The translations under genes were made by a program, and so were the position numbers. The notes beneath the pieces were generated by a model that did no database searches, was not told the origin of the DNA, and saw only the letters and a list, made by a program, of their open reading frames with translations. Below are positions 1 through 64,000 of a DNA stretch of 64,000 bases, piece after piece. Positions within the stretch are counted from its first letter, which is position 1, and the number at the start of each line of letters is the position of its first letter. The DNA comes from an uncultured Nitrososphaerota archaeon. GTDB taxonomy: Archaea; Thermoproteota; Nitrososphaeria; Conexivisphaerales; DTJL01. The stretch spans positions 160,001 through 224,000 of the forward strand of contig CAWJIE010000003.1 in assembly GCA_963842885.1 (NCBI GenBank), in the 5' to 3' direction.

Positions 1-1
1 C

Positions 2-154
2 GAGGCCGCTAGCATGCTGCTGAGGATCGACGACGTCATCGCATCATCCAAGCCGAAGGGAGGCCCAGGCGGCCCAGGCGGCCCAGGCGGAGGCATGGGC
101 GGCATGGGTGGTGGGATGGGCGGCATGGGCGGAATGGGCGGCATGGAAGACTAG
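2..154 (+). CDS. ths: Thermosome (group II chaperonin) subunit, C-terminal end (partial)
   Basis: Frame 2 reads EAASMLLRIDDVIASSKPKGGPGGPGGPGGGMGGMGGGMGGMGGMGGMED*; LLRIDDVI motif and GGM tail. Confidence 0.93.
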   Translation, partial: EAASMLLRIDDVIASSKPKGGPGGPGGPGGGMGGMGGGMGGMGGMGGMED

Positions 155-175
155 CCGCGCACCTTACCCTCGATC

Positions 176-197
176 CCTTTTCTTTCTCCTTGTTTTG
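176..197 (+). terminator. Pyrimidine/oligo-T tract after thermosome gene
   Basis: CCCTTTTCTTTCTCCTTGTTTT about 20 nt after the stop; archaeal oligo-dT terminator-like. Confidence 0.5.
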
Positions 198-369
198 CGC
201 ATGCTAGCCTAGGCTACGCCCTTGAGCGCAGGGCGAGGAAGATTCACTCCGCAAGCGACCGAGGTGCATGACCCGTCGTCCTTCTCCGTCGACAGCTTAA
301 GTGCGTCCTCTGCTACAAGGTTGACGAGGCGGGGCGAGTGCTTCCACGCGTTCGGGCGGGTCAATTTCA

Positions 370-1101
370 TTGAGGCGTCTGGCTCTCGTAGTGATTGCGG
401 GGATATTCCTGGCGGTGGCCGTCGGCTTCCTCGCCTGGCAGGAGCTGGTGCCATCTGGTCCGACAGGCAACAGTTCCTCAGGACTCGTCCTCAGCCAGGG
501 CTCATCGAGCGGAAGCGGGCCATGGACGCTGATTGTGCAGGGGTCCAACAGTGGCGGTTCGCCTTTCACGATATCCGCAGTCAGGGTTGACGGAACGGAC
601 TGTTCAGCCAAGGTGAGCTCGCCCACCCTCCCCATCGTCGTGCAGCCCGGTTCCTTCTTCTCCTTCTCCGTCGCGGTCGCCAGCGGCGGTGGGGTGACGT
701 ACTCCGCCGGCCAGGCCCTAGAGGTCGAGGTCGGCACCTCCGCCGGTGCCAGCGTTTCCACCCAGATTTCTCTCCCTGCCTCCGGGGGCTCCCCTGGAGG
801 AGGGGGTGGCGGTGGGGGTAACGAGGAGCTGATCCTGTCGGCCTCTGTCATAGGCGGAACCTTAAACGTCACGGTGCTCAACGAGAGCCCAGGATCCGTC
901 ACCGTGATGCAGGTCCACTTTAACGGCGTCCCCGCCTCCGTCACCTTCGGGTCGGGCTTCGGCCAGGGGGGCCAACTTGCGTCGGCCGCCTCCGGGACGT
1001 TCACCGTCTCGACCTCCGGCACGACTTCTGGGATACTCTACGACATAGTCGTCATCACCGCCGCCGGGAACAGCTTCCAGACCACCGTCACCTGGCCTTG
1101 A
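370..1101 (+). CDS. Membrane-anchored surface protein with two beta-rich domains joined by a poly-Gly linker
   Basis: N-terminal basic plus hydrophobic segment; S/T/G/V-rich; GGGGGGG linker; domains loosely resemble archaeal pilin-like globular domains. Confidence 0.7.
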   Translation: MRRLALVVIAGIFLAVAVGFLAWQELVPSGPTGNSSSGLVLSQGSSSGSGPWTLIVQGSNSGGSPFTISAVRVDGTDCSAKVSSPTLPIVVQPGSFFSFSVAVASGGGVTYSAGQALEVEVGTSAGASVSTQISLPASGGSPGGGGGGGGNEELILSASVIGGTLNVTVLNESPGSVTVMQVHFNGVPASVTFGSGFGQGGQLASAASGTFTVSTSGTTSGILYDIVVITAAGNSFQTTVTWP

Positions 1102-1203
1102 ACCGTAGTTTCCCGATAGTCCCTTAGGGTGATTGGCTCTAGACCTCACTGTCCGAAAAAGGGCGTTGATGTTCATGACAACCTCCCGGGGAGCCGGTAT
1201 CTG

Positions 1204-1710
1204 ATGTGGAACGCTGTCAAGGGCCACTTCACGAAGAGGAAGGCAGGCCTCTAGGTCGTCCGCCTGCTGATCGAGAACGGCATCAGGGTGGACGAAAACG
1301 GCCGCTTCTATGTCGCCGGCGCTGAGATCACAGACGTCAGCCTGGCAAGGGCCGCTGGAGTGGACAGGCGAGTGGTCCCTGACACTGTCGCCTACATCCT
1401 TGAAGACGAACAGATGAAGCCCATTTTCATGAACCTCAGGCCCGCCAGTGCGAGCGTCGTCGGCGTGGCCTCCCATCTGGGCTACCCGGTCCTCAGGGTG
1501 AACGCCGACCCTCACAAGTCGGGCATCCTCGCAGGAGTCTCGGATGTGCTCGCAAAGCACCACCTCTTGGTGAGACAGGCCCTGGCCGACGACCCCGACC
1601 TATGCCCCGAACCGGCGCTCACTCTCGTCATCGAGGGGCACGTCCCAGCCGAGGCAGTCGAAGGCATCCAACGTCTCCCGTACGTTTAGAGTATCACCAT
1701 ATTCAGATAG
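1204..1710 (+). pseudogene. ACT-domain regulator (COG2150-like) with two in-frame TAG codons
   Basis: MWNAVKGHFTKRKAGL*VVRLLIENGIRV...SLARAAGVDRRVV...RQALADDP...LPYV*SITIFR*; TAG at 1252 and 1687; 168 codons before the final stop. Confidence 0.7.
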
Positions 1711-1715
1711 GAAGG

Positions 1716-1867
1716 TCACGCCAGCAGCCGGTGAGCACAAACCGGTCCGGATGCTTCTTCTCGGGGGAGTCCAAGGCTTTCCTCATCGTGGAGCCCGTCA
1801 CGTCAACCTCCTTCATGTTCCCGGTGCGCTGCAGTAGCGGTCCCATCACGATGAATCTGGCGGCCAA
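1716..1867 (-). pseudogene. Remnant of MoaD/ThiS/SAMP ubiquitin-like protein (N-terminal half)
   Basis: MAARFIVMGPLLQRTGNMKEVDVTGSTMRKALDSPEKKHPD; no C-terminal GG. Confidence 0.4.
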
Positions 1868-1957
1868 TTGGCGCCTTCGATGTAACGCTTAACAAGAATC
1901 GACCATGGGCCCCCCTTCAGGTGGAATGACGAAAAGACGGGAGAGTCGCCCGGTCGG

Positions 1958-2563
1958 CTAGGACTGCTTCTCGAGCATCTTGGTGAAGGTCCAAAGGGTC
2001 GTGCTGAGGACCTCGTTGAGCCGGGCCTTGTCGTTGAAGTTCCTCACGGTCAGCTTGACGATCCTGCCGCCATCCTCCTGGAACTCGAATGAGAAGAGCT
2101 TGTCCTTCGCCAGCTTCCCTTGGGCGGCCGCTTCCTCGTCCGCGGTCCTCATCCCCCCCAGCACCTTGCCCACAAGGTATGAGTTGAAAGGAGGGGTCGT
2201 CGACCTGAGGACCACGTCCGTCACAGGGACGACGGTCACCTTGTTGCCCTGCACGTATGCGTTGGCGATCAGGTAGTTGTCCCTCTGCCTCTTCAGGGGC
2301 CTGGTCTCGCTCTCTTCAGCAGGTAGGCTCGCTTCGATCTGCTCCGGGGCCGCTTCTCTTACCGGCTCCCTTGGAACCACTGGGACCTCGGTCGCCTTGA
2401 CGAAGCTCCCCCTCTTGAGCTGCTCGTCGACCAAAGACAGGGTCTGCTTGGTGAGCTCCAGCTCCTCCTCCAGACCCTTGATCTTATCCTCCAACCACTG
2501 GCGCAGGTCAGCCATACGCCTGACGTCCTCTTGGCTGCTCACGCCCTTCCACACGACATACAA
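1958..2563 (-). CDS. Hypothetical protein with N-terminal coiled coil
   Basis: 201-aa ORF with core-like codon usage; heptad-rich N-terminus. Confidence 0.75.
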   Translation of the reverse strand: MYVVWKGVSSQEDVRRMADLRQWLEDKIKGLEEELELTKQTLSLVDEQLKRGSFVKATEVPVVPREPVREAAPEQIEASLPAEESETRPLKRQRDNYLIANAYVQGNKVTVVPVTDVVLRSTTPPFNSYLVGKVLGGMRTADEEAAAQGKLAKDKLFSFEFQEDGGRIVKLTVRNFNDKARLNEVLSTTLWTFTKMLEKQS

Positions 2564-2638
2564 CGGTTATAGCCTTTTTCAGCAATAGTCCCCAACGGAG
2601 GGCGATCAACGCCAGCGCGACTGCGCGGCACGACGCGA

Positions 2639-3679
2639 CTAGGACTGGGAAAGGAGCTCTGCGGCCTTCTTCGCTATGGCCCCGGCCATCTCCTTCGTCC
2701 CTGCAGTGCCCTTGAGGTCGTAGGTCAGGACTTTCCCTTCAGACACGATCGAATCCACAGCCGAAAAGATGGAGGCCCCCTTCTTCGCCTCTCCCAGGTA
2801 CTTGAGCATCCAGGCGCCCGAAAGGACCGTGGCCACGGGGTTTACCTTGTCGAGCCCCTTGTACTTCGGACTGCTTCCGTGGGCGGGCTCGAACATGGCG
2901 TACCTGTCGCCGATGTTGGCCGAGTACACCATCCCAATGCTGCCTATGAGTCCCGAAGCCTCCTCCGTGAGCACGTCCATGAACAGGTTCGTGCCCACGA
3001 TGACCTTCTGGTTGAATATCTGCGGATTCTTCACCAGCTGCTGAGCGAAGTTGTCTATGAAGTACTCCTCCATCTCAACGCCGGGGAACTCCTTCCCCAC
3101 CGTCCTGAACACCTCGAGCCAGAGTCCGTCGGTGACCTTCAGTATGTTGGCCTTGTTTATCGCGACGATCTTCCGCCAACCACTCTCGGCGGCCTCCTTG
3201 AACGCGAACCGGATGACCTTCTCGCTGGACTTCCTGGTCACCTTGCGCACTGCTGCGGCCGCGTCGTCGCCCAGCTTGAACTCGATGCCTGAGTACAGGC
3301 CCTCGGTGCCCTCTCGGACGAAGAACATGTCGACCGCCCCCAGCGGCCCTTCCCAGCCCTTGTAGGTCTTGACCGGCCTTACGTTGGCGTAGAGGTCGAA
3401 CCTTTGCCTGATGCTTACGGCCACGCTCCGCGGCGTGTTCGGCCCGGGCTCGGTCGTAGTGGGTCCTTTCAGACATGCGTCGCTGTCCTCGAGGACGTCC
3501 CATGTCTCCCTGGGGATGTAGCTGTCAGAGTGAGCGGCATGGAAGTACTCCGCGCCACCTTCGCAGGGGATGAATTCAATGCTGTCGGTGGCCCCGACGG
3601 CCTTGAAAACCTCCATCGTCGCATCGACCAGCTCGGGCCCAGTGCCGTCTCCTCGAATAACGGCGACCTTCTTCGCCAT
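2639..3679 (-). CDS. Isocitrate/isopropylmalate dehydrogenase family protein
   Basis: GDGTGPE, LRQ/IRQRFDLYANVRP, KANIL, FEPAHGS, NP motifs. Confidence 0.93.
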   Translation of the reverse strand: MAKKVAVIRGDGTGPELVDATMEVFKAVGATDSIEFIPCEGGAEYFHAAHSDSYIPRETWDVLEDSDACLKGPTTTEPGPNTPRSVAVSIRQRFDLYANVRPVKTYKGWEGPLGAVDMFFVREGTEGLYSGIEFKLGDDAAAAVRKVTRKSSEKVIRFAFKEAAESGWRKIVAINKANILKVTDGLWLEVFRTVGKEFPGVEMEEYFIDNFAQQLVKNPQIFNQKVIVGTNLFMDVLTEEASGLIGSIGMVYSANIGDRYAMFEPAHGSSPKYKGLDKVNPVATVLSGAWMLKYLGEAKKGASIFSAVDSIVSEGKVLTYDLKGTAGTKEMAGAIAKKAAELLSQS

Positions 3680-4196
3680 CTAGCTCATCGTTCTTCACGT
3701 GTTTTCGGCGGGTTAATATTAATTGCTGACTAGACAACCTATGAATAGAAAATGGGTTTACCGTGAGATGGACGGATAGCCGCAGGAGACGCACCATATT
3801 CGGGAGCAAAGGAAGCAGAATATCTGACTTAGTGTATGACTTGTATCGGCAACAATAACCTTTGTGTCTGGCTGCGTTTCTTCCAAGCGCGATCGACCAC
3901 CTGAATCAGACAACCAATGTGGATGGCAGGAGGCCGAAGGCTCGCTAAAGAAGGTCCCTGACACCCTGACCCAGTGTACCCAGACCACCTTTCAGGAAGC
4001 TCGGTCGTCTCAAGTCTCTTTAAAAATACAAAACACAATTGTCTAGACTGTAGCTTGGGCAAATCGATTTTGTGTCTTCGAGGGGTTTCCTGTGCTATGC
4101 AGTCCGATTCAGATTCGCGGCTATTCTGTTCGTTGGCTTCAAAAGGCCTCACGGCATGAAGCTACTCAGAGAGTTGAGGCGCGGCATGATTGACCC

Positions 4197-5163
4197 CTAT
4201 GCCTTCGCCGGCTCTTGTATCTTCAACGCCATCTTCAGCCCCTTGTATCTATTCCTAATGGTGACTTCCGTGACAGCCGCAGCCTCGGCGATGTCCTTCT
4301 GAGTCTTGTTCTCGCCTTCAAGCACGCAGGCTACGTAGAGGGCTGCCGCAGCCAGTCCCATGGGGTCCTTTCCTGCGCTCGTCCTGGATTCGATGGCCTT
4401 CTTCAATATGCCCACCGCGCGCCTCTGCGTCCTCTCAGTAAGGCCTGACTTGCTGGCGATCCTGGAGACACATTTCACGGGGTCCGTCACGGGCATCCTC
4501 AGCTCAAGCTCACGTAGGAGGAGCCGATAACATCTAGCCACGTCCTTCTTCTTCATGCCGCTGGCAGCCGCAACGTCTTTCAAGGTCCTCGGGGTCTCCG
4601 TCACCCTGCAGGCGGCGTAGGTGGACGCTGCGATGAGGGCACCGATGCTCCTTCCCCTCACGAGGCCCTTATCCAGGGCCTTCCTGTAGATGTAGGCAGA
4701 CCTTTCGACGACGACGTCGGAGATGCTCAGCTTGTCGGCCAACCTGTCCAGTTCGCTGAAGGCCTGGCGCAAGTTCCTGTCCACAGGTTCGTGGACCTGG
4801 CTCCTCCCGTCCCAGGTCCTGAGCCGCTCGATGGCCGACCTGACGCTGCCAGCCAGGTTCTTACCGGAGGCATCCCTGTTCTCCGAGCCGATGACGGTGG
4901 CCAGGCCCATGTCGTGCATAGCAAGCGATGCGGGGATCCCCACCCTGCTCCTGCTCTCCTTCTCTTCGGCGGTGAAGGATCGCCACTCCGGACCCGTCTC
5001 CTCGATCCGCTCCTTGGTTACGAACCCGCACGAATTGCAGACCATTTCACCCCTAGCCGAGTCGACGACCGTGGCTCGCCTGCCGCAACGTGGGCAGCGC
5101 TCCGTCTGCGCGTTCTGATCGCTGGGAAACAGCTTTCTTCTGGAGGACAGAACAAGTCACCAA
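4197..5163 (-). CDS. tfb: Transcription initiation factor IIB (TFB-1); probable 1-nt frameshift near 5104 in the N-terminus
   Basis: CPRC...CNSCG zinc ribbon, GPEWRSF, GKDPMGLAAA, VTEVTIRNRYK; the in-frame ATG at 5045 would lose the first CxxC. Confidence 0.92.
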
Positions 5164-5191
5164 AAAGTGGTCGACGCCTATGGCTGATCTC

Positions 5192-5749
5192 CTAGTACAC
5201 CATCAGCCCTTCGTTTTCAAGAAGCGTATGGAGCTTGCTGACGGCTTCGTAGACCTCCTCCTCCTTCTTGGCGCCCGTACACACCAACTTCCCGCTGGCG
5301 AAGACCAGGATGACCGTCTTCGGCTCGAGCATCCTGTGTATCAGGCCGGGGAACTGCTCGGGCTCGTACAAGCTCCGAGTCAGCTTCAGGGCGGCCTCCT
5401 CCAGCTTGACCCTCCCTCCTAGGCTGACCGACGCGACTATGTTCTGAATCTCCATCTCCGGCTCGTTCTGTATCTTGATTCCCGACTTCCTCAGGTTCTG
5501 CACCACCGTCTGGACCGCCTTGAAAGCCTGTTCTTCGCTCTTCGCACCGGTGCACACCATCTTCCCGGTCCTGAAGATCAGCGTGCAGGTCTTGGGCGCC
5601 TTCAGGCGGAAGGCCAACCCTGGGAACACCTGCGGGTTGTACTCCACGTCGGGAAAGAGCCTAGTAATCTCGCTCAGGTCTATGGGTTGGTTGACCCCAC
5701 CCGAGGCTACCACGTTCTCGATAGAAATGAGCGGGGTGGTCTTCGGCAT
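5192..5749 (-). CDS. tbp: TATA-box binding protein (TBP-1), 185 aa
   Basis: IENVVAS, FPGL, GKMVCTGAKS, QNIVAS, YEPEQFPGL; ATG at 5749. Confidence 0.96.
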   Translation of the reverse strand: MPKTTPLISIENVVASGGVNQPIDLSEITRLFPDVEYNPQVFPGLAFRLKAPKTCTLIFRTGKMVCTGAKSEEQAFKAVQTVVQNLRKSGIKIQNEPEMEIQNIVASVSLGGRVKLEEAALKLTRSLYEPEQFPGLIHRMLEPKTVILVFASGKLVCTGAKKEEEVYEAVSKLHTLLENEGLMVY

Positions 5750-5778
5750 GCAAATCGGCAGTTCGTTCGTAGACCCTA

Positions 5779-5786
5779 CATATAAG
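5779..5786 (-). promoter_or_regulatory. TATA box of tbp-1/tfb-1
   Basis: CTTATATG about 30 nt upstream of the ATG. Confidence 0.55.
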
Positions 5787-5809
5787 GACGAGCGTCGAGG
5801 GATTCTGCT

Positions 5810-6010
5810 GACCAATCTGCTCGGTAACCAAAGGGCCATCTTTCGCGCTGTCTTCTGGATGGTGGGCGAATATGGAATGTCCCTGTCAAGCTTCAGCAAG
5901 TCCTCAACCTCCGACGGTGATATTGCGAGGTAGTCGTCCTCTGCCCTCTCCCGTTCCTTGCAAAGGCCCTTCCCGAAGCTGAACGCCACGACCGTCCGCC
6001 AATTCTTGCC
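5810..6010 (-). pseudogene. Remnant resembling the C-terminal Mrr-like endonuclease domain of methylase-endonuclease fusions
   Basis: VVAFSFGKGLCKERERAEDDYLAISPSEVEDLL resembles the recalled VAFSFGKGAYEE...VEDLL pattern. Confidence 0.4.
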
Positions 6011-6320
6011 AGCCGTATCTGCGCCTTCGTGGGCATCGCCTTCGTCCTGGTGCATCTCCTGAAGGGGAGCAGCAGCCTGATGATGGCCTCCATTTCCGTG
6101 TTCCTGGCCCTGGTCCTGTTCTGGGGCTTCGCGGCGAACGCCCTCATCGCCGAACCCTTCCTAAGCTCGCTGCATTAAAGGGCGTGCCCTACGCATTCCG
6201 TTCTGCCAGGACCGAGGGAATCAAGGCAACATCGTGGACCTAGCAGCAATCGTAGCTTGCCCCATGTGGGCCGTTATTGTGAACGTGATTCTGAACCTTA
6301 TTCGAGGTTCCAAGCGCTCT

Positions 6321-7055
6321 TCACTCCTTCACGATTACGGCTATGTACAGAGAGTTTCCTGAATCCAAGTATTTCTCCACCTTCCACCCAGTCCCCGCCA
6401 GCATCCTCTCCATTTCTGCCTTCGAGACGAAAAGGTAATCGAACCAAGGAGTAGCGTATTTCAGGTATCGCACGCGAATGCGAATCTGGCCCGCCCTCCT
6501 TTCCCTTTCCAAATTCTGCTTATGATACGACAGATGGGACGGATCAGATTTCCTGTACGGGTCTATGACTTCGGCTATTATTCTGGCCTCGGCGGTGGTC
6601 ATGGCGTGGAACCTCCTTAGCAACCAGCGCGCTCGCTTGAAGTTCCCAAAGAGCCCGAAGTTGTTGCCCAGCATTATTATGGTGTCGAACCTGCCCAGCT
6701 TCGAGGAAAGCCTCGTAATGGGAATGACCTTGACGTTCCTCACCCCTCTTATTTCGCAGACCTTGACCGCCAGCGGAGATGCGTCGGTGCCAAGGACTTG
6801 GAGCCCCTTTCTTTGAAGGTAGAGGGAATGGCGGCCTGCTCCACACCCGACATCCAGGACTCTCCCCCTCACGAAGCGCATGGCCTTCCGTTCTATCTCT
6901 GGCCAGTCCTTGTACTCGGAGAAGTATACCCTGGCTGCGTTGGTGACGTCGAAATAGCCGTCGTTCCTCTCAATGATTTCGAAACTTCCTTTGGACTTCA
7001 GGTAGTCGTAGAGGATGTGTCCAAAGGCGTCCTGCTGGTCCTTGATCAAGCCCAT
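6321..7055 (-). CDS. Class I SAM-dependent methyltransferase
   Basis: VLDVGCGAGRH, GTDAS, FDTIIMLGNNFG. Confidence 0.9.
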   Translation of the reverse strand: MGLIKDQQDAFGHILYDYLKSKGSFEIIERNDGYFDVTNAARVYFSEYKDWPEIERKAMRFVRGRVLDVGCGAGRHSLYLQRKGLQVLGTDASPLAVKVCEIRGVRNVKVIPITRLSSKLGRFDTIIMLGNNFGLFGNFKRARWLLRRFHAMTTAEARIIAEVIDPYRKSDPSHLSYHKQNLERERRAGQIRIRVRYLKYATPWFDYLFVSKAEMERMLAGTGWKVEKYLDSGNSLYIAVIVKE

Positions 7056-7561
7056 TCCCTCGATATTGGGAAAGTTCAGGATATAAGTGAGAGCGTGCCC
7101 ACTTGCTCTAGAAGCTTTTTTGCGTAGCTTTTAAGAGGATATCGCTTTCGACGTGGAGGGCATCGTCTTTGACGAGTGCTTCGGGCGTTTCTCGAAGGAC
7201 TTGGGGCGACCTACGTGCCTGGGATAGGCTACGTTTTCATCTCATAGACTCTTTTTCGGAATCTCCTGACGGCTTCTGAACGGTATCCTTCCTCCCCCCA
7301 ACGGTGTTTCTCCTCAGCCACAAGCTCCCTTTAGTAGCCTGCCCAAAGAAGACGGAAGGCAGTCAGAAGGAGGCCCAAGTGACCCTCTTTAAGTCGGCTT
7401 TCACCTTCGGCTGGACTCAGAAGGACATTCAGAGCCGCCGAAAGATCTTCCGTCAGAGTGTTTTTCTCTTGTGGACGAAGTATTCGTAAGTCAGTCTTGG
7501 AGCCACATCAGTCGCAACTGTAACGATAATAAGACGAGTCTGGTAGCTTTAGGGGTCAGAC

Positions 7562-7993
7562 ATGAAAGAGAAGAAGATAGTCCTTGTAGCCCATGATTCC
7601 AAGAAGAGAAGCATGGTCGAATGGGTGGCCTACAACAAAGAGACCTTGAAGGAGTTCGAAATATGGGCCACGGAGAGCACAGGGAGGATGGTCATGAAAG
7701 AAAGTGGCTTGCCAGTGAACCTCCTTCTCTCTGGGCCTCTAGGTGGCGACGCCCAAGTAGGCACGATGACCGCTGAAGGAAGGGTTGACATAATCATATT
7801 CTTCTGGGATCCTCTGACTCCTCAACCTCACGATGTAGATGTGAAGACCCTCTTACGTCTGGCGGTATTATATGATGTTCCCATTGCCTGCAATCGGAGT
7901 ACTGCCGATTTCATCATTTCTTCTTCTATGTTCAGAGACTGGAAGCATTATACAGATGAGCGCAAGAGATTGAAGAGAGGACTTACTTCCTGA
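7562..7993 (+). CDS. mgsA: Methylglyoxal synthase
   Basis: LVAHDSKK, SGPLGGDAQVG, FFWDPLTPQPHDVDVKTLLRLA. Confidence 0.95.
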   Translation: MKEKKIVLVAHDSKKRSMVEWVAYNKETLKEFEIWATESTGRMVMKESGLPVNLLLSGPLGGDAQVGTMTAEGRVDIIIFFWDPLTPQPHDVDVKTLLRLAVLYDVPIACNRSTADFIISSSMFRDWKHYTDERKRLKRGLTS

Positions 7994-8250
7994 CCGTATA
8001 CTCGACGGTGTATCCCTTGTCATCCGTCGAGAGGAATTTCAGGGTCGAAATCTGACCGCGCTTCTCTTCGTCATCGGCATATCCGAGTTCCTTGAGCTTC
8101 AGTATATCGAATCCCGAAAGGTCTGCGTAGTCGATCGCAGGCTCCGTGAATCGCCCTATCTCCTTTGTCCTGAGTAGCTCTGTCACAGATGTTACGGTGC
8201 TCTTCTCGGAGCCGGGCTCCTTGGTCCCGGGCAGAAGAATCTGGGAACGC
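7983..8250 (-). pseudogene. C-terminal fragment of an unknown gene
   Basis: Coding-like frame TELLRTKEIGRFTEPAIDY...YTVEYTVRK* without a credible start. Confidence 0.35.
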
Positions 8251-8268
8251 CGGGAAGCTCCCCGGGGG

Positions 8269-8643
8269 TCAAGGGAAGAGGGCCCTCCTCACGCTTTCCA
8301 CGCAGCCTGGCATCGCCTCATAAAGCTCGTGCTCCCAGAACTCCAAGAGGGTCCATCCGTCACGCCTGAGCGACTCCCTGACCCTCGCGTCCCGTTCGAC
8401 GTTCAGGGCGAACTTGCGCTCCCAGAACCCGGTGTGCGTCTTGGGCAGTTCGAGTCTGCAGATGGGGCACCTGTGCCATAAGCAGCCATGGACTTCGACG
8501 GCCACCCACTTCGAAGGGAACGCCACGTCCACATGCGTCGTGCCGATGCGGTAGTTCACCCTGAAGCCGAATATCCCCGATTTCTGCAACGCTCGTCTCA
8601 GCAGTAGCTCGGGCTTGGTGTCGCGGCCTCGGTTAGCCACCAT
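8269..8643 (-). CDS. vsr: Very short patch repair endonuclease
   Basis: DTKPELLLRRAL, DVAF, VHGCLWH, FWERKFALNVERD, WEHE. Confidence 0.92.
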   Translation of the reverse strand: MVANRGRDTKPELLLRRALQKSGIFGFRVNYRIGTTHVDVAFPSKWVAVEVHGCLWHRCPICRLELPKTHTGFWERKFALNVERDARVRESLRRDGWTLLEFWEHELYEAMPGCVESVRRALFP

Positions 8644-9190
8644 TTCCTTGTGTGCGCGCTTGGTCGTATAGCTTCCTCACTTTCTCTTCTTCTGACGCGT
8701 AATCGGACAACTTCGAAAATGAAGTCGTAGTGCCATAATTATGTCTTTCAGATATGGGTCGCAAACTACCCGCTGAAGTAGTCCTCCTTATTGTACAGCG
8801 TACTCGCCACACTTGGGATATCTTTCGGAAACGCTGTCTATCATCGCGATTCTGAAGCATGCCGGGTCAGAGAATTGGTGGAGTCCGCTATATCTCCAGA
8901 TGGACCTGAACCACGCGGTCGATCTGCTTTCCCGCCTTAGTCATCTTGAACTCTATCAGGAATATCGCGCTGCGCACTTGGACGAACCTATGGGCGGCTA
9001 CTCGTTTCTGCCTCATAGCCACTCCCCGATATGTCACCGTAGTCCCCTCCTTGGCCTCGACTTTCGACTTTACAGCCGCGACACATAGATTGAAGAGGGT
9101 CCCTTGTGGAAAGCCCAACGTTCCGTCAAGAAATTCAAGGTAATCCTTCGATGTAAGATGGGTTTCCTTTGGTCCAGGATACCTCCCCAT
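8633..9190 (-). pseudogene. Fragmented hypothetical gene upstream of vsr
   Basis: Two short same-strand ORFs (8888-9190, 8633-8860) in lower-GC DNA; no family recognised. Confidence 0.3.
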
Positions 9191-9779
9191 ATCCCTTTAG
9201 ATAGACTTCAATGCTAATCAGCTTTTGCCTTTCTTCCCTTCTCCTACTGGGCCTCGGGGCCTTTCAAGAACTTCGACATCCTTTCATTCCCTCCTTTCAG
9301 TTTCAGGCCCGCTTAGAGAGACGCCCGCTGTACCCAAGCCAACTTCAGGCTCTCCCGAATAGTCCGCTGGATGGCACGTCTTTGTCAGCCCGATTCAGAT
9401 TCCCCGATGACCAGAGCTGGGGTGTGACACGCGGCGCCGAAATCCACGCCGACGGACCCATCACGACAGCCATCCCTCCGCGTCCACCTTGCGCCAAGAT
9501 GAGAGACCGAAGCACTTGGGTCTTTGCTTTGGACGCTGTAATGTGGTCTTCGGTTGATGGAGCGCGAAACCTGTTCATCATCAACCGACGACTTCACAAG
9601 GCCCTCTACAAAGACCTTATAGATGGGAACAGCGCCGAGAAGAACTTACAAAGAGAGTTGTGGAGCGAAAATAGCTGTGCAAGGCAAGTCTTCAGGCGCT
9701 CTAACATCGAGATACCTAGTCTGAAGGACGTTAACTGGTTGCGATTCTGCAGAGAGCAACTCAAGCCGATGGATCAGGC

Positions 9780-11198
9780 ATGGGAACAATCGTGATGCCG
9801 TCGTCATCGCATAAGACTCCTCAGGACATCGAAGCATACCGACTGGTGCAGGAAGGGTTGGCGCTGGCCAAATCGAATAGACACGACGCGGCTGCTGATT
9901 TGTTCAGAAAGGCTGCGAATGTGGCCACCAGCGCCGAGGCAAAGAGATTTGCGGGACATAATGCGGCGGTTGCGCTGACAATATTAGCGGTGCACAAGGC
10001 CTCGCAATACGGATCTGGGTGCCCTCCAAAGAGCGTTGAGGCCGAAGTTGAGGCCCTGTTCGAAGAGGCTCTGCATCACGCCCCAGACTGCATACCTGCG
10101 CTCGACCAGTACGGCTATCTGAAGATGCTTCAAGGTAGAATGAAAGAAGCTACGGAATTGTACAGCAGAGCTGCAGACCTGCAACCCAAGGACTATGAGG
10201 CACAGAAGAATTGTGCATTCTCATACGCGACTTGCCACCTATATGAAAAGGCGCTTGACTACGCTAACCGCGCATTCTCGATCAACAACAGAGACGCGGA
10301 GCTTGTCGTCCTCATATCCCAACTTCTCTACCAAACGAGAGAGTACCTCCGGAGCATAGATTACGCGAAACTCGCCACACAAATAGACCCCAGCCAACCG
10401 ATGGCCCAGGAGTCTGCTGGGTTGAGCTATGGAATGCTGGGCGAACTGACGGAATCGGCCAAGCACTTTAAGGTAGCCCATGAGCTGAATCCAAAAGATG
10501 AAAGAATAGCCACCCTTTATTACTCTTCTTGGATGGAAACAGCTGGTGAAACGCGAAACTTCAGGGTTACCAGAGAATGGCTCGACGCAAGGGAGTGGCT
10601 CTTCCAGCACCACATGCGCAGCAATGACATCGAAGACCAGAGACTCGCAAAACAGAACTCCGAGAAGTTCGCCAGTATCTTCTCCAAGTTCGAATGCCAG
10701 CGGTGCGGGCGATGCTGTCTGGAAACAAAATGGGCATACTCGATCGACGCCCACATCATGTGGGAAGACATTCAGCGATGGAGAAGCGAAGGGAGAAACG
10801 ACATACTCAAATTGATTCACGTTTACGAGGGTCTGGGTGGAGACATCATGAACGCATCCCACGGCAGACTCTTGGCAACATGTCCCTTCTTCGGAGGCAG
10901 CGTGTCAGGTCAAGCTGGATGCGCGATCCATGAAACCAAACCATTCAACTGCGCAATTGCACCACTCTACTTTGACTCCAATGGCGTCTGCCCTTACTGC
11001 AATGAAGTCATACCAAGGGAAGCAGACGGTTGCCCGAATTGTGGGCAGTTCGTACGGATCGATCCCGGTTTTGTCACTCTTGGATGCCCTGGGCTAGTGC
11101 AGATGAAGAGGTCGGCAGCGAGAGAGCTCAGAAGAATGCACCTACAGATTCGAACTGGAACGCCTGTGGCACGGTCGCATCTCAGGAGATTCACCTAA
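9780..11198 (+). CDS. TPR-repeat protein with C-terminal YkgJ-like (Fe/Zn-S) cysteine cluster and zinc ribbon
   Basis: Several TPR-like helical repeats; FECQRCGRCC...CPFF...CAIHETKPFNC; CPYC...CPNCG. Confidence 0.85.
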   Translation: MGTIVMPSSSHKTPQDIEAYRLVQEGLALAKSNRHDAAADLFRKAANVATSAEAKRFAGHNAAVALTILAVHKASQYGSGCPPKSVEAEVEALFEEALHHAPDCIPALDQYGYLKMLQGRMKEATELYSRAADLQPKDYEAQKNCAFSYATCHLYEKALDYANRAFSINNRDAELVVLISQLLYQTREYLRSIDYAKLATQIDPSQPMAQESAGLSYGMLGELTESAKHFKVAHELNPKDERIATLYYSSWMETAGETRNFRVTREWLDAREWLFQHHMRSNDIEDQRLAKQNSEKFASIFSKFECQRCGRCCLETKWAYSIDAHIMWEDIQRWRSEGRNDILKLIHVYEGLGGDIMNASHGRLLATCPFFGGSVSGQAGCAIHETKPFNCAIAPLYFDSNGVCPYCNEVIPREADGCPNCGQFVRIDPGFVTLGCPGLVQMKRSAARELRRMHLQIRTGTPVARSHLRRFT

Positions 11199-11377
11199 GC
11201 CCCGCAGGCCACGGGCGCTAACTGCGCGCTTCCAGGGCCTGTTTCTCTTTTGGTCTTTGGGTGGTATGGTAATAATGATATGGGCACAGTAGAGTTGTCG
11301 GTTGATGGCGAACAAGCTTCCCGTTACATCAACCGAAGAGTTCACAGAGCCAGGTATATAATGGCTTAAATACAGGC

Positions 11378-11385
11378 TTTATAAA
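11378..11385 (+). promoter_or_regulatory. TATA-like box of tbp-2
   Basis: TTTATAAA upstream of ATG 11403. Confidence 0.5.
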
Positions 11386-11402
11386 AGCAATTGTCGAATC
11401 AT

Positions 11403-11960
11403 ATGCCGAAGACCACTCCCCTCATATCGATTGAGAACGTCGTGGCCTCAGCCAGCGTGAACCAAAGAATAGACCTCAACGAAATCACGCGGCTATTCCC
11501 GGACGTCGAATACCATCCCGAACAGTTCCCGGGGCTAGTCTTCCGCCTCAAGGCACCGAAGACCGCCACGCTGATCTTCAACTCCGGCAAGATGGTGTGC
11601 ACAGGAGCAAAGAGCGAAGAGCAATCCCGCAAGGCCGTGGCGATGGTTGTCCAGAAGCTCCGGAAGTCGGGAATCAAGGTGGAGAACGAGGCGGAAGTGG
11701 AGGTCCAGAACATCGTCGCTTCGGCGAGCTTGGGAGGGAGGGTCAAGCTGGAGGAGGCGGCGCTCACCCTTCCGCGCAGCATGTACGAGCCCGAGCAGTT
11801 CCCCGGCCTGATACACAGGATGTCGGAGCCGAAGACCGTCATCCTCCTCTTCGCCAGCGGGAAGCTGGTGTGCACCGGAGCCAAGAAGGAAGAAGATGTC
11901 TACAAGGCCGTGACCAACCTGCACACTCTCCTCGAAAGCCTGGACCTGATGATCTACTAG
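11403..11960 (+). CDS. tbp: TATA-box binding protein (TBP-2), 185 aa
   Basis: Canonical YHPEQFPGLVFRL and YEPEQFPGL repeats; about 81% identical to TBP-1 by manual alignment. Confidence 0.97.
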   Translation: MPKTTPLISIENVVASASVNQRIDLNEITRLFPDVEYHPEQFPGLVFRLKAPKTATLIFNSGKMVCTGAKSEEQSRKAVAMVVQKLRKSGIKVENEAEVEVQNIVASASLGGRVKLEEAALTLPRSMYEPEQFPGLIHRMSEPKTVILLFASGKLVCTGAKKEEDVYKAVTNLHTLLESLDLMIY

Positions 11961-12320
11961 GTCAGATGTAAAAGTCCAGGAGAGCGGAGAAGCTCCCTCT
12001 TGGAGATCATCTTGCCGTTCCTCCCTATCACCCATCCGGCCGAACGGCTCTCCACCATCATCCTGACGTAGAACCGGCCGCGACACGACGGTTGTGCCTG
12101 CCACGCCCTAAGACACAGCCTATTCTAGGCACGTTTAACTACACGGCCGAGGGCGTTCTTATGGGAATTCTGTTCGGCGTAATCGCGGTTCACCGACGTT
12201 CCCACGGATTATGAGCAACATGTCAGAGGCTATTCCAAGTTGCGAAATACCCTTTGTTGGGTCGTGCTAGACCCAATGATGAATCCTGCACCAGGTTCTA
12301 GCCCCTGGAGAGTGATGTAG

Positions 12321-13253
12321 ATGGTCTGAAGGAAGACGTCGCGGGGATGCTCAAGATGCTCCTCCCAAGTTTCGGTCTTCGATTCGACCAGGGGCGAATA
12401 CGTGTGCGGCAACTGCGGGTTCGTAATCGAAGAGCGTACGGAAGAGGCTGGCGTCGAATGGAGGGCCTTCACACCAGAAGAGAAGGAGGCAAGAAGCCAC
12501 ACGGGCGCTCCCGCCTCGCTATCGAGGCGCGACAGGGGGCTTTCCACCATCATAGGCACCGGCTCCAGGGATGCGGGAGGTGCGGCACTTTCGTCGTCCA
12601 GCAAGGCCGCGATGTCTCGCCTGCGGACGTGGGATAGGCGCAGTATGTTCAGTAGGTCGACCGACAGGAACCTGAGCATCGCTCTTGACCAGCTTTCGCG
12701 GCAGGCAGAGAAGCTCAGCGTGGGGGCCCATGTCTCCGAGCGGGCGGCCTACATCTACCGTAAGGCGCTCGCAAAGAACCTAGTGAGGGGGAGGTCCATA
12801 TCCTGGATGATGTCCGCCTCGCTGTACGCGGCGTGTCGCGACACCGGCACCTCGAGGACCCTCAAAGACGTCGCCAGCGTGGGCGCAATGGGTAAGAAGG
12901 ACCTGGCCAAGTGCTACCGCCTGCTCGTGAAGGAGCTAGACCTGATGATGCCGGTGGTCGATCCGGCGATGTACGTATCGCGAATAGCGAGCAAGGTCGG
13001 TCTGTCGGAGCGGATTCAAAGGAAGGCCTTCGAGATGCTCTACGTGCTGAAAGAGTCCGACAACTCGGCCGGAAAGGGCCCTACGGGTTTGGCGGCGACG
13101 GCCCTCTACCTAGCCAGTACCATGATCCCAGAGGAGGGGCGTCAGGTCACGCACAGGGAAATCGCCGAGGCTGCTGGCGTCACCGAAGTGACCATAAGGA
13201 ACAGGACCAAAACTCTCAAGAGAGTCATGCTTCTGCCGAAAAGGGGTGAATGA
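12321..13253 (+). CDS. tfb: Divergent TFB (TFB-2); in-frame TGA at codon 3
   Basis: ATG GTC TGA then in frame CSRC...CGNCG, EWRAF, VTEVTIRNR. Confidence 0.88.
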
Positions 13254-13385
13254 TGACGGGATGCCAGAGGCTCTGGAAGAAATGACCAAGATTGAAATCC
13301 ATTCCAAGGAAGTCATGCTCAGGAACAAGGACAGCGGTTCTAGGCTTATCTGTGATTTGGAACCTGCTGTCTATCCCTCGCGATA

Positions 13386-13814
13386 TCATTGAGCCATCCT
13401 CACTTCGAATTTATGGCCCTTTCTCTTCAGGACGATAGTCTTGCCACTTAGGCTGTCGCCCCGTTCCGCCAATTTGTCGTCGAGAATGGCAATGCTGTTT
13501 GATAGGTCAGCCCATGAAGCATAGAGAGTGTAACGCTTGCCTTGGTAGTCTACTTCGCAAATAGGGGCACGCCTGCGGTATCCGATCTTGACGATGCGTG
13601 GGTCCGTCAGGATCTTGAGCCTGTATTCCTTGCCCTCAACAAGCAGCTTGTTAACCGCTGGAGGGAACGTGGTAAGCTCTCGGCCGTAGGCTTGTTTGTT
13701 AATGGCAGGGATTCTTACCATATGCACTGGACTGCGAACTGCGAACTTATGAGCTTTTGACTTGGATACTCTGGAACTGAGATACTCGAGTACTACGCAC
13801 TGTGATACCAGCAT
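13386..13814 (-). CDS. Hypothetical protein
   Basis: 142-aa ORF in lower-GC DNA; start uncertain. Confidence 0.5.
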   Translation of the reverse strand: MLVSQCVVLEYLSSRVSKSKAHKFAVRSPVHMVRIPAINKQAYGRELTTFPPAVNKLLVEGKEYRLKILTDPRIVKIGYRRRAPICEVDYQGKRYTLYASWADLSNSIAILDDKLAERGDSLSGKTIVLKRKGHKFEVRMAQ

Positions 13815-14035
13815 CTAACAAAGGCCCCATTTCGAACGGCCCTTAAGACGGGACGGCGCCCTCGGGGACCGTGAAGGTTTACCTCGACGTCGAGACGTAC
13901 GGCTTTACGGTGGAAGACCAGCTCTAAACGGAGGCATCACTTGCTGCTCGAAAAGAAATGAATATCATCTCGCCCAAGCAACCGGCTGACGGAACACGTT
14001 TAAGACCTACGCCGTCGTGTCCGTAGGTAACAGTA

Positions 14036-14311
14036 ATGTCAACCCCTAACACCGTATTCATCGGAAAGAAACCGGTCATGAACTACGTGCTGGCGTGTCT
14101 TACCCTCTTCCAGAACGGATCCAACGACGTGCACATCAAGGCCAGAGGGAGGTCCATCAGCACGGCTGTCGACACGGCCGAGATAGTGAGGAAGCGCTTT
14201 GCCACCGAAGCCAAGCTCAAGGAGATCAAGATCGACACCGAACAGCTGAAGGACACGGAAACCGGCGCGATGAGCAACGTCAGCAGCATCGATATAACAC
14301 TGGCGATGTAG
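14036..14311 (+). CDS. albA: DNA/RNA-binding protein Alba
   Basis: [30 protein letters not shown]. Confidence 0.97.
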
Positions 14312-14459
14312 CCAGAGTCGAGATGAGTCATCTTCTCTCGCATAGCGGAGGCTATGCGGGGAGTACGAATGCAAGCATGAGGCGAGCTCTCCAGCCCGGC
14401 TTGGGTATGAGCTCCGGTTCGCGTCCCGCCTGCGGCGAGCCCCATCTTCGGACTTCACA

Positions 14460-14479
14460 CGTGGGCTTGGACCTGCGAA
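14460..14479 (+). repeat. Border repeat copy A (CGTRGGCTTGGACCTGCGAA)
   Basis: 16-bp core identical in copies A-D. Confidence 0.9.
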
Positions 14480-14557
14480 GAAGTGCCACATTCCGAATAG
14501 GTGATGACATTCTAACGCTTAAACAGGACGATTACACACAAGAGATGAGGGGAAAAG

Positions 14558-15574
14558 CTGACAGGGAGTCAAGATGACGCGGTTTGGAAGGACATCGAGA
14601 AGTCTGGTGTCGAGCTGGAACTGAGGGTCGCCTCGATGATACGGAAGAACGACTACTGGGGTATCCGCGTTAACCCGTCCTACATCGACCCGGACCAAGG
14701 CAAATCCCGAGCGCTGGACCTGAGCGCCCTTTGGACTCATGCTTACGAAGACGGCGTGGTCCCGTATTCCTTGACTGTCGATTTCAAGTTACTCATCGAA
14801 TGCAAGAAGCTCCCTGGCAACGCTTGGACATTCTTCGTTCCCGGCGAACCGCTTGGAGCGGCTGTGTATAACGTTGCGTCTAGCATTACATTTGGGAATA
14901 GATCCGGAATCGAGTTCGAGCCTTTGCAATCGGCTTTCCGAAGAGCCATCATACCGGAGGCAACAACCGAGCTATACCGGGAGACCGTGCTCGATAAGAA
15001 TCGTTCAAACAAGAGAGATGACAACATATACGAAGCGTCTCTGACCCTCGCCAAGGCCCACAGCTTCTTTGTGGAGGCGAGAACCAAGGAATGTGACGAG
15101 TACAGCGGCAGTTATGTTGCGGACGCGCTAGACGAAAGAGAAGTCACACTCGACGAGTTTCGCTCAGGGAAGGCCGAACTTTTCGACTACGCCTATGTGT
15201 TCGTACCTCTCATAGTGTTCGAAGGTTCCCTCTACATAGCAGACGTCGGTAGCAAAAAACTTACCAAGGCAAACCTGGTGAGACTGAGCGTCGGCAACCA
15301 ATTCAAGAATGCATGGGCGCCAATGCCGATCGACATATGCACGCCCCAATACCTCCCTACCTACATTGCGGCGGTCGAGAACGCTATCAAGATGTTCAGT
15401 GACGACATCCATTCCACAGAATACAGCCGTACCGGTGGTCCACATCTTGAAGAGTATGACCGTACTAAGTCTTGGTTCCAGAACCATTACCTGGACTTCG
15501 CGGAACTCATCCGCTATCAACTTCCAGCCGAGGAGAAAGGAAGGGCCGAGGAAGGCCTTGACAACCTCCGGTAA
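14558..15574 (+). CDS. PD-(D/E)XK-like putative endonuclease (probable CTG start)
   Basis: KSGVELELRV...YIDPDQGKSRALD...LLIECKK; frame open upstream of ATG 14636. Confidence 0.65.
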   Translation: MTGSQDDAVWKDIEKSGVELELRVASMIRKNDYWGIRVNPSYIDPDQGKSRALDLSALWTHAYEDGVVPYSLTVDFKLLIECKKLPGNAWTFFVPGEPLGAAVYNVASSITFGNRSGIEFEPLQSAFRRAIIPEATTELYRETVLDKNRSNKRDDNIYEASLTLAKAHSFFVEARTKECDEYSGSYVADALDEREVTLDEFRSGKAELFDYAYVFVPLIVFEGSLYIADVGSKKLTKANLVRLSVGNQFKNAWAPMPIDICTPQYLPTYIAAVENAIKMFSDDIHSTEYSRTGGPHLEEYDRTKSWFQNHYLDFAELIRYQLPAEEKGRAEEGLDNLR

Positions 15575-15715
15575 TGAACGGTTCAAGGATGCTACATGAT
15601 CATGCGGTCGTTGCTGGAAAGGGTCACATGTCCTCAAACCGTTCTGGATGGCCGATGCCTTGGAGGTTTTACCGTACGACAGGCTTAAGGGCTTCGTCGC
15701 CAGACTCAACAATGG

Positions 15716-15991
15716 ATGAAGACTTCCGTGAAGCGGGCTATCGTAGCGGTTGCGGTTGTCTGCGTCCTTGCCGCTCTGTTCTTGCCTCTGATACCTGACG
15801 CTGTCATAGAGCCCTGCACTTCCTTATGCGTACCCTCCACTGAAAGGGCCTATGTTTCACTGACATACTTCTTGTTTGGCAAGGGTGGCGTTGTGGTCGG
15901 CACTTCATACGTAGTCTGGTACCCCTACCCTTGGTACATTCACTGGGGCCCGACCTTGCCAGGAACATGCATCCCCACCCTATCTTCTTAG
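15716..15991 (+). CDS. Small membrane/secreted protein
   Basis: Basic plus hydrophobic N-terminus; CxxxC; SLTY motif similar to SLSY in the next gene. Confidence 0.6.
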   Translation: MKTSVKRAIVAVAVVCVLAALFLPLIPDAVIEPCTSLCVPSTERAYVSLTYFLFGKGGVVVGTSYVVWYPYPWYIHWGPTLPGTCIPTLSS

Positions 15992-16043
15992 ACATCTGTC
16001 GCTGCTGGAAAAGAAATCAATAACATTAGCCGCAGAACTTGGA

Positions 16044-16063
16044 CGTAGGCTTGGACCTGCGAA
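16044..16063 (+). repeat. Border repeat copy B
   Basis: CGTAGGCTTGGACCTGCGAA preceded by CTTGGA. Confidence 0.9.
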
Positions 16064-16147
16064 GAATGGGCTACTGCCGCATGACGGCTGGGAGATTTGC
16101 TGCTGGACAGAAGCGAGCTGTTATATCGGGCTCACGCCTAAGCCGAG

Positions 16148-16861
16148 TTGGGTAATGAGATGTCGAGCTCAGAGACATCTACGATCGACACGGGAAAGGT
16201 GAGGAAGAGAAGGTCAAGGGTGCCGCTGGTAGGCGCAGCCGCTGTGCTGATTGTACTGGTAGTCTTTGTATTCGCTCCCGTCGTCGCATATTCGCGCACG
16301 GTCGAAGTGCTTGACCGGTCCACCTTCGCCGGGGTCGGCATACAGGGCTCCTCCCCCAACTTCACGAGCGCGCAGGAGACTGCTTACGGGTCACTATCCT
16401 ATAGCCTCCTCGGCTTCGGGGCGGCGCCATCGTTCAGGACATCCTATTCCTTCGGCTACTTCGACCAGGGAACCGGCATGAACGCGACCCTGACTGTCAT
16501 CTACCGAGACCTCCCCACCCCCGACCTTGCCAGCAGCTCCGGGTCTCCCATATTCCAGGTCGAGAGCATCCAGCTGACTGAGAACGATTCTGCCTTTGGA
16601 GGCGTGACGCTGACGATGACCATCAAGAACCTCTCCTCGGAACCTCTTAGCCTATACGCCCAGGTGGACGTTACGAGCTCCCCACTGTTCACTGGCGCGA
16701 CGCTCTCCCCTTCCGCGACGGCGACGTACAGCTTCACCGTCTGGCCGCCATCCCAGCCCCAAGTCGGACAGCATTGCCAAGTCGTCATCCTAGCTTTCTC
16801 TGGGCTGTACACGAGGTACTGGGCTCAAGTGACGGTGGCGGCACAGGAGACCCCGCCCTAG
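16148..16861 (+). CDS. Membrane-anchored extracellular protein
   Basis: Basic patch plus TM helix, then S/T-rich beta domain. Confidence 0.75.
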   Translation: MGNEMSSSETSTIDTGKVRKRRSRVPLVGAAAVLIVLVVFVFAPVVAYSRTVEVLDRSTFAGVGIQGSSPNFTSAQETAYGSLSYSLLGFGAAPSFRTSYSFGYFDQGTGMNATLTVIYRDLPTPDLASSSGSPIFQVESIQLTENDSAFGGVTLTMTIKNLSSEPLSLYAQVDVTSSPLFTGATLSPSATATYSFTVWPPSQPQVGQHCQVVILAFSGLYTRYWAQVTVAAQETPP

Positions 16862-16931
16862 ACATATCGAATCTTGTGGCGTCCGGCCCTTTGGGCATCC
16901 ATCCTCTCCCCTATTCAGGGCTACGCATGGG

Positions 16932-19429
16932 CTATCCTGCCGCTGACTTGCGCTGGCGCTGCCTCAGCATGAAGTATCCTCCTATTGCCAGCGCGGCTGC
17001 AGCCGCAACGATGGAGGCCACGGCTCCGAAGTCCGTCGCGTAGCGGGCGGTCTCTATATAGGGCTTGATTACGGCCAGGTTCAGGACTGGCGACGTGCTG
17101 TTCACCGTCCCCGTCCAACCTGCGAACCTCTCGGTCCCAAGGAACCCAGCCAGCTCAGGGGCGCTGTAGGAGAAGGTGCCAGAGGGCTGCGAGGCTTTGT
17201 CCGGCCACCCAGCCATGGAAGCCACCGAAGGGCGTCGTCAGGTTGAGGTAGAACTCGGGGGTGTAGGTGTATGAAAGGTAGTACGGCCTGTCGACTACGA
17301 GCTGGCCTTCCTCAATCTTCGGCATGGCGTCGCTGGGCACGATGGGCCCTGCGAGCGTCCCGTTCACGAACACGGCTCGAAAAGCCTCCCGGTTTCGCCG
17401 ACGATGCGTTGAGCCCTCCGCCCACGGTGCCGTAGAGGAAGCTGTAGGTGCCCATTGCTTCTCCAATCCCGTTGATGGCAACGATAGTCGTCGATCCCTT
17501 TGTGTAGTTGAACATGAACGACACGTCGACGTTGGAGAGCGTCAGCCTGGAGTCATTCATTCCGGGCTGGCTCCAGGACCCGACGGCCAGGGGCACCGTG
17601 GCCCCCTCGTCGAACCAGGCCCCTTCGACCTTGGAGTTGGTAGGAAAGAAGAAGAACTCGCCCGTGACCTGGGGGGGTTGCTCCAGCTGCACCGGAATAG
17701 GGGAGAAGAGCGAGCTCCCGCTGACGTAAACGAAATACTGGGTTCTGAACTCCGGGGTGACGGAATGGCTTTCGCCGATGGCCGGGAACGTAATCGTGTT
17801 GTTCGTGGAGCCGCCAGCCCAACCGAGGAAGATGGTCCTCACCAAGCCGGTCGTGTAATTCGCAGGAAGGGATATGATTGCATCCGAGCCCGAATCGAAC
17901 CAGAGGTCTCCCGTCTGCGAGCTGGAGTTGAAGGGGCCATCGTAGCCCTCGAAGATGACGCTGTACTGCTTAACTCCGTCGAGGGTCAGCGTCACCGGCC
18001 CCTCCAAGTCAATGGAGAAGACCCACCCCTCTCGGCCGGTTGGCGTGAAGGTCCCGTTGGCGGAGAAGCCAGTCAGGGACATCCGGCTGTATGAGTCATT
18101 GCTCCAGACGGCTGGAAGGGTAATGTTCTCCGGACCGCTGGTGTACCATGCGTCCTGAACAAGGCCGGCGGGGTCCGACCTGAAGCTGACGAGGCTCTGG
18201 TTCGCCCACGTCGCGACTTCGGTGATGTTGTGCGTCAAGGAGATCATGAAAGACTGGTTTGAGCCAACATACCCGTCCGGCGAGTCACTCCGCCATGCGA
18301 TGAGCGCAACCCTCGTCCCGGTTCCGGTTGGGATGGCCGTTGGGATTACGCCAACGGTCGCTAGGTCTCCATAATCGTAGAGGCCGGCCCCAACGACAGT
18401 CCCCAGTTCGCTGGAGATTGTGAGGGATATCTTCGTCACTGTCACCTCCAACACGTTGCTGGTCAGGACCTCAGTGGCGTCCTGCGCCTCAACCTCCATC
18501 TGGTGAACGGAAGCCGTTCCGAGCGTCAGGTTGAACTCTGGGCTCGCAGTGGTAGACGAAAGCACTCCGTCGACGTACCAACCGTAAGTGACCTCTCCAA
18601 CGGTTCCGACGGCGTCGGCCGAAAGCGAAATCGGCTCTTTCGTGTAGGATTGGGACTTGTCGCTGGAAAGGGTCATAGTCGGCGAGATGTTCCTGATTAT
18701 CACCGACGAGTCATTTACCGAAACGCTGGGCTCGGATGGCACGCTCGCCGACCGGTAGGCCGTCCAGCTGGATTCGACGGTCCCATTGGAGACGAAATAG
18801 CTCTCTTTGCAGAACAGGTTGAAGGTGGGAACGCCACCGGTGGCGTTGTAGACCTCCTCGAAGACGGTGTAGTCCTCGTGAGTCTCGCCGGTGTACATGT
18901 CGTAGAATGCGGAAGAGATCGAGAAGGAGTCCCCTCCCGTGTTGGCCGTCTTGCTGACGATGACGGAGCCGTTCTCCGTCGTCACCGTGAACGTGACTAC
19001 GCCCTTGGAGATCTCCATCCTGAACCAGTAATAGCCGGGCTGGAGCCCGTTCCAAACGAACGAGTCGTAGATGGTGCTCCCGAGCGAGACGTGAGTCGTG
19101 GAGGTCGTCGCCGCCCATGAGCCGTACTGGGCTATGACCCCCACCTGGTCGTAGCTGGAGTTGGAGTCGTAGACGGACACGAGGAAGGGATAGTAGGTAT
19201 CGGCCACGCTGGGAGCCCCTTGCGGGACGTAGAACTCGGCGTCTATTTCTTGAGCCGTGGCCTGTTGCGTAGTGACTGCACCGAGGAACCACGGAGCCTC
19301 AGGAGTGGACGACTGAACTGTAGATACCCAGGCATGTCCGACAGAGGCTGGGAAGTGGGTTAGGAAAAGGGTCGAACCTGCCATGAGCACGAAAAGCGCA
19401 ATGGCCGTTGCCAGCACCCACTTCTGCAC
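16932..19429 (-). CDS. Large cell-surface protein (signal peptide, PKD/Ig-like repeats, C-terminal TM anchor), two frameshifts
   Basis: Three overlapping ORFs join into one ~830-aa protein; many N-x-S/T sequons; C-terminal TM followed by basic tail. Confidence 0.75.
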
Positions 19430-19465
19430 AATCGAGAGAGCCGCGAATTACTATTTTAATGATGC

Positions 19466-19517
19466 CTTGGGCGTAGGCTTGGACCTGCGAATGGGCCTTA
19501 TTTCACAGGTACGTTCA
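19466..19517 (+). repeat. Border repeat copy C, extended 52-bp hairpin form
   Basis: 49/52 identical to the reverse complement of 29144-29195; arms ACCTGCGAA/TTCACAGGT. Confidence 0.9.
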
Positions 19518-19770
19518 AAATACCTTTGCGGCTCAACAGGTATCCCGTCACCAAGATTACCCCACCGAGAATCATGGCGTAGGGCCCTGGGCCTGTCTGC
19601 AATACTGGACTCCCACAAGAAACCTGCAGACCCGCGTAACCTGGCCAGCTGCACAGCTGAGCAGCCACCTTCGAGGGGATGGAGTAGATTCCGATCGTCC
19701 AGAGCGAACCTCCCACCAGACCCAGAGAGCCTGCTACCCACATGCATTTCCATTTGAAGACTGCAGCCAC
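19498..19770 (-). CDS. Small membrane protein ending inside repeat C
   Basis: Two hydrophobic segments; ends NVPVK*. Confidence 0.5.
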   Translation of the reverse strand: MAAVFKWKCMWVAGSLGLVGGSLWTIGIYSIPSKVAAQLCSWPGYAGLQVSCGSPVLQTGPGPYAMILGGVILVTGYLLSRKGILNVPVK

Positions 19771-20004
19771 TCCAGCAACGAAGCTCTGGAAGCAAAGGAC
19801 AGCCAGATAAAAGAGCAGTCGAAAAGATACGAGGGGCGCCTTTCCGCCAAGGATATCGCGCTTGCGGACACAACGAGGGGCTACATCGAAGGACTAATCG
19901 AGAGGGACACGAGAATCAAGGCCCTTCAGGGTGAAAAGGAACAACTCATCGGGCATCTCAAGGATCTGACGAAAGTCAAGGACGATCTCAAAGCCAAGCT
20001 GAAG

Positions 20005-20664
20005 ATGAAGCGCGACCAGCTCATGAAGGAGCCTGAGACTAAGAAGGAGATCGACGACGAAGTCGCCAGGCTAAAGAAGGAATGGGAAGAAAAGGAGAAG
20101 CCCAAGGAGGTCGACCAGGCGGCACTTGATAAGCTGACGGGTGTTCTCGTGGAGCTCAGAGGCCCATCCGAGACGGCACCTACGGTCCCTGCCGGCGACC
20201 TGAAACAGATGGTCAAGCAGATGATAGAAGGAGAGGTGAACCGTCGGATGGACGAGAAGTTCGAAGCCAGAGTGGAGACTGAGAAGAACAAGAGAGTGAA
20301 CGAAATCATCGAGGAGGTAAAGCAGAAGGAATGGGAGAAGTGGTACAATGAGAAGGTGGTACCCCTGGCGAACCAGCTTGACCAGGAGTTCAGGACGAAC
20401 GTGCTCTCCCGTCTGATGGTGCCCTGGCCTCTTACCTGTCTGGCTGGTCATCAAAACACCCACACGTTTTCGGCTGATGAATGGGATGAGCTCGTCAGGA
20501 CCGGGCGCACCAAATTCGCATGCGGTCAATCTGGATGCCTGCAAAGTTTCGTTGGCCCTTTGACCGGAATAGAGGTCAGGTCATCGCGGCTGATACAAAT
20601 CTTGTTTAGTTCGGCAGAATCTCATCCTCCTCAGAGGGACCAAAACTCGGTGGCAATCTTCTAG
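20005..20664 (+). CDS. Coiled-coil protein with C-terminal C-H-C-C putative zinc module (5'-truncated?)
   Basis: E/K-rich heptads; CLAGH...CGQSGC; coding-like frame continues upstream. Confidence 0.6.
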   Translation: MKRDQLMKEPETKKEIDDEVARLKKEWEEKEKPKEVDQAALDKLTGVLVELRGPSETAPTVPAGDLKQMVKQMIEGEVNRRMDEKFEARVETEKNKRVNEIIEEVKQKEWEKWYNEKVVPLANQLDQEFRTNVLSRLMVPWPLTCLAGHQNTHTFSADEWDELVRTGRTKFACGQSGCLQSFVGPLTGIEVRSSRLIQILFSSAESHPPQRDQNSVAIF

Positions 20665-20835
20665 ATCATCAGGATTCTTCATCCATCAGTCCTTCGATTC
20701 CCTACCCTCAGGGCGGCAATACCGATAGTCCTCCTCATGGTTTGCACTCGGAGGAATCCTAGGGCAGGGCCAGACACCGGTCGCGTTCTTGATTACTCGT
20801 GCTGGCGGGCGAAGGCGACGTCGACTGGACTTGGG

Positions 20836-21816
20836 TCACAAGTGGTCTTCCACGACCCGCGGCCTGTACGGCTCCTCGAGGCGCTTCATCTCGTCCTGGC
20901 TGACGCTGATCTCGGTCGCCTCGGCGAGCTCGCGAATCTGCGAGGCCTTCGTCGCACCGACGATGGGCGACGTGACGCCAGGCTTCTGCAGGAGCCACGC
21001 CAGGGCCAGCTGGGCCGGCTTAACATCCTTCTCCTTCGCGACCTCAATGAGGGCGTCGAGCACTTCGAAGTCCTGGGGCTTGAAGAACCGCTGCTTCAGG
21101 TAGCGGTCGTTCTTGTATCGATTGCCGCGAGGCTTCGCGCCCCTCCTATACTTCCCCGACAGGAACCCTCTGGCCAGCGGGCTCCATGGGATGACGCCCA
21201 CCCCCCTCGAAATGCAGAGCGGGATCATCTCCCTCTCCTCCTCCCTGTAGACCAGGCTGTACTGGGCCTGCATGCTGACGAACTTCTCCAGCCCAAGCCT
21301 TTCGCTAGTGTCCAGCGCCGTGGCGAACTGCCAGGCCCACATGCTCGAGGCACCAATGTAGTGCACGACGTTCTGAGAGTGGACGAGGTCGTCCAACGTC
21401 GACAGGGTCTCCTCGATGGGTGTTTCGTAGTCCCACCGGTGTATCTGGTAGAGGTCTATGTACCTGGTACGAAGGCGCTCGAGCGAACGCTGCACTTGAC
21501 GCCTGATGTGCTTGCGTGAGAGACCGCGGTCGTTGGGGCCGGTGCCCGTGGGGTGGTAGACCTTGGTGGCGATGACAAGGTCGTCTCGCCTCCCCTCCAC
21601 AGCCTTCCCCACGACCTCCTCCGACTTGCCGCTTGAATACATGTTGGCCGTGTCCAGGAAGTTGATCCCCAGGTCTATCGCCGCTTTGATGATCGGCAGG
21701 GACTCCTCGTAGCCGAGGGTCCAAGAGAAGCCCTCCTTCCCTCCCCCGAAGCCCATGCAGCCCAGGCAGATGCGGGACACCTTCAGACCGCTGTTCCCCA
21801 GACGGATGTATTTCAT
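20836..21816 (-). CDS. Aldo/keto reductase
   Basis: LGNSGLKVSRICLG, DTANMY, IDLYQIHRWD, PWSPLARG. Confidence 0.95.
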   Translation of the reverse strand: MKYIRLGNSGLKVSRICLGCMGFGGGKEGFSWTLGYEESLPIIKAAIDLGINFLDTANMYSSGKSEEVVGKAVEGRRDDLVIATKVYHPTGTGPNDRGLSRKHIRRQVQRSLERLRTRYIDLYQIHRWDYETPIEETLSTLDDLVHSQNVVHYIGASSMWAWQFATALDTSERLGLEKFVSMQAQYSLVYREEEREMIPLCISRGVGVIPWSPLARGFLSGKYRRGAKPRGNRYKNDRYLKQRFFKPQDFEVLDALIEVAKEKDVKPAQLALAWLLQKPGVTSPIVGATKASQIRELAEATEISVSQDEMKRLEEPYRPRVVEDHL

Positions 21817-21872
21817 GGATTCGTTCTCGGCGCGGACTGCTAATTAGCTTTGCCCCAGGTGGCTGGAGACGG

Positions 21873-22247
21873 CTAGTCGGCAGGCCCTCGCTTCAGGATA
21901 AGCCACTGGCCCTTTCCTCCGGCCATTAGGACCAGCGCGTACTCCCCCTCAAGTTTCGCGCCATGAAGGGTGAAGCGGATCAGCGTAGGGGTCCTTTCGT
22001 TAAGGGTGTACTCGCCTTTGTCCCAGATCTCGACCTTTCCGGCGCCATAGTGCCCCTCGGGGATGGTGCCTTCGAAGGACCCATAGTCCAGGCTGTGGTC
22101 GTCGACCTGCATGGCGAGGTGCTTGATCCCGGGGGCGTCCGGGACCCCCTTTGGGACGGCCCACGACTTGAGCACGCCGTCCATTTCGAGCCTGAAGTCG
22201 AAGTGATGGTGCGAAGCCCAATGTTCGTGCACGACGAATCCAGGCAT
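21873..22247 (-). CDS. Stand-alone LigD 3'-phosphoesterase domain protein
   Basis: FVVHEH...HFDFRLE...SWAVPKG...DHSLDY...YGAG..IWDKG. Confidence 0.92.
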   Translation of the reverse strand: MPGFVVHEHWASHHHFDFRLEMDGVLKSWAVPKGVPDAPGIKHLAMQVDDHSLDYGSFEGTIPEGHYGAGKVEIWDKGEYTLNERTPTLIRFTLHGAKLEGEYALVLMAGGKGQWLILKRGPAD

Positions 22248-22412
22248 CTCATGACGCGGCGGAGCCCTTGGTTATATCAATCTGTGCCTTGGAGGCCTTG
22301 ACATGGGAGCCGACCCCATCCCAGTGATAATCCCTTGGAGGGAGAGCTCAGAATCTGGGCCCACGCACGGCTATGCCATGACATCAGCTTGTGAGCAGGA
22401 ATCCTGGCGAAC

Positions 22413-22586
22413 CTAGAGGCCCTTGAACCCGTCCACGGCGCGCTTCTTCAAGTCGGCGAGCTGGCCCTCGGCATCCGCGCTGAACTCCTTCGCCTTGGAT
22501 TCTATCTTCTCGCGGGCCTCGGCGAAGGCCTTCATCTCCTTCGCCTTCCTGCGCTCCTCTGCCATCGCCCTTGCTTCCGAGCTCAA
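22413..22586 (-). CDS. 57-aa helical protein coupled to atpD (possible subunit H/G-like)
   Basis: TTG overlaps the atpD stop; MSSEARAMAEERRKAKEMKAFAEAREKIESKAKEF... Confidence 0.5.
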   Translation of the reverse strand: MSSEARAMAEERRKAKEMKAFAEAREKIESKAKEFSADAEGQLADLKKRAVDGFKGL

Positions 22587-23219
22587 GCCGCCTGCCTCCG
22601 CCTCTCCAGCACCCGCTTGACGCTCTTAAGCCTTACAAACTCCTCCCTGTCGCGCTCCTCGAGGGTCGACGCGATGAACCTGATCTGGGCCTCGTACTGC
22701 GGGATTATGATGAATTCGAGAGCGTTGATGGTGCGCTGGGTCTTCTCGATTTCGCTGACCAGCCTGAAGATCACGTTCTCGATCTCGGCCGCCTTCAGTA
22801 TGCTGGGGAGAAGCGAAGTCAGGTAGGAGTAGGCCTCGTCCAGCGAATATGAGGTATCGCCGAAGCCATAGGGGCGGAGGACCTCCTTGAAGTTCAGCGT
22901 CAGTGACGGGACGTCGACGTCGACTATCCTCTTGACGTTGACCAATGACGTTCGCGGCGGGGGGCGCCGACTTCGCGGTGGCCTCCAGGCGCATGGCGCC
23001 CATTTCAACGTAGGCCTCGTAGAGGAAGTCGTATCCCTTGAGTATGGAGGCGTTGAGGCTCCTGTTGGCCTTGGACGCCTCCTCCACGTACTCGTTGAGC
23101 TTCTTGAGAAGCACCTCCCGCTTGTCGTCCAAGATGTCGTGAATCTTCTTGGTCATGACCAGCGAGCGCCGGAGCCTGATGAGCTCCAGTTTCGTGGGCT
23201 GGATCTTCTGGCTGGACAT
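22583..23219 (-). CDS. atpD: A/V-type ATP synthase subunit D (frameshift near 22945)
   Basis: PTKLEL...LDDKREVL; EIEKTQRTINALE...LEERDREEF in a second frame. Confidence 0.92.
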
Positions 23220-23225
23220 CTCCCT

Positions 23226-24632
23226 CTACTGCTTCTCCCTGTAGTACTTCGCCAGGTTCTCCGTCTTGATCTTGGTGAGCTCGCGTTCCGGCAGGATGGA
23301 GAGCACTTCGTTCCATGCGATGGCCATGCTCTCGTCCAAGGTCCTGGATTCGTCGTAACTCTGCATGAGGAACTTGTTCTCGAAGGAGTCGGCGAAGTCG
23401 AGGTACCTCAGGTCCACGGGTGCCAGCCCGGCCTTGCCTACGATGCCCACGAGGGCGCGCAGCTCCTGCGCCCTGGAGTATGAATCGTACATCTGGTTGC
23501 TCACCTCGGCGTGGTCCGGCCTCGTCTTCCCTTCGCCTATGCCGTCCTTCATGAGCCTGCTCAGGCTGGAGAGGACCTGGACCGGCGGGTAGATGCCCTT
23601 CCTGAAGAGCTCCCTGTCGAGGACCACCTGGCCTTCGGTGATGTAGCCGGTCAGGTCGGGTATGGGGTGGGTGATGTCGTCGCTTGGCATGCTAAGTATG
23701 GGCAGCTGAGTGATGCTCCCGGTCTTGCCCTTGATCCTGCCAGCCCGCTCGTAGATGGTGGAGAAGTCGGTGTAGAGGTACCCGGGGTATCCCTTCCTTC
23801 CTGGGACCTCCTCCCTTGCGGCGCTGATCTCTCTGAGGGCTTCGGCGTAGTTGGTCATGTCGGTCAGTATGACGAGGACGTGAAGGTTGCCAGTGAAGGC
23901 GAGGTATTCGGCCGCCGTCAGGGCCACCTTGGGGGTGATGATCCTTTCGATGGCGGGGTCGCTGGCCAGGTTGAGGAACAGGACGCTTCTCTTCATGGCC
24001 CCCGTCTCCTCCAGGGCCTTCCTGAAGAACGAGGCCTCGTCGTTCTGCACGCCGACGGCGGCGAAGACGACGGCGAAGTCCTGACCCTTGCCCTTGACCG
24101 AAGCTTGGCGTGCTATCTGGGCCGCGAGGAGGTTGTGGGGCATCCCTGCGCCCGAAAAGATGGGGAGCTTTTGGCCCCTGACAAGTGTTAGCATCGCGTC
24201 GATGACCGAGACGCCCGTCTGGATGAAGTCGATGGGGTAGTCCCTCATGTACGGGTTCATGGGCGAGCCGTTGACATCGCGGAACTCCTCCCCCAGCGGG
24301 GGCGGGAGCCCGTCCAAAGGCTGCCCGAGGCCGTCGAAGACCCTGCCAAGGAGCTCCATGGAGACGGGCATCTCCATGGGCTTGCCGAGGAACTTGACCT
24401 GAGTGCCACTGGTGGATATGCCCGAGGTCCCGGAGAAGACCTGGATGACGGCCCTGCCGCCGCCCACTTCCAGGACCCTACCAAGCCTCTTCGAGCCTGG
24501 CCCCAGTTCCACTTCCACCAGCTCGTCGTAAGAGACCTGGCCGACCCCTTCGACTATCAGGAGCGGGCCCCTCAATTCCGCCACGTCGGAGTACTCGACT
24601 CCGCCGCTTCTCTTAGGCTGCAATCTGGGCAA
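23226..24632 (-). CDS. atpB: A/V-type ATP synthase subunit B
   Basis: [40 protein letters not shown]. Confidence 0.97.
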
Positions 24633-26397
24633 CTCCTTGAGGCAAGAGGGCTTTGAAAGCCGCGTCCATCTCCTTGGTGAGGTCGTCTATCCTGAAGATC
24701 TCGTCGTCCTTGATTTCGAAACGGGCACGCATGATCTTGGATATGACGGGCAGGGCGCGGATCGACTGGAGCGGGACCCCCGCCTTCAGAGACTCGCCGG
24801 CCTCCTTGTAGAAGCCGACGATGAGCTTCAGCAGCGCCACCTGCCTCTTGGGGTTGGTGTAGCTGTCTACGGGGTCGTAGGCCGTCTGCTGGAGGAAGCC
24901 TATCTTGATTATCCTGGCGACGTCAAGGATGAGCTTCTCCTCGTCGGGAAGGACCTCGGGGCCTAGGAGGCGGACGATCTCCTTCAGCGTGTCTTCCCGC
25001 TGCAGGATCTGATATGCCTCCAGGCGCAGGCTGTACCAATCCTTGTCAACGTTCGCGCTCCACCATGGGGCCACCTTGTCCAGGAAGCCGGAGTAACTCG
25101 TCATCCAGTTGATGGCCGGATAGTGCCTGGAGTAGGCAAGCTTCGTGTCCAGCCCCCAGAAGGTCCTGATGAACCTCATGGTGTGCGTGGTCACGGGCTC
25201 CGTGAAATCTCCCCCGCTGGGCGAGACGGCCCCGACCAGGCTGATGGAGCCCGACCTGGCGGGCGTGCCATAGGTGTTCACACGGCCCGCCCGCTCGTAG
25301 AACTCGGCCAGCCTTGAAGCCAGGTACGAAGGATATCCTTCCTCCGCAGGCATCTCCTCCAGCCTGCCGCTTATCTCCCTCAGAGCCTCCGCCCACCTGC
25401 TGGTGGAATCCGCCAGCATGACCACGTCGTAGCCCATGTCCCTGTAGTACTCCGCGAGGGTGGCGCCGGTGTAGATGCTCGCCTCTCGGGCGGCCACGGG
25501 CATGTTGCTGGTGTTGGCGACCAGGACTGTCCTCTGCATCAGGGGCTTCCCTGAGTAGGGATCGATGAGCTGGGGGAACTCCTTGAGCACTTCGGTCATC
25601 TCGTTGCCCCTCTCTCCGCAGCCGACGTAGACCACCACCTTGGTGTCGGCCCAGGAGGCTATCTGGTGGCTCATGACCGTCTTGCCCGTCCCGAAGCCTC
25701 CGGGGATGGCGGCTGCGCCCCCCTTGGCCAGAGGGAAGAAGGTGTCGATGACCCTCTGACCGGTTATGAGCGGAATCTCGGGCTCGAGGCGCTGCTTGTA
25801 AGGCCTCGGCCGTCGCACGGGCCAGTAATGATACATCTTCAGCGGGGTCCTGGCACCGTTGTCGATTGTGACGATCTCATGTTCGATATCGTAGTCGCCT
25901 TCGGGCTCGGCGCTCTTTACGACGCCGGCCTTGACATCAGGGGGGACCATCACACGGTGCTCCACAGTGGAGGTTTCGTTGACGGTCCCGAGGATGGTGC
26001 CTGGCTCGACCTCGTCGCCAGCCTTCACCTTGGGCAGGACGTGCCACTTGACGTTCTTGGGGAGGGAGAAGGCGTTGACGCCTCTCTTGATGTACGCGCC
26101 GGAGGCTGCTGCCAGCTCAGGGAGCGGCCTCTGAAGGCCATCGTAGATCTGGCTCATTATGCCCGGGCCCAGCGTGACGGAGAGGGGCATGCCCGTCCCT
26201 ATTACGGGCTCTCCAGGATGAAGGCCGCTCGTCGATTCGTAGACCTGGACGAACGCGACATCCCCCGTGACCTTGATGACTTCGCCCACCAGCTTGTCTT
26301 CGCCGACGCTGACCGTCTCGGCCATCTTGACCTCGGACATGCCGTCGGCCTTAACCGCGGGGCCGCTGATCCATACTATCTTGCCTTTGGCCACCAA
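24613..26397 (-). CDS. atpA: A/V-type ATP synthase subunit A
   Basis: [27 protein letters not shown]; no intein. Confidence 0.97.
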
Positions 26398-26399
26398 AT

Positions 26400-27026
26400 C
26401 TACCTACGCTCCTTGAAGAACCGTTCATAAACCCTTTTCCGTATGCTGAGCTTCATCCTTTCAAGCCTCGCCTCAAACGTGCTGTTAAACTCTATACTTC
26501 CGTCCTTGCTGACTATGATGAAGCCGCCGGCGCTGTCGATGTTCTTCTTTGCGATGCTAAGGTCGAAGCCATGGAACTCCTTGGCGACATCTTTGAGGGC
26601 CGCCGACAGGGAGGACCTGTCTCCGTCAGGACAAGAGAGTGTGTATACGCCGGGATCCAGCTCTTGCAGAGACTCCCGGAGAAGCTTCACAAGGGCCCTC
26701 TCATAGCGAGCGTCGCGTGGCGCCGAGCGCACTGCGGCCAAGGCGTCGATCACGATGCCTTCGAAGAAGCTCTCGAACGCTGATAGCTGAGCGTTCCTGG
26801 CCTGGAGCTCGGCGGAGCCCAGGATCTTCCTCTTGACATTTTCAGCCTGCTTTCTTCCTTCGAGCATAGACTCCTTGTACTTCTCTGAAGCCCTCTGCTC
26901 GTAGTCTTCGACTAGCTTCAGGGAGGAGGCCAAGGCCTCGTCGAGGAGAGCCTTGAGCGAAGCCGATTCTTCGTTCAGGACCTTTCCGACGGTCGCTTCT
27001 ACCGCATTGCTCGACAATTTACACAC
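26400..27026 (-). CDS. atpE: A/V-type ATP synthase subunit E
   Basis: Helical N-terminus; [22 protein letters not shown]; operon position. Confidence 0.88.
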
Positions 27027-27322
27027 TACACCCCCAGCATGGCTCTAAGAACTTTGCTGTATTCGGTCTCCTCGGCCTTGGCGCCCGGGGTCAGGATTTC
27101 GTATATGAGCGGGACGGCTCGCTTCTTCCTATAATATGCGAGCTTCAACCTGATGGCGGCCGAAAGGTCAGAACCGAGGAGGACGAGCCCGATGCCTTCA
27201 GTCTTGAAAAGACGGTCGACAGCGGCGAGCATCTCTGACGCGGTATCCACTTCGATCCCATCGACGCCCACGAGGCGGAAGGCGGTGACGAACGGCCGCT
27301 TCCCTACGGCGACGACCTTCAT
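27026..27322 (-). CDS. atpF: A/V-type ATP synthase subunit F
   Basis: MKVVAVG...FRLVGV; 98 aa. Confidence 0.9.
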   Translation of the reverse strand: MKVVAVGKRPFVTAFRLVGVDGIEVDTASEMLAAVDRLFKTEGIGLVLLGSDLSAAIRLKLAYYRKKRAVPLIYEILTPGAKAEETEYSKVLRAMLGV

Positions 27323-27478
27323 TGGCTCAAAATGCCAACCACATGTGATTTAAGCATTTGCGCTCACGTTCCACGTGAAGACGGAGTTGATCGCCTTCTC
27401 GGCTGACCCCATCGAATCGGGCTCGCCCGGGTCCGTCATTCTGAAATAGGCCGCTCGTCCACTGGAGTATGGGGAAGA

Positions 27479-27739
27479 ATGAGATTCACTAGGCTGGTTT
27501 GGGTCGCCTCCGCGTTGGTCGGCTTGGCTGCCACCTACGCCCTTTCCTACGTCTCGACCCCCATGCTCTTCCCGGTCGTCGGCGTTCAGCAGTTCGGCGT
27601 CCCTGCGCCCGTCTACGCAGCACCGGTGTACCCGAACGCCAGCCTTAGAATGGTGCCCGCGGGGATCATAGTGGACTTCCTCTTCTGGTTCGTCCTGAGC
27701 GTCGCCATCCTGGCCGTCGCCGCCGGTTGGAGAAGGTAG
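27479..27739 (+). CDS. Small membrane protein
   Basis: Two TM helices. Confidence 0.65.
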   Translation: MRFTRLVWVASALVGLAATYALSYVSTPMLFPVVGVQQFGVPAPVYAAPVYPNASLRMVPAGIIVDFLFWFVLSVAILAVAAGWRR

Positions 27740-27765
27740 CCAAGCCTAGCCCGAACAACGTCTGC

Positions 27766-28371
27766 CTATCGCTCGGACCGGCCGTATGCCTCGTAGAAGA
27801 CCTGTTGCGTTGTGGGCTTCCTCCCCCTCTTGAGCGAGGGGGACCTCTTGTCAGGAAGAGGATGGCCTATCGAAATGGTCCCGACAGGGTGTTGGTCCTC
27901 CGGGATCCCTAGTATCCTCCTGATCGCGACGGGGTCGGGGGCTCCGGCGAAGGTGGCAGCGAGACCACGGTCAACGGCGGCCAGAAGGACGATCATGCAG
28001 CCGGCCCCGATGTCGAAGTACCAGTACGGGACTGGCCACTCGATCTCCTTCCCGTCAGGACCAAGTTTGTCGGGCTCGCGGTAACGGTCGTGGTAGACCT
28101 TCTCGCTGACGCAGGGGACGACCAACACAGGCGAGGCCGAGATGAACGAATCGAACCCCGCATCGACGTAGCCCGACTCGCCTTGAGCTTCCGCCAACTT
28201 CCTCTTCGTGGCTTCGTCTCTGACCACGACGTAGCAGGAACCTTGGCTGAAGCCCGCGCTGGGCGCGTGAAGTGCTAGCCCCAAGATGGCGTCGATGTCA
28301 TCGTCGGGGACCTCCTCGTCCGAGAAGTGCCTGACCATCCTCCTCTTTAAGACGACCGACTGGAATTCCAT
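27766..28371 (-). CDS. Nitroreductase family protein
   Basis: KRRMVRHF, APSAGFSQ, LAAVDRGL. Confidence 0.9.
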   Translation of the reverse strand: MEFQSVVLKRRMVRHFSDEEVPDDDIDAILGLALHAPSAGFSQGSCYVVVRDEATKRKLAEAQGESGYVDAGFDSFISASPVLVVPCVSEKVYHDRYREPDKLGPDGKEIEWPVPYWYFDIGAGCMIVLLAAVDRGLAATFAGAPDPVAIRRILGIPEDQHPVGTISIGHPLPDKRSPSLKRGRKPTTQQVFYEAYGRSER

Positions 28372-28603
28372 GGAGTTCTCGGCTAGGGGGAAGCTCGGCA
28401 GCAGATAAGAATTGGCTGCGTTCCAGCGGTTGGAGGGATCACTAGGCATCCGTTTGGGTCCTGTTCGCCATGGACCTGCCCTGGAGTCGACCCAACGAAG
28501 CCCGAAGGAGTCCCCACCCATCGAGATAGGAGACTCCCTCGGTCTTGCCGCTCCTGGAGGGTCAGGGCCGTCCCGAGCCGGCTATTGGACAAGGCTCTAA
28601 TAT

Positions 28604-28982
28604 GTGAAGCCCGTAGCTCGCTTTGTGGTAGTCAACCTATTCACGTCGAACTACGTCCCGGGATGCAAGGTGGACAAGGTCGTTGGGCTCGTCTACGGGA
28701 TAACGGTGAGGTCGAGAGGCATCGGCGGGAACATCATGGCCGGCCTCAGGACGCTTGGCGGAGGAGAGATACACGAGTACACCGAGCTGGCGCACCAGGC
28801 AAGGCAGCAGGCACTGGACAGGCTGTCCCAGCAGGCTGAGACCCTCGGCGCCAACGCCGTGATCAGCGTGATGTTCGACTCTACCGAGATCGGTCACGAC
28901 CATGGACGAGATAATCGCCTTCGGTACAGCTGTCGTCGTTTCGCCCGTGGCAGACGGCCAGCAGTTCGTCAGGCTGAGCTAG
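28604..28982 (+). CDS. YbjQ/UPF0145 family protein (frameshift near 28895)
   Basis: GGEIHEYTEL, GANAVI, then MDEIIAFGTAV in the next frame. Confidence 0.88.
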
Positions 28983-29143
28983 GCCCGAAGGCTTCGACGA
29001 CCGGCACCACTCTCGTAGGCAGGCCTATCCGTGATGCTTCGCGAAGGAGCTCCTGGGTTGGAAGATAGGGCTGCAGTGGTGTCACTTCAGGGATCCACAA
29101 TGCAGCCTGTGTGTGCAGGCTGACGTCTGGGAAAAGCTGCAAG

Positions 29144-29195
29144 TGAACGTACCTGTGAAATAAGGCCCTTTCGCAGGTCCAAGCCCACGTCCAAG
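29144..29195 (-). repeat. Border repeat copy D, extended hairpin form
   Basis: Reverse complement of copy C (49/52). Confidence 0.9.
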
Positions 29196-29292
29196 AACGG
29201 CGGTTGAAGACATCGTTATTCTCTTCCAGCACTCATGAAAGACGCCCTATGGGCGGGCTTCCTAAAGCCTGCCTTCCGCCAGCGACGCTGTG

Positions 29293-30336
29293 TCAGGCGT
29301 CCATGGATTTGAGCTTTGTCTTGTACCTCTCCCTGTTCGTGGACTCGTACTCCTCCCTTCTCGTGAGCATGAACCAGACGATCTTCAGCATCTTGTTGGC
29401 CACGGCTACTACGGCCTTCTGGTCGCCTCTCCTCTCCTTCACCCGCTCGTAGAAGGACCTCAGCCTCGGGTCGTGCATCGATGCAGACCTCGCCGCCTCC
29501 ACCATGATCCATCGGAGCATCTTGGAGCCCTGCTTCGTTATGGCTCCGTGATACTCCACGGAGCCCGATTGGTGGAGAGAGGGCGCCAGCCCCGCCCAGG
29601 AAACGAGCTTCTTGTAGTTGGGGAACCTCTTGATGTCCCCTATCTCGGACCTTATGAGGAGGGCCGAGAAGACGTCCACCCCCGTCAGGCTCAGGAGCAG
29701 CCTCACGTCCTCGTCCTGTGACGCCCTCTCCGTGATCCTGTCGTCCACCCTGGAGATCTGCCCGTCCAGGCTCTCCAGGTGGGCCAGGTGGTTGTCCAGC
29801 ATGAGCCTGTCCATGGGAGGGAGCTCCAGCGACCTCAGCCACCCCACTCCTCCCTTCCCGAACAGGTCGGAGAAGTCATGCTTCAGGCCGTTCCTGTCGA
29901 CCATCGCGTGAACCCTGTTCTTCACCATGGTGCGCACCCTCACTATGGAGGCCCTGTGCCTGATGAGCTCCCTCATCTCCCTGACATCCTTGGGAGGGAC
30001 GTAGCTCTCGGGTATGAGATCGGCCCTCAGCAGATGCGCCAGTATCCTTGCGTCCACTTTGTCGCTCTTTATCCTCGCCCACGCTATGGCCTTGGTCTTC
30101 GAAGGGGAGGCCAACACGGTCGCGACGTGCATGGAATCGAGCCTCTCGTATATGCTTAGCCAGTAAGCCCCCGTCGACTCCATGACCACCCTGTCGTCCA
30201 TGGTGAGCGTCGCCGCTAGGGAGGATATCCCCTCATGGTCGTTGTCGAAGCCGAACTCGTCCACTACGGCCCCGTGCTCGTCCATCATGGAGACCCTGCA
30301 TCTCGTCTTGCCCACGTCTATTCCCACGTACTTCAT
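29293..30336 (-). CDS. IS110 family DEDD recombinase/transposase, 347 aa
   Basis: YVGIDVG, VMES, KSDKVDA, GLAP..HQSG, A.VAVANK; SD GGAGGTG. Confidence 0.96.
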   Translation of the reverse strand: MKYVGIDVGKTRCRVSMMDEHGAVVDEFGFDNDHEGISSLAATLTMDDRVVMESTGAYWLSIYERLDSMHVATVLASPSKTKAIAWARIKSDKVDARILAHLLRADLIPESYVPPKDVREMRELIRHRASIVRVRTMVKNRVHAMVDRNGLKHDFSDLFGKGGVGWLRSLELPPMDRLMLDNHLAHLESLDGQISRVDDRITERASQDEDVRLLLSLTGVDVFSALLIRSEIGDIKRFPNYKKLVSWAGLAPSLHQSGSVEYHGAITKQGSKMLRWIMVEAARSASMHDPRLRSFYERVKERRGDQKAVVAVANKMLKIVWFMLTRREEYESTNRERYKTKLKSMDA

Positions 30337-30344
30337 CTTTTCAC

Positions 30345-30490
30345 CTCCTTCGTACGCAGCTGGCATCGGGCTGCATTCACTCATGCGGGCGCGAAGCCCA
30401 CTTCCTTAGCAGCTCAGGATTCGCCCAGTCAGCAACACGGTCGCCAGGACCATGCTGGAAATAGGGCTTGCCAGCCCATACGGTATCAGG
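30345..30490 (-). ncRNA. Putative IS110 bridge/seek RNA
   Basis: Several hairpins; segments matching target halves (30453-30460, 30430-30437) and donor halves (30378-30385, 30347-30350). Confidence 0.65.
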
Positions 30491-30586
30491 GGGCGTCTTT
30501 CATAAGGTCAGCAATAGATGCCCGGATGCCTGTTCGGGATGGTAGAAATAAGAGGAGGTCTACAGGTTCTACAGACTGGGTTCAGG

Positions 30587-31213
30587 ATGGTGAAGAACAG
30601 GACGCTCGTTATTGGCTTATGTGTGCTCGTAGCGGCGTCTGCCTTGGCTTTTGGACTGCTAAGTCAGGAGTATCATCTAGTTGAGAATGCCTCGACACCG
30701 ATGGTCGTTCATTCTCCCGTACACGACGGTCTTGAGCTCACGGCTACGATTGAGCGAGAGGGACAGAACGTCAGCGTCATCGCCGAGGTTAACAATACGC
30801 TATCAACATACCTGCAAGTGAATTCAACTTCCATCGATAATCCTGCCTACGGACCCTGCCAGCAGGGTTTTGCCACGGGGGTAAGAGTCTACATGGGACA
30901 TTATTCGCTCAGCAATCTATCACAAGCTAAGGAACTCTTGCTCTATGACCCATCGTCGCAATACCGCTGCCCGGCATTCTTCACATTTCAGTATACCTTT
31001 TCACCAAATAGCGCAATGGCAACGGTACAAGCAACTCTAGGTGGCTATCAACAGAATGGATCTCGGCTTGTCAGTGAAACGTCGGTTGTCTCGGGTTATT
31101 GGGTCGGCTCTGGGCAGAGTTACATATTCCAGAGATTCCCAGCTGGAGAATATTCGGTTCTCGTCTTCGACGCGTGGGGAGACGAAGCAGTCGGATACTT
31201 CCAAGTCGCCTAG
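30587..31213 (+). CDS. Secreted/membrane-anchored hypothetical protein
   Basis: Signal-like N-terminus; two Cys; lower GC. Confidence 0.7.
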   Translation: MVKNRTLVIGLCVLVAASALAFGLLSQEYHLVENASTPMVVHSPVHDGLELTATIEREGQNVSVIAEVNNTLSTYLQVNSTSIDNPAYGPCQQGFATGVRVYMGHYSLSNLSQAKELLLYDPSSQYRCPAFFTFQYTFSPNSAMATVQATLGGYQQNGSRLVSETSVVSGYWVGSGQSYIFQRFPAGEYSVLVFDAWGDEAVGYFQVA

Positions 31214-31324
31214 TCTTTGCACCGCGAACTTGACCAAGCGCACCTACGCAACGGACTGAATTGAGGACATCGTAATTCCTTCCGGCATCAACAGATATCC
31301 AAATGCATCTTCCAGTGGCTCTCA

Positions 31325-31344
31325 TTCACAGGTCCGAGCCCATG
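31325..31344 (-). repeat. Border repeat copy E (degenerate)
   Basis: TTCACAGGTCCGAGCCCATG is 17/20 identical to the copy D core, same orientation. Confidence 0.6.
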
Positions 31345-31526
31345 TAATAGGGCCACTGCCTGAAACCGACTCCAGCCGAACCATAACAAGACTGGGTTTG
31401 TCTAAGGAGCCACTCCAATGCCTCCCCAAAAGCGACTAGTACTGTTTGCCTAAGCTACAGGTTGGGCAAACTTAAAAACCACCCACCTGAATGGCTAGGT
31501 GCATCAAGGATTTCGGTGAAACTCGT

Positions 31527-32198
31527 TTGTCTAAGCCAGATATCAACGTGGCGGACGAAGAGGGTAGCAGCGACAAGCTCATCACTACACAGCTGTCCGA
31601 GAAGACCCTGATATCCACTGGAATCAGGATCGGGACGACCGTGAAGACCAAGTACATGGAGGGCTACATCGCCCGCAGCAGGCCAGATGGCCTCCATCTC
31701 ATAGACATGAACAAGACACTCAACAGGATCGAGGTGGCGGGCAAGTTCATCGCTCGCTTTCCGGCCAACAGGGTCGTCATCTATACGTCCCGGGACTTCG
31801 GGAGGACACCCATTCAGAAGTTCTGCGAGGTCACAGGCTGCGTGGCGGTCACCGGCCGTTTCATGCCCGGCACCTTTACGAACCCCCAGCTCCCGGTCTA
31901 CAGGGACGCCGACCTCCTTCTGGTCGTCGACCCCGCCTTGGACCACCAGGCCATTATTGAAGCTTCAGCGACAGGCTTCCCCGTGATCTCCGTCGCCGAC
32001 ACCGACAACGTGACCGAGAAGGTTGACGTCGTGATCCCCGCCAACAACAGGGGCAGGAAGGCCCTCGCGGCTGTCTTCTGGCTCCTCGCGAGGTCCGTCC
32101 TCATACACTCCGGTGCTCTCGCAGCCGAGCAGCCAATGAAGTACTCCATCGACGACTTCGAAACGAAGCTGGTGGAGGAAGAGGAGAGTGAGGATTAG
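31527..32198 (+). CDS. rps2: 30S ribosomal protein S2 (uS2)
   Basis: GIRIGT, GRFMPGTFTNP, IPANNRGRKAL. Confidence 0.96.
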   Translation: MSKPDINVADEEGSSDKLITTQLSEKTLISTGIRIGTTVKTKYMEGYIARSRPDGLHLIDMNKTLNRIEVAGKFIARFPANRVVIYTSRDFGRTPIQKFCEVTGCVAVTGRFMPGTFTNPQLPVYRDADLLLVVDPALDHQAIIEASATGFPVISVADTDNVTEKVDVVIPANNRGRKALAAVFWLLARSVLIHSGALAAEQPMKYSIDDFETKLVEEEESED

Positions 32199-33031
32199 AA
32201 GGCCCGCCGTCGCAGGGCAGTTCTACTCCTCTGAATCCTACCAAGCTGAAATCCGAAATACGCCAAGCCTTCCTCAGCGCCCAGGGACCTGGAAGGCTAC
32301 CTCCTGGAGAATTTGAAGGCGATATCATAGCCACAGTGAACCCGCATGCCGGGTACGTCTATTCGGGCGGGTTCGCGTCCAATTCCTTCTACGCCCTCTC
32401 TTCGAAGAAGGGGGCCGACATCGCGGTGGTCCTCGGGCCCAACCACTACGGACTGGGGAGCGGCGTGGCGGCCCCCGAGAGCGAAGCCTGGGAGACGCCT
32501 CTCGGGAAAGTCGAGATAGACGTGCCGGCGGCGAGGAGGCTCCTCGTGGATTCCCACTTTGTGGACCTTGACGACGACGCCCACTTGAGGGAGCACAGCA
32601 TCGAGGTCCAAGTCCCGTTTCTGCAGTTCACCTTCGGTGCAGGGTTCAAGCTTCTGCCGATCAGCATGGCCCTCCAGGACATGTCGACCGCCATCGAGGT
32701 AGGGGACCAGGTTGGCCGCTTGCTCAGGGACAGGAACTACATCCTCATCGCTTCTTCTGACTTCACACACTATGAGCCGGCCTCGGAGGCGAAGGAGAAG
32801 GACGAAGAGGCCCTGGCGAGGATCCTTGATTTCGATACGGCCGGCCTCTATCGCGTCATCGAAAGGCGCAACCTTACCATGTGTGGGTATGGCCCCGTCG
32901 CGGCTGTGATGACGGCTGCGAAGCAGCTGGGAGCGGTGAAGGCCAAGCTGCTCAGGTACGGTTCAAGCGGAGATGTGACGGATGACTTCTCTTCCGTGGT
33001 GGGATACGCCTCCGTCGCCTTCTACAAGTGA
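32188..33031 (+). CDS. MEMO1/AmmeMemoRadiSam protein B (frameshift near 32227)
   Basis: RRPAVAGQFY, PHAGYVYSG, EHSIEVQ, SSDFTHY, MCGYGP. Confidence 0.92.
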
Positions 33032-33037
33032 ATCGGT

Positions 33038-33979
33038 TTGAAGTTCCACGCCAGAGCGCCTGGGAAGGTCATCCTCCTAGGCGAGCACTTCGTCGCGCAC
33101 GGGAACCCGGCCCTGGCGGCCGCCATCGACAGGGGGGTCGAGGCGGAGGCCGTGAGCAGCCCGGAGGACGTGGTCGTCTCGAAGGATCTGGGACTCGAGT
33201 GCGCCATACGGTCGCCTTCTGGGCAGCTGAAGCCGGTCGCCACGGCCCTTCTGAAGCTCATGGACCAAAGGAGCCTCAAGGGCATCAAGGTGACGATCAA
33301 CAGCTCCATTCCCCCGGCTGCTGGCCTGGGGTCGTCCGCGGCGTCTTCGGTGGCGGCCTTGGCCGCGGTGGGCGGCTTCTTCGGCGTAACGGTGAGCCAT
33401 GACACCCTCTTCGACCTGGGGATGATATCTGAAAGGATGGTCCACGGGAACCCTTCGGGGGTGGATGTCTACGTCGCGGTGCACGGCGGCCTCGTCTACT
33501 TCAAGGGCCGCAGCAGGAGGACCGTGGCGCTCAGACAACGGTATCCTGTGATGGTCTCATGCACGGGGATCGAGAGGAACAGGGGAGAGATGGTGGCACG
33601 CGTGGCCAAGTTCAAGGAGGCCACACCCTCCCTCTACAAGACACTGGCGAAGGCGTCCGAGAAGCTAGTGGAGGACTGCAGGAAGGCCCTCGAGAAAGGT
33701 GACGCCAGCGTGATCCCGGAGTCGATGAACTTCCATCATCAGGCGTCGAAGTCGATGGGGATCTCCAGTCCCGAACTGAACACCTTAATCAGAGAGGCGA
33801 GGCTGGCGGGTTTCGCGGGCGTCAAGCTCACGGGGGCCGGCGGCGGGGGGTGCATAATCGGATGGCCCGGGGTCGCCCCCTTCGAGGATTCGTTCGAAGG
33901 ATTCCACGCCAAACACCCAAATAGCTTCATGAGTTACATACCTTCGGAAGGCGTGACCACTTGGGAGACACCGTCGTAG
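33038..33979 (+). CDS. mvk: Mevalonate kinase (resident)
   Basis: APGKVILLGEH, GLGSSAA, HGNPSGVD, KLTGAGGGGC. Confidence 0.94.
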   Translation: MKFHARAPGKVILLGEHFVAHGNPALAAAIDRGVEAEAVSSPEDVVVSKDLGLECAIRSPSGQLKPVATALLKLMDQRSLKGIKVTINSSIPPAAGLGSSAASSVAALAAVGGFFGVTVSHDTLFDLGMISERMVHGNPSGVDVYVAVHGGLVYFKGRSRRTVALRQRYPVMVSCTGIERNRGEMVARVAKFKEATPSLYKTLAKASEKLVEDCRKALEKGDASVIPESMNFHHQASKSMGISSPELNTLIREARLAGFAGVKLTGAGGGGCIIGWPGVAPFEDSFEGFHAKHPNSFMSYIPSEGVTTWETPS

Positions 33980-34059
33980 TCAAGCTGGGCGGCTCCTTCA
34001 TCACGCAGAAGGACGGGCTCTTCACCTTCAGAGAGAAGGAAGTCAAAGAGGCAGTTTCA
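33761..34059 (+). repeat. Left 299-bp diverged direct repeat (mvk 3' end plus ipk 5' start)
   Basis: Ungapped alignment to 38608-38906 at offset 4847. Confidence 0.93.
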
Positions 34060-34062
34060 TAG
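33961..34062 (+). pseudogene. Truncated duplicate of the ipk 5' end
   Basis: MGDTVVVKLGGSFITQKDGLFTFREKEVKEAVS*. Confidence 0.88.
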
Positions 34063-34259
34063 GCCTTGAACTTGGGCGCCTTCAAGGCCTTGCCGGCGTA
34101 GAGGATCTTACCGCCCCTGATTACCAGCAGGCCATTTGCCACGATTGCCGTGTCAGCCATGGCCTTGCCTTTCCGCAGGTCGCCAGCCAGCATTGCCAAT
34201 TGGCCGATGTCCTTCACAACGAGGTCACAATCTTGTGTTGGCTTTTGATCTCCGCTCAG
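34060..34259 (-). pseudogene. N-terminal fragment of imidazolonepropionase (HutI)-like amidohydrolase
   Basis: DCDLVVKDIGQLAMLAG...IVANGLLVIRGGKILYAG, cut at the repeat junction. Confidence 0.65.
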
Positions 34260-34639
34260 GCCTTCTCGACTGTGCCTGCCTCTGCGTCGACCTTCAGCTT
34301 GTCGCCAGTCTTTATCTCGGAGATATCAATTCTGTCAACACAGGGTATCCCGCCGAGGATTACCCCTGTAGCTACGATGGTCTCCGTTTCCTTGTTGATG
34401 ATGGCTTTCGGCGCCACCTTGTTCGCCACCAATCCGTATATTACGTACGAGCCAACGGTCGAGCCCTTTCCGCAGGGGAAGACCAGTATCTTTCCCTTGA
34501 CGCTCTTTCCCTCCAATTCGTGGCCTTTCTCGATGACGACGCCCGTCTTGGGGTTCACGCAGCCATAGAATCCCAGCGGTTCCTTCGAGACGAGCGCCTC
34601 GCCCTCGACCTTACCGGGATAGATTGACCTTCCCTTCAT
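34256..34639 (-). CDS. Phosphomevalonate dehydratase small subunit (AcnX swivel, DUF126)
   Basis: GEALVS, GKILVFPCGKGSTVGSY. Confidence 0.92.
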   Translation of the reverse strand: MKGRSIYPGKVEGEALVSKEPLGFYGCVNPKTGVVIEKGHELEGKSVKGKILVFPCGKGSTVGSYVIYGLVANKVAPKAIINKETETIVATGVILGGIPCVDRIDISEIKTGDKLKVDAEAGTVEKA

Positions 34640-35823
34640 TCCGTCACCTCCTTCACTGAATCGTCGACGCTCTTGAACACCACGCTCTGCTTGCAGAAGC
34701 CAGGCAGATAGTTCGCAGCCTTTCCGGAGTTCACGCCTGTCGTCCCATAGCCCATGTCCTCGATGGGCGATACGACCATGCATGTATCCGCAACGACCCT
34801 ACCTCCGGCTTTCTCTATGGTATGAACAAGACCCATCCTGGCGGCGCAATCCTTCGTCATCCTCGATGTGCATATCCACAGCGGCTTCTTGACCTTCCGG
34901 CCCTTTAGCTTCTCAGCCAATTCGGTTATCTCGCGCAAGGACGCGTGCGGGCAACCGAGTATGACGATGTCGGCAACCTTTCCCGTGTTCAGCTTGGCAT
35001 AGGTCTCCTCCAGTTCTTTTTGGCCGATTTCGACCTTTTCCAGCCCGGCAGTCTCCCAGAGGTGTGCCTCGGGGGTCTGGTCTCTTACATGGTACATCGC
35101 GACCGCTCCCGAGGCGGCCATCGCAGCCCCCAACGCCTTCAACTTGTCCGTGTCCGACTCCGGCAGCCCGACGAAATAGGGGTTCTTATTCCTCACAATC
35201 TTACCAACGTGGTAACCCAGCGCACCGTAGTCCGCGCTCGATTTCAGCTCGGCTTTAACGTTAATCAGAAAGTCCGGCTTCCGGTTCGCGTCCAGGTGCA
35301 AACCGTAGTTGGGCGTGACGCCGCACAGAGCGGCAGCCAGTGCGCTCGGGCCGCCCTCGCGGTTCGTCCGGGCGCCGATGACGGAATTCGAGAATGCGAT
35401 GGCGGAAGATTCTGACCAGGCTATGTGTTCCCGGTACCTCGGCAGGTTGCCAGCGAGGTAGGGCGTGCAAGTAGCGCTCGTCACGATGCCCATCTTCCCG
35501 AAAGCGTCCATGATGCGGGTTTGCTTCTCCGCGAACGCCTTGGGTATGCCCATAGCTTTCCAGTCGTCCATGTCCATGCCTGCGGGGTTGAGGAAGGTGA
35601 CAACCTTCACTCTTGCACCCTTCTTTGCCAAGTCCTCCAGGAACTCCATGCCGGGGTCCTCGATGGACTTGTAGGATACGCCAGCCACCTGGACCGAGCC
35701 GACGGGCACCATCTTGTCTGCTCCATAGATGTCGCCGAGCCTGACGAGGAGGCGCAGCATCCTCTCCAAGACCTCGCCGTGCTCCCCTGCCAGCGTCTTT
35801 TCCTCTTCCTTGGTCAGATACAT
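34636..35823 (-). CDS. Phosphomevalonate dehydratase large subunit (aconitase X)
   Basis: MYLTKEEE, TCTPY, WSESSA, GARTNREG, GCPHAS, DTCMVV. Confidence 0.93.
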   Translation of the reverse strand: MYLTKEEEKTLAGEHGEVLERMLRLLVRLGDIYGADKMVPVGSVQVAGVSYKSIEDPGMEFLEDLAKKGARVKVVTFLNPAGMDMDDWKAMGIPKAFAEKQTRIMDAFGKMGIVTSATCTPYLAGNLPRYREHIAWSESSAIAFSNSVIGARTNREGGPSALAAALCGVTPNYGLHLDANRKPDFLINVKAELKSSADYGALGYHVGKIVRNKNPYFVGLPESDTDKLKALGAAMAASGAVAMYHVRDQTPEAHLWETAGLEKVEIGQKELEETYAKLNTGKVADIVILGCPHASLREITELAEKLKGRKVKKPLWICTSRMTKDCAARMGLVHTIEKAGGRVVADTCMVVSPIEDMGYGTTGVNSGKAANYLPGFCKQSVVFKSVDDSVKEVTE

Positions 35824-36131
35824 TCTATCAGCTCCTTCTAACTCGCAAACAGTAGTTCTATTTCATCCTTGCTTGCATTGTCCACGTGCACGCCGCCGAC
35901 GGCGGCCACGGTCCGACCGTACTTCTTGCTCGCTGCCTAGGCTATCGGTTTCAGAACCATATACTCATAATGGTTGCCCAGCTTGACGACGCGCGCTTTC
36001 TTCCCAGGCTCCATGACTATGGCAGTACCAACGTGGGACCTCTCCCTACCGCCGAGGATGTAGACCAAGTCCTCGCCGACCTTCTCCTTCCTGAGCCAGA
36101 CCTTGCACTTCCCCTTACCGTAGGTATTCAT
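35815..36131 (-). pseudogene. LpdD-like (prFMN chaperone-like) protein with two in-frame TAG codons
   Basis: ...GGRERSHVG...KPIA*AASKKYGRTVAAVGGVHVDNASKDEIELLFAS*KELIECI*. Confidence 0.6.
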
Positions 36132-37428
36132 CGAGGTTCACGCTAGAATACTTGACCTTGTCGTATTCCTTTGGCCCGACTTCAAGCGGCATCGTCGCAT
36201 CGATGCCGACCTTAGCTGTCAGCGCCTTCTTGCCAGAATGGTCCGCAGACGGGTCCAGCGAGGAGCCGGGCTCCTTCTCCTTAATGACGAGCCTCTTGTC
36301 ACCCTGGAACCTCGTGGCGATTGCCCACTCGACGGCGTTCATATCGTAAATGTCAACATCATCGTCGATTATCACGACGTGCTTCATTGATTTGTGGCCC
36401 CTGAAGGCAGCCTCGATGGCGTTCTTGCCGTCCTCTGGCTTCTCCTTCTCTATCTGGACGATGCCGTGCAGCCATGAACCTCCTCCGATGGTGATGAGGA
36501 CGTTCTTGCACTTGCAGACCTTGCTCACTTCGTCGTAAATCGTGGGCTCCTTCGGCATGCCCATCAGTATCTTGTGCTCCAACCTGCCAGGCAGTAAGCA
36601 TTGGTACATCGCGTCCTTCCTGTGCGTTATGCAGTCGACGACGAATACCGGCTCCTTCCTCTCGAAGTCGCGCATCTCTGTCAGGTCGACGAATGGCCCC
36701 TCCTTGTCCACGTCTTTCGTGAGCCGCCCCTCGAGGACGAACTCCGACTCAGCCGGGACTTCCAGATCCTTCGTCACACACTTGACCAGCTTCGTTTCGT
36801 CAAGGGCGTTGGCGATTGCCAGCTCGTCGACTCCCGGCGGCGGCCCGAGCGACGCCGCGACCATCACGGGAACAGAGCTTCCGATGCATACCGCCATCTC
36901 CAAATCCCCCTGCAGCTTATCGTAGGTCGTCCTGGTCTGGCGCCCGGGTACAAGCCTCGCCGTGAACTTGTTCTTGCCGTGGAACATCAGCCTATGGTAG
37001 GCCATGTTGCGCCCCGTCTCCGGGTCCTTTATGATTGCGCATGTCGCCGTCGCGTACGGCCCGCCATCCCCTGGCAAGTGCGTCAGCAGCGGCAGCATCG
37101 AGAGGTCGGGATCCTTGACGACGACTTCCTGGCATGGCCCCTCGCTCGCCACCTCCGGAGGCACTGGCTTGCGCAGAGCCTCTACGAGCCTGAAGAGCAT
37201 CCTATCCTTTGTAGTGTCGAGCCCCTCAGCGATGATATCCCTCGACGAAGTGATGCCGCCGAAGACCGGGAATCTGCTGCCCTGGACCTTCTCGAAAATC
37301 GCGGGCTTCTCGCCCATCGTGTTCAGGACGTTGCCCAGCTCGAACTGCAGGCTCACCTCCCTGCTTATCCTGGTCAGCTTTCCCTCCGACTCCAGCCTCT
37401 TGAGGAAACTCCTTAGATTCATTTTCAC
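36115..37428 (-). CDS. UbiD-family decarboxylase (probable anhydromevalonate phosphate decarboxylase)
   Basis: NMAYHR, EGPFVD, EH, DDDVDI, WAIATR, SSLDPS; next to AcnX genes. Confidence 0.9.
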   Translation of the reverse strand: MKMNLRSFLKRLESEGKLTRISREVSLQFELGNVLNTMGEKPAIFEKVQGSRFPVFGGITSSRDIIAEGLDTTKDRMLFRLVEALRKPVPPEVASEGPCQEVVVKDPDLSMLPLLTHLPGDGGPYATATCAIIKDPETGRNMAYHRLMFHGKNKFTARLVPGRQTRTTYDKLQGDLEMAVCIGSSVPVMVAASLGPPPGVDELAIANALDETKLVKCVTKDLEVPAESEFVLEGRLTKDVDKEGPFVDLTEMRDFERKEPVFVVDCITHRKDAMYQCLLPGRLEHKILMGMPKEPTIYDEVSKVCKCKNVLITIGGGSWLHGIVQIEKEKPEDGKNAIEAAFRGHKSMKHVVIIDDDVDIYDMNAVEWAIATRFQGDKRLVIKEKEPGSSLDPSADHSGKKALTAKVGIDATMPLEVGPKEYDKVKYSSVNLDEYLR

Positions 37429-38405
37429 ACCCCTATCGTCGTCTTCAAAGCCTTAAATCCTGCCTTCTCCATCGCTGCGGCGACCTTCTCCTGGGTCGCC
37501 TTCTCCGGCGTCAGCGCCACCATGTATCCACCGAGCCCACCGCCGGTCATCTTCGCCCCCGCGGCCCCGTTCTTCCGCGCTATCCCGACGAGCTCGTCCA
37601 GCATCGGATGCGAGACCTCAATCTGCTGCAGAAGTGAGTGGTTCTCGTCCATGAGCCGCCCAACCTCAGCGACGTCGTACCTGTCGAGCGCTGCGCGCGC
37701 CTTGCCCGCCAACTCGAGGGCCTTCGCGAAGATAGCCTCGTATTTCTCAGGCTGCTCGGCCTTGCGCTTCCTCACGCCAGCAACCGCGGCCTCGGTGTTC
37801 GTTGTCAGAAGGGTGTTGCCCATAACGATGCACAGCGGCTCCTTGATCTTCAGCTGCTCCATCGTATTCGGCCTTCCTTGGAGGTTCTTGGCAAACCATA
37901 GAAGGCCGCCGTAGGTCGAAGCGGTGTTGTCTATGCCAGAAGGCGTCCCAGCGTAGGCGCTGTCGCCGATGAATGCTATCTCGTTGATTTTCTTATCGTC
38001 GAAATCGAGTTTGAACTCTTCGTTTAGGGCTCTCGCCACCGAAACGCAAACAGCGGCGCTCGCCCCCACTCCGCCGACGGCGATGAGGTCGCCCCCCAGA
38101 AGAATCTTAACAGGATTCTTCCTCGGGTCGACGCCCGCAGCCTGGAACACCAATTCTATTGACTTCTTCTGCTGAGGGAACTTCTCCGCCTTGTAGCCCG
38201 GATTCGCGGGCCTTTCATCTTCCATCACCCACCCATCGCCTGCCATGGAGCCCTCCTTGCCGGAAGGAGCTGGTAGCTGTCCTTTCACGCGCTCAACGGT
38301 AGCCACGGTAGTCGAGTTTATGGCTGAGGCGATGGACGGTATGCCGTAGACCACGAAATGCTCGTTGAACAAGATGACCTTGCCGTATCCAGAGCCTTTA
38401 CCCAT
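37425..38405 (-). CDS. mvk: Second mevalonate kinase (cassette-borne)
   Basis: GKVILFNEHFVVYG, GVGASAA, GTPSGIDN, GAKMTGGGLGG; SD GGAGG. Confidence 0.88.
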   Translation of the reverse strand: MGKGSGYGKVILFNEHFVVYGIPSIASAINSTTVATVERVKGQLPAPSGKEGSMAGDGWVMEDERPANPGYKAEKFPQQKKSIELVFQAAGVDPRKNPVKILLGGDLIAVGGVGASAAVCVSVARALNEEFKLDFDDKKINEIAFIGDSAYAGTPSGIDNTASTYGGLLWFAKNLQGRPNTMEQLKIKEPLCIVMGNTLLTTNTEAAVAGVRKRKAEQPEKYEAIFAKALELAGKARAALDRYDVAEVGRLMDENHSLLQQIEVSHPMLDELVGIARKNGAAGAKMTGGGLGGYMVALTPEKATQEKVAAAMEKAGFKALKTTIGV

Positions 38406-38607
38406 TCTCGACCCCTCCAGCGCGCTACCCCTCCGCCGACCCGTTCGGAAGGCGCTACGCGGGGCACGGTGGCATATCGTCGAGCTCGATAAAAACGTTA
38501 TTGCGAGGGACCAGCGCCACTTTCCCCTCAGGTGGTCTTCCAGCCTCTTCCGCTCGTCCATCGTGAAGATGACCCCACGGTGGGGGCAGCGCACCGACTC
38601 GGCGACA

Positions 38608-38906
38608 ATCTCCTCTCCCGAACTGGACTCCCTGGTCAAGGAAGCGAGGTTGGCCGGCTTCGCGGGGGCCAAGCTGACCGGCGCCGGCCGAGGGGGATGC
38701 ATGATCGGCTGGCCGGGGACGGGCCTCTGGGAAGCCGCCTTCGAGGGCTTCCGCTCCAAACACCCAAATAGCTTCATCAGTTACATACCTTCGGAAGGCG
38801 TGACCACTTGGGAGACACCGTCGTAGTCAAGCTGGGCGGCTCCTTCATCACGCAGAAGGACAGGCTCTTCACATTCAGGGAGAAGGAAGTCAAGGAGGCG
38901 GTCTCG
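38608..38906 (+). repeat. Right 299-bp direct repeat (orphan mvk 3' end plus ipk start)
   Basis: ISSPELDSLVKEARLAG...WETPS versus ISSPELNTLIREARLAG...WETPS. Confidence 0.93.
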
Positions 38907-39568
38907 GCCATGAAGGGAACGGGCTGTGACTTCGCCATCGTCCACGGCGGAGGCTCCTTCGGGCACCCCGTGGCCAAGAGGTTCGGCCTTTCGGGGAGCA
39001 CATTCAGCAAGTCGTCCGCCGGGGTGTCGGAGACCAGGCTGGCCATGCACAACCTCTCGTACCTTCTCTACATCCAGCTCGGGACCGCGGGATTCAAACC
39101 CTACCTCATCAACTCGTCTTCGCTCATCAGGATGGACGGGGGTCCCCTTGCCGGATACTCCACATTGCTGGCGGAGATTGGTGAGGACGGGGCTGACGCC
39201 TCTCACGCACGGCGACGTCCAGCTCTTCTACGAAGGTTACAGGATAGTCAGCGGCGACCATCTGGCGTATCTTTTCTGTAAGGCCCTGAAGCCTTCCAGG
39301 ATGGTGTACGTGTTCGACCAGCCGGGGATACTCAGAGACGGCGGGGGACCCGGCGAGCGTCATCAGGGAGCTTACGGTCGCCCAAGCGAAGGAGCTCCGT
39401 TTCGAAGGGGCCGAAGACGCGACGGGGGGACTTGCGACGAAAATCAAGACCGCCTGTGAAATCGCTTCGCTGGGAGTCGAAACATGCTTCGTGAGCGGGT
39501 TTGACAGAGATGGCCTTATTAGAGCCCTGACTGGTGAGAAGTTCTCGGGGACTGTTCTCAAGGGGTAG
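38808..39568 (+). CDS. ipk: Isopentenyl phosphate kinase (two frameshifts, near 39175 and 39345)
   Basis: KLGGSFIT, HGGGSFGH, SGD, DATGG. Confidence 0.92.
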
Positions 39569-39574
39569 TTTGGG

Positions 39575-40649
39575 ATGGGGATCGAAGAGAGGAAGGATAG
39601 TCATCTGGACATCTGCCTCCACGAAGAAGTCGGCGCGAAGGTCGAGACGACTCTTTTCGAGGATGTGTACCTAGTGCATCAGGCCCTCACGGAGCTCGAC
39701 CTTGGCGCGGTCGACATGGGAACCACCTTCCTGGGCCACAAGCTGGCCGCGCCGCTTCTCATCGATTCTATGACGGGCGGGACCACCATGGCGAAGGAGG
39801 TGAACAGGACACTCGCTCAGCTGGCCGAGAGGAACGCCATCGGAATAGGTGTGGGAAGCCAACGGGCAGGCCTTGCTAGGCCCGCCGTCGCGGAGACCTA
39901 CTCCGTGGTGCGCAAAGAGGCGCCCCACGCCTTCGTGTTCGGAAACCTCGGCGGCGTGCAGCTGGTGCGAGGCATGACCGTGGCCGATGCCAGGAAGGCC
40001 GTCGAGATGATACAGGCCGACGCCCTGGCGGTGCACCTCAACCCCCTGCAGGAGGCGGTCCAAATGGGCGGAGAGGCGACCTACAAGGGGATACTCGACA
40101 AGGTGGTTGAGATTGTCAACGGGCTGGAGGTCCCCATCATAGTCAAGGAAGTGGGTGCCGGAATCTCGAGGGAGACAGCCGCTCGCCTCGCCATGGCGGG
40201 GGTGAAGGCCATCAACGTCTCTGGGGTCGGCGGCACTAGCTGGGCTGGCGTCGAGAGCATAAGGGCGCGGCGAAAGGGGGAAACGTCGACGGCTGAGCTG
40301 GGGGAGGCCTTCTGGGACTGGGGGATACCCACCGCAGCAGCTCTGATAGAGGTCAGATTCTAGCGTGAGCCTGCCGCTGATAGCCTCAGGCGGGATACGG
40401 AACGGCATAGATGCAGCCAAGGCCATCGCGCTCGGTGCCGACGTCGTGGCCATGGCCAGGCCTTTTCTTTACGCGGCATCGATGGGAGGAGTCGAAGGTG
40501 CGCAGCGGATGACCGACGCCTTCACGTCTCAGCTGAAGCTCGCGACCTTTCTCACCGGGTCTTGGAGCGTCCCATCCCTGAAGAAGGCGAGGTACGTCCT
40601 GACCGGCAAGCTGCTCGACTGGAAACACAGCCTTGGTGACCATGCTTGA
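39575..40649 (+). CDS. fni: Type 2 isopentenyl-diphosphate isomerase (frameshift near 40359)
   Basis: RKDSHL, MTGG, GSQR, HLNPLQE, KEVG, GGTSW, ASGGIR. Confidence 0.94.
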
Positions 40650-41632
40650 GCCTGCAGGATGAAACCAAGAGGATCGCGCTCGAAATCAACGCCTTCGTGG
40701 CCGAGCAAATCAAGGGGGATCCGCCTGCCCTATACGACGCCTCCCTCCATCTGATTCAGGCCGGGGGAAAGCGGCTGAGGCCCTTCATGACACTGAAGTT
40801 CCATTCCCTCTACAGTGATGACGAGTCGGCAGCCATACCCGCCGCGGCCGCTCTGGAGCTGGTTCACAATTTCACCCTGATTCACGACGATATTATGGAC
40901 AGGGATGAAATCAGGCACGGGGTGCCGACCGTCCACACGAGGTTCGGCGAACCTCTGGCCATCCTAGCCGGGGACGTGCTGTTTGCCGAGGCCTTCAGAC
41001 TCGTCGCAGAGACGCCAGCCCTGGCGGGTGACTACGGCAGGCTGGACAGGGCGGTGAAGCTCCTGGCGGAATCCCTCGTCGTGCTCTGCGAAGGGCAGGC
41101 CATCGACGTGGAGGCTTCCACGGGAGAGCTGTACACTGAAGAGCGGTACTACGACATCATCAGGAAGAAGACGGCGGCGCTCTTTGAAGCGGCCTCGGTG
41201 ATGGGCGTCATTACAGGAGGGGGGAACGAGGAGGATATGCACAGCGCCAGGATGTACGCCCGCAACGTTGGAATGGCCTTCCAGATCGTGGACGACCTCC
41301 TCGGCGTGGTGGGCGATTCCACCGTCACGGGAAAGCCGGTGGGCAACGACCTCAGGGAGGGGAAGAAGACGCTACCCATCTTCATGGCCGTGCAGAGGAG
41401 CGACGATGGCGACCGGGGGCTGCTCCTCAAGGTCTGGGGGAAGGCCGATGCCAGACAGGAAGACGTGGAGGTTGCGGTGGAGGTACTTCGGAGGCTGGGG
41501 ATCGACAAGGCCGCGCGGAATCTCGCGAATGACCACGTCGAGAAGGCCCTGGGCTTCTTGGGCAAGCTTCCAGGCGATGACAAGCATTGGCTTGCTGACC
41601 TGGCACACTTCGTCGTGAAAAGAAAGATATAG
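40646..41632 (+). CDS. Geranylgeranyl diphosphate synthase
   Basis: GGKRLRP, HDDIMD, FQIVDD, DLREGKKT. Confidence 0.93.
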   Translation: MSLQDETKRIALEINAFVAEQIKGDPPALYDASLHLIQAGGKRLRPFMTLKFHSLYSDDESAAIPAAAALELVHNFTLIHDDIMDRDEIRHGVPTVHTRFGEPLAILAGDVLFAEAFRLVAETPALAGDYGRLDRAVKLLAESLVVLCEGQAIDVEASTGELYTEERYYDIIRKKTAALFEAASVMGVITGGGNEEDMHSARMYARNVGMAFQIVDDLLGVVGDSTVTGKPVGNDLREGKKTLPIFMAVQRSDDGDRGLLLKVWGKADARQEDVEVAVEVLRRLGIDKAARNLANDHVEKALGFLGKLPGDDKHWLADLAHFVVKRKI

Positions 41633-41662
41633 AAACACGCGGCCATTGCCCCTATCCATACC

Positions 41663-43415
41663 TTGGCCCTCGCGGAGCAGGTCCTTGACGCGATCAGGAG
41701 GAACGCCCTAGCCAACGCCTTCCGTCACGGCGGGAAGCCTGACGCTGGCGCCACGCTTGGGAAGACCCTCTCGGAGTATCCTGACTTGAAACAGAACGTG
41801 AAGGAGCTCATGAAGGAAGTCGTCCGGGTCTGCGGGGAGGTGGGGAGCCTCTCCGCGCAGCAGCAGGAGGAGGAGCTCCGAAGGCGGTATCCCGAGGCGC
41901 TGGCGGAAAGGAAGCCGGTTAAGGAGGAGCGGAAGCTCCCTCCGCTGCCGAACTTCGACAGGTACAAGGAGATCAGAACGCGGTTCGCTCCCAACCCGGA
42001 CAGCGTTCTCCACCTCGGTTCCACCAGGGCGATCATACTGAGCCACGACTACGCCAAGATGTATGGCGGCAAGTTCATACTCCGTTTCGAGGACACTGAC
42101 CCTCGATTGAAGAAGTCGGTCCTTTCGTTCTACGGCTACATCCGCGAGGACCTGGCCTGGCTCGGCTGCGCACCTGACGAGGAGTACATCCAGAGCGACC
42201 GCATGGAGATCTACTACAGGTACGCCGAGGAGATCATCTCGAAGGGCGGCGCCTACGTGTGCACCTGCAACCAGGAGTCGTTCCACTCACTGGTCGAGAA
42301 GCGAGAGGCCTGCTCCTGCAGGGAGCTGGACGTGAAAGAGAACATTGGCCGCTGGGCAAAGATGCTGGATGGAACCTATGCAGAAGGAGAGGCCGTGATG
42401 CGCGTGAAGACTGATCTGAACCACCCCAACCCAGCCGTCAGGGATTGGCCTGCCCTCCGCATCATCGACACCAAGAGGCACCGCCACCCCCGAACCGGGT
42501 CAAAGTATCGTGTGTGGCCCCTCTACAACTGGGCGGCGGGCCTTGACGACCATCTACTGGGCGTGACGCACATAATCAGGGGGCAGGAGCACTACACGAA
42601 CATGGTCAGGCAGAAGTTCTTCTACAAGAGGTTCGGCTGGGAGTATCCTGAGGCCATACACTACGGCCGTCTGAAGATAGAGGGAGGCGTGCTCAGCAAG
42701 AGCAAGATAGAGGCGGGCCTTCGGCAGAAACTCTACGAAGGCTACGACGACCCCCGCCTTGCGACCCTGAGGGCTCTGAAGAGGCGTGGAATCACGGTAG
42801 AGGCGATACGTCGGCTAATCTACGAGGTGGGACCTAAGGGAACAGACGCCGTCATAAGCTGGGACAACCTTCTCGCCGCGAACAGGCAGATAATCGATGG
42901 CAGGAGCTCCAGGTACTTCGCTGTCCTAGGAAAGGGGAGTCCCGCTCTTGGTCAGAGGCCTGGTGAAGGACATCCGGGTCGAGATGCCGCGCCATCCCGG
43001 GGTCTCCGATAGACCAGGGAGGGTCTTCGAGGTCGCCGTCGCTGACGGGGAAGCACACCTCCTGGTGAACGAATCCGACCTGACGACGATCGCTGGTGGA
43101 GGCATGGTGCGCCTGATGGGGCTGATGAATGTAAAAGGGGGGAGGGCGGTCCTTGGGGGCCTGACCGTCGATTTCGACAGCTTTGGGGTCGACGAGGCGA
43201 GGCGTGCCGGAGCCCAAGCCATCCAGTGGCTGAACGCGGGGAAGAACGCAGAGATCTCGGTCAAGATGTCGGACGCGTCGGTCAAGGCGGGCCTGGCCGA
43301 GCCACAGATACTTGAAGAGAAGGTAGATGCCACGGTGCAGCTGGAGAGGCTCTTCTTCGCCAGAGTGGACTCCATCGGACCGGGGAAGGTCGGGTTGTAC
43401 TTCACTTCACGCTGA
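41663..43415 (+). CDS. gltX: Glutamate--tRNA ligase (frameshift near 42933)
   Basis: RFAPNP, HLG, RFEDTD, LSKS, ERLFFARVD. Confidence 0.94.
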
Positions 43416-43434
43416 CGGCTTCGCTGTGAGTTCT

Positions 43435-43447
43435 GAAAAGTTTAAAA
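43435..43447 (+). promoter_or_regulatory. BRE-TATA promoter of the rpl7ae operon
   Basis: GAAAAGTTTAAAA, identical to 48877-48889. Confidence 0.65.
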
Positions 43448-43489
43448 CAGGTTCCTTGCACGGTAGAGGTCAAGGGTGAGTATGAAAAG

Positions 43490-43886
43490 ATGACCCCGTC
43501 GGAAAGTCCGGCCGGCAAGCCTTACTTCGTGAAGTTTGAAACACCTAAGGAGCTGGCCGAAGCCGCATATGAAGCCGTTCGTCAAGCCAAGCAGACAGGA
43601 AAGGTCAAGAAGGGAACCAATGAGACGACCAAGGCCATAGAGAGAGGCACGGCCAAGCTCGTCGTCGTCTCCGAGGACGTCGAGCCGCCAGAAGTCGTCG
43701 CACATCTTCCGATGCTCTGCACCGAAAGGAAGGTGCCATATCCTCTATGTGGCATCCAAGCAGCAGCTGGGTGCCTCCATGGGGATGGACGTCCCCTCGG
43801 CGGCCTGCGCCATAACCGAAGCTGGAGAAGCGCAGCCCCTCCTCGAACAGATCCTGACAAGCCTGAGCAAGATTCAGGTAGGCTGA
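43490..43886 (+). CDS. rpl7ae: 50S ribosomal protein L7Ae (frameshift near 43741)
   Basis: [27 protein letters not shown]. Confidence 0.94.
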
Positions 43887-43892
43887 TCCTAG

Positions 43893-44111
43893 ATGAGCAG
43901 CAAGGCCACCGAAGAGAAGCTGACCCCAGCAGAGGTCATCCAGATCGTGGGAAGGACGGGGGTGGCCGGGGAGATCACGCAGGTCAGAGTGAAGATCCTT
44001 GAAGGCAAGGACAAGGGACGGATCCTGACAAGGAACGTCAAGGGGCCCATACGTGCGGGAGACACCCTTATCCTTCGCGAGACCGAGCGCGAAGCTAGGA
44101 AGATCAAGTAG
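43893..44111 (+). CDS. rps28e: 30S ribosomal protein S28e
   Basis: [21 protein letters not shown]. Confidence 0.96.
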
Positions 44112-44121
44112 GGAATGACTC

Positions 44122-44316
44122 TTGCTGTCTCTTAGGAAGTGCAGTTTCTGCGGCAAGGACGTCACACCGGGGACTGGCATACAGATCGTGCGAAACGACG
44201 GCTCCGTGTTGTACTTCTGCTCGAACAAGTGCAGGCTGAACCAGCTCAAGCTCAAGAGGGACCCACGCAAGCTGAAGTGGACCTCAAAGCATGTGAAGGG
44301 TGGCAAGGGCATTTGA
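44122..44316 (+). CDS. rpl24e: 50S ribosomal protein L24e
   Basis: CSFCG..PGTG, FCSNKC, PRKLKWT. Confidence 0.96.
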
Positions 44317-44793
44317 GCGCCGGCGCCTTTGACATCACAAAGGTCGGCACCTACTCCTCTGATGAGCTGAAGGGCAAGACCCTCGTCCTGGTCAAGCCTG
44401 ACGCCTTCTCCAGGAAGCTCGCGGGCGAAATCATCGGCAGATTCGAAGCCAAGGGCTTCGGCCTCCTCGAAGTCAAGAAGCTCGAGCTGACGAGGGAGCA
44501 GGCAGAGGACTTCTATTCCGTGCACAGAGGGAAGCCCTTCTACGAGAAGCTGGTGGCGTCGATATCGGCGGGTCCCATCGTGGCCCTGGTGCTGGAGGTC
44601 CCGGCTGAGCAGAGACACCAAAGGGAAGACGGCCGTCGAGATCGTCCGCCTCATGGTGGGTTCGACCAACCCATCCGAAGCCGCTGCGGGCACCCTTCGA
44701 GGGGACTTCGGGCTGGACATAACGGACAACGTCGTCCACGCCTCGGACTCTGTTGAAAGCTTCGTCAAGGAATCCAAAGTCATCTTCAAGTAG
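44313..44793 (+). CDS. ndk: Nucleoside diphosphate kinase (frameshift near 44600-44620)
   Basis: LVKPD, GSTNP, GTLRGDF, NVVHASD. Confidence 0.93.
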
Positions 44794-44909
44794 CCTCGTT
44801 CTCAGGGGGTTTCCGTCATTCACCTCCATGGCCGGGGAGAACTCCGGGCCATGAGGAATAGGTTATATTTGCCACCACTAGCCCTTTTGCATTGGATGCT
44901 GGTCCCGCC

Positions 44910-46694
44910 ATGTCCTCACATATACGACAGCCCATCGTGGTCGTCCTTGGTCACACGGATGCGGGCAAGACCTCCATCTTGGACAGGATCAGGGGCACCG
45001 GCGTCCAGGGTCGCGAAGCTGGAGGAATCACGCAGCAGATCGGTGCCAGCTACTTCCCTCCTGAGACGCTCTCTTCCATCTGTGGGCCCCTGCTGAAGAG
45101 CCTGGGGGGAGGCGTGAAAATCCCCGGCCTTCTCGTAATAGATACGCCGGGACACGAAGCGTTCAGCAACCTCCGCATCAGGGGTGGGTCGGCAGCTGAC
45201 ATCGCCGTATTAGTCGTGGACATCACCAAAGGTCTTGAACCCCAGACGTTGGAGAGCATCGAGATACTCAAGGGGCGGCGAGTTCCGTTCGTCGTCGCGC
45301 TGAACAAGATCGACCTCCTCGCTGGCTGGCGACCAAAGCCCAGCAGGCTTGTAGTAGCCGCCCAGAAGGAGCTGGAGCCCGCTACCCTCGAGCTGCTGGA
45401 CCAGGGGATCTACAAGGTCGTGGGGCAGCTTTCTAGGCTCGGCTTCAGCAGCGAAGCCTACTACAGGGTTCAGGACTTCACGAAGGAAATCTCAATCGTG
45501 CCAGTCTCTGCTCGCACGGGCGAGGGCACGGCCGAGCTGATGGCCATCATTGTGGGCCTGACCCAGCAGTTCATGACGGAACGCCTGAAGACCAGCCTGG
45601 GCCAGCCGAGGGGTATCGTGTTGGAAGTCAAGGACGAACCAGGTCTCGGCGAAACGGCGAACGTCATATTGGTCGACGGTGTACTGAGGGTGGGCTCGAC
45701 GGTGGTCGTTGGCAAGAAGGATGGGGCGCAGGGGGTGAAGATCAGGGCTCTCTTGGAGCCGAAGCCTCTCGACGAAATGAGGGACCCACGGGACAGGTTC
45801 ACACCCGTGCAGGAAGTCTACGCGGCTGCGGGAGTGAAGCTCTCGGCGCCGGACCTCGAAGGGGTACTGGCCGGCTCCCCCGTGGTCGGCGTCACACCGG
45901 AGCAGGACCTCGAGGAGGCGAGAAGGTTCGTCGATTCGGCCGTCAGGGAGGCGCTGGTCCAGACGGACGTGCTGGGCGTCGTCCTCAAGGCGGACACGCT
46001 GGGAGCCCTCGAGGCCATAACGACGGTGCTGAAGAAGAAAGAGGTCCCCGTCAGGATCGCTGACATCGGTCACGTGAACAAGAGGGACCTCGTCCAGGCG
46101 GAATCCGTCCTTGTTTCAGATAGGTACCTCGGAGTCATTCTGGCCTTCAACGTCAAGGTGCTGGAGGAGGCGGAGGAAGAGGCGAAAGAGAGGGGTGTGA
46201 GGGTCTTTGCCAGCGACGTAATCTACAACCTCATCGACGACTACATGACTTGGGCAGCGACGGAAAAGGAGAACGAGCAGAGGGCCGCCCTGTCGGCCAT
46301 GACCCCTCCATGCAAGTTCCGGCTTGTCAAGGGCCTGGTCTTCCGCAGGAGCGGACCAGCGGTGTTCGGCATCGAAGTCATGGAGGGTACGCTTAGAAGC
46401 AAAGTGAAGGTCATGAACTCCGGAGGTGAGGAGGTGGGAGTCGTCCAGCAGCTGCAGACCGAGGGAAGTGAAGTGGAGACGGCGAGGAAAGGGGAGCAGG
46501 TGGCCATCTCCATGAAGGAACCGATCATCGGCCGCCAGATCAAGGAGGAGGAGGTCCTCTACACCCTGCCTTCGAGCGACGACGCGAGGCTCTACAAGAC
46601 GCGCTTCGCGGACCAGCTCTCCCCGCAGGAGCTGAAGCTCCTGGACAACATCATCTCCATGAGAAGAAAGGTCCAGTACATGTACGCGTTCTGA
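44910..46694 (+). CDS. infB: Translation initiation factor aIF5B (IF-2)
   Basis: GHTDAGKT, GGITQQIGA, DTPGHEAF, NKID. Confidence 0.96.
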   Translation: MSSHIRQPIVVVLGHTDAGKTSILDRIRGTGVQGREAGGITQQIGASYFPPETLSSICGPLLKSLGGGVKIPGLLVIDTPGHEAFSNLRIRGGSAADIAVLVVDITKGLEPQTLESIEILKGRRVPFVVALNKIDLLAGWRPKPSRLVVAAQKELEPATLELLDQGIYKVVGQLSRLGFSSEAYYRVQDFTKEISIVPVSARTGEGTAELMAIIVGLTQQFMTERLKTSLGQPRGIVLEVKDEPGLGETANVILVDGVLRVGSTVVVGKKDGAQGVKIRALLEPKPLDEMRDPRDRFTPVQEVYAAAGVKLSAPDLEGVLAGSPVVGVTPEQDLEEARRFVDSAVREALVQTDVLGVVLKADTLGALEAITTVLKKKEVPVRIADIGHVNKRDLVQAESVLVSDRYLGVILAFNVKVLEEAEEEAKERGVRVFASDVIYNLIDDYMTWAATEKENEQRAALSAMTPPCKFRLVKGLVFRRSGPAVFGIEVMEGTLRSKVKVMNSGGEEVGVVQQLQTEGSEVETARKGEQVAISMKEPIIGRQIKEEEVLYTLPSSDDARLYKTRFADQLSPQELKLLDNIISMRRKVQYMYAF

Positions 46695-46747
46695 GCCGAA
46701 AAGCTATATAAGATTCGTAAAGGAGGCTCCTAGGAGAGGAACGGCAG

Positions 46748-47161
46748 ATGCCAACGTTTCAAGTAGTCCTGTCGGAGCCGAAGACCAGGAAGGCTGTCAA
46801 GCTGGAGCTGAAGGATCCGAAGTCTTCGTTCATGATCGGGCTGAAGCTCGGTCAGGTCGTGGACGCCAACCCTATTGGCATCAAGGGCAAGATCAAGATA
46901 ACCGGAGGAAGCGACAAGGCGGGATTCCCAATGAGGATGGGCATACAGGGAAGCGGCAAGAAGTATGTGAACTTAGCCGACTCCCCGGGCTTCAAGCCGA
47001 CGACTTCTGGTTTGCGAAAGAGGAAGCTACTAAGGGGGGAGACCGTCTCGGAAGACATCTACCAGATCAACGCCGTGCTGACCGAAGGGGAGATGCCGGA
47101 GGCGCCAGCTGAAACCAAAGCCGAAGCGGAGGCCGGCGCTAAGGCAGGCAAGAAGGCCTAG
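46748..47161 (+). CDS. rps6e: 30S ribosomal protein S6e
   Basis: ITGGSDKAGFPM, RKRKLLRG. Confidence 0.95.
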   Translation: MPTFQVVLSEPKTRKAVKLELKDPKSSFMIGLKLGQVVDANPIGIKGKIKITGGSDKAGFPMRMGIQGSGKKYVNLADSPGFKPTTSGLRKRKLLRGETVSEDIYQINAVLTEGEMPEAPAETKAEAEAGAKAGKKA

Positions 47162-47214
47162 CCGCCTTCATCCTGAACCTTTATCAATGCATCTTCGGGA
47201 TACCCTAAACGTAC

Positions 47215-48453
47215 ATGTCCAGCGGACCCAGCAAGCCTATTCCAAGGCAGCCGGAGGTCAACATCGGCACCAGCGGCCATGTGGACCATGGGAAGACCAC
47301 CCTGGTGGAAGCCCTGACGGGGAAGTGGACCAGCGCCCACAGCGAGGAGCTTCGAAGGGGGATCACCATCAGAGTGGGCTACGCAGATGCTGGCATCTAC
47401 CGCTGCGAAGGCGTGGCCCCTCCGTCATGCTACAACACTGACGGGGAGTGCGATGGTGGGGAAGCCCGGCTGCTCAGAGTGGCTTCTTTCGTCGACAGTC
47501 CAGGACACGAGAGCCTCATGGCCAATATGCTCAGCGGCGCTGCCATAATGGACGGTGCGATAATCGTTATCGCCGCCAACGAGCCCGTGCCCCAGCCTCA
47601 GACCAAGGAGCACGTCCAGGCGCTCAGGATGATCGGCGTCGACAAGGTGGTCGTCGCCCAGAACAAGGTGGACTTGGTCGCGTACGAGCAGGCCATCCAG
47701 AACGAAGAAAAGATCAAAGGCTTCCTCGAATCGTTCGGCTACGGCGGAGCGCCGCTCGTCCCCATCTCCGCTCAGAAGCATCTCAACATCGATGCGCTGC
47801 TGGAGGCGATCGAAACGACCATACCTACTCCGCAGAGGGATGTCTCCGCGAAGCCGTTCATGCATGTGCTGCGTTCATTCGACGTCAACAAGCCGGGGAC
47901 CGCCATCGACAAGGTGCGGGGAGGTGTCCTCGGAGGCAGCCTCACGCAGGGCTCCCTCAAGCTGGGCGACGAAATCGAAATAAGGCCAGGCCTCTACGAC
48001 CAAATCAAGACGAAGTACGTGCCGGTGGTTACCAAGGTCGTCAGCCTGGGCACCAGCGCGGGGCTCGTGGAATCGGTAAAGCCGGGGGGACTGGTGGCCG
48101 TGGGGACGACTCTGGACCCCTTCTACACGAAGAGCGACTCCCTGGTGGGCAGCGTGGCTGGGATTCCCGGGACTCTTCCCGAGGAGATCAGCGAGCTGGG
48201 GATGAAAGCCAGTCTCTTCGACACGGTCATTGGGGTGAACGAAACCATCAAGGTGGACCCAATCAAGATGAATGAAATCCTCAGGCTCAATATTGGCACG
48301 GCGACGACCGCGGGCAGCGTCGTGCAGATGAAGGGTGGGAACACATATGTCAAGTTGAGGAAGCCCGTGTGTCCGGCGCAGGGTGCTAGGGTGGCCATCA
48401 GCAGAAGAGTGGTCGACCGCTGGAGACTCATCGGCTCGGCCACACTGGTGTAG
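47215..48453 (+). CDS. eif2g: Translation initiation factor aIF2 gamma subunit
   Basis: GHVDHGKT, RRGITI, DSPGHE, PQTKEH, WRLIG. Confidence 0.96.
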   Translation: MSSGPSKPIPRQPEVNIGTSGHVDHGKTTLVEALTGKWTSAHSEELRRGITIRVGYADAGIYRCEGVAPPSCYNTDGECDGGEARLLRVASFVDSPGHESLMANMLSGAAIMDGAIIVIAANEPVPQPQTKEHVQALRMIGVDKVVVAQNKVDLVAYEQAIQNEEKIKGFLESFGYGGAPLVPISAQKHLNIDALLEAIETTIPTPQRDVSAKPFMHVLRSFDVNKPGTAIDKVRGGVLGGSLTQGSLKLGDEIEIRPGLYDQIKTKYVPVVTKVVSLGTSAGLVESVKPGGLVAVGTTLDPFYTKSDSLVGSVAGIPGTLPEEISELGMKASLFDTVIGVNETIKVDPIKMNEILRLNIGTATTAGSVVQMKGGNTYVKLRKPVCPAQGARVAISRRVVDRWRLIGSATLV

Positions 48454-48456
48454 CCA

Positions 48457-48828
48457 TTGCTTGTCCTTCTGGACACCAGCATCCTGATCTTCCTGGCCGG
48501 GAGGCCCTCCACATTCTTGGACGACCTTAGGGTAAAGATGGGCAACGTGGAGTTTGCAGTGCCTGACTCGGTCATAGGCGAGCTGAAAGGCCTGGCCGAG
48601 TCGAAGATGGCGAAGGCAAAGAAGGCCAAACTGGCGCTTTCATATGCGACGGGGCTGAAGTGCCTGAGACATGGGGGAGAGGCGGACGACGCTCTCGTGA
48701 GCCTGGCGGAAGAGAAGGATGCGCTGGTGGCGACCTTGGACAGGAAGCTCTTGTCTTCGCTCAGGAGGAGGGGCGTCCTAGTGGCCACCCTGAAGGACCA
48801 TCGCCTGTTGCTGCTTGGGATGGAATAG
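48457..48828 (+). CDS. PIN-domain protein (Fcf1/Utp24-like)
   Basis: LLDTS, ADDAL, VATLD; conserved position after aIF2g. Confidence 0.88.
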   Translation: MLVLLDTSILIFLAGRPSTFLDDLRVKMGNVEFAVPDSVIGELKGLAESKMAKAKKAKLALSYATGLKCLRHGGEADDALVSLAEEKDALVATLDRKLLSSLRRRGVLVATLKDHRLLLLGME

Positions 48829-48876
48829 TGGACTCGACGCAAGGGCGGATTATGGAGGCCAAGGTCTGGACATATT

Positions 48877-48889
48877 GAAAAGTTTAAAA
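48877..48889 (+). promoter_or_regulatory. BRE-TATA promoter of rpoE
   Basis: GAAAAGTTTAAAA. Confidence 0.65.
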
Positions 48890-48948
48890 TACGTGCGCCT
48901 GAGACCTCTTCGTGGAGCAGGGCCGCCAGGTCTTTGTGAGAGGGTAAA

Positions 48949-49545
48949 TTGTTCCAGTTAGTCAAGCTGAGGGATGTAGTTAGGGTTCCCCCAGACAAGT
49001 TCAGGGAGCCGCTGAAGGAGGTGGCCGAAGCGGTGCTAAAGATGAGGTACGAGAGCACGCTGACCCCCGAACACGGCTACATAATCCTGGTGACCGGAGT
49101 CCAGGTCGAGCCCGTCGGCAAGATGGTTCACGGAGACGGCGGCATCTACCATCACGTCGAGTTCAGCGTACTGGCCTACGAGCCGAAGCTTCAGGAAATC
49201 GTAGAGGGAGAGGTCGTCGAAATCACGGAATTCGGCGCTTTCGTCAGGATTGGACCCGCCGACGCCCTCCTGCACGTGTCGCAGATCATGGACGACTACA
49301 TATCTTCCGACCTCAAGCAGGGGATAATCCTGGGGAGCAGCACCAACAGGAAGCTGAAGGTGGGCTCCAAGGTGCGTGTGAGGATAACCGCTGTAAGCCT
49401 CAGCCGGGGGATCAGCCTGGGGAAGATAGGCGTCACATGCAGACAGCCGTTCTTGGGAGCCCTTGAATGGATCGAAGAGGACCTGGCCAAGGCCGCGCCC
49501 AAGCGCGAGGCGAAGGAGCCGAAGGAACAGAAGGGCGGCAAATAG
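48949..49545 (+). CDS. rpoE: RNA polymerase subunit E' (Rpo7)
   Basis: VRVPP, FGAFVRIGPADALLHVSQ, RQPFLG. Confidence 0.95.
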   Translation: MFQLVKLRDVVRVPPDKFREPLKEVAEAVLKMRYESTLTPEHGYIILVTGVQVEPVGKMVHGDGGIYHHVEFSVLAYEPKLQEIVEGEVVEITEFGAFVRIGPADALLHVSQIMDDYISSDLKQGIILGSSTNRKLKVGSKVRVRITAVSLSRGISLGKIGVTCRQPFLGALEWIEEDLAKAAPKREAKEPKEQKGGK

Positions 49546-49547
49546 AC

Positions 49548-49736
49548 TTGGCCAAGGAGCTCGCGTGCAGGAAGTGCATGTTCATCAGCCAAGGGAAGGT
49601 CTGCCCGGCATGCGGTTCGGTCGACCTGACCGAGAACTGGAAGGGCCTCGTCGTCATATTCAACGTTGAGAAATCCGAGGTCGCTAAGACCCTGGGCGTA
49701 TCCAAGCCTGGGAAGTACGCTCTGCAAGTGAGCTAA
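49548..49736 (+). CDS. spt4: Transcription elongation factor Spt4 (RpoE'')
   Basis: ACRKC...CPACG...WKG...PGKYAL. Confidence 0.94.
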   Translation: MAKELACRKCMFISQGKVCPACGSVDLTENWKGLVVIFNVEKSEVAKTLGVSKPGKYALQVS

Positions 49737-49742
49737 GCACTC

Positions 49743-50261
49743 TTGCCATATTACAAGCTTGGCAACTACCTCAGAGAAGAGTTCAACAGGCCGCTGGGGG
49801 CCGTCATCAGGAACAGCGAGCTGGAGGCCTACTTCAAGAGCGTAGATGTCAAGGATTCGTCTCTAGTGACCGTGGGAGACAGGACTACAGAGTATTTCGT
49901 GACTCACGGCCATCGGCCCAGGCTGCAGATCGTGGATTCGCTGGAGAAGAGGGCGAAGCGGACGGCGCCCGTCGGCGGGTTCGACCACATCACCAGCGTC
50001 AGCAATCCGGCGGGGGGAATCTCAGGCGAGGCGATGGAACTGGTTAGGCTAGAACTAGGCCGGGGGGACGCGGCGAGAATCCTGGTCAACGGGGAGGAGG
50101 ACCTTCTGGTCCTTCCCGCCGTCCTCTTTGCGGAGGAGGGAGCCGACGTTTTCTACGGGCAACCCAACGAGGGAATGGTGCATGTGAGGGTTTCGTCTCA
50201 GACGAGGAAGAAGGTGACCGAGATGCTTGCCCAGATGGGCTACGCGGCAGCCACCCGATGA
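49743..50261 (+). CDS. GTP-dependent dephospho-CoA kinase (DUF359)
   Basis: VGD, NPAG, GEEDL, YGQP. Confidence 0.9.
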   Translation: MPYYKLGNYLREEFNRPLGAVIRNSELEAYFKSVDVKDSSLVTVGDRTTEYFVTHGHRPRLQIVDSLEKRAKRTAPVGGFDHITSVSNPAGGISGEAMELVRLELGRGDAARILVNGEEDLLVLPAVLFAEEGADVFYGQPNEGMVHVRVSSQTRKKVTEMLAQMGYAAATR

Positions 50262-50332
50262 CCTCCCCGGATTGACGTTTCGTCATCTCTCCTACCATAA
50301 GCTTCTTAAATGCTTACGCTGGTAGGCGTTGG

Positions 50333-50692
50333 ATGACTATGTCCCTGCAGCGGACGAAGCTGTTCGAGAACACACTGCTCGGTCGCAAGGAGGGCACCTT
50401 CCTCTTCAAGGACGCGGCCGGCATGCTGACGAGGTCCCAGGCCATCAAGATGGTGGCGACCGACCTAGGCGCCAAGGAGGAGAACGTGATGACGATAGCC
50501 ATCAGGGGCAAGCATGGAACGCGCGATCTCGTCGGCACGTTCTACGTGTTCGACGACATGAAAGCGGCGAAGGACCAGCTGCCCAAGTACTACTTCCTCA
50601 GAAGCATGCCCAAGGACGAGAGGAAGAAGTACTTCGACGAACAGAGGAAGAGCAAGGCGAAGAAGGTGGCGCCGGCTCAGCAGAAGAAGTAG
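50333..50692 (+). CDS. rps24e: 30S ribosomal protein S24e
   Basis: NTLLGRKE; position between DPCK and S27ae. Confidence 0.85.
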   Translation: MTMSLQRTKLFENTLLGRKEGTFLFKDAAGMLTRSQAIKMVATDLGAKEENVMTIAIRGKHGTRDLVGTFYVFDDMKAAKDQLPKYYFLRSMPKDERKKYFDEQRKSKAKKVAPAQQKK

Positions 50693-50714
50693 GGACATGG
50701 GGGGGAATTGAGTT

Positions 50715-50954
50715 TTGAGCGCTCCAGAAGCAGCACCGCCGGTGGAAGAGAAGAAGCCGAAGGCCGTCCGAAAGCCGAAGAAGCCGAAGGTCAGCCCTTC
50801 TGTGTACAAGTTCTACACTGTAAGCGGTTCGGTCCTGTCCAAGACGAAGCGCGAGTGCCCCAGATGCGGGAGAGGCACGTTCATGGCGCAGCATAAGGAT
50901 AGGTACTACTGCGGCAAGTGCGGATTCACCGAGTGGTTCGAAAGGAAGCGCTAG
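50715..50954 (+). CDS. rps27ae: 30S ribosomal protein S27ae
   Basis: CPRCGRGTFMAQHKDRYYCGKC. Confidence 0.95.
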   Translation: MSAPEAAPPVEEKKPKAVRKPKKPKVSPSVYKFYTVSGSVLSKTKRECPRCGRGTFMAQHKDRYYCGKCGFTEWFERKR

Positions 50955-52573
50955 GGTATCTCCAACTCCTTCCTGATGGCGATGGCCACGGGGGGCTGGA
51001 CGAGTATCTGGAAGGGAAGGATATACTTGGAAGCCGAAGCAGATACCAGATTGGACTTGGGTCCGCTCTTCCCATAGCTCGACTTGAATAGCCGCACGAG
51101 CTGGACCGCCGCTTCGGGGGAATCGGCCGTTATGGCAGAGTAATAGAGGTATTCGACTATGTCCCAGGGCTGCTCGCCCCCCTCCTCTGCCTGCTCGAGG
51201 TCCACTATGTTGACCCCTGCGTCGTTGATGAGCACGTTGCTGGGCTTCGTGTCGCCCAAGCAGTAGTTCATCGAGTGGATCCTGCCGAGGACCTCCGCGA
51301 ACCGCTGCACCTTCGCCGCGGCAGTGAGGCTCCCCCTCATGGCTTCTCTCGTCAGCGGCTCCAGGTTCTCCCCTTCGACAAACTCCTTGACGATGACCTT
51401 ATCGTCCGGCGCGACAAGGACGATTCTAGGGGTCAGCGCGCCGGCACGTTTGATCGAGATGGTCCCCCTGTATTCCCTAGACAGCCTGAGGAGGGGCTTC
51501 GATTCGAACTGCTTCGCGGTGACGGTCATCATGTTGGCTACAACCCACTTGAAGCTCCAGAAATCCTGGTACTTCTTCGCCACCAGCTTCGTCTCCCCAC
51601 CAGGATGTTGTATGGTGTAGAGGGTGGCAGAAGAGAAGAAGTCGCCCAAGTTCTCGGTCCTGTACTGGTAGGGAGACCCTATCTTCAGCTCAACTATGGC
51701 CTCCTTGATCCAATCCGACGAGAAGACAAGCCGGCCGTGGGGGAGGAGGATCATGTCCTTCGGCTCCTCCAGCTCAGGAGGCAGCTTCTCGACGGCCCTG
51801 CTGCGGCCTATCTTGGAAGCAAGTTCCTTGAAGGCGGTGTTAGCGCCCACCATGCCGGCGAACCCGTGGGCGATGTACTGCTTGATGCCTCGCTCCGCCA
51901 GCCGCAGGGGTTCAGCGAAGAGAGGGGCCTTGATCTTCCTCCCGGCTTCGCTGGTGAGGACGCAGTAGTCCCCCTCCCGCCTCAAGAAGTCTTCATCCAC
52001 AAGCTCCTTGATGACGCGCTCGAAGCCCACGAGAGAGCTGGCGACGTTCCCCTCCTTCAGATGGCCGCCGTAGGTCTTCGCGTAGGAGTAGATTACCGGC
52101 GGATAGACGAAAGCCCTCTTCTTCAGCTTCCCGAACAGGAAGTACGAAGGCGGGATGAGCATCTGTTGAGCGAAGGCGTCGTACCTGTCCAGGAGCTCCT
52201 CTATGGCCTCCAGCACGACGCGGCGCTTCAGGATGTCCTCGACGTTCCTCAGGAGCTCGGCGCCCTCCAACGCCTGGTACGTGTTCAACAGCCTCCCCGC
52301 GACGAACTCGCCCAGAGAGGCTTCGCCGGCGTCCTTGTTCAGGGCCTCCTCGTCCACAAGGAGGGCCGAATACTCCTTGCCCTCTAGGTCTCCGTATACG
52401 TACTTGGCGCGGGGGCGCAGCTTGTCTACGACGACGATCAGATCGAAGTCGCTGTCGGGCCGCGAGTAGCCGGCGACCTTCGACCCGTAGGCGGCGACGG
52501 CGAGGATCTTCTTTCCCTGGGCGGCACGACTCGCTGCCCTGAGGACGATCTCCTTCCCTTCGTCGCTGAGCAT
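50951..52573 (-). CDS. Nucleotidyltransferase plus protein-kinase-like domain fusion
   Basis: YGS...DSDFD (pol-beta type); K...EFVEG...H...GDTKPSN...DLE. Confidence 0.85.
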   Translation of the reverse strand: MLSDEGKEIVLRAASRAAQGKKILAVAAYGSKVAGYSRPDSDFDLIVVVDKLRPRAKYVYGDLEGKEYSALLVDEEALNKDAGEASLGEFVAGRLLNTYQALEGAELLRNVEDILKRRVVLEAIEELLDRYDAFAQQMLIPPSYFLFGKLKKRAFVYPPVIYSYAKTYGGHLKEGNVASSLVGFERVIKELVDEDFLRREGDYCVLTSEAGRKIKAPLFAEPLRLAERGIKQYIAHGFAGMVGANTAFKELASKIGRSRAVEKLPPELEEPKDMILLPHGRLVFSSDWIKEAIVELKIGSPYQYRTENLGDFFSSATLYTIQHPGGETKLVAKKYQDFWSFKWVVANMMTVTAKQFESKPLLRLSREYRGTISIKRAGALTPRIVLVAPDDKVIVKEFVEGENLEPLTREAMRGSLTAAAKVQRFAEVLGRIHSMNYCLGDTKPSNVLINDAGVNIVDLEQAEEGGEQPWDIVEYLYYSAITADSPEAAVQLVRLFKSSYGKSGPKSNLVSASASKYILPFQILVQPPVAIAIRKELEIP

Positions 52574-53274
52574 CAGTCCCCGATCTCCTTGATTTTCTTC
52601 AGAGCTGCCTGGTCGAAGTCGGCGTTAAGCACAGCTTCGAGAGGTATCTTCACCGAGTTGTCGTCAGGACGGACCACGGTGACGGGGAGCTTCTGCTCGT
52701 ACCAGCTGCTTAACGTCCTCCGGTTAAGTGCTTCATCTGTGAAGCCCTCTTCGAACTTGGCGTCGATGAGCGTGGAGAGGCTCTTGAAACGGCCGAAGAT
52801 CCTCTGAGGAGGCATGGCCTCCTCCATGTCGCGGTATGTCGCCTCGAACATGGTGGAGGCCGCTGGCGCTGACACGGGCTGCTCTGAGAAGCGCCTGATG
52901 AGCTCGAGATAGTGCGTGAACTCATGCGCCACGACCGCGAGCACCGTCTTCCTCGAAGCGTAGAGCACCAGGGGGGCGGTGAACTCAATCAGGAGGTGAA
53001 GCCTGTTGTTGACCGCGACGGGCACGTTTCTGGCATAGTAGATGCCTGTTGCGCCCGTCTCGACGGACGACCGGACCAGTATCAGGAGGGGCTGAATATA
53101 GTAGGGAGGATACGACAGCGAGGCGGCCTTCTCGACTCTCTGGATAGACTCCTGGAGGATGGAGGTCCTCTCTACGAGCTTCCCGTAGACCTCGGGCGGA
53201 AGCTTGCCCGACTGGAGCGCCTCCTTGGCCCTGACCAGCGGGTCCACCCGAAGCGGCATATTAGGAAAAGCCAA
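52573..53274 (-). CDS. Hypothetical protein with HExxH (zincin-like) motif
   Basis: VVAHEFTHY; stop overlaps the next start. Confidence 0.75.
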   Translation of the reverse strand: MAFPNMPLRVDPLVRAKEALQSGKLPPEVYGKLVERTSILQESIQRVEKAASLSYPPYYIQPLLILVRSSVETGATGIYYARNVPVAVNNRLHLLIEFTAPLVLYASRKTVLAVVAHEFTHYLELIRRFSEQPVSAPAASTMFEATYRDMEEAMPPQRIFGRFKSLSTLIDAKFEEGFTDEALNRRTLSSWYEQKLPVTVVRPDDNSVKIPLEAVLNADFDQAALKKIKEIGD

Positions 53275-53410
53275 GATGTGGAACGTTAAAGGTTTTGCTC
53301 TCGACGCATTAGCCTGCGGTGGGATGCCGCTGACTGTCGCCTGTGAAACGGTTCCTTACCCAAGGTTTATATCAAATGACTCGGGGGAGTCAGCTTTGCT
53401 GGTCGGCACT

Positions 53411-54154
53411 TTGAAATGCGAAGCCTGCGGGGTTGAGGAGGCCTTCCCATTCAAGTGCGCCTACTGTGGGAAGTATTTCTGCGGAGAGCATAGGCTTCCC
53501 GAGAACCACGCGTGCGCCGCATATGCGTACGCCCTCCCTCCCAGGCAGTACACCTCCACAACCGAAGGTAGGATCTCTGTGTTCTCGGGCTTTGGAGGTC
53601 AGTCATCTTCCCAAAGAGAAGCGGTTTCCTTCGCCATAGGGGCGGCGTTGGTCTGGCTGGTCGGCATCTCTCTTCTTGGCTTCATCCCCCACAGCTTCGC
53701 GATAATCGCCAACAGCATCCTCTTTGTGTTCGCCTTCCTTGGCCATGAGTATGCTCACAAGGTCGCCGCTCACCGCTTTGGTCTCTGGGCGGAATTCAGG
53801 CTCAATCCTTTCGGCGCCCTTTTGACGGGCCTCTCAATTATATTGCCCATAAAGTTCATCGCCCCCGGGGCCGTCATGCTTGGCGGATACAGCGACGACA
53901 GGACCCTGGGCGTGGTAGCCGCGTCCGGTCCCCTGGTCAACATCATGATGTCGGCTATCCTGCTGCCATTTGTCTTCTTTTCTGCTGCAGGCTATCTGTG
54001 GCCCGCGCTCTATGTCAGTTCCTTCATATCGGTCTTCAACCTCGTGCCCGTAGCCATTCTTGACGGGAAGAAGATTTTCGACTGGAGCAAGATCATGTGG
54101 GCCCTGATGTTTGCAGTCTCTATCGTCTTTCTAGGCATCGCCTGGTTCGGCTAG
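53411..54154 (+). CDS. AN1 zinc finger plus M50-family membrane metalloprotease
   Basis: FKCAYCGKYFCGEHRLPENHAC; HEYAH; NLVP..LDG. Confidence 0.9.
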   Translation: MKCEACGVEEAFPFKCAYCGKYFCGEHRLPENHACAAYAYALPPRQYTSTTEGRISVFSGFGGQSSSQREAVSFAIGAALVWLVGISLLGFIPHSFAIIANSILFVFAFLGHEYAHKVAAHRFGLWAEFRLNPFGALLTGLSIILPIKFIAPGAVMLGGYSDDRTLGVVAASGPLVNIMMSAILLPFVFFSAAGYLWPALYVSSFISVFNLVPVAILDGKKIFDWSKIMWALMFAVSIVFLGIAWFG

Positions 54155-54161
54155 GCGCCGC

Positions 54162-54806
54162 TCAAGGGATCCCTATCTCTTCAACGAAGAGCCTGCCCAC
54201 GACATCGGGTCTCCCGAAAAGCCCCGGCTTAGGGGCGTGGAGGGTCACCGTGACGTCGGCCTTGACGACGAGACCATGGTCCTCACCCGTATCGGAGTCC
54301 AAGCCAGAAGGAACGTCCACGGCCACGCGTAGTGCCTTGGCACCGTTGATCATCTCTATCGCCGAGGCGTGCGGTTCGCCCACCTCGCCCTTTACGCCCG
54401 TGCCGAAAATGGCGTCGATGATGACCTGGGAGGATCGAAAGAGAGGCTCCAGCAGGCGGAGCTCGCCAGCCGTGCCCACTTCAATCACTCGGACGTCAGC
54501 CATCGTGGAGAGCACCTGCCACTGCAGCGATGCCTCTTCAGCCTTTACCTTCTTCCGGTCACCCAGGAGGATGACCGTAACAGAGGCCCTGTCGTGGAGG
54601 TGCCGCCCGGCCGCGGCGCCGTCCCCTCCATTGTTGCCCGTGCCCGCGACCACAAGAACGGCTGGCTTCAAACTGAGGTCGTACAGCCGTCCAACGACCT
54701 GGGCCAGAGCCTTCCCGGCGTTCTCCATCATCAGAAGCCTGGAGATGCCACTGGCGGCTGCCTTGTCCTCAGCCCTTCTCATTGAAGATGTGTCTACGGC
54801 CTTCAC
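54162..54806 (-). CDS. nnrE: NAD(P)H-hydrate epimerase (YjeF N-terminal)
   Basis: LMMENAG, GNNGGDG, DAIFGTG, DVPSG. Confidence 0.93.
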   Translation of the reverse strand: MKAVDTSSMRRAEDKAAASGISRLLMMENAGKALAQVVGRLYDLSLKPAVLVVAGTGNNGGDGAAAGRHLHDRASVTVILLGDRKKVKAEEASLQWQVLSTMADVRVIEVGTAGELRLLEPLFRSSQVIIDAIFGTGVKGEVGEPHASAIEMINGAKALRVAVDVPSGLDSDTGEDHGLVVKADVTVTLHAPKPGLFGRPDVVGRLFVEEIGIP

Positions 54807-55615
54807 GGAGAGGCACCAAGGATGCCCACGGTGAAGGGGTGAACGCCCTTCTCGCGCAGGGCGCTGACGAACGGGTTTATCCCGACAGAATCCCCCGACT
54901 CGTGGCCCAGAAGAACCAAGTTCCTGCTCGTCGGGTCCTCTCGGAGCCTCTTGAGCTCCTCCGCGTCGATATGCATGTAGACCAGAGTGTCGATGCCATG
55001 AGTGAAATAAGCATTGCCGATGGCATATCCCCCATTGGTGCCGGCCGCGACCGCGAGCTTAGTCCTGCCTCGCTTGGCATCTGGGTCGCCGATGACAATC
55101 TCAGGCTTGATCTCGGACGCCCTGAACTCCGGCAGGGTCAAGAGGGTTTTGACGACGTCCCCAACCTTCGACCCGGCCTTGGACAGGGCCGCGTCCATGA
55201 CGTGTCTCCCGATTTCGTCGCAGGGGAGGTGGACGTTCATGAGCGGCATCTTCATCTTCTCTGCGGCCTCCACCACCTGGTTGTAGATGGAAGGATGCGT
55301 CTTCAGCCTCACCTTCTTTACGAGCTGGTCAACGGCCGCCCTTGCCTCGCTTTCGGGGACTCCTTCTTCCTTCAAGAACTCGACGTGCCGGGCCAGGACC
55401 TTGTAGAAGTCGACGCTGGTCTTCCCCAAAGGATGGTGAGAAATCACGCTGTCGCAGCCCAACTGCCGCGCCAGAAGCAGCTCCCCAACGCCCACGTCAA
55501 TAGAGAGCCACGGCCTTGTGATGTCTCCTCCCAAGACTTGGATCCCGGTGTCTGCGGGTATCTCCTTGAAACCTGACAGTTTCACCGCGAGGTCGATTAT
55601 CTCCGTCTGGTTCAT
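54803..55615 (-). CDS. NIF3-like metal-binding protein
   Basis: ID, SHHP, NVHLPCD, YMH, GH..DS.G. Confidence 0.75.
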   Translation of the reverse strand: MNQTEIIDLAVKLSGFKEIPADTGIQVLGGDITRPWLSIDVGVGELLLARQLGCDSVISHHPLGKTSVDFYKVLARHVEFLKEEGVPESEARAAVDQLVKKVRLKTHPSIYNQVVEAAEKMKMPLMNVHLPCDEIGRHVMDAALSKAGSKVGDVVKTLLTLPEFRASEIKPEIVIGDPDAKRGRTKLAVAAGTNGGYAIGNAYFTHGIDTLVYMHIDAEELKRLREDPTSRNLVLLGHESGDSVGINPFVSALREKGVHPFTVGILGASP

Positions 55616-55685
55616 ACAAACACGCCTTTCTCGTTCGATAAGCCGCTCACACTTTTTAAGCGTGGTGCTGCTTGCTGTCGTGCAA

Positions 55686-56462
55686 ATGAAGTTGATCGCC
55701 CTGCTGACGGACTATGGGTCGTCTGATCACTACGTGGGCGTAATCAAAGGCGTCATAAAAGGGGTTTCGCCGGAGTCCGAAATCATTGACATAACTCATG
55801 AAGTCCGGGCGTACGACATCAAGGAGGGGGCCTTCCTCCTCCTGCAAGCTTCCAAGTACCTCCCCCTAGGTTGCACGGTGATGGCCGTGGTGGACCCGGG
55901 GGTCAACACCCGGAGGAAGGCGATTGCGGTGGAGACTAGGGAGAGGGTGTATGTGGGACCCGACAACGGGTTGTTGTATCCAGCCGCCTCGCGGGAAGGA
56001 ATCATCTCCGTCTACGACGTGGGCAGAGGACCGCATGTGCTTGCGAGGTCGGGTACCTTCGCTGGGCGGGACATCTTCGCACCGGTCGCAGCTATGGTGA
56101 GCTTAGGGAGGTCCCCGGCCAACCTCGGAACGAAGGTGAGCGGCATGACCGTGTTGGAGCTCCCTAGTGCGGAATTCTCTGACAGGTCCATCCGGGGGAC
56201 AGTCCTCCACGTCGACCGCTTTGGAAACGCAATTACAAATGTTGAAAGCGGTAATTTCCATCGTTGGAGAAAACGGGCGTCCACATTCCGACTCGTGGCT
56301 CGCAGGAGGAAGGTTAAGGCGAGCCTCGTCGCCTCATATCAGGCCATCAGAGGAGTCGGGCTCTTGGTCGGCAGTGGCGGCACAATGGAGGTGTCGGGAA
56401 GGCAAGGGAGGCCCGGCATCGCGTTGTCGCCTGGGGAGAGCTTCTCGATAGAAACCGAATGA
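55686..56462 (+). CDS. SAM hydroxide adenosyltransferase (DUF62, halogenase family)
   Basis: LLTDYG, DITH, VVDPGV, GPDNG, TFAGRDIF, DRFGN. Confidence 0.92.
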   Translation: MKLIALLTDYGSSDHYVGVIKGVIKGVSPESEIIDITHEVRAYDIKEGAFLLLQASKYLPLGCTVMAVVDPGVNTRRKAIAVETRERVYVGPDNGLLYPAASREGIISVYDVGRGPHVLARSGTFAGRDIFAPVAAMVSLGRSPANLGTKVSGMTVLELPSAEFSDRSIRGTVLHVDRFGNAITNVESGNFHRWRKRASTFRLVARRRKVKASLVASYQAIRGVGLLVGSGGTMEVSGRQGRPGIALSPGESFSIETE

Positions 56463-56567
56463 AGGACGATTCTTGGGTGGACCGGGGTTGTCGCATTTGT
56501 TAAGAGTTCTTGTCGGAGACAGCTATTTAACATCGGGAATACCTGATATCTAGCTGCTGGACCTGTA

Positions 56568-56876
56568 TTGACAGTCAACGACGTCGTCACGGATATCGTG
56601 TCTAGGACGCTGGCCGACCTGTTCGGGCAGCAAACCACCGACATGATCTTCTCATTCTGCGAAAGGAACGGCTTACCCGCAGCTCTCATCCCGCAGCGTC
56701 TGGTCCCCTTCGGGCAGCTCCTGAACTCGCTGCTGGGAGACGTGACGGCCTCCTCCGTCTGCAATCTCATAGCCCGGAACATACTCTCCGAGTTCCACAT
56801 GACCATAAGCGGAGAGCAGCCCACCCTTGAAGAGGCTTCACGTGTGGTCTGGAACCAGCGCAAGCTGAAGGTCTAG
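56568..56876 (+). CDS. Small helical hypothetical protein
   Basis: 102-aa ORF with an upstream TATA-like TTTAA. Confidence 0.55.
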   Translation: MTVNDVVTDIVSRTLADLFGQQTTDMIFSFCERNGLPAALIPQRLVPFGQLLNSLLGDVTASSVCNLIARNILSEFHMTISGEQPTLEEASRVVWNQRKLKV

Positions 56877-56891
56877 GGGTCCCTGGCATGC

Positions 56892-57368
56892 TTAGAGCTC
56901 CGTCTTGCCCTCGGCACGTTTCAACCACTCCCTGTACTCTCGGTACTTCGGACACTCCTGCTCAACCAGTCTCCAGAAACGCTTCGAGTGGTTGGGCTCT
57001 TTCAGATGCATCAGCTCGTGCAAGACGACATAGTCGATGACCTCCTGCGGCGCGGTGGCTAGCTTGAAGTTGAAGCTGAGGTTCCCCTGGCTCGAACAGC
57101 TCCCCCACCTGGTCTTCTGACTTCTAATCATGATCGTGTCGAACCTGAGGTCGAGTCGCCGGCTCATCCGCCAGACGCTCTGCTTGATTACGACGCTCGC
57201 TTCAGACCGGTACCATTCCTTGATGGCACGCGTGACCTCGCTGGTCGTTGCCCTTGGCACAAGAACGACGACCCGGCCATCCTCGAGGCGCACCTTGGGG
57301 CGGGGGTTGCCGTCGGCGACGACAAGGAGGGGGTACTCCATGCCTCTGAACAGGACTCTCGAAATCAA
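56892..57368 (-). CDS. YgjP/DUF45 metallopeptidase-like protein
   Basis: RWGSC, YVVLHELMH, HSKRFW. Confidence 0.9.
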   Translation of the reverse strand: MISRVLFRGMEYPLLVVADGNPRPKVRLEDGRVVVLVPRATTSEVTRAIKEWYRSEASVVIKQSVWRMSRRLDLRFDTIMIRSQKTRWGSCSSQGNLSFNFKLATAPQEVIDYVVLHELMHLKEPNHSKRFWRLVEQECPKYREYREWLKRAEGKTEL

Positions 57369-57566
57369 AAGCGACTGAGCCTTCTCCGGGAACGTGTAAA
57401 GACTTCATAACGATTGCGGTAAGGAAGGACCGACGTCGAGGCGGCCTGTTGCGCATAGCGAACGATGGAGACCGGGGAAGAGGGATGGGGCCTCCCTTCG
57501 GCGACCAACCCTTGACCTTCAAGCAAGGCTGTCGGCGGCCGCGCGGCCTGCAAAGAGAAGGGAGGC

Positions 57567-58496
57567 CTACTCTGACTTGACGCTCTTTGTGACGTCGCTC
57601 GCAACGTCGGCGGTTTCAGAGAAGATCTCAGAGCTGACCTTGTGCTTGAGAGGATGCGTCGGTTCGGGCTTATCAAGGAGTTTCGTCAGTCTGAGATGCT
57701 CTCCGGTGCCTCCGCGTCGGAGCTTGATGATCTCAGCCATTATAGAGATGGCTATCTCCTCCGGGGTCTCGGCGCCGATGTCGATGCCGACGGGGGCATA
57801 AATCTGGAACAGCCTCGCGGCCGGCACACCCTCCTTAACAAGGTCCCTGTAGGCAGCATTGACACGGTTCTTGCTTCCAACCATGCCGACGTAACGAGCC
57901 TTGGTGTCAAGCACGGAGCGAAGCGCCTCTACGTCGTACCGGTGCTCTGTGATGACCAATATGCTGTCATAGGAGGTGATCTTGACCTCCTTTATCTTCT
58001 GGAGCACGTCCTGTGTATAGATCTCGGCGTTAGGGAATGCCGATTCAGTGGCGAAGGGATCCAGGACCATCACGCGCTGTCCTAGGATCTCGGCTATCCG
58101 GTAGCAGCCCTTGGCGATGTTGCCAGATCCGAACATAATCAGGCGCTCAGGAGGCTCCACTAGCTCCAGCGCGATCTTGACCGTACCGCCGCACGCCATC
58201 CCCAGGCCGCTCCAGCTCTCGTCTCCGAGATTGAAGGTCTTGACACGAGTCTGGCCGTCCTCGAACACAAAGCGCGCCTCCCGGACCACATACTTCTCGA
58301 CACAGCCGCCGCCGATCGTGCCCACCGTGGGCCCCGACTCTGGGATGACCATCTTCGTGCTGACTCCCCTCGGGACGGAACCGTCAGCCTCGACGACAGT
58401 TGCTACGACAATGCGCAACCCGTCGCCCAACATCCTCGACACGACAGTGTAGATGTCTTCCAAGCGGCTACACCAAGACTTCCAGCTCAGTCCCAC
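57567..58496 (-). CDS. XdhC/CoxI Mo-cofactor chaperone
   Basis: GTIGGGCVE, CGG, YVGMVGS, PVGIDIGAETPEEIAISI. Confidence 0.93.
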   Translation of the reverse strand: MGLSWKSWCSRLEDIYTVVSRMLGDGLRIVVATVVEADGSVPRGVSTKMVIPESGPTVGTIGGGCVEKYVVREARFVFEDGQTRVKTFNLGDESWSGLGMACGGTVKIALELVEPPERLIMFGSGNIAKGCYRIAEILGQRVMVLDPFATESAFPNAEIYTQDVLQKIKEVKITSYDSILVITEHRYDVEALRSVLDTKARYVGMVGSKNRVNAAYRDLVKEGVPAARLFQIYAPVGIDIGAETPEEIAISIMAEIIKLRRGGTGEHLRLTKLLDKPEPTHPLKHKVSSEIFSETADVASDVTKSVKSE

Positions 58497-58783
58497 CTTT
58501 GCCCGCAGGGGCCGATGGCCGGGAGCGGCTTATCCGCCATCTTCTCGGGAGATTTCTTGACAACCAGATGAAAATCCTCACCCTCTTCTCTGGAGTTCAC
58601 GATCTCCTGGCCATGGTTCCAGCAGTACCTTAGAACGTTGTCCTTAGACGTGTGGTCGTTGACGACGATCTCTATGACCTCTCCCATCTGGGCTCCTTCG
58701 ATCGCCCGCTTTGTCATCAAAATGGGCTTGGGGCAGGGTTCGTTCCTCGCATCAACCACCAATTGCGCTGCCGTTTTGGTCAA
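58487..58783 (-). CDS. TusA/SirA family sulfur carrier
   Basis: DARNEPCPKP; Cys-containing C-terminal extension. Confidence 0.9.
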   Translation of the reverse strand: MTKTAAQLVVDARNEPCPKPILMTKRAIEGAQMGEVIEIVVNDHTSKDNVLRYCWNHGQEIVNSREEGEDFHLVVKKSPEKMADKPLPAIGPCGQRWD

Positions 58784-59017
58784 CAGTAATCCTTTGCATT
58801 TACGTGCAGGTGGTTTAAAATGTTATCCATGCGGGTCGAATGTAAAATAAATGCGATATGAACCTAGGACGTGGACGCGGCTCTGTGGCGAGCAAGTGGC
58901 AAGAGCTCCTCAGACGCAGGATGTGTAGGCCTTCATATTGACGAGGCAGATATCGTGTCCGGTACTTGTCGTCTTCTCTCGCCGCTTACAATACTAATAT
59001 AGCTAGCAGGCAATTCA

Positions 59018-60229
59018 TGTCCCGGAACACCATGTTCAGGAAGCTGTTCCCGACCAGCAATGCTGCGACTGACCTCGTGGTGGTTATTGCAATCGTGGTT
59101 GCCGTCAGCTTCTTCATCTACTCGGCATCCGGCATCTTCATCGGAGGCATCCTGGCTTTCCTGTTCGGGCTGGCCACATGGACCCTCATGACTTCGCCGA
59201 AGCCTTACAGGCTGAGGAGCATTTTCGTGTTCGGCCTTACTCTGGCGACCTGGACCGCCTTCCTGGCGTTCCTCGCCGAGCTGGGCCCCTCGTACTTGGG
59301 CAGGTGGCTCAGCACGCACGAGAGGGTCCCGCTGACGCCTGCCCCCATCACCACCAGCGGCTTCGTCTCCATCCTGTGCCCCTATCTCCTCCCCGCGGCC
59401 CTGGGGCAGCCTGTGACCGTCTCTGTTCCCGTCTATATCAAGTTCTTCTCGTCTTTTCCGCCCAGCATCGACCTCTTCTCCGTAATCTTTCTATCCTACG
59501 TCGCCACCGCATTCGTGCTCGGCAAGGGCTGGTGCGGATGGCTGTGCCCATTCGGCGGGCTTGGAGAGACTCTGCGCCAACGCCACGAGCCCCTCAAGGT
59601 CTACACGAAGTCAGTGAAATGGATCAAGGATGTCTCGTCGCGGAGAGGCTTCGACCTCGAAGGCATGGAGCCGGGCCAGATGCTCCGCGACGTGAAGTAC
59701 GCCTTCCTCGTCGTCACCCTCCTCCTGGCCCTCTTCTACTCAGTGCAATGGTTCTGCGTCTTCTGCTGGGCCGGGATCCTGGGGTGGTTCAGGTCGTCAC
59801 TCAACATCTACGATCTTCATGGTCATCATGGGCGCCCTCTTCCTCGGGCTTCCTCTGCTCAGCACCAAGAAGTGGTGCCATTCCATCTGCCCGGTGGGCG
59901 CCGGCCTGAGCTTGGTGGACAGGGCCACTCCTTTCAGGATATCCGTGGACGAAGCCAAATGCAACGAATGCTATGACTGCTTGAACATCTGCCCCACCTT
60001 CGGGTTCGCCACGAAGGCAGACGGCGCGGTATACGTGACCGACACCTGCGACAAATGCTTGGTCTGCGTGTACAAGTGCCCCAGCAAGGCCATAGACCTG
60101 CACCTGTACAACATCAAGACAGATGCAAAGAAGTTCCTCATCCCTAGCGCGACGATCCTTGGCGCCTTCTGGTTCTACTGGTTCATCGTCGTGGTCTACA
60201 ATCTCATCACGCTGAGGGTGCTCTTCTGA
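59018..60229 (+). CDS. Membrane 4Fe-4S binding protein (NapH/MauN-like; frameshift near 59815)
   Basis: Multi-TM; WCGWLCPFG, WCHSICPVG, CNECYDCLNICP, CDKCLVCVYKCP. Confidence 0.85.
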
Positions 60230-60922
60230 TGGCTCTCGACACGCTGGCGGCAGGCCTCCTTCTCGGGCTCAGCAGCGGAGTGCAGTGCACCGTTACCTGC
60301 CTGCCCCTCCTGCTCACCCAGCTCACCGGGGGAAAAAGGACCGCGAGGGACGGCCTGCGCATATCTGTTCTTTTCTCACTGGGGAGGCTGGTGGTCTACT
60401 TCACTCTGTCCTGCCTTCTCTACTATTCCTTCAGGGCGTTCAGCGGAGCCTTAGGCAACCCCGTACCCGAATCGATTACGACGGCGCTGATGGGCGCGAT
60501 CCTGATCTACTATTGTTTTCGAGCGATCGAAAGGAAGAAGGACACATCTTGCGCGGCAAGGTCCAAGGCCAAGCTCATCCGCCTGCCGTTCACCTCCCTT
60601 GCCGTGACCGCCAAGCCAGGGAGGAGCTGGACCGCTCTCTTCCTCGGCATCGTCTCGAGCATGAGCGTCTGCCTCCCGCTCGTGGCACTGATCTCCATTT
60701 CGGTCGCCTCTGACCTGGTCACCACCTTCACTTCGGTATCGATGTTCTGGCTGGGTTCGTCCGTCTACTCGATCGGGCTCGCGTTGGCGTTGGCTGGTGT
60801 CTCCCGCGTCAGGATAGGGGCGTCGCTGAGCAAGAGGGTGGGCTTCGTCGGAAGCCTTTCTGGCATCTTGCTGGGAGCGTTCATGCTACTCGCAGGCTCT
60901 GGGCTCGCTGGCCCTTCCCTAG
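60229..60922 (+). CDS. DsbD/TauE-like multi-TM protein (3' end uncertain)
   Basis: QCTVTC, GRLVVY, SVCLPL; the ORF extension into the opposite gene is probably a frameshift. Confidence 0.7.
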
Positions 60923-61386
60923 AACAGCCGCGTGAAGACGCTGACGTAGTTCACAACCACGAACTGGAAGAAGAGGATCCCGATGTAGAATCCTACCAGA
61001 TAGATGATGGCGGCTCCGTTGCCAGTGGTGGCGTTGACGTGCTGCCTCAGTGGACATCCTTCCGCCATCACCGAGAAGAAGGCATAGCCCAGGCCGCCTA
61101 TCACCGACAGGATCAATGTGGCGACGGAGCTCGCGCCAGGTTCGTTATGCAGCATCAGAGGGAAATCAGCCATATGCGGAGAGAACCTGAAGAACAGAAG
61201 GTAGCCGACTAAGGCTCCGAGCGCCATGCCTACGATGGTCCTCATGAAAAGCGTGTCCCTGAAAAGGTAGAAGTCGCGGTATCCCGATATGGAACACGAC
61301 TTCGACCTCTGCCATAGGTAGCCTATGATACCCCCAGCCGCGAGCGTGGTCAAGCCGATTTCCAGAGTCAAAGGCGGACCCTCCAT
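60919..61386 (-). CDS. YeeE/YedE sulfur-compound transporter half (2)
   Basis: QRSKSC, AEGCPLRQH; 4 TM. Confidence 0.85.
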   Translation of the reverse strand: MEGPPLTLEIGLTTLAAGGIIGYLWQRSKSCSISGYRDFYLFRDTLFMRTIVGMALGALVGYLLFFRFSPHMADFPLMLHNEPGASSVATLILSVIGGLGYAFFSVMAEGCPLRQHVNATTGNGAAIIYLVGFYIGILFFQFVVVNYVSVFTRLF

Positions 61387-61856
61387 TTGATGTAGTTCGC
61401 TGAAATCACCACGCCGGAGATCATGCCGATGAGCCCCACGAGCGCTACGAAACTGCCGTACATCAAGGCCATTATGATGTGGACGGAGCAGTAGCCCAAC
61501 GTCAGCCCGAACATGGCCACGAAGAAACCGTTGATGAAATGATCCAGTGGATGCCTGGGCATGCGGAAGCTGAACTCCTTGTTCCGGAAGGTGGAGATGG
61601 AAGCGCCCACCAGCACGCCTACCACCGTCAGCACGGGGATGTCCACCGACGGATCATGGACATAGAGCGTCGTCCCGAACAGATGGTTCACGATCCAGTC
61701 AATGAGGTCACTGGGGTGGCTGATGAAGCAGATGCCGAACGCCGACGGAGGGGCGACGTACACCCAAGCCTGGGCCACGGCGGCCCACAGGCCGGTCACG
61801 AACCCAGCTGTAAGCTTGTCTACCTTCAAGTGCATGCTCACCCTAGAAGGTATCAA
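61368..61856 (-). CDS. YeeE/YedE sulfur-compound transporter half (1)
   Basis: GICFISH, VGVLVGA, EFSFR, GYC. Confidence 0.82.
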   Translation of the reverse strand: MIPSRVSMHLKVDKLTAGFVTGLWAAVAQAWVYVAPPSAFGICFISHPSDLIDWIVNHLFGTTLYVHDPSVDIPVLTVVGVLVGASISTFRNKEFSFRMPRHPLDHFINGFFVAMFGLTLGYCSVHIIMALMYGSFVALVGLIGMISGVVISANYIKWRVRL

Positions 61857-62715
61857 CTACCTTGACCACAGCCTCCCCGATGTGCTTTATGATTTCAAAG
61901 ACCTGCGTAGCAGGCGTAGGGTTCGTCATCTGGCCTGCCAGGCGATTGGCGTGCCCCGCTATGAGGCAGGCGCGAATCGGCTCATAGCCTCCTGAGATGA
62001 GCGCGGAGACCATCCCGGTAATCGTGTCCCCCGTCCCACCAATGGGCTCCAGGGCAGGGATGTTGGGCTCAGAGATGGTGTACATAATCTTGCCGTCGTC
62101 GACGATGAAGTCGGTGGGCCCCTTGATGAGGAGATACCGAGGAGCGTTGCCGCCGGCATAGGCCTTCTCTATGAGCTTGGGCACCTCCGTCGTGTCTATG
62201 TCGAAGAGCATGGATTTCACGTAGGCCGGGTGACCGGCCTCGGGATCGGCGAGGAAACATATCTCTCCGGCGTCGGGGGTGAACAGGTCGAACTTCTTGC
62301 ACGCGCCCGTGGCCTTCGCTATGAGCATGGAGCCCGCGTCGGCGATCATGAAGGGCCTCTTCTCCCAGTAGTCGAGCATCTCGACGAACTCCATGAACGG
62401 TTTCCTGATGGGGAGGATGTAGTGCATGGTCACGGCGTTGGCGCCCAGCGCCCCGGCCTTCTCCGTGAGGTATGCGTACAGGGCGGCCGAACCGGCGCCC
62501 TTTCCCATGTCGCCGGCCACCACCCCCATGGGTGCCTCTATGCCCAAGGCCTCGGCCGCGGTGGCGGACGCGGCCATCATGGCCATGGCGCCTATGGAGC
62601 CCAGCTCCTTGGGGATGTACTTGTCTCCCAGCGAGATGGACCTGCCATCGTACTTTATCGTGCCGAAGATGAGGGAACTGTCCTCGACGGGCAGCGTCCC
62701 CGAAAGGAGGAGCAT
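61843..62715 (-). CDS. YjeF-C/ribokinase-like carbohydrate kinase-fold protein
   Basis: IADAG, FTPDAGE, HPAY, LLIKG, GGTGDTITG. Confidence 0.85.
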   Translation of the reverse strand: MLLLSGTLPVEDSSLIFGTIKYDGRSISLGDKYIPKELGSIGAMAMMAASATAAEALGIEAPMGVVAGDMGKGAGSAALYAYLTEKAGALGANAVTMHYILPIRKPFMEFVEMLDYWEKRPFMIADAGSMLIAKATGACKKFDLFTPDAGEICFLADPEAGHPAYVKSMLFDIDTTEVPKLIEKAYAGGNAPRYLLIKGPTDFIVDDGKIMYTISEPNIPALEPIGGTGDTITGMVSALISGGYEPIRACLIAGHANRLAGQMTNPTPATQVFEIIKHIGEAVVKVVDTF

Positions 62716-63276
62716 CTATTTCATCTTCTTCCAAGCTTGCAGGGCGGCTTCGTATGCCTTCTGCAAAGTGTATGCGCAGAGAGTGAAGCCCAGCTCGTTG
62801 GGCGAAACAGCCTTGTCGAGCGGCTGCCCTATCATCCTGAGAGCGAGGAGGGGGATGTCCGGGCATCCTCCACCAGATATGTTCACGATGACGCCCGTGG
62901 CCTTCTCGAACGTAAGCTTCATGTTCCCGACGCGGATCATCAGGTACTTCCCGAAGTCGACCTTCTTGACAAGTTTGCTGACCTGAAGCGGAGGGAGGTC
63001 GCCTTCGGATGCGAACACGACATCGAGTATGGGTATCCCGTCCGCCCTGAGCACCTTCTCTGCGGCGTTGACCTGGTTGCTGGGGACTGACATGGCGATG
63101 TCGCAGCCCGTCCTGACTTCAGGAGGTGGGGCGCCGGCCTTGGTATCGAGACCGGCTCGCTTGAGGACATGCTCGGCCCTCATGGCATCCCTGAAAAGCT
63201 CGAAGAGGAAGAGAGACCTGGAGAGGCCGTATTGATCGGTCCGCTTATGCGGGGAAGACAACGCGTCGCTCGACAC
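62716..63276 (-). CDS. DUF3343 putative S/Se-carrier-like protein
   Basis: AMRAE..LK, APPPEVRTGCDIA, SGGGCPDIP, LCAY. Confidence 0.78.
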   Translation of the reverse strand: MSSDALSSPHKRTDQYGLSRSLFLFELFRDAMRAEHVLKRAGLDTKAGAPPPEVRTGCDIAMSVPSNQVNAAEKVLRADGIPILDVVFASEGDLPPLQVSKLVKKVDFGKYLMIRVGNMKLTFEKATGVIVNISGGGCPDIPLLALRMIGQPLDKAVSPNELGFTLCAYTLQKAYEAALQAWKKMK

Positions 63277-63408
63277 ATCATCGACACCGTATGATATAAT
63301 CGTTTGACTCGTCCGATACGCAATTCGTATTTATTCTATCTATCATGCTACAGATGCCTGGTTCCGCCCTGTGCACGCAGCCCAGTCCGGGTTGTGACTG
63401 AACCCGAA

Positions 63409-63889
63409 CTATGCCATCTTTGCGGTCTCCGAATCCAATCCCTCAAGCGTCTCGGCCAGCTTCTTGACGGCGACGACGACCTCAGGCGTGGGCTTCCCCT
63501 TCATCTTCCTGACTTGGACCCCTAGCGAGCATGATTCTGGTGCCCTCCAGCTCAGAGGCGATTACATGCGCCAGCACGGACAACGGGAACTTGTGCACCA
63601 GAAAGAACTTGGTCTCCTGTCTCAGAAGGTCCTCCAGCACCAATTCGCCCGGCGCCAGGTTCCTGTCGACGGCATTGACCATCAGTATGACTTCAGGCCG
63701 GGCCTCCAAGACGTTAGGGACGAACTTCTCTGGCGCCGTTTCGCAGAGGAGTGCCCTGATGTTCACTAGGTGTCTGTGGACCTTTCTAAAAAGAAGAGGG
63801 CCAGCGACGTCGTCTCCGAAGTCGCTGCCTACGCACATCATCAAGGTTCGCCGGCCCTTTATAAGCCGGCGAATCTCTGCTGGGTCCAT
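63409..63889 (-). CDS. Hydrogenase maturation protease (HycI-like; frameshift near 63527)
   Basis: CVGSDFGDDVAG, ETAPE, HKFPL, LGVQ. Confidence 0.75.
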
Positions 63890-63902
63890 TAGTGAGCTAC
63901 GG

Positions 63903-63998
63903 TCAGGCGGTCTGGGCGGCCGGGGCTATTTGCTTTGCGTCCTTCAGCATCGCGTTGTACATGCCGACGAAGTTGAACGAGAACGGGCAGACCCCTGC
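63903..63998 (-). CDS. C-terminus of a probable Fe-S protein (partial)
   Basis: AGVCPFSFNFVGMYNAMLK...* directly upstream of hycI. Confidence 0.45.
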   Translation of the reverse strand, partial: AGVCPFSFNFVGMYNAMLKDAKQIAPAAQTA

Positions 63999-64000
63999 GC

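Follow-up and report, generated by a model that had tools for sequence, protein, structure and literature searches.

We propose, with moderate confidence, that, in a single Conexivisphaerales genus (non-ammonia-oxidising Thaumarchaeota), a short repeat lying between accessory genes is the att-like core of a gene-cassette system. Each cassette would carry one site; when this site, on an incoming or excised unit, recombines with one in the chromosome, the unit would be inserted or removed. The outcome would be co-oriented site-unit-site arrays at a few intergenic hot spots, with an orientation set by the asymmetric core. We infer that the joining is carried out by a dedicated site-specific recombinase, for which the tyrosine type is a first guess and which would be provided in trans or by unbinned mobile DNA, and that unit transfer passes through a circular form. 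The preliminary description of this DNA had likewise supposed a recombination site that strings accessory units into arrays, and clustering in the genome, co-orientation and unit turnover support that supposition.

The window, by which we mean the whole 64-kb stretch of DNA that was analysed, holds four perfect copies of the 20-mer CGTRGGCTTGGACCTGCGAA and a fifth copy with three mismatches, compared with no match in each of 100 dinucleotide shuffles. The five copies described earlier were thus recovered by direct scan at the same positions, and all five are intergenic, as had been claimed, according to gene calls made independently in this analysis. The sites, units and neighbouring modules are as follows.

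14460 to 14479, plus strand: site A, 0 mismatches; 16-nt core at 14464 to 14479; first site past the Alba gene
14480 to 16043: unit A-B, two ORFs, with an empty class-3 module at its end
14636 to 15574: ORF of 312 aa in unit A-B, no family assigned
15716 to 15991: ORF of 91 aa in unit A-B, N-terminal anchor
15987 to 16024, plus strand: unoccupied class-3 module of the CTTGGATATCTGTCGCTG/CTGGAAAAGAAATCAATATC type, the IS110 target; c3L at 15987, c3R at 16005
16044 to 16063, plus strand: site B, 0 mismatches
16064 to 19471: unit B-C, two ORFs
16148 to 16861, plus strand: ORF of 237 aa in unit B-C, membrane anchor
17312 to 19429, minus strand: ORF of 705 aa in unit B-C, N-terminal anchor
19472 to 19491, plus strand: site C, 0 mismatches; 25 extra bases (GGGCCTTATTTCACAGGTACGTTCA) in common with site D alone
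19492 to 20819: variable unit with an ORF at 20005 to 20664; region without conservation in relatives
29170 to 29189, minus strand: site D, 0 mismatches; 100 nt past the YbjQ-family gene
29230 to 30508, minus strand: IS110-family insertion sequence of 1279 bp, ends ACCTTATGAAAGACGCC...GGCGTCTTTCATGAGTG, inside a class-3 module
29293 to 30384, minus strand: IS110 transposase CDS (NF033542, 271.7 bits, cut-off 140; PF01548 and PF02371 match)
30518 to 31213, plus strand: ORF of 231 aa, N-terminal anchor, in the most recurrent cargo family
31225 to 31324, minus strand: empty class-3 module, then a core remnant (by eye); c3L at 31303
31325 to 31344, minus strand: site E, 3 mismatches; 23.4 bits on the site matrix
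31345 to 31480, minus strand: class-2 module, a 28-nt near-palindrome (11-6-11) plus a conserved 3' part

Sites A, D and E each adjoin a core gene, in agreement with the earlier placement of copies at core/accessory edges. The Alba gene ends 150 nt before site A, and the ribosomal protein S2 gene starts about 150 nt from site E. Between C and D, the core block from 21820 to 28981 (A-type ATPase operon, nitroreductase and YbjQ) is kept in four other genomes of the genus, while its flanks show no conservation there. The hot spot past YbjQ has different content in G001 and G002, together with a site-like match (3 mismatches in G001, 2 in G002) in the same orientation as here. The whole site spans about 40 nt, GGRCGTR-GGCTTGGACCTGCGAA-(0-4 nt)-TGGGCTGAC, of which the 20-mer is the conserved double-stranded core. 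The CTTGGRC-N5-CTTGGAC direct repeat reported earlier does occur but is not general: CTTGGRC was exact at 9 of 164 sites and within one mismatch at 28, and the part conserved upstream of the core across the 164 sites is GGRCGTR rather than CTTGGRC.

Cargo consists mostly of cell-envelope proteins, transporters and small accessory genes. The membrane, surface or secreted character ascribed to it in the window agrees with N-terminal hydrophobic anchors in four cargo proteins. The family of the 231-aa ORF has 22 non-redundant members in site-bearing loci, and unit B-C has a paralogue of 75% identity in a separate array (G000 C2:23942-26713). The name nuclease for the 312-aa protein was unsupported by Pfam, NCBIfam, PADLOC and PDB sequences, and a protein atlas returned nothing beyond one lead of 0.83, which is at chance level. 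Of defence genes, also suggested as cargo, none was found in the units of the window. A peat contig of 5776 nt covers 14490 to 16010 with 60 differing letters, and about 4 kb of it beyond this part is absent from the window. By eye, a possible decayed site at about 20797 to 20819 may close the variable unit. Peat contigs X1 and X2 join 19496 to 20820 (side 30), which is a weak hint only.

The enzyme of the IS110 element had been raised as a candidate for moving the cassettes. The element is a passenger aimed at a neighbouring module, not the cassette enzyme: it inserts into the class-3 module, and no match to its enzyme was found in the site-rich G001 and G003. Its assignment to the family rests on a DEDD transposase, a specific target, a precise empty site and no target-type TIRs. 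The empty site, in which 29229 is joined to 30509 (side 255) without 29230 to 30508, was found in peat contigs, and two further copies of the element occupy the same class-3 target, making three in all. Stretches that look like a bridge RNA were noted in it by eye.

At genome scale, the family comprises 66 to 67 copies in 2.03 Mb. A scan allowing up to two mismatches found 66, versus 1 in a reversed control, and a site matrix found 67, with none in the reversed genome and none in the rest of the genome outside the islands. The family is limited to one genus of Conexivisphaerales; the genomes are MAGs that are 59-95% complete. The core is perfect or near-perfect in four species that are about 80% identical in the ATPase block. 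When sites were sought by their flanks only, core mismatches were bimodal, with 61 sites at three or fewer (42 of them perfect), 2 at five to six and the remainder attributable to chance, and within 8 nt on the upstream side of the core almost no information content is left. The site shows no more than a weak 6-6-6 dyad (CGTRGG/CCTGCG, 4-5 of 6; by eye). No viral contig carried the site plus flanks.

Several familiar kinds of element were considered and rejected. A MITE does not fit copies that are direct rather than inverted around gene-bearing units of 167-11151 nt. A tRNA-derived att was set aside, since no site overlaps any of the 31 tRNA genes and 62 of 66 copies are intergenic. The same applies to an attC hairpin: the 20-mer has no RYYYAAC/GTTRRRY cores (by eye), folding of 164 sites (-25 to +35) as DNA gave no hairpin (mean z -0.01), and for the core with a 60-nt tail the mean z was -0.2, -0.69, 0.11 or 0.18, depending on the tail class.

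The genome-wide motif scan proposed in the preliminary description revealed both island clustering and co-orientation. Adjacent pairs within 5 kb number 42, versus 9.9 expected and a maximum of 19 in 1000 random placements, and neighbouring pairs in the genome are co-oriented in 44 cases and opposed in 3. Among 200 metagenome sites at 80 loci there were 120 co-oriented pairs and 0 opposed. Each genome has about a dozen separate site clusters. For the 131 units between sites, median length is 1017 nt and median GC content 54.5%, versus 58.7% for random segments of equal size. Site orientation switches within 5-10 kb and is therefore independent of replication direction.

Presence or absence of units, or a changed context, was seen in relatives and in natural populations. 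Where homologous units occur in other genomes or arrays, their homology ends at the 16-base core and their neighbours are unrelated. For example, G002 and G000 share a 2.1-kb ABC-transporter unit at 88% identity, with homology that stops at the core on both sides and unrelated flanks, and three adjacent G000 units have relatives of 91-92% identity on two different G002 contigs among other neighbours. For units of at least 94% identity, homology ended within 1 nt of the core in 11 of 13 junctions by a rough measure; two junctions lay 24-30 nt off the core. A metagenome contig whose other units are those of G002 has one unit in common with G000, at 95% identity. Common units of G000 and G002 are 88-92% identical, and they are more alike between species than the conserved ATPase block (81%), the sole core stretch compared. 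Whatever lies 5' of the core stays with the unit upstream of it, and whatever lies 3' stays with the unit downstream. The near-identical contigs L150 and L120 differ by a single 334-nt unit, present in L150 and absent from L120, with flanks that are 99.9% and 98.8% identical and an exchange point 14-19 nt 3' of the core. Another recent event is seen in contig L151, which is 98% identical to G000 and has a 1-kb piece at a different position. A check for circular forms found no circular junctions for units.

A search for a linked or co-distributed recombinase, also suggested earlier, found none. No tyrosine recombinase tested reached the IntI or XerA cut-off, and the six from G000 and G003 scored at best 32.8 bits with the IntI profile TIGR02249, against a cut-off of 265, in genomes 59-95% complete. 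Between genomes, tyrosine recombinases share only 21-42% identity, though the core is identical. G004, a single-site congener that is 90% complete, has no PF00589 match, and the four site-rich genomes have 1-5. In G003, two site-bounded units of 10-12 kb contain a tyrosine integrase (one also DUF3987); the two integrases are 21% identical to each other, and one of them lies 640 nt from a 15-site array. Apart from these two, the units (129 of 131) have no integrase of their own, and only one was found in 378 kb of site-bearing metagenome contigs. A serine recombinase was matched in G000 alone, and within the genus the Y1 transposase had matches in G000 and G002 alone.

These results leave room for a more specific reading, which we put forward tentatively: cassette capture unrelated to integrons, with a 16-20-nt asymmetric duplex core that lacks a usable dyad and a recombinase that may belong to an unrecognised family or be aided by a guide RNA. 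Such a system would insert, excise and exchange cassettes of one gene each, encoding envelope proteins, transporters and restriction systems, at numerous hot spots in the chromosome and also between species.

The main rival, which we regard as rather unlikely, is that the repeats serve as BIME-like portable homology, so that general or microhomology recombination of the host shuffles units with no dedicated enzyme. The core would then be one of several repeat modules, with a primary role other than recombination or none. The islands do contain four module families (core 66, class 1 30, class 2 19, class 3 about 30), arranged as mosaics with a common orientation. One breakpoint of the L151 rearrangement lies in a 36-nt class-1 repeat and not in the core. 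Exchange points also vary (at the core, at +14-19 nt and at +24-30 nt), a co-distributed recombinase was not found, and deletion of one unit between direct repeats is possible without a special enzyme. However, the sites bounding the 334-nt unit are identical over at most 7 consecutive nt at the exchange point (by eye) and are therefore a poor substrate for homologous recombination. A core that stays near-perfect over four species, with sharp edges and few decayed intermediates, points to sequence recognition rather than neutral homology. Portable homology also leaves unexplained how a new gene acquires a site, and the rest of the genome has no sites.

It is improbable that the sites are abutting ends of non-autonomous transposons, of the single-strand IS200/IS605 type or rolling-circle, with each right end meeting the next left end. 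The absence of terminal inverted repeats, the strict orientation, the tandem arrays and the division of 5' and 3' parts between upstream and downstream units would suit such ends, and the genome has one Y1 transposase and six TnpB genes. IS200/IS605 ends are hairpins, however, whereas the site and its tails are unfolded (mean z about 0 to -0.7). The Y1 gene does not lie near a site, no match to it was found in G001 or G003, no Y2 transposase was found by a search that was also blank in all 14 control genomes, and the orientation flips within 5-10 kb are unrelated to replication direction. Least credible, and very unlikely in our view, is a regulatory site, that is, a common promoter, operator or terminator of an envelope-gene regulon (a "mobile promoter"), which would account for intergenic, conserved copies beside genes of similar classes. 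All four gene arrangements occur around intergenic copies (20 same/opposite, 17 opposite/opposite, 12 opposite/same and 11 same/same), and the next gene, 22-784 nt away, is co-oriented with the site in 25 of 64 cases. The copies thus lack the fixed distance or orientation relative to genes by which the preliminary description would have recognised a transcription factor site. No A/T-rich box is present in the core, sites keep one orientation across arrays where gene orientation is mixed, and homology of shared units stops at the site.

The att-like cassette reading can be compared with known systems. Integrons, archaeal ones included, have co-oriented short cassettes, mostly of one gene, with one site each, as described by Ghaly et al. 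(2022, PMC9668308). The present arrays are similar in their co-oriented short units with one site each, in content that differs between strains, in the many arrays that have no integrase next to them (CALIN-like) and in a cargo with numerous small proteins of unknown function. They differ in having a conserved duplex site of 20-40 nt instead of a folded attC with RYYYAAC/GTTRRRY ends, mixed gene orientation in units (the 25 of 64 above), and about a dozen site clusters per genome instead of one platform with attI and Pc; no IntI was found among the recombinases tested. Thaumarchaeal iMGEs with a tyrosine integrase have a median att length of 17 bp, and the tycheposon islands of Prochlorococcus are tandem tyrosine-integrase elements, according to Krupovic et al. 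(2019, PMC6563490) and bioRxiv 10.1101/2020.12.28.424599, respectively. The likeness lies in short direct-repeat att cores around units, in reuse of one site to build arrays and in islands that gather att remnants and cargo. In contrast, nearly all units here (129 of 131) lack an integrase, most measure about 1 kb, the core lies outside tRNA genes and serves many loci, and the integrases near sites are mutually unrelated.

The REP/BIME elements of enterobacteria are palindromic mosaic repeats with a linked RAYT (Y1) enzyme and are targeted by insertion sequences. Here, too, several short intergenic modules occur in mosaic order and an IS110-family element specifically targets one of them, but the core is non-palindromic and unfolded, its copies are island-confined and co-oriented, and no co-distributed RAYT-type enzyme was found, the lone Y1 gene being far from sites. 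The pdif modules of Acinetobacter plasmids have 28-bp 11-6-11 dyads in alternating orientation and are moved by the host XerC/XerD. They share with our units the form of discrete accessory-gene modules with short recombination-site borders, varied contexts and no enzyme in the module. The core here is instead asymmetric with all copies direct, an 11-6-11 near-palindrome is found only in the separate class-2 module (by eye), and no XerA scored above cut-off among the recombinases tested.

Flexible islands of uncultured archaea usually lack a described mechanism, and here the junctions are known to the base. The 20-nt sequence could serve as a probe for retrieving cassettes and their enzyme from metagenomes and, if that enzyme is new, the system would be a compact, orientation-specific means of recombination at a short asymmetric site. 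One site joins units of about 1 kb at about a dozen clusters, and near-identical strains differ in their units. Units appear to be gained, lost and swapped in the manner of bacterial integron cassettes, but at a site of another kind and with no enzyme found for it. This offers a testable model of how a peat-soil archaeon may vary its cell-surface and transport genes.

The five copies of the 20-base sequence CGTRGGCTTGGACCTGCGAA that the preliminary description had listed were reproduced in position and strand, and 100 dinucleotide shuffles gave zero matches to it.

Copies of the 20-base site in the window
14460 (+), site A, 0 mismatches
16044 (+), site B, 0 mismatches
19472 (+), site C, 0 mismatches
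29170 (-), site D, 0 mismatches
31325 (-), site E, 3 mismatches

The window has archaeal content (TBP, TFB, Alba, an A-type ATPase operon and ribosomal protein S2), and the sites have an Alba gene before A, a YbjQ-family gene before D and the S2 gene after E. Two convergent arrays flank a core block, with C and D as their innermost sites. This block (21820-28981) is kept at 75-84% identity in all four other genomes of the genus, and the DNA outside it shows no conservation in them. C and D also have 25 extra bases in common (19492-19516 (+) and 29145-29169 (-)) that occur nowhere else in the genome and could be a trace of inversion or of a common original flank.

A genome-wide scan showed the sites to be both clustered and co-oriented. 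In the 2.03-Mb source genome (G000), the 16-base core GGCTTGGACCTGCGAA is present in 66 copies at up to two mismatches, compared with one in the reversed control, and a matrix built from 164 sites found 67 copies, with 0 in the reversed genome. Adjacent sites less than 5 kb apart formed 42 pairs where 9.9 were expected (maximum of 19 in 1000 random placements), and pairs within 15 kb were co-oriented in 44 cases and opposed in 3. Across 80 metagenome loci (378 kb, 200 sites), the adjacent pairs were 120 co-oriented and 0 opposed. The conserved layout is GGRCGTR, then the core, 0-4 nt that are mostly A, and the box TGGGCTGAC. The CTTGGRC direct repeat proposed earlier did not hold as a general feature, since an exact copy lies upstream in just 9 of 164 sites. 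A core-independent search using only the flanks returned a bimodal core, with 61 sites at three or fewer mismatches (42 perfect), two with 5-6 and the remainder at chance level. Read by eye, a weak 6-6-6 dyad with 4-5 of 6 matching can be made out in the 18 bases CGTRGG-CTTGGA-CCTGCG; it is not significant alone and would be in line with a minimal core for a tyrosine recombinase whose overlap is asymmetric.

The site has a narrow distribution among the genomes compared, all of which are MAGs. The four congeners G001 to G004 carry 24, 60, 44 and 1 copies, respectively, of the 16-mer (at most one mismatch); G003 also carries weaker core copies and a variant ending GCTCA. Outside the genus, there is one copy with one mismatch in the genome G015 and none in the 35 further relatives searched. 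Among 185,579 species, each represented by one genome, the 20-mer was found in three MAGs only, titled Conexivisphaerales archaeon or uncultured Nitrososphaerota archaeon.

Between co-oriented sites lie 131 units of 167-11151 nt (median 1017), 75 of them no longer than 1100 nt, with a lower median GC than random segments of equal size (54.5% vs 58.7%). The top recurrent cargo families, reviewed as hidden recombinases, are membrane or surface proteins, ABC ATPases and cNMP-binding proteins, and were rejected as such. Defence cargo had been suggested for the window; it exists in the arrays, as a 3.9-kb site-bounded unit elsewhere in the genome (contig C4:337259-341208, also L026:15259-19208) carries a type II restriction-modification set of a DpnII-like endonuclease, a methyltransferase and a second methyltransferase-like gene, but it is not found in the window, where the 'nuclease' label of a 312-aa protein in unit A-B was unsupported and was dropped. 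On contig C2 (103909-104611; L029:10894-11626), a 700-bp centre carrying two small ORFs has an array running outward on either side; both begin with a class 3 repeat, followed by a core and a GGGTTTCATG...GTTAAATGC tail, and together make an inverted duplication.

Comparison of related units shows that the site is a recombination junction, as the preliminary description had inferred. G002 and G000 share a 2.1-kb unit for an ABC ATPase and permease that aligns end to end at 88% identity between unrelated flanks, and the core is both the start and the end of homology; the GGRCGTR side belongs to the upstream unit, whereas spacer and box belong to the downstream one. Two of three adjacent units on contig C8 of G000 have 91-92% relatives in G002, on different contigs and with other neighbours, and the C2 array contains a 75% paralogue of unit B-C from the window. 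Shared units of the two genomes are 88-92% identical while the ATPase block is only 81%, and one unit common to G000 and a G002-like metagenome contig is 95% identical. In an enlarged set of 94 homologous unit pairs, at least one flank was unrelated in 30 and both were homologous in 55, most of the latter being one DNA seen in a MAG and a metagenome contig. At unit identities of at least 94%, homology extended to within 1 nt of the core at 11 of 13 junctions and stopped 24-30 nt away at 2, by a rough measure that gave 0 and 30 for two near-identical rows.

Presence or absence of single units, an expectation of the cassette proposal, was observed. Contigs L120 and L150 match at 99.9% identity along 4932 nt to one side and at 98.8% along 1627 nt to the other; what separates them is one 334-nt unit with a 71-aa membrane protein and two bounding sites. 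Here the point of exchange is 14-19 nt 3' of the core, past the box. Contig L151 is 98% identical to C2:104.6-107 kb of G000 with a 1-kb piece repositioned, and has one breakpoint at a core and the other in a 36-nt class 1 repeat. In two peat metagenome runs (X1 and X2), which may include the sample of origin and are thus not independent of the assembly, a 5776-nt contig carries unit A-B, and about 4 kb past 16010 is unmatched to the compared 20-kb stretch. Joints between sites (14481>19470, 16063>19466/7, 16072>19469, 16026>19465 and 15996>29165) are no evidence of excision, since their sides of 21-31 letters are the repeat itself. A joint 19496>20820 with a side of 30, along with an uncovered bin at 19804-20467 in X1 to X3, gives only a weak hint that the unit in between is missing there. 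The circular junctions anticipated earlier were not seen: terminal overlap was present in 0 of 80 metagenome loci, contigs being unable to reveal rare forms. Viral carriers were also rejected, as the 21 exact 16-mer matches in IMG/VR, by a rough estimate about a chance number, had the downstream box in none and CGTG upstream in only one.

Other functions for the site were examined. Our own gene calls, which are crude (2209 genes, 81% coding), place 62 of 66 copies between genes. A promoter, operator or leader is excluded because all four kinds of neighbour-gene arrangement are present and only 25 of 64 sites are followed by a co-oriented gene, at distances of 22-784 nt; the sites are thus not at the fixed distance of a transcription factor site. 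The 164 sites show no DNA-folding signal (mean z -0.01), in agreement with the earlier statement that the site is not an integron attC, and an Rfam search of the window returned zero families. None of 31 tRNA genes overlaps a site. Orientation is independent of replication direction because flips occur within 5-10 kb in several places, including from C to D.

The core is followed by one of a set of recurrent tails. These modules share the islands and orientation of the core in mosaic orders, some without a core.

Recurrent modules and IS110 copies in G000
Class 1, 30 copies, about 40 nt
Class 2, 19 copies, 28-nt 11-6-11 near-palindrome plus about 100 nt
Class 3, about 30 copies, target of IS110
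Window 29230-30508 (-), IS110 copy in a 38-nt class 3 module
Contig C7, about 19.0-20.3 kb, IS110 copy in a 38-nt class 3 module
Contig C3, about 1.4-2.7 kb, IS110 copy in a 38-nt class 3 module

The near-palindrome that starts class 2, of the type GTTTGCCCAAC CTGTAG GTTAGGCAAAC, is found at 31444-31471 (-) and 18 other places in the genome; its layout is like that of Xer/dif-type sites, while here there are 19 copies. The IS110 element (NCBIfam 'RNA-guided transposase') had been the candidate integrase in the window. All three copies sit at ...GCTG|CTGG... in class 3 modules, 45-55 nt from the core, and an unoccupied class 3 copy is at 15987-16024. An X1/X2 contig joins 29229 to 30509 (shorter side 255 letters), so the 1279-bp element is absent there base for base. 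Since it is unmatched in the site-rich G001 and G003 (24 and 44 sites), we consider it a passenger and not the cassette enzyme. By eye, its 124-nt left end has look-alikes of the target (GTGTTGCTGACTGG vs CTGTCGCTGCTGG) and of its own right end (CATGAGTGAATG vs CATGAGTG), a pattern that would be expected of a bridge RNA. Core look-alikes in the same end (GTGGGCTT, ATGGGCTGGC), seen by eye with no statistics, were set aside.

The linked recombinase that the cassette proposal called for was sought, and none fits. In G000 the tyrosine recombinases number four; the genome also has a single serine recombinase, a Y1 transposase accompanied by TnpB and another five TnpB genes. All tyrosine recombinases tested scored below the cut-offs for IntI and XerA, and congener relatives of those in G000 are 23-42% identical. 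The serine recombinase (matches in G000 alone) and the Y1 transposase (within the genus, G000 and G002 only) are not co-distributed with the sites. A search for Y2 transposases gave no hit, and none in its 14 control genomes either. In G003, a 9.6-kb site-bounded unit contains an integrase that is 640 nt away from an array of 15 sites, and a 12-kb one contains a second integrase along with a DUF3987 protein; the identity between these two integrases is only 21%. The array-adjacent integrase L015:13175-14362 and L026:1346-2515 remain candidates for the cassette enzyme. G004, with a single site and 90% completeness, has no PF00589 match and the four site-rich genomes have 1-5, in a small sample of related genomes. 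A tyrosine recombinase 41-42% identical to the one on C4 of G000 was seen at four contig ends of G002 (C75, C132, C105 and C90; L036-L039), one copy ending about 760 nt from a site; it is multi-copy and breaks the assembly, given these positions.

Our best guess, held at even confidence, is that a dedicated site-specific enzyme acts at the site, favoured by how sharply an asymmetric 20-mer is conserved across species, its absence elsewhere, the strict site orientation and a single-unit difference at sites without a long identical stretch in common. The main rival, general recombination between portable repeats, is held less likely; in its favour are exchange points that vary in position, the L151 breakpoint in a class 1 repeat and the lack of a fitting enzyme. 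In its working the system resembles the integron but does not pass the tests for attC and IntI (PMC9668308). It is also similar to thaumarchaeal integrated elements in tandem att-site reuse (PMC6563490) and to tycheposon islands (10.1101/2020.12.28.424599); in contrast to both, an integrase is missing here from 129 of 131 units, and the core is no fragment of a tRNA. Full-text searches on archaeal integrons or cassettes, Conexivisphaerales mobile elements and flexible-island recombination returned no account of this site or system.

In every genome of the genus, several diverged copies of each of the TBP, TFB and Alba genes adjoining site A (11403-14311) are present on other contigs. G002 has two Alba copies with a site after each, and homology stops at the core. 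The island cargo may include paralogues of basal transcription and chromatin genes.

Follow-up and report, generated by a model that had tools for sequence, protein, structure and literature searches.

The locus described here lies in a window of 64,000 nucleotides, by which we mean the whole stretch of DNA that was analysed, and holds an IS110-family insertion sequence on the minus strand (29230..30510, both TG cores included), as delimited by an alignment of its three genomic copies and by a contig of the empty site. The element proper measures 1279 bp, to which one TG core has to be added. Read on the minus strand, it comprises a left non-coding end of 174 nt, a recombinase gene (29293..30336) that runs from an ATG at 30336-30334 to a stop at 29293 and is preceded by the Shine-Dalgarno sequence GGAGGTGA (30348-41, same strand), and a right non-coding end of 62 nt. 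Each end carries a subterminal inverted repeat, ATGAAAGACGCCC on the left (30491..30503) and GGGCGTCTTTCAT on the right (29235..29247), both given for the minus strand and both 13 bp long here. Both arms were recognized from the sequence, the left one is conserved, and the two co-vary in homologues: over 59 distinct arm pairs, the arms of an element are identical at 11.2 positions out of 13 on average, vs. 9.76 out of 13 for arms taken from different elements.

The 347-aa product combines a DEDD RuvC-like domain with a Tnp domain carrying the catalytic Ser, as seen from the ORF, the domain searches, and the alignment with the IS621 recombinase. Pfam returned DEDD_Tnp_IS110 (PF01548, 1.9e-27) and Transposase_20 (PF02371, 3.1e-24), and the NCBIfam model NF033542, “IS110 family RNA-guided transposase”, was matched with 271.9 bits for a cut-off of 140. 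With phmmer, the solved IS621 recombinase is matched in two pieces (E 3.9e-13), in an alignment that sets gIDvgk, mEStg, kSDkvDar, and hqSGs against the D, E, D, D, and S of the IS621 active site. The residues concerned (D7, E53, D92, D95, and S257) are invariant among 31 homologues; the DEDD and Ser motifs are indeed intact, as a preliminary description of this DNA had it. By tblastn, ISEc11, IS5075, and IS4321 align over 94-97% of the recombinase with 24.5-24.9% identity. Neither the GL-P----SG motif nor protein length was kept as a marker of IS1111 versus IS110 membership, the motif because IS621 carries it too in the phmmer alignment. The recombinase has 2879 relatives at E <= 1e-20, the closest of which come from records labelled Bathyarchaeota/Bathyarchaeia, Nitrososphaerota, or Thaumarchaeota, with bacterially labelled records appearing only at 57% identity or less. 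The next downstream gene, on the plus strand, codes for ribosomal protein uS2 of the eukaryote/archaeal type (222.2 bits for a cut-off of 211.5). The host of the element is archaeal.

The 2.03-Mb genome contains three copies of the element, with identities of 100, 95, and 93%. When these copies are aligned with their flanks, similarity begins at tCTATTGC-TG-ACCTT and ends after TCATGAG-TG-CTGGA, exactly where the preliminary description had set the ends. All the strings it quoted are found where it placed them on the minus strand, the left junction reading CTATTGC (30517-30511), TG (30510-30509), and ACCTT (30508-30504), and the right junction TCATGAG (29238-29232), TG (29231-29230), and CTGGA (29229-25). 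CTATTGC and CTGGA are the left and right halves of the target; both belong to a host repeat that we call M1, and both are identical beside all three copies. The predicted 14-nt target, CTATTGC-TG-CTGGA, is common to the three copies, none of which was found in an unrelated sequence. Uninterrupted, this site (CTATTGCTGCTGGA) occurs nine times exactly in the genome and 24 times when at most one mismatch is accepted, and a paralogue of the left flank at 163.2 kb of contig C5 passes unbroken through an intact site.

The 14-nt site is contained in M1, a repeat of about 45 nt reading ttGGATATCTrTTGCTGCTGGAAAAGAAatCaATAtCaTC, of which this genome holds 33 copies within 5 mismatches of a 26-mer. Using a 21-mer and at most 2 mismatches, we counted 23 copies here, 15 in one genome of the same genus, and 1 in another congener, while the same 21-mer was found in none of 33 further genomes of the order and the reversed-pattern control gave 0. 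The element marks and interrupts a genus-specific dispersed repeat of its host. The congener with 15 copies of M1 is without a close copy of the element, its best recombinase match being 32% identical. Among the copies of M1 listed, the reading frames that follow the repeat are mostly 12-65 aa long, and different frames are open in different copies, an observation that touches on the idea of M1 as the start of a gene family.

Contigs assembled from peat metagenomes provide the empty form of exactly this locus, with one TG remaining. Among the contigs of four peat-metagenome runs from one study, compared with positions 28800-30900, there are two (one of 2319 nt and one of 919 nt; runs X1 and X2) in which 29229 is followed directly by 30509; 1279 bases are absent, and two letters at the joint fit either side. 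The element is therefore 1279 bp long plus the TG core, with no other duplication, and the joint is the one that had been predicted from the ends rather than a different one. One should remember that these runs may include the sample behind this genome assembly; the empty form is still a separate assembled molecule. Insertion at a short core with no further target duplication is seen in all three copies, and the TG that had been proposed as this core is common to the three copies and remains as a single TG in the empty locus. The back-joint of a circle (TCATGAG-TG-ACCTT) was not found in the contigs of the four peat runs, and the predicted circle-junction 14-mer had no exact match in the assembly, the two one-mismatch matches being unrelated. 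The occurrence of this locus with and without the element in metagenome data suggests recent movement or loss; together with the 93-95% identity between copies and with the open 347-aa frames and complete catalytic residues kept by copies A and C, it makes improbable the reading of this element as a decayed relic that no longer moves and whose guides, described below, would be fossil matches, even though copy B is frameshifted (a 4-bp insertion splits its recombinase frame) and only 3 of about 20 matching genomic sites are occupied.

Homologous loci were taken from genomes (55) and from metagenomes (80). Those with a full-length protein at 55% identity or more amount to 96, the window included, of which 75 could be parsed at both ends, the 21 others being cut by contig ends or rearranged. 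Among the 75 parsed loci, 70 insertions are distinct, with 42 different guide pairs and 30 different sequences of the left target guide. The covariation counts given hereafter have to be read as covering related elements, mostly from Bathyarchaeia and from metagenome contigs, in which events are not independent.

The left ends of these homologues align well, with two hypervariable blocks within. One of them precedes TGGTC, and its TTTCCAG-CA is, in our element, the reverse complement of the core and right flank; the other follows GCGACCG and repeats the left flank and core of its locus, in the same sense as CTATTGC-TG. The first block, ATTTCCAGCA (30453..30462, minus strand), is the right target guide, complementary to TG-CTGGAAA of the top strand and placed on the 5′ side of a target loop, and the second (30428..30437, minus strand) is the left target guide, which reads TGTTGC-TG and then AC on the 3′ side of the same loop; both were assigned from their covariation with the flanks. 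The preliminary description had located these guides as TTCCAGCA at 30460-53 and, with 7 matches out of 8, TGTTGCTG at 30437-30. Both are present there, and the guide blocks do track the flanks across the 70 insertions. Indeed, the five nucleotides of the left guide beside the core pair fully with the bottom strand of their own left flank in 64/70 insertions (58 by Watson-Crick pairing alone), vs. 140/4266 (3.3%) when the flanks of loci with a different guide are taken as a control. For the right guide, all six nucleotides pair with their own right flank in 44/70 insertions and at least five of the six in 59/70, vs. 109/4732 (2.3%) in the control made of flanks from loci with another guide.

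The count for the right guide is the best of two registers, in the test and in the control alike, because one base before TGGT is absent from 12 TG elements; in these, the register is shifted by one base, which leaves the first core position facing a noncomplementary base. Full six-nucleotide pairing is missing from 26 of the 70 right guides. In the left guide of the window, TGTTGCTG has a G where CTATTGC has an A, so that this G meets the T of the other strand in a G:T wobble; all three local targets have this A. The guide perfectly matches the unoccupied variant CTGTTGCTG, which is common in the genome. According to a rough calculation, the probability of finding an exact 8-mer in the 171-nt leader by chance is about 0.0025; the covariation seen among homologues is the stronger test.

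The core dinucleotide is TG in 55 elements and AG in 13. In 68/70 insertions, the two ends, the left target guide, and the left donor guide all show the same core, the two exceptions being one right-end variant and one parsing shift. In the right target guide, the bases facing the core are CA in 32/57 TG elements and CT in 10/13 AG elements, and CT is found in none of the 57 TG elements. The left donor guide, CATGAG-TG, occupies the 3′ side of a second loop (CATGAGTGAAT, 30375..30385, minus strand), where it reads in the sense of the right end, and was recognized by its core switch: ATGAG is invariant, and the dinucleotide that follows switches between TG and AG in step in 68/70 cases. It coincides with CATGAGTG at 30385-78, already designated as the left donor guide and found at that very place, with a core that agrees with the flanks and the left target guide in the same proportion. 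The guide-flank covariation and the core agreement, taken together, confirm both target guides and the left donor guide. An IS621-type handshake beside the left donor guide was considered and rejected, as its next two nucleotides are the first two of the right flank in only 8/70 insertions.

On the 5′ side of the donor loop (TAAGGAAG, 30401..30408, minus strand), TAAGG (30408-04) is complementary to CCTTA of the left end and is probably the right donor guide, judging from position-wise pairing: at the three variable positions, pairing with the left end is possible in 64, 66, and 60 of 68 loci, leaving 4, 2, and 8 mismatches, respectively. The fourth guide position is G for 10/14 left ends starting with ACC and A for 50/54 starting with ACT, and ACTAT left ends go with TATAG in 4/5. 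This covariation is weaker evidence because the loci are related, and the candidate is short (5 nt) and stops before the core. The earlier candidate for this role, AAGG at 30350-47, had to be abandoned: it lies outside the conserved fold, after its closing helix, and does not track the end of the element; only 29/70 insertions have, in the tail of the leader, a stretch that is the reverse complement to left-end positions 2-5. Such tail matches are cheap since Shine-Dalgarno sequences are rich in A and G, and AAGG does lie inside GGAGGTGA, an overlap that had been acknowledged from the start.

RNAalifold, run on 42 left ends, delimits a structured core of 119 nt for the bridge or seek RNA (30358..30476, minus strand), made of five helices in which P1 (30476-69 with 30365-58) closes a three-way junction. 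P2 (30467-63 with 30427-23) forms the base of the target arm, where the hairpin P3 (TGGTC-CTGGC-GACCG, 30438..30452) separates the two target guides; P4 (30413-09 with 30374-70) forms the base of the donor arm, followed by the hairpin P5 (30400-386), all on the minus strand. In this consensus fold, 97.8% of the alignment cells are paired, and eight pairs show compensatory changes. Shuffled alignments reached the observed values in 0/500 cases on four of the five measures and in 1/500 on the fifth, and pairing falls to 17-42% when partner columns are slid. The leader of the window itself has an MFE of -68.1 kcal/mol (z = -3.24). An Rfam scan of 28500-31200 at E <= 10 returned no curated family, only two chance matches on the other strand (snoRNA and Xist).

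Besides AAGG, one stem of the structure initially proposed has to be revised in the light of this fold. The GCAGC at 30374-70 pairs with the upstream GCTGC at 30413-09 to form P4, which is invariant in 42/42 sequences, and not with the downstream GCTGC: the latter stem is present only in this copy and its near relatives, the downstream stretch reading GCCAGCC in most homologues, where it is the 3′ strand of P1. The warning that the two target guides might pair with each other holds as far as the possibility goes, because the target contains the TGCTGCTG repeat, but in the consensus fold the two of them stay within an internal loop. The left end is, thus, a structured non-coding region with loops that match target and donor, the left donor guide being clear and the right one weaker.

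Two other explanations of the leader have to be weighed at this point. In the first one, the internal blocks are DNA sites, either an attP-like copy of the target serving in DNA-DNA recombination or a piece of flank copied by gene conversion at insertion. It is a fact that the left-target-guide block reads in the sense of the flank and then runs on into the first bases of the element itself (the next two nucleotides are the element's first two in 62/70 insertions, AC here), so that it looks like a copy of the left junction; the right-flank match, however, is antisense and lies 15 nt upstream of the left-flank match, both matches flank a conserved hairpin inside a helix with compensatory changes, which is the arrangement of bridge and seek RNAs in the published sections available to us (PMC11208160, PMC11187229), and the enzyme belongs to a family shown to be RNA-guided, all of which makes this explanation highly improbable. 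Even less credit can be given to a leader acting only as a cis-regulatory 5′ UTR (in translational control, for instance), with the protein alone reading the target and the flank matches arising by coincidence or as a by-product of TGCTGCTG: the fold does end 10 nt before the Shine-Dalgarno sequence, with no terminator-like T run between it and the gene, and pairing between the two target guides is possible, but each of the 30 left target guides spells its own left flank and the right guides their own right flanks (2-3% matches with the flanks of other guides), the core switches between TG and AG in step at four places, and regulation gives no reason to track DNA outside the element.

We, thus, hold with high confidence that 29230-30510 on the minus strand holds an IS110-family element of a Bathyarchaeia-type archaeon, intact and recently mobile, with a guide RNA of 119-nt core in its left end; domains, copies, and covariation all agree with the original proposal of an archaeal IS110-family element whose 5′ non-coding end contains a bispecific guide RNA. 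In the mechanism that we propose, the 174-nt left end would encode the guide RNA, whose closing helix leads to two arms with an internal loop each; the first loop would read the target, and the joined ends of the element would be read by the second. In the donor loop, TAAGG would probably pair with CCTTA of the left end. Guided by this RNA, the 347-aa DEDD/Ser recombinase would exchange strands at the shared TG core, so that the element would land without duplication, and insertion would then fall in one 14-nt site within the genomic repeat of about 45 nt. By analogy with the published work on IS621, ISEc11, and ISEc21, the RNA would be made, bound by the enzyme, and act via a circular intermediate.

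The left inverted repeat contains the invariant sequence TTATGAAAG, which starts 27-29 nt upstream of P1 in 41/57 loci. This is the usual distance between a TATA box and the transcription start in archaea, and TTATGAAAG may be such a box. If so, the guide could come from the integrated copy, without circle formation. On a more tentative note, it is possible, though we would not wager on it, that an undescribed and mainly archaeal lineage (Bathyarchaeia and related groups) represents a third layout of the IS110 family, in which an IS1111-style guide RNA, with top-strand guides first and long co-varying repeats, would have been shifted before the recombinase gene, folded by a long-range closing helix into a three-way junction that measures about 119 nt, and perhaps transcribed from the TATA-like TTATGAAAG of the left repeat. 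Under this reading, the RNA would be among the most compact natural bridge RNAs. Bridge- and seek-RNA recombinases are being developed as programmable DNA-writing tools, for which this clade has useful traits: 2879 proteins at the threshold used above, a small recombinase, and a short RNA core. It has also already been reprogrammed by nature, with its 30 left target guides and two core types. The mixed layout bears on the link between guide polarity, subterminal repeats, and RNA position in the IS110/IS1111 split, as well as on the way such elements use archaeal promoters for their expression.

The known systems are compared here according to the sections of the cited publications that were available to us. 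As in IS621, the recombinase has DEDD and Ser residues, the guide RNA is encoded before the gene, within the left end, and there are two internal loops, target first and donor second (PMC11208160, PMC11208158); the 2-nt core, the lack of target duplication, and the choice of a dispersed genomic repeat as target are also shared (PMC11208160). The two proteins are, however, only distantly related (phmmer E 3.9e-13), and each of the 42 aligned left ends has the reverse guide order in its two loops: in the window, the right target guide (30462-53) precedes the left one (30437-28), and TAAGG precedes CATGAGTG. The subterminal repeats of IS621 are 2-3 bp long (PMC11208160), compared with 11-13 bp here, and its core is CT, compared with TG or AG. 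Unlike the IS621 bridge RNA, the present one has a long-range P1 that closes both arms within 119 nt, where bridge RNAs are about 150-250 nt long (PMC11208160). The AC after the left target guide resembles the handshake bases of IS621 (PMC11208158), but it stands here beside the bottom-strand guide.

The reversed order is that of the IS1111 seekRNAs, such as those of ISEc11, ISPa11, ISKpn4, and ISPst6, where the top-strand match comes first, on the 5′ side of the bottom-strand one (PMC11187229). Our element also resembles the IS1111 group in its subterminal inverted repeats, which fall in the 7-17 bp class, and in the size of its transposase, about 330-350 aa in that group (PMC11187229). In IS1111 elements the subterminal inverted repeats are long, and the RNA is found in the right end (PMC11208160), downstream of the gene and in a long right end, whereas the RNA is upstream here and the right end measures only 62 nt. 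A few IS1111-type elements with an upstream non-coding region are reported, for example ISMtsp17, with no guide layout given for them in the sections available (PMC11187229). With the IS110-type ISEc21, our element shares the upstream non-coding region and a similar transposase size (345-385 aa class), but the ISEc21 RNA has its top-strand match on the 3′ side of the bottom-strand one, the reverse of the IS1111 order, and ISEc21 lacks long subterminal repeats (PMC11187229).

Homing to sequences repeated in the host is likewise known for insertion sequences in REP sequences, the IS1111-attC group, and IS4321/IS5075 in the ends of Tn21 (cited in PMC11208160); unlike these, the repeat targeted here is uncharacterised, about 45 nt long, and multicopy in this genome and one congener. 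In archaea, the preprint on IS110 and Nop5 lists 662 IS110 recombinases in several clades, whose RNAs are not described in the portion accessible to us (10.1101/2024.06.21.599552), and a full-text literature search combining bridge RNA, archaea, and IS110 found no paper also mentioning Bathyarchaeia. Judged by layout traits, the present element is mixed, the upstream position of its RNA being IS110-like and its guide order and long repeats IS1111-like. The mechanism itself is already known from bacteria; what is new here is this mixed layout, in an RNA that is unusually compact.

The 14-nt target of the element lies within M1, a dispersed repeat about 45 nt long, of which an example is found in the window at 15990-16015 (+) and whose two halves now stand on either side of the element, at 30511-30525 and 29200-29229. 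Searching with a 21-mer and allowing up to two mismatches, we counted 23 copies of M1 in the genome to which the window belongs (for example at C4:137468, C3:47583, and C5:34388) and 15 in one congener, and found none among 33 other genomes of the order. Copies are clustered at C7:3.8-27.7 kb, C3:1-24 kb, and C2:14-27 kb, and their left and right flanks each fall into several sub-families that are combined in mixed fashion. A second short repeat, M2 (GGGCTTGGACCTGCGAA; window 29170-29186, minus strand), often lies within 30-80 nt of M1, on either side of it, and adjoins all three copies of the element in the genome; further sites are C3:24-40, 1351-1367, 2724-2740, 5665-5681, 6712-6728, and 8696-8712.

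One of these three copies, copy B (G000:C3:1414-2701; loci L002 and L039), has an intact guide RNA region and a recombinase gene whose frame is split at about residue 90 by a 4-bp insertion (AAAG).

The gene adjoining the left end of the element (window 30518-31213, +) has no family match, and its start is signal- or membrane-like. Its upstream region is duplicated on contig C5 (G000:C5:163197-163284, 83% identity), where the target site is present and unoccupied. The true start codon is likely at about 30587, which places the insertion roughly 70 nt upstream of it; the element may separate this gene from its promoter.

Among homologous elements, the largest guide class comprises 20 of the 70 insertions (L114, L126, L131, L133, L142, L151, and others). 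Its target is (TG)n with CGCACC or a similar sequence after it, which suggests that other Bathyarchaeia contain a common target that is microsatellite-like or a repeat. Separately, the right ends of three unrelated insertions (L111, L134, and L136) read CATGAGTG-AGTG, a 4-nt tandem repeat of end plus core, followed by flank matching the right target guide.
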